A stretch of DNA of 61,054 nt from Hydrolagus affinis (GCA_012026655.1 JAAILG010001841.1:1-61054), one strand, 5' to 3'; positions 1 to 61,054 are shown, numbered from the stretch's first letter. Made by a program: numbers and translations. The notes: generated from the letters alone by a model not told the origin.

Positions 1-305
1 GGGAGAGACGGGGTGGATGTGATAATATACAGATAGATAGAGATGGGGGGGATGTGAGAGAGGAGAGAGACACAGAGACACAGACAGAAAAACACAGAGA
101 TGGAGAGAGTGAGTGTGAGAGACACAGAGAGAGAAAGATATTTACCTCCTGAGGAAATAGGCCCCGAATGCGCGCACACCCCGAATGCACGCACCGCGCG
201 CGCATGCGCAGTACAAAAACCCTGAAAATATCGATATTTTGGTATATCTCGATTTGAGCCCATCGTTATATCTAAATCGGAAAATTTACATATCGACGGA
301 CTCTA
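1..305. mobile_element. Right end of non-autonomous hAT-like DNA transposon (truncated by window edge)
   Basis: Ends in ATATCGACGGACTCTA, matching the terminus of the complete element at 12368-12927 (ATATCGACGGATACTA); shares subterminal ATCGAT-rich motifs and TGAGCCCA. Confidence 0.7.
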
Positions 306-389
306 GTGGTAAGTAAACAGTAGCAATGAATGAATGTTTTGGAGTTTTGGATTCTTTACCTCCAGAGGCTTATAATGCAGATATCTAAA

Positions 390-462
390 TTGTGTGTGTG
401 TGTGGGGGGCTGGTGGTGTGGGGGTGGGGGGTGGTGGGGGTGTGGGGGGGTATGGGGGAGGG
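390..462. repeat. (TG)n / G-rich low-complexity tract
   Basis: tgtgtgtgtgtgtg followed by runs of G. Confidence 0.8.
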
Positions 463-877
463 TTGTTTTCTTAATTCGCAAATGGCCTTTTCACAACCCA
501 TGCTTTCTCGTCGCAGTCAGCAACATCCATAACTTCTGAACTTCAAATATCCATTCTTCTGAACCCAGAAGATCCGGGACTCAATTCGTCAGCCTGCAAT
601 AATCCATCATTGATCATTAATATTCATCATCCCCAACAGCAGTCGCTGCCACGCACCACCACCAAGCAGGAGACAAGTGAATTTATGATGACAAGAACAA
701 AGCAGGGTTGGGTAAATATGCAATTTTTGTAGCAGCTGCCTTAAAAGTGTGTCTTACAACACCTGAATCCCATGTGTGATTGCCTGTACAGATAGCTAGA
801 AAATGATTTTAGTTACATAAATTGCAGCGGCTTCAGATGCAGCAGAATGTATGTCTGATGGGTCACTAAAACCACTT

Positions 878-1186
878 GGAATCTTGTAGCTCAGTGATTA
901 GAGCATTTGCCTTGCAAGCGAGAGACTTGGGTTCGAATTGCGGCATGGCAAAACCTTGGGCAAGTTTCCTCACTCCACATGCCCGCTAATAATCCCTTAA
1001 GAAAAAATACAATAAAATTGGTCACTTCAATCCATGACTGTTTGTGGGATACTAATGTGTGCAATTTGCTGCTCTGTTTCTCCCACAAATATACAGTCAA
1101 TTCACTTTATGGTATATTCTGTGAAGTGTTTTGAGATGTCTAGAAGACGTGGAAAGCACTATATCAAATGCAAGGGTTATTATTAT
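878..1186 (+). mobile_element. tRNA-derived SINE with L2-like tail (family A), full length
   Basis: A-box TAGCTCAGTGATTAGAGC, B-box GGTTCGAAT, 3' end CTATATCAAATGCAAGG(TTA)n; more than 10 related copies in the window. Confidence 0.9.
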
Positions 1187-1859
1187 AAATATTTCTAAGT
1201 CTGTGTCAAACAAATATAATTTTGTTATTGTTGTTGTTAAATGCTACTTAATCACACTGAAAACAATGTTAAATGATTACTGGTCTTACTGGCACCCCAT
1301 TTTCGACTTGGGTGATAATTCACAACTATAGGTCAATTTAGTGGGAATAATTCTGAAAGCTCATTTAACTAGCTTGAAATATACAACAGAAGCCAAAATC
1401 CTTCCAGGCACATGAATAGACCTCAAATATCAAAGTAGCTATTTAATGTTTCCCTAGATCTATCACATTTTCTGATGTTTTGTAGCTATCACCAGAATAA
1501 GCTATTCCTCCACAGCTTGTTGCTACTTCAGGACAAAGCTATCCAGTGGCTGAAATGATTGGCTTTCATGGTCCCATTGGAATAAGGTGTGAGATAGATT
1601 ATTAATTTTATTAAAGTATATTATCTATGTGCCTTTGCCATTTGCTCAAAAATACGCAGAAACAAAGGAAACACATATTTTTTTTTAAATGCGTAGTTAT
1701 CTTAAACACATTTATATAGTTGTATATTTCAAATGCAGAATACTGTAATCTATTTTAAAACTGTTACATGGAAATATTTGCAGCAAAGCTACAGTTAAAC
1801 AAAGATGACCGCAGAGATGTATGATTATCAAGCTGGGAAGGTTATACTGTACAAATAAT

Positions 1860-2100
1860 AATGCTCACATTCATTGGCATCATATCACTGCAAATCATCT
1901 CTAATAACTTTGATTAGTTGCAGTGAAGTCTAGTAATTATTCAGTAGGGAAACAGAAGCTAATATGCACCAACTATATACCACAACAGACATGAGATGAA
2001 TGGTCAGTGTATTTTTTTGGTGACTTTAAATCAGTCAGAAATATTGCCCAGGACATCTGATGACCTTGTTGATCTTCTTAGAAACATTGCCATGGGAACT
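1860..2100 (-). mobile_element. Old, degraded DeuSINE-like fragment
   Basis: Reverse strand reads CCCATGGCAATGTTTCTAAGAAGA...TGTCCTGGGCAATATTT, collinear with the Deu-domain copy at 4085-4508; boundaries approximate. Confidence 0.5.
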
Positions 2101-2382
2101 ACCACAATAGATGTATAGGATCTTATTCAAGGACAAATATTATTGGCCTTAAATTCAACCAAATAAAAAAAATTATTCCCTATCTCAGAATATTTTGCAA
2201 TCCTTTTTAATAGTTACAAATAACCCCAAAACATTTAGGAATCAAGATTTGTTTCACATTTTTTTTCCACATCTAGCTAATTATTGTTGGGGGGGGGAGA
2301 AGATTGCAATTAGATTGAGAAGTAAATGAGACAGAAAAATCCCATTGTAAACTCACACTGCCAAAGCCTACAAATTTATAGT

Positions 2383-2816
2383 GGAGTTCTGTAGCTCAGT
2401 GGTTAGAGCACTCGCCTCACAAGTGAGAGACCTGGGTTCGATTCCCAGCGAGGCAAATTGTTGGGGAATCTTCCTTACTTTACATGCCTCTATTTACCTA
2501 GTATACCAGTAGTAGTAAGTAGGAGCCCGGTTGTTAGTCAATTGGTGGACCGCTTTTCCAACGATAAGAATTGTTCAAAACAAAAATAATAATTTGGTCA
2601 TTATAGATGTTATTTTTATATACATTTTTAAAAAATTGGTCAATAATAATAACTTGATCCACGACTGTTTATGGAAAACTGCTGTGCACAATTGATTGCT
2701 GTGTTTCACCAACAAATATACAGTCAATTAATTGTACAGTATATTCTGCGAAGTGCTTTGAGATGTCTAGATGACATGAAAAGCACTCTATCAAATGCAA
2801 GAATTATCATTATTAT
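2383..2816 (+). mobile_element. SINE family A, long variant
   Basis: GGAGTTCTGTAGCTCAGTGGTTAGAGC head, GGTTCGATTCC B-box, extra central segment, (TTA)n tail. Confidence 0.9.
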
Positions 2817-3757
2817 AGTCAAGCAAAGAAAATTTAGAAGCTTGGGCATTGTATCCTCAGCTCAGTGATAAACTTGTAGGCTGAGCAGCAGCCTCAAGGT
2901 TTAAACATAATCAGCAAGTATTTTCCTAAAATTGATTAATAAATCTGTAGCTTCATTTCCAAAATATGTGAGAATATATCCTTATGTTTCAAATTAGTGT
3001 GCAGGGATTTGGGCTGAATTAAAAATGAATGCTACAGGGAAACTGTGAGAGAATAGAAAGCTCACTAGAGTATGTGAGATAGATAGAATGGGATAAAAAT
3101 GATTATTGGCTGTTTAGGGATAACTCCCTTCTGAATAAACAAGAGTACAGTATATATATTATGTGCTAGATTTCCTACCTACAACACTCTTTGAAATAAG
3201 ACCCTACTTTGCTCTGATTCACTGGAACTCTTCAGTTTCCCCTGTGCCTGTCATTCAAATGAATTGTGACCCTCATCTTCCCCTTCAGTTCTCGGAATCT
3301 GTTATCTCACCAGTGTTTAATTTAATCTGTTTCACTAATGGTTAGTTCATTGCTCTTTTAGTCAAACTCCTGCTTGTTCCTTATTTTTTCATGTATCACT
3401 ACTGCAGTAGTTTCTCTGACTTAATTCAATTTCCTTCACTGCAGTAACATTGATTCCATTCCACTCATGTATTTTGCTGCATGGCTCCAGTGAGATGAAT
3501 CAATTTTTAAAGAGATTTCTTCCTATGTTCTTCCTGTTCATAGAAACCATAACAATTCAATATGCAAGAAATGCAGCGGAGGCAAAGCCTGCATTTTGGA
3601 GGTGGGTAACATTTATAAGTTGAATTGTGAGAGAACACAGGGTGTTTTTTTTTACCCCCAATACACCGTAGTTTAAAATGTTATTACTTTAGCTATCAGC
3701 AAATAAATGACACCTCCTCAGAAACTAAGACTCACAGAAGTAGGGTTAGTCTCTTTA

Positions 3758-4075
3758 TAATAATATTAATAATCCTTGCATTTTATATAGTGCCTCATTG
3801 TGTCTTCGAGACATCTCAAAGCGCTTCAAGGATAGACTGTAAAGGGTAATGACTGTTACTTTGTGGGTGAAATGTGACAGCCAGTTGCACACAGCAGTGT
3901 CCCACAAATAGTCATGGATTGAGTGATCAAATTATTATTTTTAAAAAAAAAATAGTTTTAAAGGGATTATTAGCCCTGGAAAAGTAATCTGCAAATTGAT
4001 TAACAACTGGGTGCCTATTTACTAAAGGTAAACAAAGGTGTGTGGAGTAAGGAAACTTGCCAAAGGTTTCTTACT
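3758..4075 (-). mobile_element. SINE family A, long variant, 5'-truncated
   Basis: (TAA)n-ATCCTTGCATT tail on +; body matches other copies up to GGAGTAAGGAAACTTGCC; no tRNA head. Confidence 0.85.
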
Positions 4076-4084
4076 CTGGTATCC

Positions 4085-4457
4085 TAGTAGTAGAATACCT
4101 GTTCTTACATGTGACAACTCGACTGCGCATACCAATGCCCACAAACTGTGATGAAATAAATGACCAATTTTATTTTATGGGATTGTTGACCAGGACACGT
4201 GGAGATTTCCTTCTCTTTTCAAATAATGCCATGGGATCTTTAACCTGAACTAGCAGACAAGATTTTGATGTGCAACAAAATTACATTTATACAGCGCCTT
4301 CCACGTCGGGAGGATGTCCTAAGGCGCTATGAACGTCTCATCAGGGGGTTTAACGTCTCATCCGAAGAATGGCTCCTCTGACAATGCAACACGCTCCCAG
4401 CACTCGTCTCACCTTACACTACATGAGTTCAAGTCTTGATGTTCAGCTTGATTCCAC

Positions 4458-4488
<31 letters not shown>

Positions 4489-4508
4489 ACTGAGCCAAGC
4501 TGACAGCC
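4085..4508 (-). mobile_element. DeuSINE (SacSINE1/AmnSINE1-type) copy interrupted by an L2 tail
   Basis: Minus strand: tRNA-like head GGCTCAGTGGTAGCACTCTTGCCTCTGAGTCAGAAGGTTGTGG, Deu-domain motifs CTTCGGATGAGACGTTAAAC and TAAAGATCCCATGGCATTATTTGAA; recognised from memory of the consensus. Confidence 0.75.
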
Positions 4509-4980
4509 ACTGTTATTCTGTGAACACGATAATTTAGCACTTTGCTTAAGATACAAATTTTGTTTCTTTCTATCTATTCTTTCTTTAAAACCATTTTAAG
4601 GGCTTCCAAACACTTTAGTATTGCTTGCGCTCTCATTTTGTTCATGATTCTATGATTGCTATTTGATATATTCCACTGATAAGCTCATGCATTTCAGGAA
4701 GGAGTTCCCAAATCTATACATAAATGATAAAACTAGAACAAGCAAGACAGGTCTAACTGTTCTCACGAGACTCTGTACAGCAGAAACGAAGAGAACAATG
4801 CTATTATCTCCACAAGGGGATAATATTGTTTCAGAACACTTTGTTCCTCTGTTCTAAGAATGAGAAAGTATTTCCAGAACACTGGGGCATTTAGTACCTT
4901 GAGTAGGAAGACTAAAGCTTAATACAGCACTAGCTGGGCCACAATGTAGGATCTTTGTACAGTCCAGTTTTGTACTGAAA

Positions 4981-5290
4981 AATAATATTAATCCTTGCAT
5001 TTGATATAATGCTTTTCACGTCTTCTAGACGTCTCAAAGTGCTTCACGGAATATACCGTAAAGTGAACTGACTGTATATTTGTGGGTGAAATGCGGCAGC
5101 CAATTGTGCACAGCAGTGTCCCACAAACAGTCGTGGATTGAATGACCAAATTATTATTGTTTTTTCTTCTGAGGGATTATTATCAGGCATGTGGAGTAAG
5201 GAAACTTGTCCAAGGTTTCGCCCCGACCTGCCTAGAGTTGAACCCAGGTCTCTCGCTTGGAAAGCTCTAACCACTGAGCTACAGGACTCC
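4981..5290 (-). mobile_element. SINE family A, full length
   Basis: Reverse complement of head (CTAACCACTGAGCTACAGGACTCC) and tail (ATCCTTGCATTTGATAT). Confidence 0.9.
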
Positions 5291-7716
5291 ACTTTTATTC
5301 CATATCTCAAATTAAATTTAGCCATTATCTCCTCCTCCTGTCAGCTGATGCACATTGAATGTTCGTAGCACATTCTTTATTTAAAATGTTATTTATCAAA
5401 CTTCACAAAGATTATTTGATATTTCCATTTGTAAATTGTACAACAATGTTACTTGTGGACATTTATGAATTCTGATCTTTAGATCTTTAAATGTACAAGG
5501 GCAGGTGGCATACGGCTATGCAAAACAAATCAGACGTGGCACTGATTACACGAATAAAGCACAGACGGCTTCTGAGTCAGCATTCTTCATTGTGATAAAT
5601 ATGCAGGAACAACAACAAACAACAAATTACATTTATAGAGCGCCTTTCACGTCGGGAGGAAATAGAGATGCTTCATTGTAACTAAACATGCTAAATTTTT
5701 AAGCTGTTGTTTTGACTAGCGAGTGGTCATCAATATCACACATCATGTTGTGTGGTGTCCATCTATCTGTAATACAAATGGATAATAAACAGAAAACGCT
5801 GCAAGAAAGAAATATTTTCTAGTGTCAGATTAATTGACCTCCTTATATATTACATGATAAATCCTAAACTCGTGTGTGTCTGTGTATGGGCTCCAAGGTA
5901 AAATGTTACATAAATAGAATAAATCTAGACCTGGTAAAAGTTTCTCCTCACCCATCACTTAAATTATATTTTCCAATGTGGTCTGCCCATCAAACAAATT
6001 ATTTGCCTATCTACACGCCTTAGCCCTGTAAAAAAAAATCTGTGAAATCCTAAACTTTATTTTTAGCAATATCCTCTGATTCTCCTTCAGAACCTTGGAA
6101 TCCAAAATAATTATTTGCAATACACAAACCAAAGCCATTTGGAAGATCAGTAATCATAATACAGCTGATTCACAATGTTAAGGACAAAATGGCTGGATAG
6201 ACTAAATAAAGTCCAAAGGCATAACTCGCGCAAGATATCTAAGAGATGGGAAATTGAAAACTATACATATTTTAAATTAACACAACTACAAGGATATCCC
6301 AAATACATAATATGTTTGTGAAGCACAGATGTGGGTCAAGAACTTTTTTTTTCATGTGGTATCTGGCGATCAACTGATCTCATGTATAGGTGAACAGTGA
6401 TGTGTCATGCCAATTACCCTATACAGTATTACAATATTACATGGATATGGCACAGAAATAGGCCATTCAGCCCAATTGATCTGTGGAGTTCTTTATACTT
6501 CACATGAGCCCATATCCCTCATACTCTCCATCTCCATCATAGGATAATTCTACGTTATGTATGATGGATTACAACAAGTATGCAGGAGTAATGGATTTTA
6601 ACAAGAAATCATAGAGTTCTATCAGACAGATTAATCATCTAACTTCCGGAAAACCCAAAGAAATCACAACGTACTTTGAAAGCAATAACCATAAACTTCC
6701 AGCACTGCTACACAGCAAGACACACAACATTTATGGATAACCCAGGCAGCAGCGACTCATGTAATAAATAATATTTTTTTCATTAGCAGTCAGAAATTGT
6801 GCGGTGAACAGTCTTGGAAGATGAATTGTGCATATACCAACTCCTGGGGTGATCACAAAGCTTAGTTCCAAAAGCACTAATAACAAGGACATTTTGTCAG
6901 GTGGAACTCTTCAGGGAAATTAGGGACCATCTTGCAGTGAAGCAAGTCCTGGTTGTACTTTATCATTGACAGTGAGGGAACAGCACTGAGCATCAGTGTT
7001 GTTTTAGCTTTATGTGTTGACTCAATTTGTTCTTTTTTATAAGATAATATTGCAGTGCTGGTAATAATTATAATACTAAAATAATCATTGCATTTAGTAC
7101 AGCAACATATCATGCCAATGAAATATTTCAAAGTGCTTCACTTGAATTTTTGGTAATTATTTTTATGTTTGTTTTCACAAAAAGACGTTGCTACAAATTG
7201 AATTGCTGCCATACAATGATTGGCACAGCTGCATTATTCTAGTGATTTTGATTCCAAATCACTGTACTCATGATATTTGTACAACAAAAAATACATGTTA
7301 TCTGCTACATAACAGTTTGGCGTCTCTGCTAGGATTCTATTTTTTAATGAGATATGATGTGCTCGTCATAAATGACAGATTATATGCCTCATTGTCATTT
7401 ATATGGGAACAGGATGTTAGCTCATCATTTCCAGGTATTCTCAAATGTCATTGAATTTAAATGTTTTCTTTTGATGTGAGTGCATTTATTAGATTATTTA
7501 CTAATTATGCAATAAAATCCTGAAAGAATATGAAAGGAAGGCATAAACTAATTGACAAGCTCATTAAGCATAACAATGAGAGGCTGTTATGTTTGGTCTA
7601 ATGATTTTGGCTTTGTATCATATTCCAAATGCCCCAGAAAGTATTTCCATATAAAGTCAATACATAAATATCCAATATTTAATGACTCGAATTATCAGAA
7701 TGAAGTCCACAAAATA

Positions 7717-7810
7717 AAGTCAGTCCACTTTACAATATATTCTGTGAAGCGCTTTGAGATGTCTCAACAATGTGATAAGCCACTTTATCAAATGCAAGGA
7801 TTATTATTAT
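7717..7810 (+). mobile_element. SINE family A 3' fragment
   Basis: CTGTGAAGCGCTTTGAGATGTC...ATCAAATGCAAGGATTATTATT. Confidence 0.75.
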
Positions 7811-8510
7811 CAATAAAACAAACAAAAAATCTGTTTGGAACGTACATGATCTGCAGAGGAATGCATACAACGAATATGTGGGAAATCATTTAATTAAAAA
7901 TGAACACATATTACAATGGCATGTTCATGTAAGAGTAAAAAATGTCAAGATCTACAATATTAATTGGCTCACCTTTCAAATCATTTAAAAATTCAAATCA
8001 TGGACAGTTAAAAATTAACTAGTTACATTTATCTTTGCTACAGTTAATTACCAAATTCATGTTAATTACCAAAATCATATTGTGTTCCAGCATGTAAAAG
8101 CTTCCATTTCTTTAAAAATACTTTTTTCATTCTAAATACTGTATTAGTCATAATCTGGGCCGATAGAAAAGTACGGAAATATTAGCTGAAAGTTACGTGG
8201 AAATTTGAAAATATTGCGGAAAATGTAAGTGAATTTTTCAGAGCATTGGGTGATGCTGTTCAGGTCCAATTAATGCAACCTACATATTTTCACTTTATTG
8301 ACTAGAGAAAAATAACACATATCAGATTGTCATTTATTAGATCATCGTATTGGGCAGAAACACCTTCTTTTTTTAGTGGGTTTATAGTGGAAATAGGGGG
8401 GGAAATGTCGGCCACACAATTCTATCAGCCCAGGTCGTAATTGAACAGCAACCCAATTCAGCTACTCCAGTTAATTTTTGACAACTTCTGATTTGGAATC
8501 CACTTTGAGA

Positions 8511-8806
8511 ACAAATAAACAAAAATTACATTTGTAAAGCGCCTTTCACGTCGCACAGAGCCTTTCACGTCGGGAGGACGTCGCAAGCCGCTGGACAATC
8601 GGTGTTTTGGACCCAAATTGGGGGTTGGGATTGGGGAGGGTTAACAGGGGAGGGGGAGGGGGGGGGTTAAGTGGGTGGAGGGCAGGGGTGGGGGTTAGGT
8701 AAGGAGGGTGATCGAAGGCATGGTCGAAGAAGAGGGACTTGAGATGTGTCTTGATGGAGGCTGGGGATGGTGGGTGTGGGGGGAAGGGGGCGGAGGGACT
8801 GGGATG
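8511..8806 (-). mobile_element. L2 LINE 3' end abutting TPP2 core promoter
   Basis: ACAAAAATTACATTTGTAAAGCGCCTTTCACGTCGGGAGGACGTC tail; 8705-8806 aligns by eye with the long L2 copy at 56921-57012. Confidence 0.75.
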
Positions 8807-9480
8807 GTCCTGGTCGTTGCCGGATCCCGTCCGTTGCTAGGGGCCGGCCGTTGCTAGGGCCCGTACCTTGACGAGGGTTGGAAGACAGCGGCGGCGACGG
8901 CGCGGAAGTGGCGTCATCAACCGCGCGCCCGACGCCGTGCGACGAGTTGAGAGAGCCGCGACCATGACCGGCGGAGTGGATCTGAGCAGTTTCCCGCTGC
9001 ACGGCCTCCTGCCCAAGAAGGAGACGGGTGCGCTCAACTTCTTGAGCAAACACCCCGAGAGCGACGGCCGTGGGGTCCTCATCGCTATCCTAGACTCCGG
9101 GGTGGACCCGGGGGCGGCGGGGCTGCAGGTGAGAGTGACGGGGGGGTGGGGGGTGGGTCGGGCCTGTGTGGAAGTCGCCAAGTGCTGTAGTCCGCCTGAG
9201 TCACTGATTTATGACCGTTGGGTTTGAATGTGATTGACAGGAGTCCGTCCCCCTTCCCCCCGGCCTTGCCCTGCCCCCTCCCCCCCCCTCACCCCCTCCG
9301 ATACTGTCAGCTTCTCATTTAAAGTTCGAGTCCAAGTCACTGGTCGATCTCTCCTTCTCCTGTACTCCTTTTCTTGGCCTCTTCAACCGCACACTGAAAC
9401 GATTCGGGTGCGAAGGGAACCCACGTGTGCGCCGAACGAGAAGGAAGTGTCAGGACAGGTGCTTTGATTCTTTTTGGCTC
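8787..9480 (+). promoter_or_regulatory. CpG-island promoter of TPP2-like gene (GC box, tandem RFX-like sites, ETS/CRE-like composite)
   Basis: Only strongly CpG-rich non-repeat stretch in the window; GGGGCGGAG 8787-8795, CCGTTGCTAGGG at 8831 and 8848, CGGAAGTGGCGTCA 8903-8916, Kozak-like GCGACCATG. Confidence 0.8.
8964..9128 (+). CDS. TPP2: TPP2 exon 1 (catalytic Asp44)
   Basis: [23 protein letters not shown]...[21 protein letters not shown]; donor CAG|gtgaga. Confidence 0.96.
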
Positions 9481-10320
9481 TGCGGCACAAAGCCCACTGC
9501 ATAGTGGATTTATCGTTGACTTTACAGCTAGAAAGACATGACACTTGGATATTGACTTGAGTGTAACTACAATAGTGTTAGTTATACATTATAATAATCC
9601 TTTTATCGGAATGTCTCAAGTGACCACATATGTCAAATGTGGTGATTGTTTGATTTCTTTGTTTAATAAAGCATTCAAAATGACTACTTGTTAAATCATT
9701 CAGGGTCGGAAACCTCTCCATTAAATTCATTACCCTGCTTTCAAGTTAGGTTGATGTTAAGATCAGCATCATGGCGTGTGTTCTTAATGGAAAATGTTTA
9801 ATGCAGTATCATTAAACATGAATGTAGGGGCTTAGTGAAATAGAATAACTTGAAAAGCCCTGTGAAGGGAGCCCACTTCTGGAGCAAACAGTTTCTGCTC
9901 TGTAGCAGTAAGTACATTAATCCAAGAAATAATCAAGCTTCAGTGACACACTTGTGTTGTTCAACACAAAGGAATGATTTCTTCTAGAAACTGAATAATG
10001 CATTAAGGAGGAGGATTACTTCCACATTTAAAAGTATCAACCTGTCTTGGCCATGCTTGCAAAGGCCTTTGGAGGTCTTAGCCAGGCTTGTTCTGTGGTG
10101 CCCAATTTACCTTTTTGAAATCGATCATAACCTGCGTTATTTTTCTATTGAGACTTATATTGAGGTTCACAGCCTGGTGAATTGTACTGAATGATTTGCA
10201 AATGTTATCTTTTGGGGTTTGATTATTTAAAATGATTGTGCTATTCAGTGTATGTAGAAAGTGTCCATACCTGTTTATTAGAAGAATATGAATGATTCGT
10301 TGATTTTATGTGTTCTTTAG

Positions 10321-10449
10321 ATTACAACAGATGGAAAGCCAAAGATTATCGACTTCATTGATGCCTCGGGCAGTGGCGACGTAAATACTTCTACTGTGCT
10401 GGAAGAGAAGGATGGCCTTTTAGTTGGTCTCTCGGGAAGAACTCTGAAG
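10321..10449 (+). CDS. TPP2: TPP2 exon 2
   Basis: tag|[23 protein letters not shown]...LSGRTLK|gtattg. Confidence 0.96.
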
Positions 10450-11124
10450 GTATTGGTAGTAATTCGTCTTACTTTATGTAAAGACAAACACATTCAGAAT
10501 ATTATCTCATTGAGTGCCATTTTTACAATTGTTTTGCGCTTCACAATGAAATAATTAGAATACTACGACTGAATGTTTTATACTTTAAATTCACCTTGTT
10601 AAATGTCAATTATTCATGGTCTTTAGAATCACTGTTGGTAAACTATTTTGCCAATTGATTGGATGGGGGAAGCATCATGACTGAGCTTGAGCCTGTTCCT
10701 GCCTCCACTCATTGCATTTCATAGCAGGGGTTTTTGGATAATGATCAGGAATTCTGACTGCTTTTTCCCTTCCTTAACTCGATCCCTGATTGTTCAGCAC
10801 TTTGGGACGTCCTCCCGACGTGAGAGGAGCTCTGTAAATGTAATACTGGACAGGCTGATCCAGGCTGGGGGAAATGACCAAAGTAACAGAATTGTTACAG
10901 AATTGCTGAACATTTACTCTTCCCGAGTGTGTTTTTGGGAAAACTGCAAAGATCTTTAGTGGTGTGGAATGATTGTAACCTTGAATTGCCACTCTCCCCA
11001 GTTTTCTATAATGTTGTTTTATGTTTGCTTACTTTTCCTATTTCATGTGGATTTAATTTCTAAATGCTCAAAACACTACCACTGAGTTTGATTTGTGATG
11101 TATAATCTACGCAATTTTTTTTAG

Positions 11125-11220
11125 ATACCATCAGATTGGATTAATCCCTCTAGGAAGTACCACATTGGTTTGAAAAATGCATTCGAACTATATCCCACAA
11201 CCCTAAAGGAAAGAATTCAG
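11125..11220 (+). CDS. TPP2: TPP2 exon 3
   Basis: tag|IPSDWINPSRKYHIGLKNAFELYPTTLKERIQ|gtaacg. Confidence 0.96.
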
Positions 11221-11927
11221 GTAACGTCAATATTAACAATTGTGACAAAGATGTTTCTTGCTGCATTTCCCTTCTATCACAGGTCAGTGCTGCACAAACT
11301 GATTGGGGGAAATGGTTTCTATATAAACTTGAGGTCATCATTGATTGATGGAATATCCGGAATACTGTCTGTCCAGTGCCTTGGGACGTCCTCCCGACGT
11401 GAAAGGCGCTATACAAATGTAATTTTGTCGTTGAGTGATACCAGAAAAGATTCAGCAAAAGGTTGTGCTTACATATTCACCTGTCAGTTCACATCACCAT
11501 GAATCTGTGCATTGGTTCAATGAACAGAATTCCTTAATTGACATTATTGGCAATTTGCTAGTACAGTACTGTGATAACTGGCGCTACATTGCATTTTCTA
11601 GTGAATACAAACACCAATGATTACTTATATTGCTTTACCTCATATTTATTGATAATTAGCTGCAGAAATTATTTCATTTTTAAGAACTAATAAACTCAAA
11701 GGACCCATTTACCGTAGTAAGTAGAGAAAGAGAGGGATGATTTATATGCTGCATATATACAATGAGACTTCAAAGAATATTTTTTAAGTTTAAGAAAGTA
11801 CTATGAGAATATTAATATTAATGTGTAACTTTATATTTATTTTCACAAAGCTTCCCTTTGCTTTTTCCACTTTATCAAGTCGTTTTACTTTTTTTCAACT
11901 CTTCTTTTACAACATTTCTGTAAGCAG

Positions 11928-12032
11928 CAAGAGAGACGAGAGAAGCTGTGGGATCCTCCACATCGTGCAGTTTTGGCAAATGCTCACAGAAAACTGAATG
12001 ACTTCAACAAGAACAACGCAAGCTTGTCTCAG
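11928..12032 (+). CDS. TPP2: TPP2 exon 4
   Basis: cag|QERREKLWDPPHRAVLANAHRKLNDFNKNNASLSQ|gtacta. Confidence 0.93.
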
Positions 12033-12367
12033 GTACTAAACGCTGCTGATTAGTTAATGTTTTTTCAGATAATGTCTAATAATCTTAAGATTTTTAGGCT
12101 TCCTAGAGAGCTCAGAAGACAGAATATCAGCGGCATTCAGGACCTATATGCCTTATTTTGCTGGTGTGGTTGAGTGATATTGAACATTACAGCACCCCCA
12201 TAGAGTGGAGGTGAATATAGGCTTGATTTCCTGCTCTGTTCAGTTCTCAAATTTGAGCCTCATCAATAGGAGAGAATGATTAGAGACCTCCGCATTTCTT
12301 AGAAGGGAAAGAAAATTGGTGGAGAGAGTCATGCATGGACAGATCCGTAGTGCCTGCTGGTAGCAAG

Positions 12368-12927
12368 TAATATCCGGCGATATATCGATATATTGGTTAT
12401 ATCGGTATAATTTTTCATATCGATATCCCAATATTGGAAATTTTAATATATCGGTATATAGAAAAATTCGGTATGAAAAAAATCAGTATATCCACAAAAT
12501 ATCGGTATATCATCAACAAATGCCACGTTACAGCATACAGAAAATATACAACCAAAGGTTCAAATGTACTTAACACAACGCACACAAGAGCTTAATTTTC
12601 TTAAAGTGCCAAAGGGCTCCATCAACAACAACAAACAACAAAAACAGGAACAACAAAGTTCAACAGACTTTCAACAGACCTTGTCGCTGGCATTGCAAAC
12701 CTCCTGGGTGTAGAGCACGCATATCTGAATGTGCACGCATCCCCTTTCTTCCCTTCCCCCCACCACCAAACACAATCAGACTTGCGCACAACCCTCCCAA
12801 GCCATTCATATGTAAAGCTTTGGAACGTGAGTTAAAAAAAACCCTGGTGATATCGATATATCGGTATATATCGATATGAGCCCACTGATGTATCAATACC
12901 GGAAAAATTCAATATCGACGGATACTA
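12368..12927. mobile_element. Complete non-autonomous hAT element
   Basis: Imperfect 16-bp TIRs (TAATATCCGGCGATAT / TAGTATCCGTCGATAT) flanked by a perfect 8-bp target-site duplication GTAGCAAG (12360-12367, 12928-12935). Confidence 0.9.
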
Positions 12928-13251
12928 GTAGCAAGCTACAAAGAGAATTGGCAATGATCTAAGAACAGCCTGCCTGATATCCTAGCAGCAGGAATGATGA
13001 AGTCAGGTATCAGATTTTCAGATTGAATCTCATCAAATCTGATTGTCTTGGTTAGTTTGTGTACATTTTGTTTCTGGTAAGAAGATTTTTTAGATATATC
13101 AAGCTATTACTCACCATGATTATTTATTTGTTTGTTTGTTTGTTCCTTTGATTGCTCTGCAGCCAATTACTTCTGGTCGGGTTGTTCCAAAATGTGAATT
13201 ATTTTTCATGCAGGTTATGACCCTGTATCCAGTAGTTGCATTTTATAAGCA

Positions 13252-13627
13252 CAGTAAAAGCCCATTTATCTGGCACCCTCCGGGGGTCAACTAATTAACT
13301 GTGTGTGTTGGATAATCGGGCGGCAAGTTGCCGAAAACCCAACACAAAAAATTTACTTATTTTAAAACATACCATATTAATAACAAATGAAATAGTAACA
13401 GAATATTGAATGGATACTTTCCAATAAAGATTCCAGCACACTTGGTAAAAGGCATTTTTTACCGATCGGTTAAAAACCTAGAGTTCGCAAGTTTAATAAG
13501 TGCGCATGTACACGCATTGCGAGCATGCGCAAAGTGAGCATACTCGCAGTTGCTGGAATGGGGAATTGCTCCAGGAGGGGGTCACACAATCCAGTTGATC
13601 GGGTCACGGATAAACAGGCTTTTACTG
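13252..13627. mobile_element. pogo/Tigger-type MITE (CAGTAAAAGCCC family)
   Basis: TIRs CAGTAAAAGCCCATTTATC ... GATAAACAGGCTTTTACTG followed by TA. Confidence 0.85.
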
Positions 13628-14367
13628 TATATAGCGAAATTATTGCAGAATCTTTTGTCAAAATCATTTATTTAAAGTTAAGGATTATTTACGATTATGC
13701 TTTTGTATCTGTTATTCATTCACTGTTCAAAAAAATTTGCTTATTATAATACCTGATAGCTGCTTACCCTCTTATAGGGTTATCAATTAAGATGATACAG
13801 AAAATATTTTCCTTCAAACAAAATAATCTTATTTTACAAGGTATTTTTCATTAATACTCCCCAGTGTATGTTCACATAATCTGTAAATAAAGCTAATGGA
13901 AAGTGCATCAAGTAACTTTAAACTAAGGACTTCTAAATAGTTTAAGTAACTGGATGACAACATGAATGTAATGAAAACCAATAGCTTTTCCTTTTGGGAG
14001 CATGCATAATGCATTATAAATGCAGATACAGTAATGTTCAGGTCACTAAGCATTGGGAACGAGGGACATGTTTAAAAGATGTAGTCCAATCCTTTCATGG
14101 TTATACTACACTCTCCTTCATTATTTATTCTTCGAGTAGCTTAAGATAGGCTTATCAACAAATGGGAGGCAGAATGGCCGAGACACTGAGAGTACAATTT
14201 CCATTGATGACTAAAATTTTATTTTTTGTATGACGTTATTATTGGGACATAGAATAGACTATTTTTAGTGAGCAATGAGTGCTGGATAATTGTGTCTCAG
14301 CTTTATTCTTCCTTAAGAAGATAGTCTTCTCACAACTTTGTTCTAAATTTTCAATTCCTGTTAACTA

Positions 14368-14573
14368 CAGTAAAAGCCCGTTTATCCGGCGCCCGATCAA
14401 CTGTAACTTCTGTACAACCAGCATCACAAAAAAAGGTCCACATTCGATTAACCGGAATTTATCTGGAAAAATGCATTATTATTTTTGTTTTGAGTTTTCG
14501 CCCAAATACCCGGCACGCGCTTTAACCGGCATTGGCCAGGTCCCAAGGGTGCCAGATAAACGGGCTTTTACTG
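14368..14573. mobile_element. pogo/Tigger-type MITE, short copy
   Basis: TA|CAGTAAAAGCCCGTTTATCCGGC ... GCCAGATAAACGGGCTTTTACTG|TA. Confidence 0.9.
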
Positions 14574-14691
14574 TATTTTGAAATTTTGTATCAGTATCAC
14601 AGATACTGTGAATCAATTAATGCTAGTTTCATGCATCTTAGGGATATTCTTTAATATAGTTTGTATTGTTTCATTTGAACTATTTCGACAG

Positions 14692-14816
14692 GAAGATAAA
14701 TTGATATTGGAGGATCTACAGTGTCAAGTTGATCAACTGAATGCTCTAGAGAAGCAATATATTGACCTAGGGCCGGTCTATGACTGCTTAGTGTGGCATG
14801 ATGGGGAGACTTGGAG
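14692..14816 (+). CDS. TPP2: TPP2 exon 5
   Basis: cag|[41 protein letters not shown](R)|gtgagt. Confidence 0.96.
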
Positions 14817-14944
14817 GTGAGTTACTCAAGAGTTATACATTGAACACTTAACTGTGTTTAGAATCTTATTTTACATTAGTATTATTATTATTACATTATA
14901 CGTGTGACTATTCTTGAGATTTTTCTTGGTGAACTAAACCTTTA

Positions 14945-15210
14945 TTAGAAACCTGGAAATCCCCAAAATACAAGAAGGCCATCCGGTCCATCGAATCCTC
15001 AACGACGTAGCATAACAAGATGATCAGTTCAATCTCACTGCCCCATCCTTCAAGCCCCTTTCTTTCATATGCCAGTCTACTTCCCGTCTCGAAAACTAAA
15101 ATGAACTCTGCTTCCAGCACCCACTCGGCAAGGCATTCCATATCCCAACGACTCTGGACAGAAAAAATCTTCCTAAGTTTTTCTTTTGCCATTCTCATAG
15201 CTATCTTATG
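14945..15210 (-). mobile_element. Degraded CR1-like LINE 3' fragment
   Basis: GAAGGCCATCCGGTCCATCGA tail motif and GGCATTCCATATCCCAAC (reverse of the WN-LP-type motif); boundaries approximate. Confidence 0.55.
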
Positions 15211-16369
15211 ACTATCATTTTCGCCTGTGCTTTCAGCTGTACTCCTATATCTCTGCCCTCCCTCATCCTAACCCTGCCTCACATGCCCCATTGCTCGGGT
15301 CATGACCCCAATTGTTCAGTGCCTTGGGACTTCCTCCAGATGTGAAAGGCGCGCTACAAATGCAATGTTGTTGTTGTATGTCCCATTACTATAATAATAA
15401 TAGTCATTAGGAACTACATCTTTAATCATCCTAATTGTTTTACTACCTGTTGTGGACTCTTAATTTGTAAATTGTTCCAACACCTTAACTGTCTTGCTCC
15501 TCTCCCATTGTAAAACCGGTGAAGTAGGATAAGCCATTGGTTACGTAGAATGTCTTGTTTTTTAGCAATGGAAATGCACTAAAGTATAAACTGGATCAGG
15601 AAGGCATAGATTTCAGATTTAGTGCTTTTAACAAAAAAACATTGTGCAAACAACGACAACAAATTATATTCATACAGCTCTATTCATGTCAGAAAGATGT
15701 GCAAGGTTGCTGTTTTAGAAGCAGGACTTTCAAAACAGAATATAATCTTCAATATGAGTCAGAAGATTGGTTCTGTTTATACATAATTTAAAAAAAAATT
15801 GTTTCATAACCTTTTTATTAAAAAAAATTTAGTTTGAATCTACTTAAATATTTACCCCTGGCATTACAAAATTGTAGCTTTCAAAATAATTTGCCTGACT
15901 GTCTGAAGGTGCAATTGTTCCAAGCTATATTCTGCAACTCTAAATTTATGACGACTTTACATTGCATCAAAGTGTTTTTGACATATTCCAATTAGTTTAT
16001 TTGCATGGAGTGTCCAATATGGCATTTAAAATGCCTAATGTCAGCAGGATTTCTGCAGGTGTCGTTTGTTTATAGTTCACTTTGGCAGGCATGATCTTCC
16101 ATCTCCTGCAAAGTGGGCAATGTATCTTCCAAATAACTTGGTTGAAATTAGATCTTGATTTAATTGTTATTAAAACTACTCAGATTTAATTCCTTAATGT
16201 TGATTGTGTAACTGTACGGACATGTTGAGTGTTCTTATCTTGTACACTGGCTGAAAGGCTGCAAAGCCTCCCCCTGTTCTTATTGTATCTGATAATCTGG
16301 AATAAATCCTGCATCTTTTGGATATGTCGTTTATGCATTATCCATCACTTTTATTTGTCTTCTTTCTAG

Positions 16370-16533
16370 AGCATGCATTGATACCAGTGATTGTGGTGAT
16401 TTCAATAACTGCACAGTTCTCAGGAATTACAGAGAAGCCCATGAATATGCTCAATTGGGCAAGTCTGAAATGCTGAATTATTCTGTCAACGTGTATGATG
16501 ATGGCAACACACTTTGTATTGTTACCAATTCAG
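16370..16533 (+). CDS. TPP2: TPP2 exon 6
   Basis: tag|[26 protein letters not shown]...[21 protein letters not shown]|gtgagg. Confidence 0.96.
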
Positions 16534-16660
16534 GTGAGGCTGTGACTAAATATTTTAGGGGAAAAACATGCAGAATATCTGTCTTGTGTTACGAATGGTG
16601 AAAATAAATAGCACACCACTTTAGTTGAAGACATCTTAAACATGTATTTTTTTCCAATAG

Positions 16661-16815
16661 GATCTCATGGAACACATGTAGCTTCAATAGCTGCAGGACA
16701 TTTCCCAGAGAATCCTGAAATGAATGGTTTAGCCCCTGGTGCCCAATTATTGGCTATCAAAGTTGCTGATTCTAGATTAAACACCATGGAAACTGGGACG
16801 AGCATAATTCGAGCA
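16661..16815 (+). CDS. TPP2: TPP2 exon 7 (catalytic His264, Glu305)
   Basis: tag|(G)[28 protein letters not shown]...[11 protein letters not shown]|gtaagt. Confidence 0.97.
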
Positions 16816-16957
16816 GTAAGTAGAACTTTGATAATGAGCTTTAAAAGTTTCAGTAGTAAATAATGATTTTTTGCTCCATACTTTGTATTGTATTATAATG
16901 ATGTTTATAACCTTCATGGTCGGTATCTATTTTTACGTATTTTTTCTCTTAGGATTG

Positions 16958-18106
16958 CAGCTAAGCCTCTATTTAGGACGCTTCTATTTAGGACGTTTCA
17001 ATTGAAAGAACATAATTTTTTAACACCTTTTGATCGATATAGGACACTTGGATTCGTTTTAACAAACACAATTTTTTGCGCATGCACACTACATACTTTG
17101 AATATCGCAGTCGCATTTCGTGCGTCTTTTTTGTCCATACACATAGTATATTCGTGGGTAAATCATGCTCGCACCTGATATAGTATATCCAGGCGTTTGA
17201 ACTGGCCAATAAAATGGCACTATGTCATTGTTTAAAATCCAGCTGATTTTGAAGCAACCTCACATTACATCAGTATTACAGTAATTTCCAAACATTCCCG
17301 AGCAGCTTCGAGCGATTTACAGCCTCTGCCATGTCTATACCAAGTCGGGAAGAGACAGCAGTAAGTGAAATAAGCAGCGGCCAGAAACCCCGCAAAGTCA
17401 TCACTTTAAATACCAAATTGGAGATGATAAAGCACATCGAGTCTGGCAAAAAAGGTACGGATGTCGGGAGGGCTTTAGGGCTAGCTAGATCAACAGTGGC
17501 TACTATAAAACAGAATAAGGACAATATTCTGGGAAGTTCAAGGTGTGTTACACAGGTGCAAGCAGATTAGCAAAACATAGGAGTGATTTGATGGAAAACA
17601 TGGAAAGAATGCTGAGTGTCTGGATTGAGGATCAGAACCAGCGTAATATACCACTCAACACCCTGGTTCTCCGAGAGAAGGCAAAATCATAGTTTAGGTA
17701 GCTAAATGATCAGGAAACGGCACAATCTTTCAGTGCTAGGAGAGGGTGGTTTCAAATGTTTAAAAGACGCTATGGGCTCCACAACATCAAGATGAGTGGG
17801 GAACTGCAAGTGCCACTGCCACTGTCACACTGCCAGTATTAAAGTTTGCCAGTATTAAAGTACAATACTGTACAGTTACCCCAAGTACCCCTTCTTGCCT
17901 ATGTATGTCAATTTGTGTTTTTTATGTGTTATGTTGTGTGGTTTTGTGTGATATTTAGTGGGTTTAAGGTCCGAAAATTTTGTGAAAAGAATGCATCTCT
18001 GGTTATATAATGGGACCGCATGGGAAATCACATTTTGATTTAGGATGTTTCGATCTAGATACAGTTTTTCAGGAACGTAACCCCGTCCTAAATAGAGGTT
18101 TACCTG
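16958..18106 (+). mobile_element. Internally deleted Tigger (pogo) transposon with decayed CENP-B-like HTH
   Basis: 23-bp TIRs CAGCTAAGCCTCTATTTAGGACG / CAGGTAAACCTCTATTTAGGACG, TA on the right; RKVITLNTKLEMIKH...VGRALGLARSTVATI, then frameshifted ERMLSVWIEDQNQRNIP...GWFQMFKRRYGLHNIK with stops; no DDD domain. Confidence 0.93.
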
Positions 18107-18240
18107 TATGGTCATTCTTTAATGTAACTCTTTAGTTTTATTCAGTGGGAAATAAAGTTTTGCCTTTATGCCAGTTGCAAAAAGCACTGATCTGTTTTTC
18201 AGCAAAATATTTGCAAGCTTATTTATCTTAAACTTTTCAG

Positions 18241-18317
18241 ATGATCGAGGTGGTAAAGTACAAGTGTGATCTGGTAAATTACAGCTATGGTGAATCGGCT
18301 CATTGGACCAATTCAGG
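18241..18317 (+). CDS. TPP2: TPP2 exon 8 (Glu331)
   Basis: cag|[25 protein letters not shown](G)|gtacgt. Confidence 0.96.
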
Positions 18318-18994
18318 GTACGTAAAATATCCGCGACATTAGAAATTTAACTGGATAGCTGGCAAAATACAGGTAACTCAGCTATAAAAATAGCCGAGCG
18401 AGGGGTCAGAAACCAGTTTGTCAAGCTACATGAGGCAGTGTCAGCAGAAGAAGAGAGAAGTACATTGAGAAAGGATAAAAAAAAAGGAATTGAGTCATTG
18501 GAACATTTCTTTCAATCAGCTGTGGTACAAGAACTCTGGGGGGTAATTTTAGATATAATGTTGGGAAATCAGTTCAAGGCAGGATTCAAAGATTTGGGGA
18601 AACTGATCAGAAAAGAAGTACATCATTTGTGAGAGGAGTACTATAAATAAATGTGGCTGCTTTTGACTGTGAGATTGTCTATATTATAAATGGCAATTTT
18701 GCACCCTTAGTACATTCAAGAATCCTTTTGTGTGACGTTTAGCAGCAGGCCCCCTTTTCATCTGTTATTTAAATATTCTTGATATGTCTAGTAGTACTGT
18801 CATTGAAGGCTATAATTATTTTTCATTTCTGTAGCTTATTGCTTTATTCAGATATGCAAAATATTGCTTTTATTAGAAAAGACATTACTGACTGTTATAA
18901 AAGTAATACAACATGGCTGATTTCATTTAGATAATTTAAATTATAACTTAAGTGATAGTTTTAAATAGCAATAAAAGTAGCAAAAATGAAAAAG

Positions 18995-19732
18995 CAAATT
19001 ATTTTCTGGATGGGGAGAGGTTAGATAGTGTTAGTGTACAAAAGGATTTGGGTCTCAAAAAGTTAGTTTGCAAGTGCAGCAAGCAACTAAGAAGGCAAAC
19101 GGCATGTTAGCATTCATTGCAAAAGGTTTTGAGTACAAGAGTAGGGAAGTCTTGCTGCAACTGTAAAGGGCCTTGGTGAGACCGCACCTAGAGTATTGTG
19201 TACAGTTTTGGTCTCCTTACTTAATAAAGGACATATTTGCCTTAGAGGGGGTGGAGCGTAGATTCACTAGGTTAGTTCCTGGGATGAGGGGACTGACCTA
19301 TGAGGATAGGTTGAATAGACTAGGGCTGTATTCTCTACAGTACAGAAGAATTAGGGGAGATCTTATTGAAAATATAAGATTCTTAAAGGGGTGGATAAAA
19401 TAGACAGTGAGGGACTGTTTCCCCTGGTAGGAGAATCTATAACCAAGGGTCATAATCTTAAAATTATGGGTCAGCCTTTTAGAACAGAGTTGAGGAAACA
19501 TTTCTTCGTTCAAAGGGTAGTGAATTTATGGAATTCATTACCCCAGAAGGCTGTAAATGCTCAGTCCTTGAGGCTGAGACTGATAGATTTTTAAAATATA
19601 GAGGGATTAGGGGATATGGGGATAGGGCAGGTAATTAGAGTTAGGTCAGAAGATTAGCCATGATCTTATCAAATGGCGGGGCAGGCTCGAGCAGCGAATG
19701 GCCTACTCCTGCTCCTAATTCTTATGTTCTTA
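18995..19732 (+). mobile_element. CR1 LINE 3' fragment (ORF2 C-terminus plus 3' UTR)
   Basis: [17 protein letters not shown]...[10 protein letters not shown]...LGLYSL...RGDLIE, RKHFFVQRVVNLWNSLP; tail GGCCTACTCCTGCTCCTAATTCTTATGTTCTTA; stops and frameshifts. Confidence 0.93.
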
Positions 19733-19834
19733 TAATAGTTAGAATGGTTGAGGGAGTGCCGTTTACAAGTGTAACATCATGTGCATTATTTGTTACTTGT
19801 ATATTTGAATAATTTGCTCCAATCCTCTATTTAG

Positions 19835-19962
19835 GCGAATATCAAAGGTGATCAATGAAGCTGTTTCGAAGCACAATATTATCTTTGTGTCCAGTGCAGG
19901 CAACAATGGACCATGTCTTTCCACTGTGGGAGCCCCAGGCGGTACTTTATCTAGTATCATTG
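19835..19962 (+). CDS. TPP2: TPP2 exon 9 (oxyanion-hole Asn in SSAGNNGP)
   Basis: tag|[42 protein letters not shown]|gtaggt. Confidence 0.96.
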
Positions 19963-21337
19963 GTAGGTTTTTTTAAAAAAAAAAACATATTAAACTAGCA
20001 ACAAAATGCAACCAGCCGCATGATAAAAGAGATTTAATTAGAATGCTGTTTTCCTAAGCTGAATATTATATTTCCTGTTGCCCACACAGTGTGTTAGTAT
20101 CTGTTTACCTATATACCCTGTTTTCATGTTGATTTTGTGAAGATCATGGTTATTGTGGTTCCTGCTACCCATATGTAGAGACTGAATATGGTTCTAGAAC
20201 TTTAATAAATTATTGATTATTGAGCAACTCCCCTCTCTCTCCCCCCCCCCCCCCCCAAAGAATAGCCTTGCGTAATTGTAGAGTAACTTTTCCACAACGT
20301 TTCTAATGTGTTACTTGCGTGCAGATATAACCGGATGTTTAAAAATAAATTAGTGCAGTCATAGTTTGCTTTTCACTTCCAGTTCTAATTTCATGCATTT
20401 CTGCATTCCCATATGTTTTCAATGGGTAAATACAGTTTCCTTTGTTGTACTGTATTAAGATGTTGAAATTGGGAAAATCCCAGGATTCATAGTCTGTCAA
20501 GTAGCTGATGGCGGATGAGATAATGGTGGCATAGCTATAATTCTATAAGTCATTGGTATCTCTGGGTATTGACATTAAAAGCTCGCCAGAGTGCCTGTTC
20601 CCAGATGGATATCCAGTGAGGATTGCTGGAAAGCATGGATCACAGATATCCATCCGTAAAAGGGAAAGATCAGGTTCAGCTTTGCTCTTTTTCCTGTGGT
20701 TGCATAGCCTGCTGATATTGTTCAGGCCAACATAAACATAAGTAATTTGAGTGAGGAATCGCAATACCACCAACACTTGTGGGATTTTACACTGGCAGGA
20801 AAGCAGCTACGGGGAAATGGGAGAACATACTGCTACGTATTCTATTTTTTAATATATTGTATATAAAAAAAAGGACAATGGAAGCCAAGTAAAACTGGAA
20901 GTGGGAGTGCATCAGAAATCTCTGGAGGATACGATTTCTTTCAACCTGTTTTTTTCATGGTGTAAACAGGAGGCGTTTTTGAATCAAACCAGTACAGCTG
21001 TTTACCTGGCAAGTTCTGCATTTGCACAGAGGGAATATTTGAATTGTTCTGGACCCTATAGAGTTACTTGTTCATTGAACCAGTAGCTGATGCCAACTGA
21101 GCCTTGAAATAGAAGGTCCTCCAAGAGACAGTGAGAAGAAAGTGCTAGGTTTCTTCTGCAGGGAGATTTAATTATTTATATGGAACTAAATATAAATACT
21201 GCTGTACACTTGTACTTGCTTTCTTGCAAATGTCAAGCTTCTAAAACTAAATTGTTTATCTATTGAAAGTACAGAATCTCCGGTTATGCTACGTTAAGAA
21301 TGTTGCCAGCACTAATGTCTTTGATTGAATACTTTAG

Positions 21338-21437
21338 GTGTTGGCGCATATGTTACTCCAGAGATGATGATTGCAGAGTACTCCATGCGGGAGAAATTGC
21401 CTGCCAATCCGTACACATGGTCATCAAGGGGACCTTG
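21338..21437 (+). CDS. TPP2: TPP2 exon 10
   Basis: tag|(G)[32 protein letters not shown]|gtaaga. Confidence 0.96.
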
Positions 21438-22146
21438 GTAAGAAGCAATTTAAAGCTTCTTTTGTACTTGTCCTTGCTGCATTGTGATAAATATCATGGC
21501 TGGCGGTGTTACAGTAAAAGTGCTGACTGGGTAATTGGTGCATTGGATACAAAAAGAAAATGGCACAATGCAGATTTCAGCACCAAGTTTCTTGATTGGG
21601 AAAGAAAACCATTTCTATATCAAAATAGCAATACTGAGGGACATATAGGCCAAATCATTGAGCTAAACGAAACCTTCAGCAGGGTCCGCAAAATTTTGTG
21701 TGACACATAATGCTGCTGATTTCTCCCAAAACCCTACCTGAAAAATTGAATAGCTTAATGTACGCTGATAGACAGAATGCAAAAGAAGAAATACTAGTTC
21801 ACTGTTAGCATAACTCACCTCTAAACTGAATGTTCTTGGATTCCCACTACATAGCTTTTGAAACAAGAGCTGATAGCTCCTTCTTCTTTAAATTCTCCAG
21901 AGCATTTCAGACTCCTGTTTATCCATCATTGAAATGAATTGAATTTCTCAACTTTCAAGTTGTCCATTTTTAAAATTCTCTCTCCACTTATTAATCTGAT
22001 CTGTTCCTCACATGGTTAGCGTTTTAACTGCTGCCTAATCCTTATGAATCAATACTGTTGCTGTACTTTGATTGCACTTGACAGCAGTTACCTGAGAAGC
22101 ACTCTGAGACGCGCCATATTTCTATGGATTGTACTAAATCCAAACA

Positions 22147-22872
22147 CAGTAGAAGCTCATTTATCCGGCACCCGCGGGACCTGGCCAATGCCAGTTAAAG
22201 CGCCTGCCAGATATTCGGGCGGCCCGTGGCCGAAAACCCATTACAAAAAAATTTAAGTTCTTTTAACACACACCATACACACCAGACTAGGTAATAGCAG
22301 ATAGTGGCAGAGTATTGTGTTGGTGCTTGTTGTTGGGGTTGCTCTCTTGTGCTTCTCACCTTTACTGATTGGGGTTTGCAATCCAGTGATTATTTTTTGA
22401 GTGGAGGGCGCCAGGTAGGTGAAAGAAGCGCAGGGCAATTTTAAAGTCGCGCGACTTTGCTAGCTGCAAGCCGAAGCCCTAGACTCTACTAGCGGCAAAC
22501 CGAAATACTGCACCTGCTTGGGTTATCGGCTAGCGTTATTAGCTTGCCGCCAGTATGACTTTGAAGTCATACGCGCAGTTTTTTTCGCCCGTTTGGCGTG
22601 CACCATTTTGAGAGGGTTCGCTGGACTATAAATCTCAACCGCAGCATCATGGCTTCAAGCACAGCATCTCCAGTGGGGGTGGGGGGCGCAGGAGAGTAGT
22701 TTTGACGGTGAGTGCCAATGCAATATTCTGTTATTATGTTATTATTTATGCATTTACAAATGCTCCACTGCTATTGTTCCAGATAAATTCTGGTTTATCG
22801 AATATCCGGTTTAACGTGCCGGTTATATGGAAGTGCCGGTGCATCAAGTCACAGATAAATGGGCTTCTACAG
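22147..22872. mobile_element. pogo/Tigger-type MITE, long copy
   Basis: CAGTAGAAGCTCATTTATCCGGCAC ... GTCACAGATAAATGGGCTTCTACAG|TA; subterminal sequence matches the reverse complement of the 14368 copy. Confidence 0.85.
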
Positions 22873-22948
22873 TATTATATATTATACCTTCATATATTTG
22901 TGTTCCCAGCCATATAATTGTAACTGAGTTAACATTTATCTTTGTTAG

Positions 22949-23097
22949 TACTGATGGAGCATTGGGAGTATGCATCACTGCACCAGGGGGCGCCATAGCT
23001 TCTGTGCCCATCTGGACTCTGTGTGGCAAGGAGCTAATGAATGGAACGTCGATGTCCTCTCCTAATGCTTGTGGAGGGATTGCGTTGGTCCTCTCAG
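22949..23097 (+). CDS. TPP2: TPP2 exon 11 (catalytic Ser449)
   Basis: tag|[49 protein letters not shown]|gtagag. Confidence 0.97.
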
Positions 23098-24717
23098 GTA
23101 GAGTAACACATCAAGCTAAAACATCTTACATTGGATAGACTGTAAACAGGGATAGTATAAATATAATCAAATCATAATATAGTTTTACATTATGTAAATT
23201 GGTTTCCTTTTACTTCCCTACTGCATTGGAAGGACAACTGTCATTTTAACAGATTATCAACAACAACATCAAAATTACATTTGTAGAGCGCTTTCACTTC
23301 AGGAAGACATTCCAAGGCACTGAATAGCCAAGGACCTGAGCATGGGGCGTGGGTGGTCAGTCATTGAAGAATTAAAATACAATTATACATTTGTTCCATT
23401 TCAAATATTAACCTATATCGATATAAGATAATCTGTGTTGCAGGTGGAATGCGTAATTCTGCGTAACTATCACATTCTGATTGCAAAAATCTCTCTTAAG
23501 GCTAACAGTTGTCAAATGTAAGCTTTGAAAATGTATCTTTAAAAGAAAATGACTTACACCAATGGGAGCTGGAAGGAATTTTCTTACGTGTCCTGAAAAG
23601 AGATGTGCTCTGAGACCGTTCTATTTCTCCAAGCCATAACACATAATTTGTCCTTAAGCAATTGGGACCATAAATGCCATTTTTGTTGTGTTTTTCAGCA
23701 TGTGGTACTTTTTCAACCAGTGTTCTCCCTTAATTAAGTAAATTAGAAAAAAAAATGTCTAACAGATGCATAATTTAGCAATTTCAGTATTATCTAAGTC
23801 TGTGTGAGACACTTGAGTTTTATCGCAACTATTGAGCAGAGTTCCTCTTATGCTAAATTGATGGAATTCTGGCTAATTTTAGGCTTTGCATTGTATACAT
23901 GCATTGTATTTGAGGAAAAAAACACATTGGCAAATTAAAAAATAAATAAGTCAAGCAAGTGGTGAATGGCTATTACTGTTCATGTGTCTACGTATTTCAT
24001 AATGGTATTAATTTTTTGTTTAGCAGTTTTTGTTGTGTTTATGTTGATTGAAATGGGAATACTAAAGAGCTTTTAAGTTACTGGTAGTACAAATTAAGCA
24101 ATGTGGTTAAAAGGTTGTGCCCAGTGGTTGTAGTCTGTGTTCCGGTGATAACTTATATTTTTCGGGATGATAACATTAATATTACTTTACGATTCAATGG
24201 TTGCTGGTAACTGTACTTGCAGCAATAGGTCAGGATTCATTGAATCACAAGAGATGTAGTTTTGACCCGTTACTGCATACAGACTTACCACCTGCATTGA
24301 ATTATGCATGCGCATTGTAGATTACTGATCAAAATCACAGGCAAACTTGCATAAGTTGTCTAAAATGCAATTTTATTCAGCAATTTGTAATTTTAGGGTG
24401 TGGAGATATCTATTGATCATAGCTGATCACATGGTTAACCAAAGTTTTTGTTTCACTACTTATTTGGGCTCTGTCCAGTTTGAAATGTTTTGATATAGAA
24501 GCTACATTTTTGATATTGAAGCCAAACTTGTGCTCCTAAACTAGTAATGCTGCTCCTCCATCCTTCATTACGCATAGCTGCCAAACTTCTTGAGCCCAAA
24601 GTGTGTGTATTAATAACATTATAGCTTCATTGATCTACCAGGATATATTCACTGCTTTCTTGACCTGGCGATTTTCAGTCCACAATTCTTCATTTGTCTT
24701 TCTCACATTTCCTGTAG

Positions 24718-24833
24718 GATTGAAAGCTAACAGCATTGGGTATACCGTGCACTCAGTGCGCAGGGCACTCGAGAACACAGCTCTGAAAGTGGAAAATGTT
24801 GAATTGTTTGCACAAGGCTGTGGAATAATTCAG
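24718..24833 (+). CDS. TPP2: TPP2 exon 12
   Basis: tag|(G)LKANSIGYTVHSVRRALENTALKVENVELFAQGCGIIQ|gtaaat. Confidence 0.96.
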
Positions 24834-25461
24834 GTAAATGTTAAATTTACTAACTGTTGAACATGTGAATAATTTTAAATGAATCTTTCAGTGTATGCTT
24901 CTAAATGAAATATTACATTAGTCATAAGGATTGTCATGATTTTTGCTTTATGAAATTAAACATATTTTACTTGTCGAGCATACACAGGTCAGTTATGGCA
25001 CAGGTGTGATAGAGTAGAACATCCTGTCCTGGTGCCAATCTGTGCAAAACTGACGTTTTGTACTACTCAAAAATCCAGTCAAATCCGGTTTGATTTGAAT
25101 TTCTATCCCAGAGATGAATAGACCAGTGTTGTAATACACTACACCATCTGTCCCATTTAATGCTTGTTTGATGATCTATTTGGTATGTGCTGCATTACTT
25201 GTAAATTAATATTCATTATCTTGATGATCATCCACTATTCCTCACCATCTTGCCACAGTTGGAATCTGCAAAGTTCATGAGAGCAATAAAAACTGAGCGT
25301 GTATGTTTTCAGCAGTTATTGTGATATACTTGTGTATATATTTTTACTTTCACTAAAAGTCCTGAATAAAAGATAACAAAGGGTGTTCATTCACTGTACG
25401 CATCTGGGACTCTGTGCTCCAGGATAGGTTTCCTTGGTAACGTTTTTATTTTCATGAACAG

Positions 25462-25633
25462 ATTGAAAAAGCCTATGACTATCTCACTCAACATACCGCA
25501 GTAAAGAGTACAAGTTTAGGCTTCAATATCAAAATAAGCCAATGGCGTGGAATCTACCTCAGGGAGCCTGCGTATTTGTCTGTGCCGCTCGACTTGTCTG
25601 TCTGTGTGGAGCCAGTATTTCCTGAAAATACAG
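25462..25633 (+). CDS. TPP2: TPP2 exon 13
   Basis: cag|IEKAYDYLTQH...RGIYLREP...VEPVFPENT|gtacag. Confidence 0.94.
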
Positions 25634-26994
25634 GTACAGAAAATGCAACCCCAAATTCACTGATAAATGTTTTATGTTGTAGCCTGAGGACAACAAAGCC
25701 AAATGGGGTTGAGTAACTGGCATTTTTCCTGTTTGTTTTTAATCAATGTGTTTTTTTTCCAGCCAAATTGATATTGTTTTCCAAATCTAAATTTCACAAG
25801 ATAATTTTTACATGTATCCTTGAAAAAAATCTCCTATAAGCAGTCTATGTAGTTAAATGCCCAATGCATTGTTTTTAAACGTAGGATAATTAATTTTCTT
25901 ATTCCAGTTCTGTGCCCAGCATTTATTCAATTCCACAATTGAATTGCTGATTATTTTGAAAATTGTATAATACTGATGTATCTGTAAATATTGTCCCTCT
26001 CAGTCAGCAGTCTAGAGTGGCTCAAACTGATTGCTTTCACATTATTGCAGTTGTGAGTTATTACAGACTAGCAAATCTCAGCTGGATGTGAATTTTTTTG
26101 TCCTTTCTCATTGAGAACTCTCATTGCTCTCTCACACCTCCTGGTGGCTGAAATCAAGGCAGCAATGACAGTTTGATAATTGCATGCTTGACTCGGCTCT
26201 TGCTTGGGAAATGGTGTGGTCCAGGGTAGGGTTTGAAATGAGAAGAAAAGAAATGGGACTTGAAAGTATACACTTCGGGCAGAAGAAAGATTAAGTCAGG
26301 GGGGATAACCAGAGTGACAGGATATTAAAAATGTATTTTGTAAAGGGGTGGTGAAAAGGAATAGAATAATAATTACTGATTTCAATGATGAGTAAAATGG
26401 CCAATCAAGAATGGACAATGGTAAGGGGAGATTATGTGGGAATGTCATTCTGTAGTTGCGAGCTGTTCAGAGTGAGGAAGTACGATTTACGTTTGAGTCA
26501 CTCTCTCTGTGTTGTCTCTGTGTCTGTTGCTTCCTGCCTCTGTTCCCTTCACCACTTTCTCATGAAGTTATAGATTTTTTCTCTGTGGGTGTTTTATTCT
26601 GTAGGTATGTGTGTCACTGTCTGTATTTCTTATCTTTCTGTCTTATTCTGTCTCTGAAATTTTCCCTCTCCCTTGTGCACAGTCACCCACACTCCTCTGC
26701 TCCTTTAAATTGAAGCTATATGGTTCCGTTAAATTGAAGCTATAGTATTGAACAAATAAGACTTGAGTAGGAAATCTGTTCTGGTAATATTTTCCTGTGC
26801 AATATGTTCCTGTGTGTGAAAAGCTATGTAGAAATTGTACATTTAAGATATTCTTGAGGAGGAGTATTCAAGGATTTGTCAAATCAAACAGAAGTTGTAG
26901 CCTGCAGCTTCGATATCTGAAAGTTTTATTGCAATTAAAATGTTGAATGTTTGCATTGTCCTATATCATTAAGCATTTTATTTTAAATTCACAG

Positions 26995-27152
26995 AAAACA
27001 ATGAGAAAATTGCCCTGCAGTTACATTGTGCTTTGACTTGTGATGCATCATGGGTGTACATACCTTCCCATCTGGAGCTGATGAATCAATGCAGGCAGGT
27101 GACAGTCCGGGTCAACGCTCGTGGACTCAAGGAAGGACCACACTATACTGAG
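26995..27152 (+). CDS. TPP2: TPP2 exon 14
   Basis: cag|(E)[33 protein letters not shown]...[10 protein letters not shown]|gtttgt. Confidence 0.95.
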
Positions 27153-27456
27153 GTTTGTCTCTGATTGAATTATAATAATGATCCTTGCATTTGATATAGC
27201 ATCTTTAAATAATTGATGCCTTATCTTTAACAATAATTAAGTGAGTGGTATTTGTATCCCAGTGCTATTTCTGTCTTGGGATGTATAGTGTGATAATTGC
27301 CATCAAAATGTTTCAGTTTGTGAGCAAGTCTTGAATAGATTGAATACCCTGGAGAAATAACATATTTTGAAAAAGTTCAGATGATTACATTTATGGACCT
27401 GGTTGGCATGTCTCCATGTTATTTTATATAAGCTTCCTTTCTCCATCTCACTTCAG

Positions 27457-27533
27457 ATTCTTGGTTACGATACAACAGCAATTGGTGCAGGACCAGTGTT
27501 CCGGATTCCAGTTACAGTTATTATTCCATCAGG
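27457..27533 (+). CDS. TPP2: TPP2 exon 15
   Basis: cag|ILGYDTTAIGAGPVFRIPVTVIIPS|gttggt. Confidence 0.94.
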
Positions 27534-27971
27534 GTTGGTGAAAAATAATCTATTATTTTATGTAGCCTGTATTGTAACTTGCAAGGGCGATCGTGAGCAA
27601 GCAGGGGGATCACAGCTGGCTTGAAGGGAAGGTACAAGAGCAGGGCGAGATATCGAGTAATTGATTCTTTGAATCTCGGAGGCATAGTTGTGTGTAAAAG
27701 AGTCCTGGGAGGATGACTGCAAAAGACCTTTCTAAGTGTCAGAAGGAGAAATAAACACCAGCTACATTGTCAGCTAGTCACCAAAATGGGCCAGTCTAAC
27801 AAGGCAGTATGGGAAGCATCTCTCGTTCAACATCTTAAAAGTTCCCTTTAAATGTTATAGTCTCTGCCAGTATTCACTGTTGATTAGAGCATAGGTTGGA
27901 AGAAAGACGGGGTCTCTAGATTTTCATTTTTGCATTTAATGGAATTGTTTATATGTTATCTGTGTGCACAG

Positions 27972-28078
27972 AATAGATGAAGCTTCTGAATACAAAAGTG
28001 AACATAAAAAGGTGCACTTCAGGCCAGGAGAGATGAAACGGCACTTTTTTGAAGTACCCCAAGGAGCTACTTGGGCTG
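27972..28078 (+). CDS. TPP2: TPP2 exon 16
   Basis: cag|IDEASEYKSEHKKVHFRPGEMKRHFFEVPQGATWA|gtaggt. Confidence 0.94.
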
Positions 28079-28718
28079 GTAGGTATTGGAGTTGATTGTG
28101 TAACTAATCTTAAGAGTATTATTGCAAATCTGCATAACATACAAATATAAACAGATGGAAGAGGTGCTGAAAATGTCGTAATTTTACTTTTTTGTTGAAA
28201 ATCTGGTGAGAGAAATGGAGATATTTGATATTGTGTCATTCTAATTGAATAAGTAACTAACTTATGTGTTAATCTACAGATTTCAGTTAAATATTAAAAT
28301 TTAACATCTGGTGTCAACATTTTCTGGTGTCAACATTTATCTTCTGTATATTTAAAATGTTTATTTTGCTGTGGCTACTGAAACAGGAGTGAATCATTCC
28401 ATTTACTTAACTCTTCCAAGTAATCATTATCCCCAAAGTCTTGAATATATGTCTGTGGACTGAACTGATTGGATTCACCACTTGTTTGGGCAGTTTTTGT
28501 CTAAGGTCAGTGAATGTGGGAGTTTGTTAACATCCAACTCTAAGACAATGGGTTAGTAGACAATAAAATGAAATCAGCTCACTTTTAGTGGAACTGTAGC
28601 AGTTTGTCCCACTTACAAGTAAGTAACCAGTTTGTCCTACAAAGGGCATTAAAGCTTATAATGTTTTCTAGAGTGAGCATAGTGGAGTGAAAATAATCTA
28701 ATTTTCAACCTATTGCAG

Positions 28719-28873
28719 AGATAAACCTGGTTTCAAAGTCAGAAGATAAAACATCAGAATTTGTTGTTCATGCCCTTCAATTGAAAAAAGAAAAGGCCTT
28801 CCGAGTTCATGAATTCTATAAACACCTGTACCTTTCAGAAAAGGCTTCCCTGCGTGATGCCTTTCCAGTCGTT
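28719..28873 (+). CDS. TPP2: TPP2 exon 17
   Basis: cag|(E)INLVSKSEDKTSEFVVHALQLKKEKAFRVHEFYK...DAFPVV|gtgagt. Confidence 0.94.
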
Positions 28874-29382
28874 GTGAGTACTGCTAAATCAATGACGAGT
28901 CTTTTCAATGAAACTGAGTGGGTAGCAACATTTCTATTTCCTGTTGTTAGTGCATGTAACATGGATGACACTTTATAGCACATTAATTAAATGAGTACTG
29001 TGTGTTTGCCCCAAATTATCTGATTTCAGTGGTGAGATTTAGTGAAATTATAATAAATTTTCCAGTTATTCATTTGTGATCTACGTTACATCCAGGGAGT
29101 TTTCTGCCTGTTCAGTCTTTTCCTAACCTATTACTCTCCTCCCACCTCATCCACTTCTTTTCAGGCTTGTTGGGAATGTTCTCATCCCATTGACAGACCA
29201 TTTGTGGCATGCAAAATCCCAAATAATTCCATTTGAGGATCTTTGAAATTTTAAGATCAGAAGCTATGACTTTAGTACAAGTCTGAGAATGTTTGTTGTA
29301 AATGTACCCTTTTCATGTAACATCTAAATATGTTCAATGTGAGTATGATGCTACTGTATTTTTGTATCTGAATTCTCTGCAG

Positions 29383-29499
29383 GCAGGGAGGACTATTGAA
29401 ATTTGTATTGCCCGCTGGTGGTCTAGCCTGGATGATATTGAAATTGACTATTGCATTTCATTCCATGGACTGAGCTGTAATAGTGATAATTTACATATT
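29383..29499 (+). CDS. TPP2: TPP2 exon 18
   Basis: cag|AGRTIEICIARWWSSLDDIEIDYCISFHGLSCNSDNLHI|gtaagt. Confidence 0.96.
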
Positions 29500-30517
29500 G
29501 TAAGTATTTGTTTTTTTTCCCCAAAATTCTACTTGCTAGCTTGTGTGATGCTCAAAGTTGATTGTAGTTATCAGAATCTTTGAATCGATTATATCCAAAG
29601 ATGGTTAAATACCATTCGGTGCTTCAAAGCATATGAACTGAAGTGAGGCCAATTGCCAAATCGTATTTGTCCTGTACCAATCTACATCTGTGGTTTATTT
29701 ATTGCGTTCCTTTTTTTAATTTGAAATTTGCAGACAAAGAGTTGAACATTCACATACAGCATTTTATCTTGTTTTGTATTAGAAGCAAGTGTTAAAAGTC
29801 TCAGAAATCCCTTTTTTTAAATCTTAAACTAGTGATGTAAGTATAGCACAGAGTTTAGATTCCGTGTATTCCAGCTATCGAATGCTTTTGTGATCTCTGA
29901 ATTAGTGGTTCGTGGTTGGAACTCTTGATGATCGCCATTTAATTCAGAATCAATTTTGCTTACAAAGGGACTTTATAATAGCCGAGTTAGTGAAAATAAT
30001 GCCCATTATTGCCTACAAACTATCATTACTCTTTGTAACAGTAAATCCTGTGAAGCACGTTAAGACGTTTCAATGATGGGATATGGCATCATATCAAATG
30101 TAATGAATGTTATTATATATCTAGCATTAAGTCTTAAAAATAAGAAAGGTTGCTGTATTCCTGGCCAGTGCTAAATTAATGGATTTCAAGACAGCAGTTG
30201 AGTACTTTAGTTAACTTTACTACCTTGGTTCAGAGAAGAACTCAGCTAGAGGTCCTTGCTTCTGGTCATTACCTTATGATCCCAAAATGCACTGTTGAGG
30301 ATGGGATTGATTCATACAATTTCCCCAAGGAGAAAATAATGTACTTCAACCAACCTTATAAATAACATGCCCCAGAAAGAGAGGAAAAAATGTGAGAGCT
30401 AGAAATCTGAAATATAGAAAATGCTGCAAATGCACAACAAATCAATCAGCATCTGAACAAAGACAATGGGATAATTCTTTGGTTGGCACCTTTTATATAT
30501 CTTGACCAATGCATGAA

Positions 30518-30552
30518 AATCAAGACTATTAATATTATTAATAGTCTTGATT
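30518..30552. repeat. Perfect AT-rich inverted repeat (17-bp arms, 1-nt spacer)
   Basis: AATCAAGACTATTAATA t TATTAATAGTCTTGATT. Confidence 0.9.
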
Positions 30553-30708
30553 AATATTAATATTATTAATATTCCATAGACTATTAATATTAACATTTAG
30601 TGCCTTTTTTTAATGATTGCAAATGCTCTTATTTGTAAAATTCATTGATGCAAATAGATTATACAACTAACCAAAATTGATGCTGGGTCTGTCTGTTATT
30701 TTCTTCAG

Positions 30709-30809
30709 CATGCCTCTGAGGGTGTTGTGAGATTTGATGCCATCACTTCACTGAAATATGAGGAGCTCTCTCCAGTTTTAACTCTGAAAAATTGGGTCCA
30801 GACTCTCCG
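30709..30809 (+). CDS. TPP2: TPP2 exon 19
   Basis: cag|[33 protein letters not shown](R)|gtaata. Confidence 0.96.
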
Positions 30810-31036
30810 GTAATACAAATTTAATTATTAATGGATTTTAGTGAAAAAATGTTTCATATATTTTGAACTTGGTGCAAATTTTTAATGTGCTGTCTCTTTT
30901 CCAATAATGGGATCATTTATATCTCTTCATTTCCCTTTGACCATATCAAGTCAGGTATACTTGTATAGTGTTTGAAATATGTCTAATAATTAAAGCTAAA
31001 TAACAATTATTGAAAGGGTGTTTCTCTCTTTTGCAG

Positions 31037-31133
31037 CCCTGTGGAAGCCAAAACTAGACCTTTAGGGTCACGTGATGTTTTGCCACATAACAGACATCTC
31101 TACGAACTAGTGCTGACTTACAGCTTCAATCAG
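31037..31133 (+). CDS. TPP2: TPP2 exon 20
   Basis: cag|PVEAKTRPLGSRDVLPHNRHLYELVLTYSFNQ|gtaact. Confidence 0.96.
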
Positions 31134-31537
31134 GTAACTGCCCATAGTGCAGTCCTAGTTAATCATTCAAAATTCTCCTTTGATGCACCTTATCAGTTTT
31201 ATTCTACCAATTGTAATTGTAGGATCTTCTGTAGCTATGAGGTTAACTGAGCTCAGACTTCACAGCTCAAACTTCCACAGCTGGTAGCTATCTGTTTCAC
31301 ACAGTCTGTGAAGAGAGGGGTAGAAAAGATAGTAAATTATTTGCATCAGTGTAAATCATACGATTGTGAAGCCTGAATGAAATAGAAGGCAATGCATGAA
31401 TGAAATAAAATTGAAGCATATGAATATAATTATTGATGTTCATATCATTACATTTTTGTAATGTTATTCTTGGCAGTATAACCTATAAAACAAAGTAGTT
31501 TTAAAATGCTGTGCCATATCTTTTTGTGTTGCCTCAG

Positions 31538-31675
31538 ACTAAGACTGGAGATGTGACTCTCAGCTGCCCCTTGCTGTCTGACTTGCTGTATGAATCGGAA
31601 TATGACAGTCAACTTTGGATTCTCTTTGATCAAAATAAGAGGATGATTGGAGCAGGAGATGCTTATCCTGACAGG
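31538..31675 (+). CDS. TPP2: TPP2 exon 21
   Basis: cag|[46 protein letters not shown]|gtaaga. Confidence 0.96.
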
Positions 31676-32068
31676 GTAAGAACATAGCTTGTGGAATGTA
31701 CCTGCTTGATCTAATTTAAGGGGACCCGAATATAAAAGGCCAATTATGATGAAGTTGCTTTGTGGCAGAGGATTGTGTTGGCGAGTAAACTTCCCAAACT
31801 TCCTATTCAAAACTATACCCCAGGAGTTGAAGAGAAAACAAGTTAACCTTGGCTGTTCATTTCAGCAATTTGGCAATTTCTCAGTTTTATAAACAAACTT
31901 GCTTGCACCAAACAAAACAAGGTCCCAATATGGTCTTTGTGCATGAGTGCTATCTTAAGGTTTATGTTCCATCACTAAAATGGAACCGATTCTTAGTGTT
32001 TGATTTGGATATCTTATTCCTTTTGTCGAAATAAGCCTTTTATTAAATGCAGTCTGCTTTGTTTGCAG

Positions 32069-32313
32069 TATCCCTTGAAACTGGAGAAAGGGGACTATAC
32101 TGTTCGCCTACAGATTCGTCATGAAGGGCTCACTGAGTTAGAGCCTTTGACAGACCTGCCTTTCCACATCAGTCGCAAGCTCCCATCGCCACTCTCTCTG
32201 GATATCTATAAGACACATGCTAATGCTCTCCTGGGCAAGAGCAAGTTTGGTTCTCTCACACTTCCACCAAAATTCACTGTTCCTTTCTACGCCACTTCAT
32301 TGCCAGATGACAA
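32069..32313 (+). CDS. TPP2: TPP2 exon 22
   Basis: cag|[19 protein letters not shown]...ATSLPDD(K)|gtaagt. Confidence 0.96.
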
Positions 32314-32837
32314 GTAAGTGATAGTGCAGTGTTACACATTATAGCAGCAGTGAAAAGGGAGGAAACAGCTAACTATTTAGCCTGCCCTCTCTAGGGCCTA
32401 GGTGTGTTCTCAATTCAGTTCAAATTGGTTCAAGCTAATTCTGCGAAGACTGATATACAGTAGAGATGAGCCAATCTGATGAACAGTGAAAATGAGCCAA
32501 TAAGGTTCAAACTTTTTTTTATTCAGAAACTAGTTGAAGAAACCTTAGTGCAGGGCACCACCAAGTTTGAAAAAAGTAACAGAAAATCAAGATGAGTGAA
32601 GAAGTGGTTAGGTGATGCAAAGCTTGGACTTTCAAAGCCTATAAATGGCGCAAGAGGAAAATCCAAGGTAACAAATTTCATAATTTTTAGATCCGGGGAA
32701 AGATTGAGATATATTAAGAGATGGTGAGATGAGTTTGATTTCAACATATGAGGATGCATGAAGAAAGAGTAGGAAGAGTGTGAAAATGTTGGCCATTGCG
32801 CTGTATTTGATAATGTAAATTTACCTTTCTTCTCTAG

Positions 32838-32916
32838 AGTTCCCAAAGGTATTGAGATTGGGTGCTATCTTAAAGGAGTTCTCACACTTTCCAAAACTGA
32901 AATGGGCAAGAAAGCT
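32838..32916 (+). CDS. TPP2: TPP2 exon 23
   Basis: tag|VPKGIEIGCYLKGVLTLSKTEMGKKA|gtaagt. Confidence 0.95.
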
Positions 32917-35172
32917 GTAAGTCCTCCTATCGTGAAATCACATGCTATTTGTTTGAGCTGTGTGTTTTATCTTTCTCATATAAGAATCAAATTAATTGCA
33001 TAATCTTTTACTGGCAATGGGCTTTGCTACATAGTGAAAGGTGGACTGTTTTACTGTGCCTACACTGTTACTACTGCAGATATGGAATGTGTAGACTCCT
33101 TTACCCTGAGCCAGGGAAAACGCTTGCTTAAAATATCAGAAATCGGCACACTATACACTCTTTCCAACTGATATTTCCTTGTATTGTAGAAAGCTAATTG
33201 TAATTACCTTTATAAGGTAGCATTTAATAAAGTTAAAATAGCATTCCACTTGCTTATGAATATCTTATAAATATTAGCTATCCTCTTTCTTCAGTGGTTC
33301 CACATAATATTTCACCCAAAAAATGCATTTTGGTAAAAGGTCTCTAAAGCAATCAAAAATACTTTAATTGGGATGATGAGAATAAGCTTCAGTTGATTGA
33401 CAGTTTCATTGTGGAGAGGAGCTTCCATGGCAGAGAACACTTTTATTGCACCTCAAGGAACTAAGTAGTAACCTAGCTCAGGGTCAATGCGTGAAATGTC
33501 TCATGTCACCTGCTGCTAATTTATGCAAACCAAAGTAGGTTTGTGCAGTTGGAGACCAACTCCCACTGGATACAAGCCCACAGCGTATGCTTGGAATGGC
33601 CCTAAGTGATGTGTCTACCGTGCCAGTGTTACAGTTGGAGGAGGGAGGGGTCTTGTAAGGCTGAGCTAATGAGCCACTCAAGTCAGATCTGTGGTTCACC
33701 ACACAGTCTACATGCATTTATTTATCCATCATGAACTTGAACTAATGCATTTCAACAGTATCAATAGATTGGGTTGTCAAAATACCCTTATCGTTTTGTT
33801 TTGAATCAGAGATTATAAGTAAGGAATGGAAAAGGCAGCCATTATTGCCGTTTTGTAAGTGATGCTACAATTGGCTATTTATGACAGTCAGTACTTTTCA
33901 CATTAGAACTTTCTGTACATCATGTGACTTTTGTTCCGGTACTCCTAATCTGATATGTAATGTTTGACCTCAGGCAGTTGGGTGGCAGGGGAACAGGAGG
34001 ACTGGCCTATTTTGTTTGTTTGCTGTTATCTGTAAGCTGATTGCAGGAATATTTCCATGCGTGCTATTTTTGTTTCATTGTGGAGTTTTGCATGAAATTG
34101 AAATGATGTTTTTTAACAAACTCAGTTCCAACTCTGTCCTTGATCCATCTCAGTACCGCATCCATCTCTTGTTTAAAAAAATGATAGATGTGTTACGCAA
34201 CAGATAAAGATGAATTTAATATCCTGCTGAGCCTTAGATTAATTATCTCTATCAGTGACTGTTAGGTGTATAAATGCACAATCTGCTACTTGTCCATGAT
34301 ATTTCTACCAGCTGTAAGCCTTTGTTCTTCTGTATGGAGGCAAAGTTTGATCACTTCCTCTCCATGCAGATTGTTGGATACTCTTGGTACAAGGAGATGT
34401 CCAAGTTTATAGTTGCTGTGATTATGAAATAGTGTTGGGACATGTACATTGCTTGTTTTGAGCATTATAGAGTGGAGTGTCATATTAAGGGAGTGAAGTT
34501 CTTAGTAGAAAAGTTCACATTGTGTGTGTAGATGAATCACTGTACAAATTATGTTACAAATGGCTTGGTAGCCTGTTGAGAGACACAGATGAACATTGGA
34601 GTAATTTCATTTTTATTCAGGATTCATTATGGTAGGTTAGAAACTTCATGCTGGAGTTGAGGAAAACATCCAGTTAGTAAACAGTTCATGGTTTGTTAGA
34701 TGGGCAGCTTCCAAATATAACACACTTCTCTGTCTGTACCTGAAAGCTTGCGTCAGCCTTGCTTTTATTCATTCATGCTTGCTGAAGTGAAGGATTGATC
34801 CACTAAAAATTGAAGCATTTTCTTCATATTGCACCCAGTGACAGAATACGTACTTTGAACTGTACACAGTGCATGATTTGTTTAATGTAGAGCTTCAACA
34901 TCAATGAACCTCAAGATCCAGAGTCTGAAGAATAATACACTTGTATTGTAAACCATCTATCTGCAGGGTTCAATTGTTATGAGGAGTTAGGTTATAATAA
35001 TGTTATAGTGTAAATGTTCAATATGTTCCCAGATAAAATGGCCATTCGTACTTTATTTGCCAAAGATATTAAATTCATTTTGGTGTGTGCTTTGCATAAT
35101 GCTATGCTCTTTTAAGTAGATCTGATGTTAGCTTGTTACGCTGGTAAACATTCTGCATTCTGTTGTTTTCAG

Positions 35173-35321
35173 AGTATGTTCCCTGTGAACTACTATCTGG
35201 TGTCATCCCCAAACAAGACCAAGAATGGAAATAAAGAAAAGGCAAGCAGAGAAAAAGAGAAGGATCCAAAGGAGGCATTTGATGAAGCTATGAGAGATCT
35301 CAAGATACAGTGGTTACCAAA
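35173..35321 (+). CDS. TPP2: TPP2 exon 24
   Basis: cag|SMFPVNYYLVSSPNKTKNGNKEK...EAMRDLKIQWLP(K)|gtacat. Confidence 0.94.
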
Positions 35322-35884
35322 GTACATAACATGAATTCAGTTAATACAGTATATGCAATTCAATTGAGAATAACCGGACAGCAACCAAAACTACTGATAG
35401 CTTTAAAACCTACGTCAAGTCAGTGTGTCATCCGGAGTTTCAATGATAGCTTTCACTGTCCGGGTGGGAGCAATTAGTGACCCATATGTTATACAACATG
35501 TAATCAAATTTCATGAGAAGTTTACTTTATTCCCTGTTGACCCTCTTTTTTTTTGCAAACCCGTTTTGTTGTCTTATAAGGCAAACACACTCAAATATAC
35601 TAGCTATTTAAAGAAGTTAGCACAAAATAAGAGAAATGGAGAACTGTGCTGATTGCCTCTAATATTTTCATTTTCTCCTTATCTTTTTTTTCTGGCCGTC
35701 TGAATGAGTAAACAATAGAAATAATTTTCTGCAACAAATTGCCGCCAATCAGTTTTTTTGTTAAACTGATCGAATTGAGGATGTCGTCTGAACGTGAACC
35801 TTTCAGAACCAGTGCAGGATGTTGAGTCTTGCTTACATTCGATTAACATTCTTACCCTATTCAATTTTGATTTTTCTGTTACAG

Positions 35885-35981
35885 ACTGGATCAAGGCTAT
35901 CTGTATGACGAATTAGTTTCTGTCTATCCTGAACATTTACCTGTACATGTTGCTTATCTTGCTTACTTGGATTCAGAAAAG
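35885..35981 (+). CDS. TPP2: TPP2 exon 25
   Basis: cag|LDQGYLYDELVSVYPEHLPVHVAYLAYLDSEK|gtgtgt. Confidence 0.93.
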
Positions 35982-36459
35982 GTGTGTCTTTTTGTGCTCT
36001 TGAAGAAATTAGATTTTATTGCTTTAATGAACAGAATGAACAGCCTTGAAGATTTTCATAATGCTCCTTTTTTACATACCTCACAGAGTTGGAACTGAGT
36101 TTGTTATGCAACCACATTATATTACTCTTGAAGCCTTACTTTTTGACCTTAGAAGACTAGTTTTACCTACTTTAGTATCTATATTTTAATCTGTTTTAGG
36201 AAATAGTATGCCCCTAAGTACCTGCTACAGTAACAGCATTAGCAGCATTAACAGGGAGCAGGTTGCCTGAATTTATTGTTCTGTAGGGAAATGGTGTGTG
36301 GAATCATTTTAATTATTCTTGATAGCATTTGACCATTTTGATTACCTATATGGAACTACTTTAAATTTTGGTGGAGTAGTGCATGTCTCCTCTTTGCTTT
36401 ATTACATAATTCTTTTACATATTACCTGTTAATTTTAGTAGTTTACATCTTTTTCTTAG

Positions 36460-36587
36460 AAAAGAAAAAGTTTAGATGACATTATTCAAGCAGCTGAACT
36501 AGTTCTATCCAAAATTGATCAAACTGCCCTCGTGACCCACCTGGCTTTGAAGACGGATCTTAGGCCTGATGCTGTTTCTATCAAAAG
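36460..36587 (+). CDS. TPP2: TPP2 exon 26
   Basis: tag|KRKSLDDIIQAAELVLSKIDQTALVTHLALKTDLRPDAVSIK|gtaagt. Confidence 0.93.
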
Positions 36588-37201
36588 GTAAGTAGAAGGA
36601 CATTTTTTATTAAACATTTACTGTTTCTTGATATTTGAAACATTTGCCTTTACATTGTATAGATTGGTCTCCTAGTTAGCAATATTAGGGGTCACATTTA
36701 CTACTGTCTGTTGAAAATCCCTTATAATCAACAAATGTAGCGTTCTCAATTTGTTTTGTACGTATAGCACCATGTTTCCATATACAAACATTATTTTCCA
36801 AAACCTCTCATCTTCCGGACACTTATTGTCCCCAAATGACTTATCCTCTTTACGTTTTACAGTTCCAAACAGGGGTATAGAATTATTAGGGTGATTTGCC
36901 GTACAATGTTTAAACTTATGCAGTCAGTTTATTTATCTCTGTTTCATTTAACAAATGTTCCAAAATTCCCAAAGGAACAAAAGTTAAGCACATTGTTTCT
37001 AGAGGTGATCAGATATCAACAGCAACCAATGAAGGCACTGCTTATATGTCTGCTTACAGAAGTCTTTTGCACTGCAACACAAAACTTGTAACAGGCCAGT
37101 CAGTCAACCCATAATTAGAATAACGCTTTTGAGTTCCTCTTTTAAAGCAATTAGTTCAATTTGTTCTGTAACTGAGATTATGCTGACCTTTCTTCTTTCA
37201 G

Positions 37202-37385
37202 TGAGATGGAAAAACAAAAATCTGCTCTGATTGATGCTCTCTGTCACAAAGGTTGTGCACTGGCTGATAAACTTCTCCATCTCCAGTCACAAGAATATAC
37301 TGAGAATGATTCAGAGGAAATCTGCAGTAAACTCACAGAGAGTTTCTATGATGTACAGAAATGGATAGATATCACAGATTGTAAG
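37202..37385 (+). CDS. TPP2: TPP2 exon 27
   Basis: cag|EMEKQKSALIDALCHKGCALAD...KWIDITDCK|gtaatt. Confidence 0.95.
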
Positions 37386-37934
37386 GTAATTACTGTACCT
37401 TGATTAATATTGATTATAACTATAGATTAAACTTTAATTATCATTGGCTCATGGCACGGTACAAGGAACTGTGGCTCATTTCAGTGAAAAGTTTCTGTTT
37501 GTATCATTCTATATGATAAAACAGTGATGAAATATCTGTGTTTATGTGTTATTTAATGGTAAGTTAGTAAGAATATTTCTTGTAGAAACCCATTTTTATG
37601 CTGTCTTCTGATTTGTCAGGTTTTGTTGAGTCATATAAACTAACTTGGGATGACTAAAACTGAATCAGATTTAAGTTTTCTTAGTATCTATTTCATCGTA
37701 AGATTCACTCATTTCTTGGATAGAAATGTAAAGTGTTCATAGCTTTGAGACATCTAGAAGATGTGAAAAGCACTATATCAAATACAAAGATTATTATGTG
37801 GTGGCAAATTATATTTATTATAATATTTCATATTTTAATGCAATTTCATTGTGGTTCTTCTATTGCGTTAACATGTCTTCTATAGCATTGCAATACCAGC
37901 ATTACTTACTAGCAAGTATGTTTGTCATTCTCAG

Positions 37935-38054
37935 GCATTAACATTTGCTTACAAGCATGCTTTGGTGAAGCAAACGTATGGGCGCGCCTTGATGTTTGCC
38001 TTCAAAATTGTTGAAAATAAGCCAAGTCAAGAAAACGCAAGGAATTGTATTCAG
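37935..38054 (+). CDS. TPP2: TPP2 exon 28
   Basis: cag|[40 protein letters not shown]|gtttgt. Confidence 0.95.
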
Positions 38055-38738
38055 GTTTGTTTCAGCTTCCCTTTTATCACATATGAAAAGTGAGAATAAT
38101 AAAATCTAGTCAATGTTTAATGTGTAATAATTGGTGTGCAGCAGATTTATAGATGTGTACTCTACAGATAAATATATTACTAGGTGTAATAGGAAAAAAA
38201 TTAAGGCATCTCAGAAAATTTTAATTCTAAGGCTTATGTGCTGAAGTGAACAATTTGTTTCTGTGTTTGTGATTCTCATGTTCAGTTTCCACTTCAGTGG
38301 CAAGTTTAGAGTTACTAGTTTATATTCCTTAAAGAGCGCATTTCCACGAGTCAAAAAAGGTTGTGCAATCATATTTCAAAATGAAATAGTTAATAGAACA
38401 CAGAATCGGAAAGACACATTTTAGACATGATTGTATCTGCAACATTATTCTGTATAAAATTTGTAATTATTGAATTCTGCTGGTAACTGGAAGTGTGTCA
38501 AGGTTACCCATGAGAACTCCATACCCATTCCCTGATTTACTTCCTTTTTAAGTCTCATTGCATGTTTTCCAACAATGAAGCGGTTAGGTTCAAGAATGTT
38601 AAGTATTTTAAGTTATTCATAGATTTGCACTGTAGTTTTTTTAGGGTTAGGGTTTTAGGGTTTAATGCTGTTTAATTAAATTGGCTGCATCAATACACAT
38701 CCAATTGTTTCATTGTTTACTGATCTCTTCTCTTGCAG

Positions 38739-38828
38739 TTGATGAAAACCCTTGGATGGACACACTGTGCCTCATTCGCAGAAAACTCTCTGCTCGTGAT
38801 GTATCCCCCAGATTATGTTCCGTTTTAA
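38739..38828 (+). CDS. TPP2: TPP2 exon 29 (terminal)
   Basis: cag|[29 protein letters not shown]. Confidence 0.96.
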
Positions 38829-38843
38829 CTTTCGTGTCAGTGA

Positions 38844-38849
38844 AATAAA
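38844..38849 (+). terminator. Candidate proximal polyadenylation signal of TPP2
   Basis: AATAAA 15 nt after the stop codon; an alternative distal AATAAA lies at 40206-40211. Confidence 0.45.
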
Positions 38850-40365
38850 GAGTCTCCATGTACTTGTTAATCAGGATTCAATCAGGCATGTACCTGAAAA
38901 TTGGGGTTATCTGGGTTTTGTTGTACTTCAGCTAATCTTTTTCAGTAAAAAAAATCACAAACTTGTGGAAACGTCAGACAAAGATAGACTAGACTTTGCC
39001 ATTATGTTAATGCAATAAGTTTCTGTTAGATAAACTTATTGCAAAAGGAAAAACAATCCATTTCAACTACAAAAATGAGCAGTCTTATCTCAGCCTATGG
39101 GGTTATGTTTGTATTTGTTGTCTTTAAATTGCAGATATGGGAATGTTTTAATTTATTGACTCATTTTAATTTGAATAATTCCATCCCTCTGGATCTCCCA
39201 CTAGCATTCCTCTCTCAACTAGCAGGAAACACTGCCTGGGGCTCAAACTTGTTTTATATGTAAATGGAAGTCCATTTTCAGATAGTGATTGACAATTCCA
39301 TAGCTGTGAAGCCAGTAGAATCATTACCTTAATCTTCTAAACAGAATTTTCCTGCTACAGCATAAGTTTCTTGATTTTCCCCGTGAAAAAGAACTAGCAA
39401 AGGTAAATGTTGTCCAAGTGTAAGGTTCAAACTGGATCTCTCCAATTCTGAGTCTGGATAATTCTGCTGCCATTTAAAATTACCTTTTTTTAAAAAAAAT
39501 GCCTCACCTTCTTTGTAATCCCGTTTTGCATTTACAACCTTGAGCATATTACTGTGTAGCCTCAGACAGCTATTGTAGTTGGTAGTCAAGATTACTGGAT
39601 GCAGACTTCATTTTATAAAAATGCAAGTTCATTCTCGGATCGGAATTTTTTTGTCAATGAAAGTCTTCTCCTAGAAATGTGATGCTTTACTGTTTAAGGC
39701 ATCCACTTGGAAGCCCAGCTGAGATCTGACAAAATTCAACACCCAGCAAGTAGCCAACTCAACTAAGAGTTAATTCTGAAACTATTCCACGCGCTAAAGA
39801 ATGTAAACCAAGTGTCTAAAGTGCAATTCTACCTGGCAATCTGACAATTATTTTGTAGGTGAATGATGGTTTTAATATGAGAGTTTGTGGTACATGTTGC
39901 TTTTATGTATTGAGCTGCATTGATTGCTTTATCTACATTATCATTATTTCAGGGTTTTTTTTAACAACTGTATTCTTTATAGTAATTTTATGAAATGAGT
40001 CACTTAGGTGCCTTCTTTATACAGAATTTCTTGTTTAGATTTTGGTGTTTTGCAGTTATGTATCAGTTGTTTTAAATCAGCTACTGTATTTCCATTTGCT
40101 AGATGTATCTCTGAGATGATGTGTGTATCTGAAATTTGTATTGCCTAATGCTACGTTGTCTCAAATTGTGAAAAAAGATGCTTATAACTACATGCAAATT
40201 TTATAAATAAAATAGGAAGAGCTATTGCAAATATAACTGAGTCTCCAAAATGATTTAACACCGGATAATAGGTGTAAATATATGTAATGTACTTTTATAA
40301 ATGAATTATTGCAAGATTGTGGGAATACAGTAGTTTATTACAAAGTGCTAAATTAAACCAAATCG

Positions 40366-40677
40366 TAATAATAATCCTTGTATTTGATATAGTGCTTTTC
40401 ACGTCTTCTAGATATCTCAAAGCGCTTCACAGAATATACTGTAAAGTGAATTGACTGTATATTTGTGGGCAAAACGTGGCAGCCAATTCCATACAGCAGT
40501 GTCCCACAAACAGTCATGGATTGAAATGACTAATTTTTTTTTTTTTTAAATGGAGGAATTAATATTAGACGTGTGGAGTAAGGAACTTGCCCAAGGTTTC
40601 ACCCTGACCTGCCTGGATTCGAACACAAGTCTCATGCTTGTAAGGCGAGTGCTCTAACCACTGAGTTACATGACTCC
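40366..40677 (-). mobile_element. SINE family A, full length
   Basis: Tail (TAA)nTCCTTGTATTTGATATAG and head GAGTGCTCTAACCACTGAGTTACATGACTCC on +. Confidence 0.9.
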
Positions 40678-41903
40678 ACAGAAGATCATTAAGAATTAAT
40701 AATGTAGGGTGTCTGCCACAGTTTGTAGTTTGGTAGGAACAAAATCCAACATTTCAACAACTGAACTCTGTTTATAGAAAAAAATGTAGTTTGATCTTTT
40801 CCTCATTCAACTGTGAAGTTAATTAACTGTAAAGATTTCAAAGTTGAATGTGGAAATCAAGGAAGCTTGTGTCGATGGTGCTGGATAACCAAATCAATAA
40901 TACATTGGGAAACTCAGCATGTTATTGAGTCCCTGCTTATAATCTTAAAGGAACTAGTTAACATCCAACTATACAAATTCCTTCCTTGTCCTATTATTTC
41001 AAGAGTTACAACTCACAACAAATGTAAGTTTTCCAATTGTCTGTATGCTGTATTGCATGGCAAGCAATGTGTAATCTATTGTAAAAATTGTGAAGAGCTT
41101 GTTATTCCATGTTAAAATCAATGTGCTCTTAAACTGGAACATGTTAGCTCTGGGTTGTTTGGGTAGATGGCCGTTCTAGCCACATCTTAGATGCAATAAT
41201 CAGTTTAATTTAGACTTCCAAGTCTATCGGTGAACCAAGATTTAGTTCACTCAAGCCTACAGGAAACTAATCGCTTGCAACTTATCTCATTTGAATCACT
41301 GAAATCAGTCAATCAGATCAGTAAATTTAAATCAATGTGACCTGAATTCTCCACCACTAAGCATTACACAATGACAACGTTGATTTAAAGGTAATTATTA
41401 ACTTATTTCAAAGAGGGGAATCACAACATAATACATTATAAAATAGCACTAAATAATTAAAACCTAGATGCTGTATTTTGAATCAAATCACTTTTCTACC
41501 ATGTTTATTTGAAACATTTTCAATATAGCAAAGGATAAGTGAAGGTTAAATCATGTAGTCACTTGTTTTGGTCAATGATTAGGACAAATTTTATCAATTG
41601 GTTTTGTTTATAAAAGATTCTTTTTCATCTGATTCTAAGTTGCTGTGAAAGGTGTATGTTTATATGATTATATGAATGACTTAAATAAAATATCAAAAAT
41701 GTGATTTTTCGGGACTGCTTTCTGGCAGATGCATGTGGTGTTTTAGTTGATAAACAGAGTCAATGGACCGATGAACTCTGTGTAGTAACTTGCATTGTAA
41801 ACACAACAAGGTAACCTACATTTACTTTTTAGCTAATCATTTAACTCGTTTTGTTGTTTTCAATTACACCGTGCATTAAAGTTTTTATTTTGAACTGAAG
41901 ACA

Positions 41904-41970
41904 ATGGCGAGAATCAGCTTCTTATTAATTGCCAGCTTTCTGGGGGTTTCCAATTACGTTGAGTGTGAAG
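41904..41970 (+). CDS. F9: F9 exon 1 (signal peptide)
   Basis: ACAATGG context; MARISFLLIASFLGVSNYVECE|gtaggt, phase 1 matching exon 2. Confidence 0.85.
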
Positions 41971-42077
41971 GTAGGTATTTTTCAAGTGAATTAAATTAAT
42001 CTTGTATTTGCAGCTTATATGCTTCAGAACTTGATTGTTGATTCGTATGCAAGCTAATAGTGGTAAATGAGTGCCTT

Positions 42078-42194
42078 CACTTTGACCGCACCTTTGGTCA
42101 CCTTTCTACCTCTGCTCCTGGATCCGCTATTGTGAAGCGCTCTGAGACGCCGTCCGGCGTGGAGGGCGCTATATAAATCGAAGTTGTTGTTGTT
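42078..42194 (+). mobile_element. L2 3' tail (second L2 family)
   Basis: TTTGACCGCACCTTTGGTCACC...GCGCTATATAAATCGAAGTTGTTGTTGTT; matches the reverse complement of 58898-58985. Confidence 0.8.
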
Positions 42195-43053
42195 AACGAT
42201 CTTTTAAAAGATTTTTAAAAATCTATATTTTCCTCCCATTTTGTTTCCTCTGCCGGCAACACAACATTGGCTTTGGGAAGTCCTCCCAAAGTCCATGCAG
42301 TTTTTATATTTTTCTGCAGTACTTTTATATACCTCAAAGGAACAATTGCTCTAGGCACTATGCTTGAGGGGCACAACATAAATGCAAGTTGTTGTGGCTG
42401 TTGTCACCTATCTGGGGAATTAGTACTCACTGTTATTCACAATTCACATTAATACCTTAACACAGTATATTGGGTTAGCTCATAATTGTGCAAAGTAGAA
42501 GACCCATTTGATCTCATCTTTCCTGAATACCCATCCTACTGTCTTTCCATTATCACATCATTCTGTTTCTTAAAATCAATTCAGTCCTGGTTTCTCCCAC
42601 CCTTGTAACCAGATTTAAAGATACTAAATAAAACAATGGTCAACTAAATGTTTCTAAGTTTGTCTTCACTATCACTGTCTTCATTTTTTCTGAACTGCTC
42701 CGAATTCTCTGCTAGATGAATGGAAACTGCAAAATGTCCACCTTCAAGTAAATGTGATATTTGTTCTAAAGAGCCTAATGAATGTTAACCTTGCTATGCA
42801 CCAAGAAAAACTGCTCACACAATCATTTTTTAAAATTTTAGATGTTCTCAGTTCCCACGATAAAGTGTAATATTTACTCAATGCAATAGCAGTATCTAGT
42901 GGTGCAATGGTGATACTGCACAATTTTAATAAAACAGTACAGGTGGTAAATTTTATTTTATGGAGCTGTACTTTATTTTATTTGGCCAAGTGATTATATG
43001 TATGTACAAACAATTTTTTTTTAAATCAACATTTCTCGGTGACTGAATTGTAG

Positions 43054-43326
<273 letters not shown>

Positions 43327-43736
43327 TAATGGAGGAAATGCTTTTGAAGGCAAAAATTGTTAACCAATGGTTGTAAATAAATTGGTCTGGAAATATAAAG
43401 CTCCCCAGATATATTTCTGATGAAGTAATACATCTGTACATCAAATTTCATGCCTCCTTTAAGACCCATCTCAAGACCCTATTCAACCATGTCTTTGATC
43501 ACCCTCTTCCACCTCTCCGTCCTCCCCGATTTCGACCCCCAACTCGGGTCCGAAACACTGATTGTCCAGCGCTCTTTGGGAAGTCCTCCAAAATAAAAGG
43601 CACTAAACATAATGTTGTTATTCATACAAGGATGAAATCCAGGAGTAACAGAACATTCTACGGCTATTCTTTTAAGCAATGTCAGTGTGTTGAAGGATTG
43701 ATCAATCTGAATTATATTTTTTTCTCTTCCTTCCAG

Positions 43737-43761
43737 ATTGAATTTTGGAATATATATGTGG
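43737..43761 (+). CDS. F9: F9 exon 3 (25-nt aromatic stack exon)
   Basis: cag|IEFWNIYV(D)|gtaaga. Confidence 0.93.
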
Positions 43762-44353
43762 GTAAGATTTTTTTTAAATTAGGATCCTTATTTAAGGGAG
43801 AGATGCGATAATGTATTCCCACTTCAACCCCATATTAAGAAGATGTTTTTATTCATGATTGACCTCCTGACATGAAAGGTGCTATACAAATGTCATTTTG
43901 TAGTTGTTGCTTTTAATGCAACACTTGCCTTGAGAACCATACTCCAAACAATTAATTAAGTTTTGTTAGAATACTTTATGTAGTTTCTGCAGACATGGTC
44001 ATTCATTAATCATTCATTAATCAATAAATGGAATGAAAAGTTTTGTTATTTTCATAATAAAATTAATCTTAATTTTGATTTGAAAGATGCAAAAATTGTA
44101 CTGGGCATAAGCTTAAAATGTGATCTTTGCATCTTGAATTGGTGTCTTTAGAATATTCCCAAGAGTTACTCTTCTTTGATATCTAAAATTCCAGTACTTT
44201 CTTTCAGTTTGAACTTTCCTGTTTCTGTGTGTTGTGTTGGTGTGTATGAGAAATGATTTATTTTGTATATTCACAAATTTCCTTTGCTGGTTTCTGGCTT
44301 TTTTTTATACATTCTCATTTGTGAACAATGATTATTAAATGATTATTTTGCAG

Positions 44354-44467
44354 ATGGGGACCAATGTGAATCATCCCCTTGTTTAAACAATGGCAATTGT
44401 AAAGATGGTATCAATTCATATGAATGTTGGTGCCAAAAAGGTTTTACAGGGAGACATTGTGAAGTGG
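44354..44467 (+). CDS. F9: F9 exon 4 (EGF1, Ca-binding)
   Basis: [38 protein letters not shown]; 114 nt, phase 1-1. Confidence 0.96.
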
Positions 44468-44898
44468 GTAAGAAACCAGTGAAAACATTTATTGGTGTAA
44501 GGTATGCTGCATTGATGCCATAAAGTCTATTGATATACTTGAAGCCAAAGAACACACCTATCCAGTAATTTGAAAGTATAGTAATTTCAGAAATAAATGG
44601 ATTTGATTTGTTTTATTGTGCTATGTATGGAACTTGTAAAACACGTTCATCTAAAACACAATTTCAAAGGATAAGTAATATATGATCACTTATGCAGTGA
44701 AATTAGTCAACAAGTGAACGTTAAGCTTCATTCGCTGTTTAGATTTGCATATGAAGAATACGAACTTCAACAAAGTACGCTGTATGAGGCTGTATCTTCA
44801 CGAAAGATAAGACATTGAAGAAATAGAATAGTATACAAAGATATGGTTTTTAAAATTATAGTATCTGTTAAATATTCATTTGCTTCATATCTTTCCAG

Positions 44899-45033
44899 AG
44901 ACAATAGCACGGTGCAGTGTGAATAATGGAAAGTGCCAACAATTCTGCAAAACTAATGCCAAACCAGGATTGAAGTGTTCATGTGCTCTTGGCTACATAC
45001 TTGGGCCTGATAAGTATTCCTGTATCCCTAACG
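44899..45033 (+). CDS. F9: F9 exon 5 (EGF2)
   Basis: ETIARCSVNNGKCQQFCKTNAKPGLKCSCALGYILGPDKYSCIPN|gtaaat. Confidence 0.95.
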
Positions 45034-45402
45034 GTAAATTAGTTTGTGCTGCACTAAATTCAATGGAAGGGAATGGGCGTCTATGTTGTCTAATTTGTGT
45101 ATATTATGCTTATTTACATCCCATATTACAAATGTTCTGCACAAAAGCAGATCTAATAACAATCGCCAATCAGTAACTAATTAAAAGCAATAATTGTTTC
45201 GAACTCAGCAAAAACTCTTCCAGCATTATTACCTTACAAGGTGTAAAATTCCTAGTGGTATCTGAGTCTTGATATGATTGATTGTTGTGTGTAGATGATG
45301 TTGTAAAACTATACCAACAGAGCTTTTGGTATTTTGCTGTGCAAGACTAATGTGGACAAATGGACATTGTAAATCTATTGATATTTTCATTATTTTTGAC
45401 AG

Positions 45403-45701
45403 TACCTTACCCATGTGGAAAAGTCGTACTTCATAATGGAGTCCAATCACGTGGCATTTCATTGAAGAGCCCCAATATTCTTACTAACATTTCTGATGCA
45501 AGTAACACTTCCGAGACCAACATTAATGCTACAGGGGTTTCTGATGCAATTGACATCACTGAGACCACAAATAACGCTACTGGCATTTCTGATGTAAGTA
45601 ACACTACTGCTTCGATCTACGCAAAGATTGATACTGAAGTAAGTGATCGTACCAGGATAGTGGGAGGAACAGAATGCGAAAAAGGACAATGCCCATGGCA
45701 G
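45403..45701 (+). CDS. F9: F9 exon 6 (linker, activation peptide, protease N-terminus)
   Basis: VPYPCGK...VQSR|GIS...DRTR|IVGGTECEKGQCPWQ|gtcagt. Confidence 0.95.
45483..45608 (+). repeat. Coding 48-bp (16-aa) tandem repeat, about 2.6 copies
   Basis: TNISDASNTSETNINA / TGVSDAIDITETTNNA / TGISDVSNTT; DNA core TTTCTGATG recurs at 48-nt spacing. Confidence 0.88.
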
Positions 45702-45817
45702 GTCAGTTTAAAAGATGATTCACCCTCTTGATAAATTATATTTAAACTCGTAAAATATTATTAGATGGCAATTAATATGCTTGTAATTTATTGACGCACC
45801 TTTACTTCTTTTGAAAG

Positions 45818-45935
45818 GTTCTGTTGGTGAATAAAAAGGATGTTGGTTTTTGTGGTGGATCTATCCTCAATGCGCAATGGGTGATAAGTGCAGCACATTG
45901 TTTCATAAAGCCTATTGAATTCAGAGTTGTGGTTG
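45818..45935 (+). CDS. F9: F9 exon 7 (His57)
   Basis: aag|VLLVNKKDVGFCGGSILNAQWVISAAHCFIKPIEFRVVV|gtaagt. Confidence 0.94.
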
Positions 45936-46219
45936 GTAAGTTCTTTTTTAGACATCATCAAAACTTTGCCTATGTAAAGCAAGGCAGATCTCTGGTTCCA
46001 GCGGGCAATATATGCTTACAGTTCTCAACGATAATTAGAATAATCTATTAACAAAGGAATATAATAATATTTGTTATTATGGGATGCCTCCCGACGTGAA
46101 AGGCCGTCTAGAAATGTAATGTTGTTGTTGTAATAATAAGCCTCGCATTTGATTTAGCGCCTTACCACATATTCAAACCTTATCACAATATTTAGCGAAT
46201 GGCTGAAAATTGGTGTTAG

Positions 46220-46950
46220 AACATAATAATTTGCTTGGCAAAAAAAGATAAAGGTCTATCTAGTTCACATCCCACCATCCTGGCAGTTGCTTGACATGTG
46301 TCCCAAACTATATACTGAATCCTGAGATATTATTTTCTAGCAAAAAAGTATCCAATTTGTTCTTGAAACAAACAACACTTCTTACATGATCCATAGGTTT
46401 ACTACTCGCTCACTGATGCAGTGTTTCCGCAGATTTGTTCTGAATTTACCCCCCATTCAATCGCAGGCTGTTTCCTCTAGTTTTACTGTTCAGCACAATG
46501 TAAAACAGCTTATCATGGTCCACATTATCTAGTTCCTTCAGAATCATAAGACCATAATCATATTGCCCTCTTCTCCAGCGTGAACATGGCCGCTCCCTCC
46601 CCTCCTGATTCCAACCTTCTCCTCAGGTCCAAACCCCCGCCTGTCCAGCACCTTGGACATCCTCCAGCTCAATATTGTGCTTTTAATACAACCCAGTTCC
46701 TTGCTTACCTTACTCACTTCTTCTGAACACAATTGCTACAGCTTCAATTTATTATCAAAAGACCCCCCACCCCCCTAGTCACAATGGTAAGAGATTTAGT
46801 TTAGGTACAGATTATTTTCTTGTAGTTAAACAGTCTGTTCCTGGATTTCTTTTTTCCCATGTGAAGCACTTTGCAGTTCTCCACATTGAATTTAGCCTGC
46901 CAATGATCTACCCAATTGCCAATTATGTTCAAATTTTCCTGTAACCTATG
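46220..46950 (-). mobile_element. Fragmented CR1 LINE interrupted by an L2 tail
   Basis: Minus strand 46830-46947 reads LQENLNIIGNWVDHWQAKFNVENCKVLHMG (CR1 RT C-terminal motif); L2 tail at about 46585-46690; boundaries approximate. Confidence 0.7.
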
Positions 46951-47151
46951 CTGGTAACCAGCACCTTGGGATGTACTCCCTATGTGAAAGGTGCTCTATA
47001 AATGTAATTTGGTTGTTGTTGTTCAACTTTGCAGTCTGTCTCCTTCATGTTCAGATATTCTATCATTTTAAGTTCCAGTAACCTGAAATTCATAAATAGA
47101 TCAAACATTGCCCAATGCCAACAACAGTTGACCATCCAATAAGTGACCCTT

Positions 47152-47378
47152 TGGATCTCCATCCCACAGTCCCATTGCCTTGCTCCCTCCCTTACCTTCT
47201 TCAAGGCATCTCTCAAGACCTTCATCTTTGATCAAATCTTTGGCTATTTTGCTCCCCTCCGCTCCCTCCCCTCCTGATCCTAACCTCCTCCTCAGGTCCA
47301 AATCACTGCCTGTCCAGCACTTTGGAAATCCTCCCGATGCAAAAGGCGTATACAAATGTCATTTATGTGTTTTTGTTG
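47152..47378 (+). mobile_element. L2 3' fragment
   Basis: TTCAAGGCATCTCTCAAGACCTTCATCTTTGAT...CCTCCCGATGCAAAAGGCG...TGTT tail. Confidence 0.8.
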
Positions 47379-47513
47379 CGTTAAGGCCAAGTCTTTTCAA
47401 GCTAAAGTCAGCTAGAAGAATTGGATTTGCTACTTTAAATTTAGAATATTCTGTCCCATCTCATTGCCTTCTGTAGGTACTGATTTTGTTTCTATACTTC
47501 TGTTTTATAACAG

Positions 47514-48061
47514 GTGAACATAACACTGCAATATTTGAGACAACAGAAAAGTACCACAATGTGGAAAGTTTGACAAAACATCATAGGTATAACTCCAACA
47601 GACATGCATTCGAACATGATATAGCATTAATTAAACTCTCAACACCAATAATATTCAATGAATTTGTGATTCCTATTTGCCTCCCAGAGAAACGTTTTGC
47701 AGATAATATACTGGTGTCCCAGGTCTACGGGACAGTCAGTGGTTGGGGAGTCCTGCTTTTTCAAGGAGCAAGAGCTTCAGTCTTACAGAAAGTGGATGTT
47801 CCATATGTTGAGTCTAGTTCATGTAAGACTTCCAGCAACGTCAAGGTCTCACAAAACATGTTCTGTGCTGGGTATGAAGTAGGGGGGAAAGATTCCTGCC
47901 AAGGAGATAGTGGAGGCCCTCATGTCACCAAGTACAAGAACACTTGGTATTTATCAGGCATTGTTAGCTGGGGATACAGCTGTGCAGCTGCTGGAAAATA
48001 TGGATTTTACACCAAAGTATCACGTTACACTGATTGGATTAAGAAAACAACAGGCATATAA
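47514..48061 (+). CDS. F9: F9 exon 8 (Asp102, Asp189, Ser195; stop)
   Basis: cag|GEHN...HDIALIKL...GKDSCQGDSGGPHVT...GKYGFYTKVSRYTDWIKKTTGI*. Confidence 0.96.
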
Positions 48062-48194
48062 TTTACATACACTAACCTGGAATCAAATAACTGACACTTT
48101 ATTCTCTAACCACCTAATGATCTTAAAAAAAATAGAAAAACTAATTCACAGGTTAAATATATCAGGATTTCTTACGTAGAAATAGAATAAGGTA

Positions 48195-48292
48195 CAAAAA
48201 CAGAAATCGCTGGGAACACTCAGAAGGTCAGGCAGCATCTATGGAGAAAGGAAAGTGAGTCAATGTTTCGGGTCCACGATTCTTCGTCACAA
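48195..48292 (-). mobile_element. Penelope-like terminal fragment with degenerate hammerhead core
   Basis: Minus strand GTGACGA-AGAATCGTGGACCC-GAAAC...ATAGATGCTGCCTGACC; near-identical to 51288-51385 in opposite orientation. Confidence 0.65.
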
Positions 48293-48540
48293 GAATAAGC
48301 TAGTTGGGACTCAAATGTGATGCAAGATAATGGAATACTTTTGAGTTGCATTATGTGCAAGTATTTATTAGGCATAACCTGTAAATGTCTATTCTAGTTT
48401 GTAAACCTGTAGCCAACTCTTATTTTGGATTCATTTTTCCTATTAAATGAAATCCTGTCATATGTTATTTCTGCATTGTTAACATCTTTTGGTTTGTCCC
48501 CAATCAAGTTGAAGCACTGCATCTTAGTTGCTTTGTGAAG

Positions 48541-48582
48541 AATAAACTGTTCTGTACCCAAAATGTCATGTAAAAGAATAAA
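48541..48582 (+). terminator. Candidate F9 polyadenylation signals
   Basis: AATAAA at 48541 and 48577; T-rich tract at about 48632-48653. Confidence 0.45.
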
Positions 48583-49042
48583 CGACTGTTTCTGAAGCAT
48601 GCTTGAGATGGGGTACCAGCACATACCTCAGTCTTGTCTTTCTTATTCTGTATTGCTGACATCAACAGTATTTATGCAGAATCCAACCTCTTATACAGTA
48701 CTGTTGCCCAGAATGCTGACCAAAGGTATGAACTGCAGGGCTGCAATTTTTCTTCTCTAGCACTAGAGGTTACCCTTATAACATAGAAGCTAAGAGTACA
48801 TGGTGGAGGTGGGGGAGTGTTGAGTAGAATTTGCCATCTTATTCATTTGTAGAGTGTGAGCTACTTTAGCATCTGGGTAGCTTTAACTTGCTAACTTTAA
48901 AAATATATTTTTTTGTAGGTGTGGGTGTCGGAACAATAATTTGTGTACTTTTCCTTTAATAACGGTAATGATGTGGCCTTCAAAAGTGCTTACTAACTAA
49001 ATCTCGCACCTTTGTGAATTTATTGCTTCTAGAAATAATCAA

Positions 49043-49082
49043 TCAACAAAAACACAAACCACACAAAGGGTTTCTTTTTATT
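49043..49082 (-). terminator. Candidate minus-strand polyA site (possible MCF2 3' end)
   Basis: Minus strand AATAAA (49082-49077) followed by GU-rich TTTGTGTGGTTTGTGTTTTTGTTG. Confidence 0.4.
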
Positions 49083-51200
49083 TTTAATGATGCTTTATAT
49101 CTCAAATATTGTCTATGGTATTCTGTCTGAATAGTGCATGATTTCATTATTGGCTACTTGTCTGATTAACACATTGCCTTATTCACCCTGCAGTTGAGAT
49201 TTAAAAAGGTCTCATCAATGTGCTTAAATGAGATTGGCCAGTAGATCAATTGGTCATTCATTGAATGGCCGTTTGGCAGACCTTGATGGTATAAATGGTT
49301 GCTGTGTTTGTTTCCAAAGTCTTTATAACCCTTAGTAATTCTGATGAGGTGCTTTGAAACACTTTCAAGTTATAAGACGCTATGAAAAAAAGGTAAACTC
49401 TTTCTTACTTACTAAACAGAAATGTGTTGCACACTGAAGCGAAGTGTAAGAAGCATTTTAACAATCCATATTCATCAGCTAATCCTGCAGCAAAAGGTCA
49501 GTTGAGGAAAGCATCTGATATGTTGAGTAGCTGTCCTATCCCATTGTTTCTTGTTGTATATCTTCCATTGATAATTAGATTTCAAACGTATTTCCTCTGG
49601 CTTTGCATTTAATTGTTGTAAATGTCATATCACTGATCATTTCAAATAATTTCTCAATTGTAACAGTTGAAGAGTTCTATGCCCATGTATGCATGGTTGA
49701 GTCACCAAAGAGTGATATCACAATGGAATTGAACATCGTGAACTGGAAAATGATTAAATAAGTGCTCTGGAATTCTCTTCATTTTATTCAATACTATATA
49801 CATATTTCAAACAATTCAATGAAGATTGAAAGTACATTTTGAGCATATGTACTACAAAGTTTAGGAACTGAAAACATTCTTAAAATATAGAATAATAGCC
49901 TGTGCTTTCCACATAAATTCATCAGTTCCTTCATGCATTTTAAATGCTTAGACACTATACATGTTTTTTGTTATGTGGATGATATAAAGAGAGATATTTA
50001 TTCTTATACTGGTGCTTTATGCAGATCTATGCAAATTTCAGATCTGGCTTCTTGAGCACCCATTCAATTTGCTAAAGCATAGGTTTAAGCAAAGGTGAAG
50101 ATAAGTAGGATGGAAATGATTGTAAACTTTATTTTCAGCAAATGCTGGGCATCTTCTAGTTTCAGAGTGTAGTGCAAGCAAATGTGTGAAATGCCTGAGA
50201 TAATTAAAGTGTGGGCAACATCATATGCTGATGCATCCATCAATCCAGTGTGATCAGCCTAACTGATTCATAATTCACTGAGTGCTTACCACACAACCAG
50301 GTTTTAAATTGTATGCCAACTTCCAAGAAAAGTATTTTTTTTCTCTATTAACTAAAATTGAATTCCCTCTGAGTTTATTCTCATTTTATTATGCTTAAAC
50401 CATTTGACGAAATCATACATTTGTTTAAATTTGAAGCTGTGTGTTCAGATAAGGCAAAATGCCATCCATGCATGTTTGATTCTATTTAGTTTGTTTTGAA
50501 GTAGAAATGAAACTGTTGAATTAAAATCTACACATCAGTACTAAAAGTACTGGCAAGACTTATCAATAAGAACTTCCTTATAATAGTTGGTCCTCATGAA
50601 GTCTTAATAGATTGTTAATTTTCATTGTATCCTCTAATAACACCACAGCTACCTTCAGTTAATCAACTGACATGATGAATGGTTTAAGAAACTATGTTGA
50701 GTGGTGAACTACAACAAAAATGAACAATGGCTAACTGTATTGCAAAAGGAAGGTTCGGATGCATCTTTAACAATGTATGATAATGGTGTATATTAAAAAG
50801 TATCAATACAGGAGGGGAATAAATGTTAGTGTAGAGTTTTGCATGGGTGCACATTGATTATCATAAAATGTAAATTATAATGTTCACGTTCATTCATATT
50901 TTCCTGAGCTGTAAACCTGGTGTGTGATGTAACATAATGAATAAAAGGCCAGCTTTTACAGTATGCATTTAGATTTAAAAGTGCAGAACGTACAAAATAA
51001 TGCCACCTTAAATGCATCACTTCAGGCATTTATGTAGTAAAGAAAATTGGGGCAATGTGATCACAAACTGCATCTGTCACTTAATTGTTAACAATGCTTC
51101 ATCTATATATGGGAGTGGGGAACAAATACGACTTGTCAGTGACGCTTGGCATTGTTACTGTTCTTGACTTTTGAATTTTTAGTCAAATAACTTCAAAAGC

Positions 51201-51390
51201 ATAAACGCAAAATACTGCAGATGCTGGGAATCTGAAACAAAAACTGAAATTCGCTGGGAACACTCAGAACTGACAGAAGTTTATGGTTTGACAAAGAGCC
51301 GTGGACCCGAAATGTTGACTCATTTTTCCTTTCTCCATAGATGCTGCCTGACCTGCTGAGTGTTCCCAGTGAATTCTGTTTTTTGTTTCA
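51201..51390. mobile_element. Penelope-like short insertion with inverted-repeat structure and target-site duplication
   Basis: Arms TGAAACAAAAACTGAAATTCGCTGGGAACACTCAG / CTGAGTGTTCCCAGTGAATTCTGTTTTTTGTTTCA; flanking direct repeat ACTTCAAAAGC (51190-51200, 51391-51401). Confidence 0.75.
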
Positions 51391-51832
51391 ACTTCAAAAG
51401 CTTAATTGATACAGTAGTTAAAGTGGGCAGAGTTTTTTTTAATTACTGCCGCATATAAAATCAAGGCAGATTAACGCTAAAAAGAAAAAACTGATGCATC
51501 CATGACACAGATTTAATTATATATTATTGATCCGCTTTTATATTTTCTGTGGATTTACTGTAGTTTGTCTAAGTGTCAGAAATCATAAACTGGCCAGAGG
51601 AGCAAGTAATAAATGATGATCTGAGCTCAAGTCACAGCAAGAGAGAAATGGACAAGTAGGATATCATTAGTGACTCAGTCTCAATGTAAATTATGAGAAT
51701 TTTTAGTTTTCTTTTTGTGGTTAGTTTAAAAATTAAATGTAAATGAAGAGACTACCCTGGACTCTTCCCAACTTCCCTCCACTAATTTCCCAACCAACGC
51801 TGATTACCCACAAGGATCCTAATTGCATTTGG

Positions 51833-51938
51833 CCCACAAAATACACAGTCAATTCATTTTATAGTATATTCTATGAAGTGCTTTGAGACATCTAGAAGTT
51901 GTGAAATGTACTATATCAAATGGAAGGATTATTATTAT
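51833..51938 (+). mobile_element. SINE family A 3' fragment
   Basis: CCCACAAAATACACAGTCAATTCA...ATCAAATGGAAGGATTATTATT. Confidence 0.8.
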
Positions 51939-53621
51939 CTGGGTTTTTCCAAAATTTGGAAAGTAAAATTGATTTCTGTTTCAGTGATGGGTAGTGTGAA
52001 AGTGTTGATTAGAAAATTGTAAGCATAGAGTACAAGATGAGCCACAAGCTATCGACTATGAAAGCTGTTGTTTTTTTTAAATACAACGGAAATGAGCAGA
52101 CGTATAGTGTGAGACAGAAAACAGGCTGTTGGGATACGTGGTATGATATACAAGTGATTTGAAAGACATGACATGGGAAGGGAAACGTTGGGGCGCAGGC
52201 ATGTTAAGAAACCAAGGTTGGAGAACCAGGGGATAGAATGAGTGGAGTGAAGTCAATAAAAGCTTAACAGGCGAAACAGATGTTCTTTTTTCCCATACTT
52301 TCTAATGCCCTTACACCTCCCATTACATAGAAATTTAGTGCAAGAGGGGCATGAACATTGACAACCATCAAATCTTTTGTGCAGAGAAATGAAGTATGAA
52401 AACATACTAACGTACTAAATACTTCCATATGAAGTTTTATGACTTATAATTGCACATAAAAATTAGCAATGAAAATATCCAAAGGGTCAACATAATTAAC
52501 AATAAAAGGTCGTAGAATGTTCATGTATCGATTTAAATATGTTTGTATGTTAACACAATGATAAAAATATGGATTATGTAAACATTATATCCTTAGTTCT
52601 AGGATCCACACATTCAATAATCACAAAATGAAGAGTTTTCTCAGTACTGTATTATGTTATCCTCTGAGCTGGGTACATAACATTTCAGTCAAGGGAAATG
52701 GACCCATTCAACTGGGTGTCCATAAATGGGTACCTTGTTTACCCGTTGGCTGTAAAAGATTCACTTTCTGAATCATATTGTTGCATCTCTTTATGTCTTT
52801 GACTTGTATGAGGTACATATGGGCACAAGTCAAGGGTCTTCATCAGCTTATGGAGCAACTGCTCGAATTAAAGGCTTCCTCTTCCTTTGTTTATGAACTT
52901 GGGTTGTATTTAATTTGCTCTCGCTGACTGGCGTGAAGTACAGATGGAGAAAACATCCAGTCTGATGTTCCTCTAACAAAAGAGGAAGACTAAAAATAGA
53001 AGATTTTTTTTCGCAGAAAGAAATAGCATTGGCATATACAAAATGTATTAGGCCCCCATCTTCCTGAATACTTGCACTGTGAATACTTACACTGTCAAGG
53101 GGATGAACTGACCTTCCTTATTTTGTGGAAGTCCAACCCTGAAAATCAAAATGCAAGATTATATTTTTCTGACTTAACACCATAACCACTTCCTCATCAA
53201 AAAGTCTCAAACAAAAGACTGTCAAGATAAAGCACAGTTTGCAATTAAGTAACAAAATGTACAAGTCAGTAGGGTGGGGATTTTGTCAGGATGAGATCAA
53301 ATGAGCCAAACGGCCTGCTATACTTTGTCCAAACCTCTCATGATCTTGTACAGTTTCCAGTATAGTTCAACACATTAGACCATACCAGTCTCTGGATTGG
53401 AAAGTTTTTGCAAAAATACATTTCCTTCCCAGCAATTACAACCTTCAAAAAGAAAGCTGGTTTTCTAGATCATGGAAACTGGCCAACTGGTATGTAACAT
53501 TTCTAATCCTGTACTTAAAAGGTTCTGAAGCTTTCTCTCTCTCTCTCTCTAAATGTTTCACAAATTCATTCATAAATGGAATTTATGATTTCCACAAATC
53601 TGTCAGGATCTCAGTCGGTGA

Positions 53622-53659
53622 TCACGTTATGTCTTGCGATTGCTCAAACTGCAGAGTTT
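53622..53659 (-). CDS. MCF2: MCF2 candidate terminal coding exon
   Basis: Strong acceptor tgtttttgtttcttttcgtag|; phase-1 join gives (E)TLQFEQSQDIT*. Confidence 0.6.
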
Positions 53660-54239
53660 CTACGAAAAGAAACAAAAACAGGAAACTGCAAGTTCTGTAC
53701 AGTACAATGTTAAGATTGTGAGAAGCACTGATTATCTGGCCAGGCTACTAACTGCGTGCTATGAAATGATGTAACTGCTATATTTTCATTCATGCAATGG
53801 TACGACCCAGATTAAAGCCTATCATTCCTGTACAGCAAGTTTGTGAAAAGAGGGTGGGGGCAGGGAGGAACAGGGAGATAGATGAATGGTTCCCCACCAA
53901 GAGACATATGGAACCAAGATGTCACCCCACCTTAAGGCACTCCAAACCCACCTCGAGTAGGTAAAGAACAGGGATTTAAAAAAAATTACTTTCTGAAGAA
54001 ATGTTACATCTGACAATATACTCCACCTGCTCTACTTTCAGGTACAAATAAGGCCACTTCCTGTTTCTAGACATGACTGCTCTGATTTTTTTTATAAACA
54101 CAATCTCGGCGTTTTACTTTCCTGTGGGATTCAGTTTTCCTTTGAAATACAAACTGCTATTGCGTATGTGAAATTTCAGTCCAAGGTCAAATCACAAAAT
54201 TGTAAGATAACAGCTCTCTCTCTGTGTTTCTCTCCTTAC

Positions 54240-54340
54240 CCGAAGAGCCAGGGCCTTGAGATTTACAGTCGCCAACAATAATCTGTAAATTGTGGACCGA
54301 AATCCAGGCTTGCTGTCCTCGGTTCAGGTTTTTCACAAAC
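54240..54340 (-). CDS. MCF2: MCF2 exon, SH3 second half
   Basis: aag|(W)FVKNLNRGQQAWISVHNLQIIVGDCKSQGPGSS|gtaagg; phase 2-1. Confidence 0.85.
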
Positions 54341-54803
54341 CTTTGAACATTGCAAAGTACATGTCATTTTTTGATTAGTTCCATTGAGCTGTATTTAAGT
54401 GTGAGATAAGTTTCAGTAAAGTTATAAATGTTTATTTTCATCATAGTATTACCCATAGGGTGACTCAAGCTTTTCTGGTTTGCATGACATACAATAGCTT
54501 GCCTCATTTTTTTTTGTTTGCATCCTGTATAAATACATTGCTATTATTTATACCTCCTTCCTCTCGATTAATATCTGGATTGCAGCAGCTTTCTCTAAGG
54601 CTGCAATACCAAACTGCAGTGAGTCAATAAAGAGTAATTTAGTTTGATCAGTGAAGTGATTCCTATAATGCTTTTCACCAGGTTGAAGGAATAATTTTTC
54701 CAGGGCCCTGGCCAAATGCCAGTAAAAGAAAAAAAGGCAATGCTGTTGTGAATACTATTATAAAGAAAATTGAAACTCACTCTCTCCTATTAGAATTATT
54801 GTT

Positions 54804-55100
54804 AGGCCTATAGTTCAGCAGTTAGAGCACTTGACTTAAAAGCGAGAGACCTGGGTTCAATTCCAGGCAGGGCAAAACCTTGGGCAAGTTTCCTTACTTC
54901 ACACGCCTAATAATAATTCCTCAAAAAATACATTGATCATTTCAATCTACAACTATTTGTGGGACACTGCTGTGCGCAACTGGCTGCCACATTTTGCCCA
55001 GATATATACAGCCAATTTACTTGATAGTATATTTTCTGAAGCATTTTGAGATGTCTAGAAGACATGAAAAGCGCTATATCAAATGCAAGGATTATTTTTA
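54804..55100 (+). mobile_element. SINE family A, full length
   Basis: TAGTTCAGCAGTTAGAGCAC head; AGCGCTATATCAAATGCAAGGATTAT tail. Confidence 0.9.
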
Positions 55101-55676
55101 TCTATATGGATAATATATTCAAATCAAAATGAGCTAAGATGTCTTACAAGCTGTAACAATATATATTTTTTACAAATGTAATTTTGTGGTGTGTATAGAA
55201 GAGAAAAGGAAGTGTCCCAAAAGTTGCACCATAAACACTGATAAGATGCTCAAATCCAAAGTTACAATCTGAATTGTATGATTTGTATTGTGATTTATTA
55301 AATTCAAACCACACATTTATTCTATGTCCTGTAGTTAATTAGTAAATTATTTTTTTAAATTCAATCTTTAATCCATTTAACTGACAAGCTGGAGGAAGTC
55401 TGCCTGTACGTTACATATTACACATGTTACAATCAAGGCTGCTGCACAATTTCTAAGGTTATTCTCTCTCTCTGAGCTGTTCCAGATCCTTTTTACAAAG
55501 CTTCTCCATATCTCTTAACGCCCAAGACTTTCCAAGTACTTACTTATCTTTCTCTTAAGCATCTCAATTCTGCACCCATGGCATTTCACATTTTCATATG
55601 GCTTTCCTAGGTACATTTGTATTTTATTTAGCTCGAGTTTTAACATTCTGTTTCTGAATCTGCCAGCCAAACTTAC

Positions 55677-55789
55677 CATTGCCCCTCACCATCTTCATTC
55701 ACCAACTGCACCGGGTCCCCTCTTTTTATTAACAGTTCTTCAGAATCTCCTTTTTTACAGTCTGACTGAGTTTTGTACTTTCCAGGGGA
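55677..55789 (-). CDS. MCF2: MCF2 exon, SH3 first half
   Basis: tag|SPGKYKTQSDCKKGDSEELLIKRGDPVQLVNEDGEGQ(W)|gtaagt; phase 0-2. Confidence 0.88.
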
Positions 55790-56139
55790 CTATAAGCAAA
55801 GAGAGAATTTTTGTTTAAAAAAATTGCATTTGCAAATTGTTATAAATGGAAACATACAATTGGCTGCAGATTTACTGAAACAACACAAGCTTTAGCATTA
55901 TTTATGATTTGTATAGGAATTATATCGTCCTGTTACTCTTTAGAATACTTGATCCAATATAATATTTAATTGGAAATTTCTGTTCAAACCTTGAAATGTT
56001 CTTAAGATCCCCAATGTTTATATATATACTGTACTTAAAACGTGGTTGAAACATTTCTGTAGTCTTAACTACTTGAGTACAAAAGCTACGATTTACATAA
56101 GTATTTTTCAGGGGGGTTTTATTGCATGTAAATTGAATT

Positions 56140-56477
56140 GGAGCTCCTGTGGCTCAGTGGTTAGAGCACTTGTCTTGCAAGCTGGGGAGACCAAGCTGGG
56201 GAGACCTGTGTTCAAATCCAGGTAGGTCAGGGCAAAACCTTGGGCAAGTTTCCTTACTCCACACGCCTAATAATAATCCCTCCAAAAAAAAAACACAATA
56301 ATAAAATTGGTCATTTCAATCCACGACTATTTGTGGGACACTGCTGTGCACAATTAGCTGCCGCAATTCGTCCACAAATATACAGTCAATTCACTTTACA
56401 GTATATTCTGTGAAGCGCTTTGGGATGTCGATAAGATGTGAAAAGCGCTATATCAAATGCAAGGATTATTATTATTA
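56140..56477 (+). mobile_element. SINE family A, full length, with internal 14-bp duplication
   Basis: GGAGCTCCTGTGGCTCAGTGGTTAGAGC head; AAGCTGGGGAGACC twice; (TTA)n tail. Confidence 0.92.
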
Positions 56478-56765
56478 TAATTGCTGAGGAGGCTCAAAGA
56501 GCTGTAGAACAAATATTTGCAAACTGGATAATTTTACTTATAGCTTTGAAAAACCCTAATCACCCATCAGGGAGCTGAGAAAAATCATTAAATGAATGAA
56601 AAAAACAACAAATTAAGTTGCTTTTTCCCTGCAAAGTGTAATGCTACAAAGATTATATTAATGGGTGCTATTTCGAGGAGGTAATTGTAATTAATGTCAG
56701 TCGATTTAGTGTTAATGGAAACTCCTGCAACAACCAACAGCATTAACCCAGGACTAATGAGAACC

Positions 56766-57631
56766 ACAACAACAAAATGACGTTTATATAGCGCCTTTCA
56801 CATCGGGAGGATATCTCATAGTGCTGAACAGTCAGGTCGGGACCTGAGCAGGTTGGGGGGGTGGTGGGGGGACGATCGGGGTGGGGGAAGGGGAAGGAGA
56901 GTGGGAGAGGGGGAAGTTAGGGGGCAGCTGAAGGCACAATCGAAGAGGAAGGTCTTGAGACTGGCCTTGAAGGAGGAAAGGGAGGAAGCAAGGCGGAGGG
57001 ACTGCGGGATGGAGTTCCATAATTTGGGTGCAGAGAGGCTGAAAGCCCGGCCACCGATGGTTGGGTGGTTAGGGCAGTGGACATGGAGCAGGCCTGAGTC
57101 TGCTGAATGGAGGGGATGGGCAGGTTGATAGGGAGACAGCAGGTCAGAGAGATAGGCAGGGGCAAGGCCGTGAATGGCCTTGAAAGTGAGGACGAGGATC
57201 TTGAATTCGATTCTCTGGGGGATAGAGAGCCAGTGGAGACGGGCGAGGGTGGGAGTGATGTCCCAAAGCCTGGTGCGGGAGAGTACACGAGCTGCAGAAT
57301 TCTGAATGATCTACAGCCTGTGAAGGGAGGAGCTGGGAAGGCTGACGAGGAGAGAGTTCCAGTAGTTGAGCCTGGAGGTGATAAAGTCGTGAATGAGGGT
57401 TTCGGTGGCTTGTGGGGGTGAGATAGTGGCAGAGTCTGGCAATATTGTGGAGGTAATGGAAGGCTGTGCCGGTCATGGAGCGGATGTGGGGGAGGAAGAA
57501 TAGTTCGGGGTTGAACAAGACGCCCAGATTCCTGATTGGCTTCGAGAGGTGGAGAGAGCAGCCTTGAACGCTGATGTTGTCAGCGCCTGAGGTGCAGAGG
57601 CACTGACGTGAGCCAATCAGGAGGGCCTCCA
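56766..57631 (-). mobile_element. L2 LINE 3' fragment (ORF2 C-terminus plus tail)
   Basis: EALLIG...IRNLGVLF...AFHYLHNIARL, then frameshifted IQNSAARVL...LHWL..IEFKILVLTFKA.HGLAPAYLSDLL; (GTT)n tail. Confidence 0.93.
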
Positions 57632-58328
57632 TCAGGAGAGCCCCATACTTAAGAAGCTATCCAGTCTCTGGATCCTGATATAATAGTGGAATGTGAAACT
57701 ATCTGTGGAGAAAGTTGTGACACACAAGTGAAGAATGCATCAATTATCATTTTGGAGACTATCATGAACGATACCAGCACATTCCCTGTAGTAGAGGGTA
57801 TCCCTAGGCATGTGAACAAGCTCTAAAGGATATTAATGCTGTCTGAAAGATTTGGAGGAAATGCCAGGAGTTTCAAAAGAAGGAGCGAAGATTGAAGAAA
57901 AATATGAAGGATTAACCTCAGACCACAGGACATGCTAAGGAAAATAGATCTGGAAATGATAGACTGAGGAGAGCTGTGCCAATAGGAAACTGTAAATAAT
58001 ATGGCAAGCAAGATAATAAATATGGAAAGAGCAAATGGGAATCTTCATGAATTCATATGATAAGAGAATTAATGTCTTACATTATTGTAATCATTGGGCT
58101 GAAGCGATGCATTTCAATCCCTACCACTACCAAAGGTGGAACTAATACATGATAGGTCACAATAGGCAACATAACCTGAACTCTAGCTATGAAACATCTC
58201 GAGCATATCAAGTCGCTCTAGTAGCTGTATTAAAAGCATAGTACAGTACTTGGAGGAGATACTGTATTTAGACTAAGAAATAAATGTAAGTTTAATAAAT
58301 TGGATGTGGGTGTGAATCGATCACTGAC

Positions 58329-58423
58329 CAGCTGGTTCACATCTTCCTCTTCAGTGTCATTATTACTGGACAAGTCATCGTTTCCCTCGGAGGCCTCAGT
58401 AAAACGCGATGTCCCAGCCCAGT
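58329..58423 (-). CDS. MCF2: MCF2 exon, acidic linker
   Basis: cag|(D)WAGTSRFTEASEGNDDLSSNNDTEEEDVNQL|gtcagt; phase 1-0. Confidence 0.85.
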
Positions 58424-58897
58424 CTGTGTAAGCAGGAACAAACCAGAATGAAATTCACAGAAATGAAAAAGGGAATCAGAAAATACCGTAAATAAGCAAC
58501 CTGAAAGTGAATGCCTAATTAAAGTCACGGATTGAGTCCCTCTTTGGAACAGAACAAAGGGCGATTGTTTTAGGAGATTAATAATCCTTGCATTTTGATT
58601 TAGTGCCTTTAAGTACTCTGAGATGCTACCCCATGTGAAATGTGCTATAAAAATGTAAGTTGTTGCTTGTTTCAACCCCCAGTAAGACATCTCAAAGTTT
58701 CATGGGATGCAAAGTGTATTGACTATGTATTGACTGTGTATTGCCGAGGTGATGGGTAATTCAATAGCACTTGCCTTTCCCTTTCTACAGTGAATCAAAA
58801 TAATCGCTGGCCCTCCCAGCATTGCCCACATCTAGAACTAGATTTAGCTTCTTGCTCACTTTCTAGTAATAGTTCTAGATAAAATGAAAATGTATTT

Positions 58898-59402
58898 CAA
58901 CAACAACTTCGATTTATATAGCACCTTCCATGCCAGACAGTGTCTCAGAGCCAGGGGCAGAAAGGTGACCAAAGGCGCGGTCGAAAAGAAAGGTCTTCAG
59001 TTGGGACCTGAAGCTGAGAAAAGAGGGGGCGAGGCGAAGGTAGTGAGGAAGGGAATTCCAGTGCCTCGGGGCATAGTGGTTGAAGGCACGGCCGCAGAGG
59101 GTGGAGCGGAGGATTCGGGGGACATGGAGGAGGCCAGACCCAGTGGAGCGAAGGCAACTGGTGCTGGTTTGAGGAGAGAGGAGGTCAGAGGTAGGAGGGT
59201 ACAGAGGATATGAAGACAAGGGTGAGGATCTTGAAGTCGTCCTCTCTGGGATAGGGAGCCAGTGAAGTCTGGCAAGGACTGGGGTAATGGGGGAGCGAAG
59301 TTTGGTGCAGGTGAGAATGCGGGTGGCAGAGTTCTGAGTGAGCTGGACTCTGTGGATTGTGGAGGAGGGGAGACCGGCGAGGAGGGCATTGGAATAGTCA
59401 GC
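58898..59402 (-). mobile_element. L2 LINE 3' fragment (second family)
   Basis: RSTGSGLLHVP...GRAFNHYAPRHWNSLP...FRSQLKTFLFDRAF; CAACAACAAC tail on +. Confidence 0.92.
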
Positions 59403-59467
59403 TGAACACCATAGCTCTAGGATTATTACGGGTGGGGTTGAAAACTGCCATATATTTAAACTATAGC

Positions 59468-59745
59468 ATTCACTGCATTTGACGTAGAGCTTTTTGCGTC
59501 TTCTAGACGCTCAAAGCGCTTCACAAAATATACTGTAAAGTGAACTTCTGGGCTGAACGCGGCAGCCAATTGCACACCGGTGTCCCACAAACAGTCGTGG
59601 AGTGACCAATTTATTATTATTTTTTCAAGGGATTATTATCAGGCGTGTGGAGTAAGGAAACTTTCCCACGATTTCGCCCTGCCTGGAATTGAACCCAGGT
59701 GTCTCTTGCAAGGCGAGTGTTCTAACCATTGAGCGACAGTAGTCC
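59468..59745 (-). mobile_element. SINE family A, near full length
   Basis: Matches the reverse complement of other copies from TGCATTTGA to CTAACCATTGAGCGACAG. Confidence 0.88.
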
Positions 59746-60138
59746 ATAAAATCTTCATGAAAACTTTACGCATAACATGGCTTGGGTGGATATTGTATCA
59801 ATGCATTACTGAATATTTCTTCTCTAAAAATAGTTCTGTTAAGTTTTAAGAACAAAAGCTTTAGAAATGCAGCACCCACTGGCCCCTACATTAAACTTTA
59901 TCCTGGCAGCCAACCCAGGCAGGAGGACTGAGTGAAGATTTTCAGAACAAGCTGTTCTTGACAGTGACAGGAATGCAGCCTGGTTAGAACGCCCCAAAAC
60001 CACACCTACGCAAACACAAGTAATAAAGCTTTATTTGCAAATAAAAGAAAACATGACATTCTGATTGTGCTAGATTGCAACCTAAAGATAATCAAGGTGA
60101 TTTAAGAGCAGCTCTAGAAACTTGTTGGAAAGCAATAC

Positions 60139-60245
60139 CTTTTCGTGGTGAAAGATTTGGTGAAAAAACTATGTTTTCTAAAACCACTGGACTTGGAAGG
60201 TCAGAGTCATTTTCCTCTGAACTCAAAGAGGCCCTCTTTTGCTTT
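60139..60245 (-). CDS. MCF2: MCF2 exon, Ser-rich linker
   Basis: cag|(G)KQKRASLSSEENDSDLPSPVVLENIVFSPNLSPRK|gtattg; phase 2-1. Confidence 0.85.
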
Positions 60246-60356
60246 CTGTAGAAAATCAATTATATAAAAAAAACAATTAGATGAGTCAGAAAGGAATATG
60301 TAAGAGCTTGTAAGTTTACACTTGGAAACAATTTAGACTTTGGGCACTGCACATTT

Positions 60357-60409
60357 TTCTGTCTGTCCGTCTGTCTGTCTCTCTCTCTCTCTCTCACAAT
60401 GTCTCTCTC
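60357..60409. repeat. (TCTG)n/(CT)n microsatellite
   Basis: tctgtctgtccgtctgtctgtctctctctctctctctc. Confidence 0.85.
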
Positions 60410-60516
60410 AAACAGAGCATGCAAACCTAATGTAATATTGATTGGATTTGTCTCATTGCTTTGCAAGGCAAACACTGCAACTGGCATTTGATTTTTGTGG
60501 ACTGTTTAAGACTTAC

Positions 60517-60568
60517 CCTGGAGACAGCAAAATCTGATCTGAAACCTGATGATGCAGCGTGCTGTCTT
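60517..60568 (-). CDS. MCF2: MCF2 exon, likely following the PH domain
   Basis: cag|DSTLHHQVSDQILLSP(G)|gtaagt; phase 1-2 compatible with the next exon. Confidence 0.75.
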
Positions 60569-60912
60569 CTGTAAATGAGATATTGTCAAGTGATTACTAA
60601 GCAGTGGAATAATTGTACCCAATTTGTACATTCCCAAATTAATCTGTGTCCCAGACTTCAGGTTCAGTAAAATTATAATTACTCTGCGAGAGGGGGAAAA
60701 AAAGTTCCAACTATTCTAACAGAGCCCTTGTTTTAGATCTAAAACTAGAATTCTGAACTTTTGGTTCTTTAGGTAGTTTCGTTTCTCATTGTTCCAGGAG
60801 TCCACCAATTATACTCTATAAGCACAAGGGCATGTGTCAGCAGATCCTTTCAAATTCCATTCCATGCACCTTCTACACCTAATGGTTACTGACACCTCCC
60901 TTTGAATGTCTA

Positions 60913-61054
60913 CCGTATATCTCCGCGTATAAGGCGCACCCGCGTATAAGGCGCACCCCCCACTTTTGACTTTTTCTTGGTGAAAAAAAAACGGAAGCAT
61001 TTTCGATGATATTGCCGGCAGAATGGAGGAGAGACAGGTAGGTAGGGAGAGAGA
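60913..61054. mobile_element. Left end of a Tc2/pogo-like (CCGTA-type TIR) DNA transposon or MITE
   Basis: TA|CCGTATATCTCCGCGTATAAGGCGCACCCGCGTATAAGGCGCACC: TA target plus tandem subterminal repeat; the other end is outside the window. Confidence 0.65.

Follow-up and report, generated by a model that had tools for sequence, protein, structure and literature searches.

TPP2 forms a two-stranded complex of more than 5 MDa, as described in the available part of PMC2933905. A second group of proteins relevant here is that of the vitamin-K-dependent proteases. The available part of PMC6850207 describes sirtilins as a sixth class of these proteases, which is present in cartilaginous fish (the elephant shark has them) and absent from eutherians. 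According to the same part of that source, their activation peptides are about 70 residues long, with TR-type flanking sites and no furin site, and snake sirtilins are equidistant from human FIX and FX (37.9 and 37.8%). A literature search found no paper describing the second TPP2 gene reported below.

The window is a stretch of 61,054 nt from Hydrolagus affinis (GCA_012026655.1 JAAILG010001841.1:1-61054), and all coordinates refer to the whole of it. Its plus strand carries a gene of the TPP2 family, hereafter TPP2L, whose coding span (8964–38828) runs from an ATG at 8964 to a TAA at 38826–38828. The coding sequence is 3723 nt long (1240 codons plus the stop) and is split into 29 exons, modelled from 29 collinear tblastn HSPs against canonical TPP2 combined with splice-site and frame checks. 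The exons have AG acceptors and GT donors throughout (56 of 56 splice signals are canonical), and there is no in-frame stop in the whole 3723-nt sequence, split codons included. The sequence-only reading had claimed that all 29 exons are kept, which the splice signals and the open frame of 1240 codons bear out, and the string that it quoted from exon 13 is present at 25462–25633. Exons 2 (10321–10449), 3 (11125–11220), 4 (11928–12032), 5 (14692–14816), 10 (21338–21437), 12 (24718–24833), 16 (27972–28078), 17 (28719–28873), 18 (29383–29499), 19 (30709–30809) and 20 (31037–31133) were placed from the HSPs, the splice sites and the frame, and exon 15 (27457–27533) was placed by hand from its HSP with a frame check.

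The residues required for catalysis are all present (the numbering is that of mammalian TPP2, P0224). The Asp-His-Ser triad occurs in the subtilase order. Exon 1 (8964–9128; HSP, frame and residue alignment), which lies in the GC-richest 2-kb bin of the window (0.475), carries the start codon and the motif DSGVDP of the catalytic Asp (D44). Exon 7 (16661–16815; Peptidase_S8, 40.9 bits) carries the motif HGTHVA of the His (H264), and exon 11 (22949–23097; Peptidase_S8, 26.9 bits) the motif GTSMSSP of the Ser (S449). The long insert between the Asp and the His is supplied by exons 2–6. The motif AGNNGP, with the equivalent of the oxyanion Asn N362, is in exon 9 (19835–19962; Peptidase_S8, 19.3 bits, below the cut-off). 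Two Glu are also kept, one in exon 7 and one in exon 8 (18241–18317), equivalent to E305 and E331, which bind the free N-terminus of the substrate. A Gly in exon 6 (16370–16533) aligns with G252, a residue with a role in complex assembly; exons 6 and 8 were placed from HSPs, splice sites, frame and residue alignment. The earlier claim of a full catalytic set thus stands for the triad, the oxyanion Asn and both Glu.

Pfam searches with single exons gave matches above the cut-off for five of the ten exons scanned: Peptidase_S8 in exons 7 and 11, TPPII_Ig-like-1 in exon 14 (26995–27152) and TPPII in exons 21 (31538–31675) and 22 (32069–32313). TPPII-specific domains therefore follow the protease domain (PF21223, 57.1 bits; PF12580, 63.4 and 73.2 bits). 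The diverged exon 13 (25462–25633), placed from its HSP, matches TPPII_Ig-like-1 below the cut-off (19.2 bits). Among 564 columns that are invariant in 18 canonical gnathostome TPP2 proteins, 490 (87%) are kept by the window gene and 74 are changed; the lowest share is that of exon 17 (13 of 22). With the catalytic triad, both Glu and the oxyanion Asn in place, and with TPPII Ig-like and C-terminal domains behind them, TPP2L is most likely a TPP2-type subtilase exopeptidase, as predicted from its sequence, and it would be active and form oligomers.

RNA data come from polyA reads of a close relative, 95–99% alike, and not from the assembled individual. TPP2L is transcribed and spliced in this relative. 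The last six exons are joined as modelled, by five GT..AG joints which correspond to the last five introns, each with 8–25 reads per run. They connect exons 24 (35173–35321), 25 (35885–35981), 26 (36460–36587), 27 (37202–37385), 28 (37935–38054) and 29, whose coding part with the TAA is at 38739–38828 (joint 38054>38739, and frame); the joint 35321>35885 is covered by 11 and 19 reads. The tail of exon 23 (32838–32916; splice sites) appears as a loose end before 35173 in 33 RNA reads (X15). All reads of the gene are in a single direction, and the 3′ UTR is covered at a depth of 6–39 in every bin of 38872–40000, so that it extends at least over 38829–40000, where the mapping ended. The window differs from the RNA of the relative at five exonic positions, three of them silent and two residue-changing.

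The sequence-only reading had described the gene as unusually divergent and as a paralogue rather than canonical TPP2, and both statements agree with the comparisons made here. TPP2L is 63.5–66.6% identical to the 18 canonical gnathostome proteins, sharks included, over 1221–1226 sites, compared to 72–77% between the canonical proteins of sharks and bony vertebrates. An 81-residue fragment from the whale shark (P0001), the counterpart of exon 22, is identical to the window at 64 positions (79%) and to the canonical shark protein at 53 (65%). In a maximum likelihood tree with 29 exon partitions, whose taxa include no cyclostome and no canonical TPP2 of a chimaera, the window gene groups with the whale-shark fragment (support 100); the pair is placed inside the vertebrates (100), and the canonical TPP2 proteins of gnathostomes all fall in a clade that excludes it (100). 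AU tests reject the placement of this pair with Chondrichthyes (p = 0.0013), with Osteichthyes (7.7e-5) and with selachians (2e-30), and the rejection was repeated with deuterostome outgroups only (p = 0.0016 and 0.0011). The branch is long and thinly sampled, since it consists of the window gene and a single exon of 81 residues, taken from one fragment of a gene model. Long-branch attraction toward the outgroups would yield the same topology.

These results support the view that the second TPP2 is an ancient paralogue, also present at least in the whale shark, and that the duplication took place after the split from amphioxus and before that between chondrichthyans and osteichthyans, as for a vertebrate ohnologue. 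An assignment of the window gene to canonical TPP2 by orthology is ruled out by its position outside that clade (support 100) and by the AU tests.

The genomic neighbourhood of TPP2L is less straightforward to interpret. A gene with the domain order Gla-EGF1-EGF2-activation peptide-protease follows on the plus strand, from an ATG at 41904 to a stop ending at 48061, with eight exons and 487 intact codons. It begins 3075 bp after the TPP2L stop, close to the 3 kb noted in the sequence-only reading. Exon 1 (41904–41970) encodes the start and signal peptide, exon 2 (43127–43284) the propeptide and the Gla domain (Pfam Gla, 59.3 bits; PDB, FIX 56.4 against FX 53.8), exon 3 (43737–43761) has only 25 nt, exon 4 (44354–44467) encodes EGF1 (PDB, FIX EGF 65.3 bits, FX 54.6, FVII 51.2) and exon 5 (44899–45033) EGF2 (Pfam FXa_inhibition, 42.6 bits; PDB, FIX 42.3, FX 39.9). 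The activation peptide and then IVGG are in exon 6 (45403–45701), and the protease domain continues through exon 7 (45818–45935) to the stop in exon 8 (47514–48061; Pfam Trypsin, 162.1 bits; PDB, FIX 202.5, FXa 192.2, FVII 177.4); exons 1, 3, 6 and 7 were taken from the gene model. Factor IX is thus the best coagulation factor among solved structures for four of five exons, exon 7 being uninformative, with trypsins on top. The activation peptide has 68 residues and five N-x-S/T sequons, ends in TR|IVGG and contains no RRKR; a two-site activation peptide without a furin site, in a neighbour with this domain order, is as in factor IX.

Further downstream, the minus strand carries three pieces that resemble exons and have good splice signals. 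The piece at 55676–55789 gives weak generic SH3 matches (in Pfam, SH3_1 at 16.3 bits and E = 0.0073, short of the cut-off of 22.9; in the Atlas, SH3 clusters at 0.93; in the PDB, no E-value better than 0.13). The second, at about 60139–60245, is a Ser-rich open frame with an AG acceptor and a GT donor, approximate ends and no Pfam family, and the third, of 51 nt with ttacag and gtaagt borders (60518–60568), ends at the right-hand limit of the earlier reading; both were read from the sequence. A candidate minus-strand open reading frame had no match in the PDB at E ≤ 10. The minus strand showed neither a DH nor a PH exon between 48.1 and 61 kb, and the DH-PH cassette may lie past the end of the window. 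The MCF2-like gene announced by the sequence-only reading therefore comes down to one SH3-like exon and two exon-like pieces, with no DH or PH and no tie to the MCF2 family.

A convergent gene downstream is the pattern seen at Xq27. The presence of a factor-IX-like gene 3 kb downstream of TPP2L fits its retention as an ohnologue in the FGF13-F9-MCF2 block, a placement that is no more than plausible. Of the earlier proposal of an ohnologue in the F9-MCF2 paralogon, the timing of the duplication is upheld by the tree and the AU tests, but MCF2 and FGF13 are unconfirmed and the neighbour is only factor-IX-like. The identification of this neighbour as F9 agrees with the domain order and the best matches of four of five exons. 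In a tree of the last exon (35 rows) the protease, mammalian F9, sauropsid FX and a clade of fish 'IXb' form a polytomy, and no placement in an F9 clade is obtained.

TPP2L could instead be an ancient paralogue outside this block, the protease being a sirtilin or another vitamin-K-dependent enzyme, and the locus belonging to a different paralogon (for example of the FGF12-MCF2L2-ATP11B type) or deriving from a small-scale duplication. The polytomy agrees with this, as do the low identities of the protease to its best database matches (47–56%), the unproven MCF2 identity of the minus-strand gene and the resemblance of the 68-residue peptide, with its TR|IVGG end and no RRKR, to the sirtilin peptides described in the available part of PMC6850207. 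However, the lead of FIX over FX in the four informative exons differs from the equidistance reported there for snake sirtilins, and the convergent gene recalls Xq27. Moreover, fish IXb-type proteins also have long activation peptides (81 residues in catfish and 65 in sturgeon, counted from the PCG motif up to the Arg preceding IVGG), which makes peptide length uninformative here. A location outside the F9 block is a possible explanation, although a rather unlikely one.

It is improbable that TPP2L is the sole TPP2 of this genome, whether because the canonical copy was reciprocally lost or because a fast-evolving single gene was translocated. The whale shark carries both kinds (its canonical TPP2 is XP_048454142.1), the cluster members listed include a canonical TPP2 from at least 11 species of Chondrichthyes, and the window gene is not a translocated orthologue because it is outside the canonical clade. 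A canonical TPP2 is presumably present elsewhere in the Hydrolagus genome.

Even less probable is a duplication restricted to chondrichthyans, in which the deep position of a fast-evolving copy would be a long-branch artefact. The stem and tip of the TPP2L branch (0.255 + 0.116) do exceed the canonical shark path (about 0.25) from the duplication node, and the branch is broken by one extra sequence only. Against this, the AU tests reject the groupings with Chondrichthyes and with selachians for two outgroup sets, and the identity to canonical shark proteins (63.8–66.1%) is not above that to canonical bony-vertebrate proteins (63.5–66.6%). In addition, at nine sites the window has the outgroup-majority residue and the canonical gnathostome proteins, without exception, a common derived residue, compared to none for either rival grouping; no derived site is common to the window and canonical shark TPP2. 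Finally, a decaying or non-functional copy, which might be suggested by the divergence in excess of that of orthologues and by the two residue-changing differences among the five, is very hard to reconcile with the open frame and canonical splice signals, the conservation of all catalytic and substrate-anchoring residues and of 87% of the invariant columns, and the correctly spliced polyA RNA of the relative.

TPP2L is therefore probably an intact, transcribed second member of the TPP II family which arose by duplication in the vertebrate stem and was kept beside canonical TPP2. According to this proposal, TPP2 would have been duplicated after the amphioxus split and before the divergence of cartilaginous and bony vertebrates, and, in two or more chondrichthyan lineages, purifying selection would have preserved TPP2L together with canonical TPP2. 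The product would be an exopeptidase whose Ig-like and C-terminal domains may build the giant oligomer. It is doubtful, and for now speculative, that TPP2L is a genome-doubling twin which cartilaginous fishes alone have kept, for more than 400 million years, in an FGF13-F9 slot that is empty in humans, and that it forms its own or mixed spindles with a function distinct from that of the housekeeping enzyme.

Compared with the canonical TPP2 of Stegostoma (XP_048389482.1) and Rhincodon (XP_048454142.1), TPP2L has a similar length (1240 residues versus 1247–1262), 29 collinear coding pieces, the subtilase triad with the long Asp-His insert, the TPPII Ig-like and C-terminal domains, and seven of seven functional residues checked. 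Unlike canonical TPP2, it is only 63.5–66.6% identical to its counterparts and outside their gnathostome clade, it alters 74 of the 564 positions conserved without exception from sharks to mammals, it adjoins a clotting-factor gene, and its exons 23 and 24 are joined directly in the RNA, with no extra short exon between them. The only solved TPP2 structure found is that of Drosophila TPP II (PDB 3lxu), whose residues 908–969 align with exon 22 of TPP2L (39.4 bits); it is a distant orthologue of all vertebrate TPP2 and cannot separate two vertebrate copies.

The neighbouring gene resembles factor IX in its domain order, its eight-exon structure (exon 3 has 25 nt and exon 4 has 114 nt) and its single-Arg cleavage sites with no furin site; it differs from factor IX in its 68-residue activation peptide with five sequons and in the last-exon tree, which gives no placement in the F9 clade. 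It shares with sirtilins, compared by description only from the available part of PMC6850207, a long activation peptide with a TR-type site, but, unlike the snake sirtilins described there, it leans to FIX over FX.

Canonical vertebrate TPP2 aligns, from its first to its last residue, with the plus strand of the window, which has no N, in 29 collinear tblastn pieces. Splice sites were picked by frame and length, and the resulting gene, called TPP2L here, extends from the ATG at 8964 to the TAA at 38826–38828 on the plus strand, with AG at all acceptors and GT at all donors. Its coding sequence of 3723 nt (1240 codons and the stop) has no in-frame stop, and none among the split codons. This model matches the 29 exons and 1240 residues given by the sequence-only reading, whose quoted exon 13 string is also present. 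The 2-kb bin that holds exon 1 has the highest GC content of the window (0.475, most bins being between 0.33 and 0.41).

The predicted protein has the features of the TPP2 family. Ten exons were scanned singly against Pfam and five score above the cut-off: exons 7 and 11 (Peptidase_S8), 14 (TPPII_Ig-like-1), 21 and 22 (TPPII). Of the other five, two match the same families below threshold, two match nothing, and one hits an unrelated family at chance level. Exon 22 matches TPP II from Drosophila, the sole solved TPP2 found. Aligned with P0224, a mammalian TPP2, the window gene keeps all of D44, G252, H264, E305, E331, N362 and S449; E305 and E331 presumably bind the N-terminus of the substrate, and G252 presumably has a role in assembly. 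Of 564 columns without variation in 18 canonical gnathostome TPP2, TPP2L retains 490; retention is lowest in exon 17 (13 out of 22).

The stretch is present in 13 indexed runs from seven studies, none of them RNA and one of them a fish gut metagenome. Two polyA RNA runs of organism B were aligned as raw reads to 35100–40000. They show five GT..AG joints (35321 to 35885, 35981 to 36460, 36587 to 37202, 37385 to 37935 and 38054 to 38739), each with 8–25 reads per run, which are identical to the last five introns of the model, and in 33 reads of one run (X15) the end of exon 23 precedes 35173. The TPP2L reads have one direction throughout; opposite reads occur only in a repeat bin (37724–37887) and at 36904–37395 (X15, depth below one read). 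The RNA depth is 6–39 beyond the stop codon and on to 40000, so the 3' UTR has at least 1.17 kb. At 95–99% likeness to the window, these reads do not derive from the assembled DNA; their source is a close relative or a divergent individual. The five exonic differences considered (three silent, two residue-changing, next to 104 further differences) are too few for a rate. Over 35100–40000, roughly 2% separate the window from organism A (DNA contigs) and organism B (DNA contigs and RNA), which have some of these differences in common; the assembled individual seems to be absent among the runs examined.

Several repeats lie in and around the gene. That at 37724–37887, in intron 27, is a short interspersed repeat with a summed contig depth of about 7 × 10⁵ and RNA reads in both directions. 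Similar ORF-like repeat copies are found near 900–1200, 5000–5300, 7700–7900, 40350–40520, 51850–51980 and 56150–56500, among others. Intron 7 contains a pogo/Tigger-type transposase remnant at 17331–17689 (CENP-B_N, 45.2 bits; HTH_Tnp_Tc5, 24.6 bits). Pfam returns nothing for the open frames at 18438–19594 (plus strand) and 56819–59510 (minus strand, two copies at 56.8–57.7 and 58.9–59.5 kb), which we take to resemble the tails of LINE reverse-transcriptase elements.

TPP2L is 63.5–66.6% identical to each of the 18 canonical gnathostome TPP2 (about 1223–1226 sites, pooled exon alignments), and this range is alike for sharks, ray, fishes, amphibians, lizard, bird and rodent. The canonical TPP2 of the zebra shark is 72–77% identical to that of bony vertebrates and 85–98% to that of other chondrichthyans. 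The sequence-only reading had described the gene as unusually divergent, and the contrast between 63.5–66.6% and the 72–77% of the zebra shark against bony vertebrates bears this out.

An exhaustive search of representative proteins with exon 22 gave 210 matches with E ≤ 0.001, of which the best 150 were considered and the best 59 classified. The only L-type protein among these 59 is P0001, a 108-residue gene-model fragment of the whale shark from EukProt, which is clearly closer to the window (64 of 81 residues) than to canonical zebra-shark TPP2 (53 of 81). P0002–P0009 are canonical fragments of bird, mammal, teleost or sturgeon. The same query against 90% clusters again returned one protein, P0001. 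When the full-length octopus-like TPP2 (P0125) was the query, the best 120 of 2594 matches were all canonical or invertebrate, with no L-type. Any annotated L proteins would rank lower than the matches listed. A canonical TPP2 is present in the whale shark too (P0404, XP_048454142.1); it belongs to the 90% cluster of the zebra shark protein. Thus, at least one shark owns both genes.

For the age of the duplication, the reference set comprised 29 proteins: 11 from invertebrates, 5 from chondrichthyans, 6 from ray-finned fishes and 7 from lobe-finned fishes or tetrapods. The window exons entered the alignment as separate fragments, and IQ-TREE treated its 29 exon partitions jointly, P0001 being in the exon 22 partition only. 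The maximum likelihood tree (LG+G4, 1000 ultrafast bootstraps), a check suggested by the sequence-only reading, groups the window with whale-shark L (support 100) and places the pair outside the canonical gnathostome TPP2, as sister to all of them (100), within the vertebrate clade (100). This sampling has one, short, second L sequence and leaves out cyclostomes and the canonical TPP2 of chimaeras, and the model is not site-heterogeneous.

The SH test alone leaves the groupings of L with Chondrichthyes and with Osteichthyes unrejected (p about 0.096), but the AU test rejects both (delta lnL 22.9, p 0.0013, and delta lnL 23.3, p 7.7 × 10⁻⁵, respectively); the AU result stands when only amphioxus, hemichordate and echinoderm outgroups are used (p 0.0016 and 0.0011). 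The AU test also rejects a grouping with selachians (delta lnL 123.8, p 2 × 10⁻³⁰). A strict count of site patterns, which is less subject to long-branch effects, gives nine sites where all canonical gnathostomes have a derived residue and the window has the outgroup-majority residue, and none where it shares a derived state exclusively with the canonical TPP2 of sharks or exclusively with the TPP2 of bony vertebrates.

The exon 22 distance between the window and whale-shark L is 0.27 substitutions per site (81 residues, on a branch about 1.5 times faster than canonical). This is of the order of the shark–ray distance of canonical TPP2 (0.18) and far under the shark–bony distance, in keeping with a cartilaginous fish. 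The central proposal of the sequence-only reading, a second and old TPP2 paralogue, is supported: the window gene is a real, intact, expressed and ancient paralogue. No publication connecting TPP2 to a paralogue in vertebrates came up in a literature search.

The next gene on the plus strand, factor-IX-like, runs from the ATG at 41904 to a stop ending at 48061 (487 codons in eight exons of 67, 158, 25, 114, 135, 299, 118 and 548 nt, all AG/GT). Its ATG is 3075 bp from the TPP2L stop, close to the 3 kb estimated initially, and at least 1172 bp of this gap are TPP2L 3' UTR. Within 38829–41903, less than 1.9 kb separate the RNA-covered position 40000 from this ATG; the factor-IX-like promoter may overlap or abut the end of the TPP2L transcript.

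Pfam recognizes Gla, FXa_inhibition EGF and Trypsin domains in this gene. In comparisons with solved structures, the top coagulation factor is factor IX for the Gla exon (56.4 bits vs 53.8 for FX), EGF1 (65.3 vs 54.6), EGF2 (42.3 vs 39.9) and the last exon (202.5 vs 192.2 for FXa and 177.4 for FVII); exon 7 is uninformative. The activation peptide (45403–45701) has 68 residues and five N-x-S/T sequons, is preceded by a single Arg, not a furin site, and ends at TR/IVGG. It also holds a near-repeat of two NATG-x-SD units. According to PMC6850207, the activation peptide of human factor IX has 35 residues, about half of that in the window. Those of sirtilin, a sixth class of vitamin-K-dependent proteases reported in cartilaginous fish, have about 70 residues and TR-type sites (accessions, elephant shark included, in its Table S1). 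Catfish and sturgeon proteins likewise have long activation peptides, so that length is no guide to the identity of the protease, and it was dropped as a marker.

The search with the last exon gave partial proteins only, at most 56% identical. In a tree of the window with 34 of them, the window falls in a polytomy together with mammalian F9, sauropsid FX and a clade of fish proteins, among them a catfish "factor IXb". Cluster look-ups of the relatives give as names only this catfish protein and an unnamed sturgeon fusion model. In the sturgeon P0422 (Acipenser sinensis MGH0162493.1), about 385 N-terminal residues, in which Pfam finds no family, are fused to a factor-IXb-like protease; it is probably a merged prediction. 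The F9 of the sequence-only reading is favored in the Gla, EGF1, EGF2 and last exons but left in a polytomy by the last-exon tree, and factor IX is the rather likely identity.

TPP2, FGF14, MCF2L, F7 and F10 presumably lie on human 13q. The gene table of PMC11947168 gives the order FGF13, SRD5A1P1, F9, MCF2, MIR505, ATP11C ... SOX3 for human Xq27.1, TPP2 being absent from it, which agrees with the picture of Xq27 assumed initially (FGF13, F9 and MCF2, without TPP2). A literature search by gene names found no publication describing this paralogy block, and the main text of PMC8244163 has none of its gene names. The MCF2-like neighbor proposed on the minus strand is not confirmed, and the placement of TPP2L in the F9–MCF2 paralogon is a plausible proposal. 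Behind the proposed neighbor are three exon-like pieces. One resembles an SH3 first half, its matches being generic and weak (four minus-strand ORFs compared with Pfam, two with PDB, one with the Atlas), and a search of 48.1–61 kb of that strand gave no exon of a DH or PH domain. Near 50466 lies a candidate for the other SH3 half, but its splice phase is incompatible with the first.

To our knowledge, vertebrate TPP2 counts as a giant housekeeping protease encoded by a single-copy gene. Post-proteasomal trimming, antigen processing and neuropeptide breakdown are among its many proposed roles. A second old, intact and expressed TPP2 raises the questions of whether both types of subunits co-assemble in the spindle or form separate complexes, and which roles the two copies divided among themselves, or which vanished from other lineages together with the second copy. 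TPP2L is probably already in shark annotations, unnamed, so the novelty lies in its recognition, not in its kind. It provides an extra marker gene for the FGF/F9-F10/MCF2/ATP11/SOX paralogy blocks, which serve in reconstructing the early vertebrate genome doublings.
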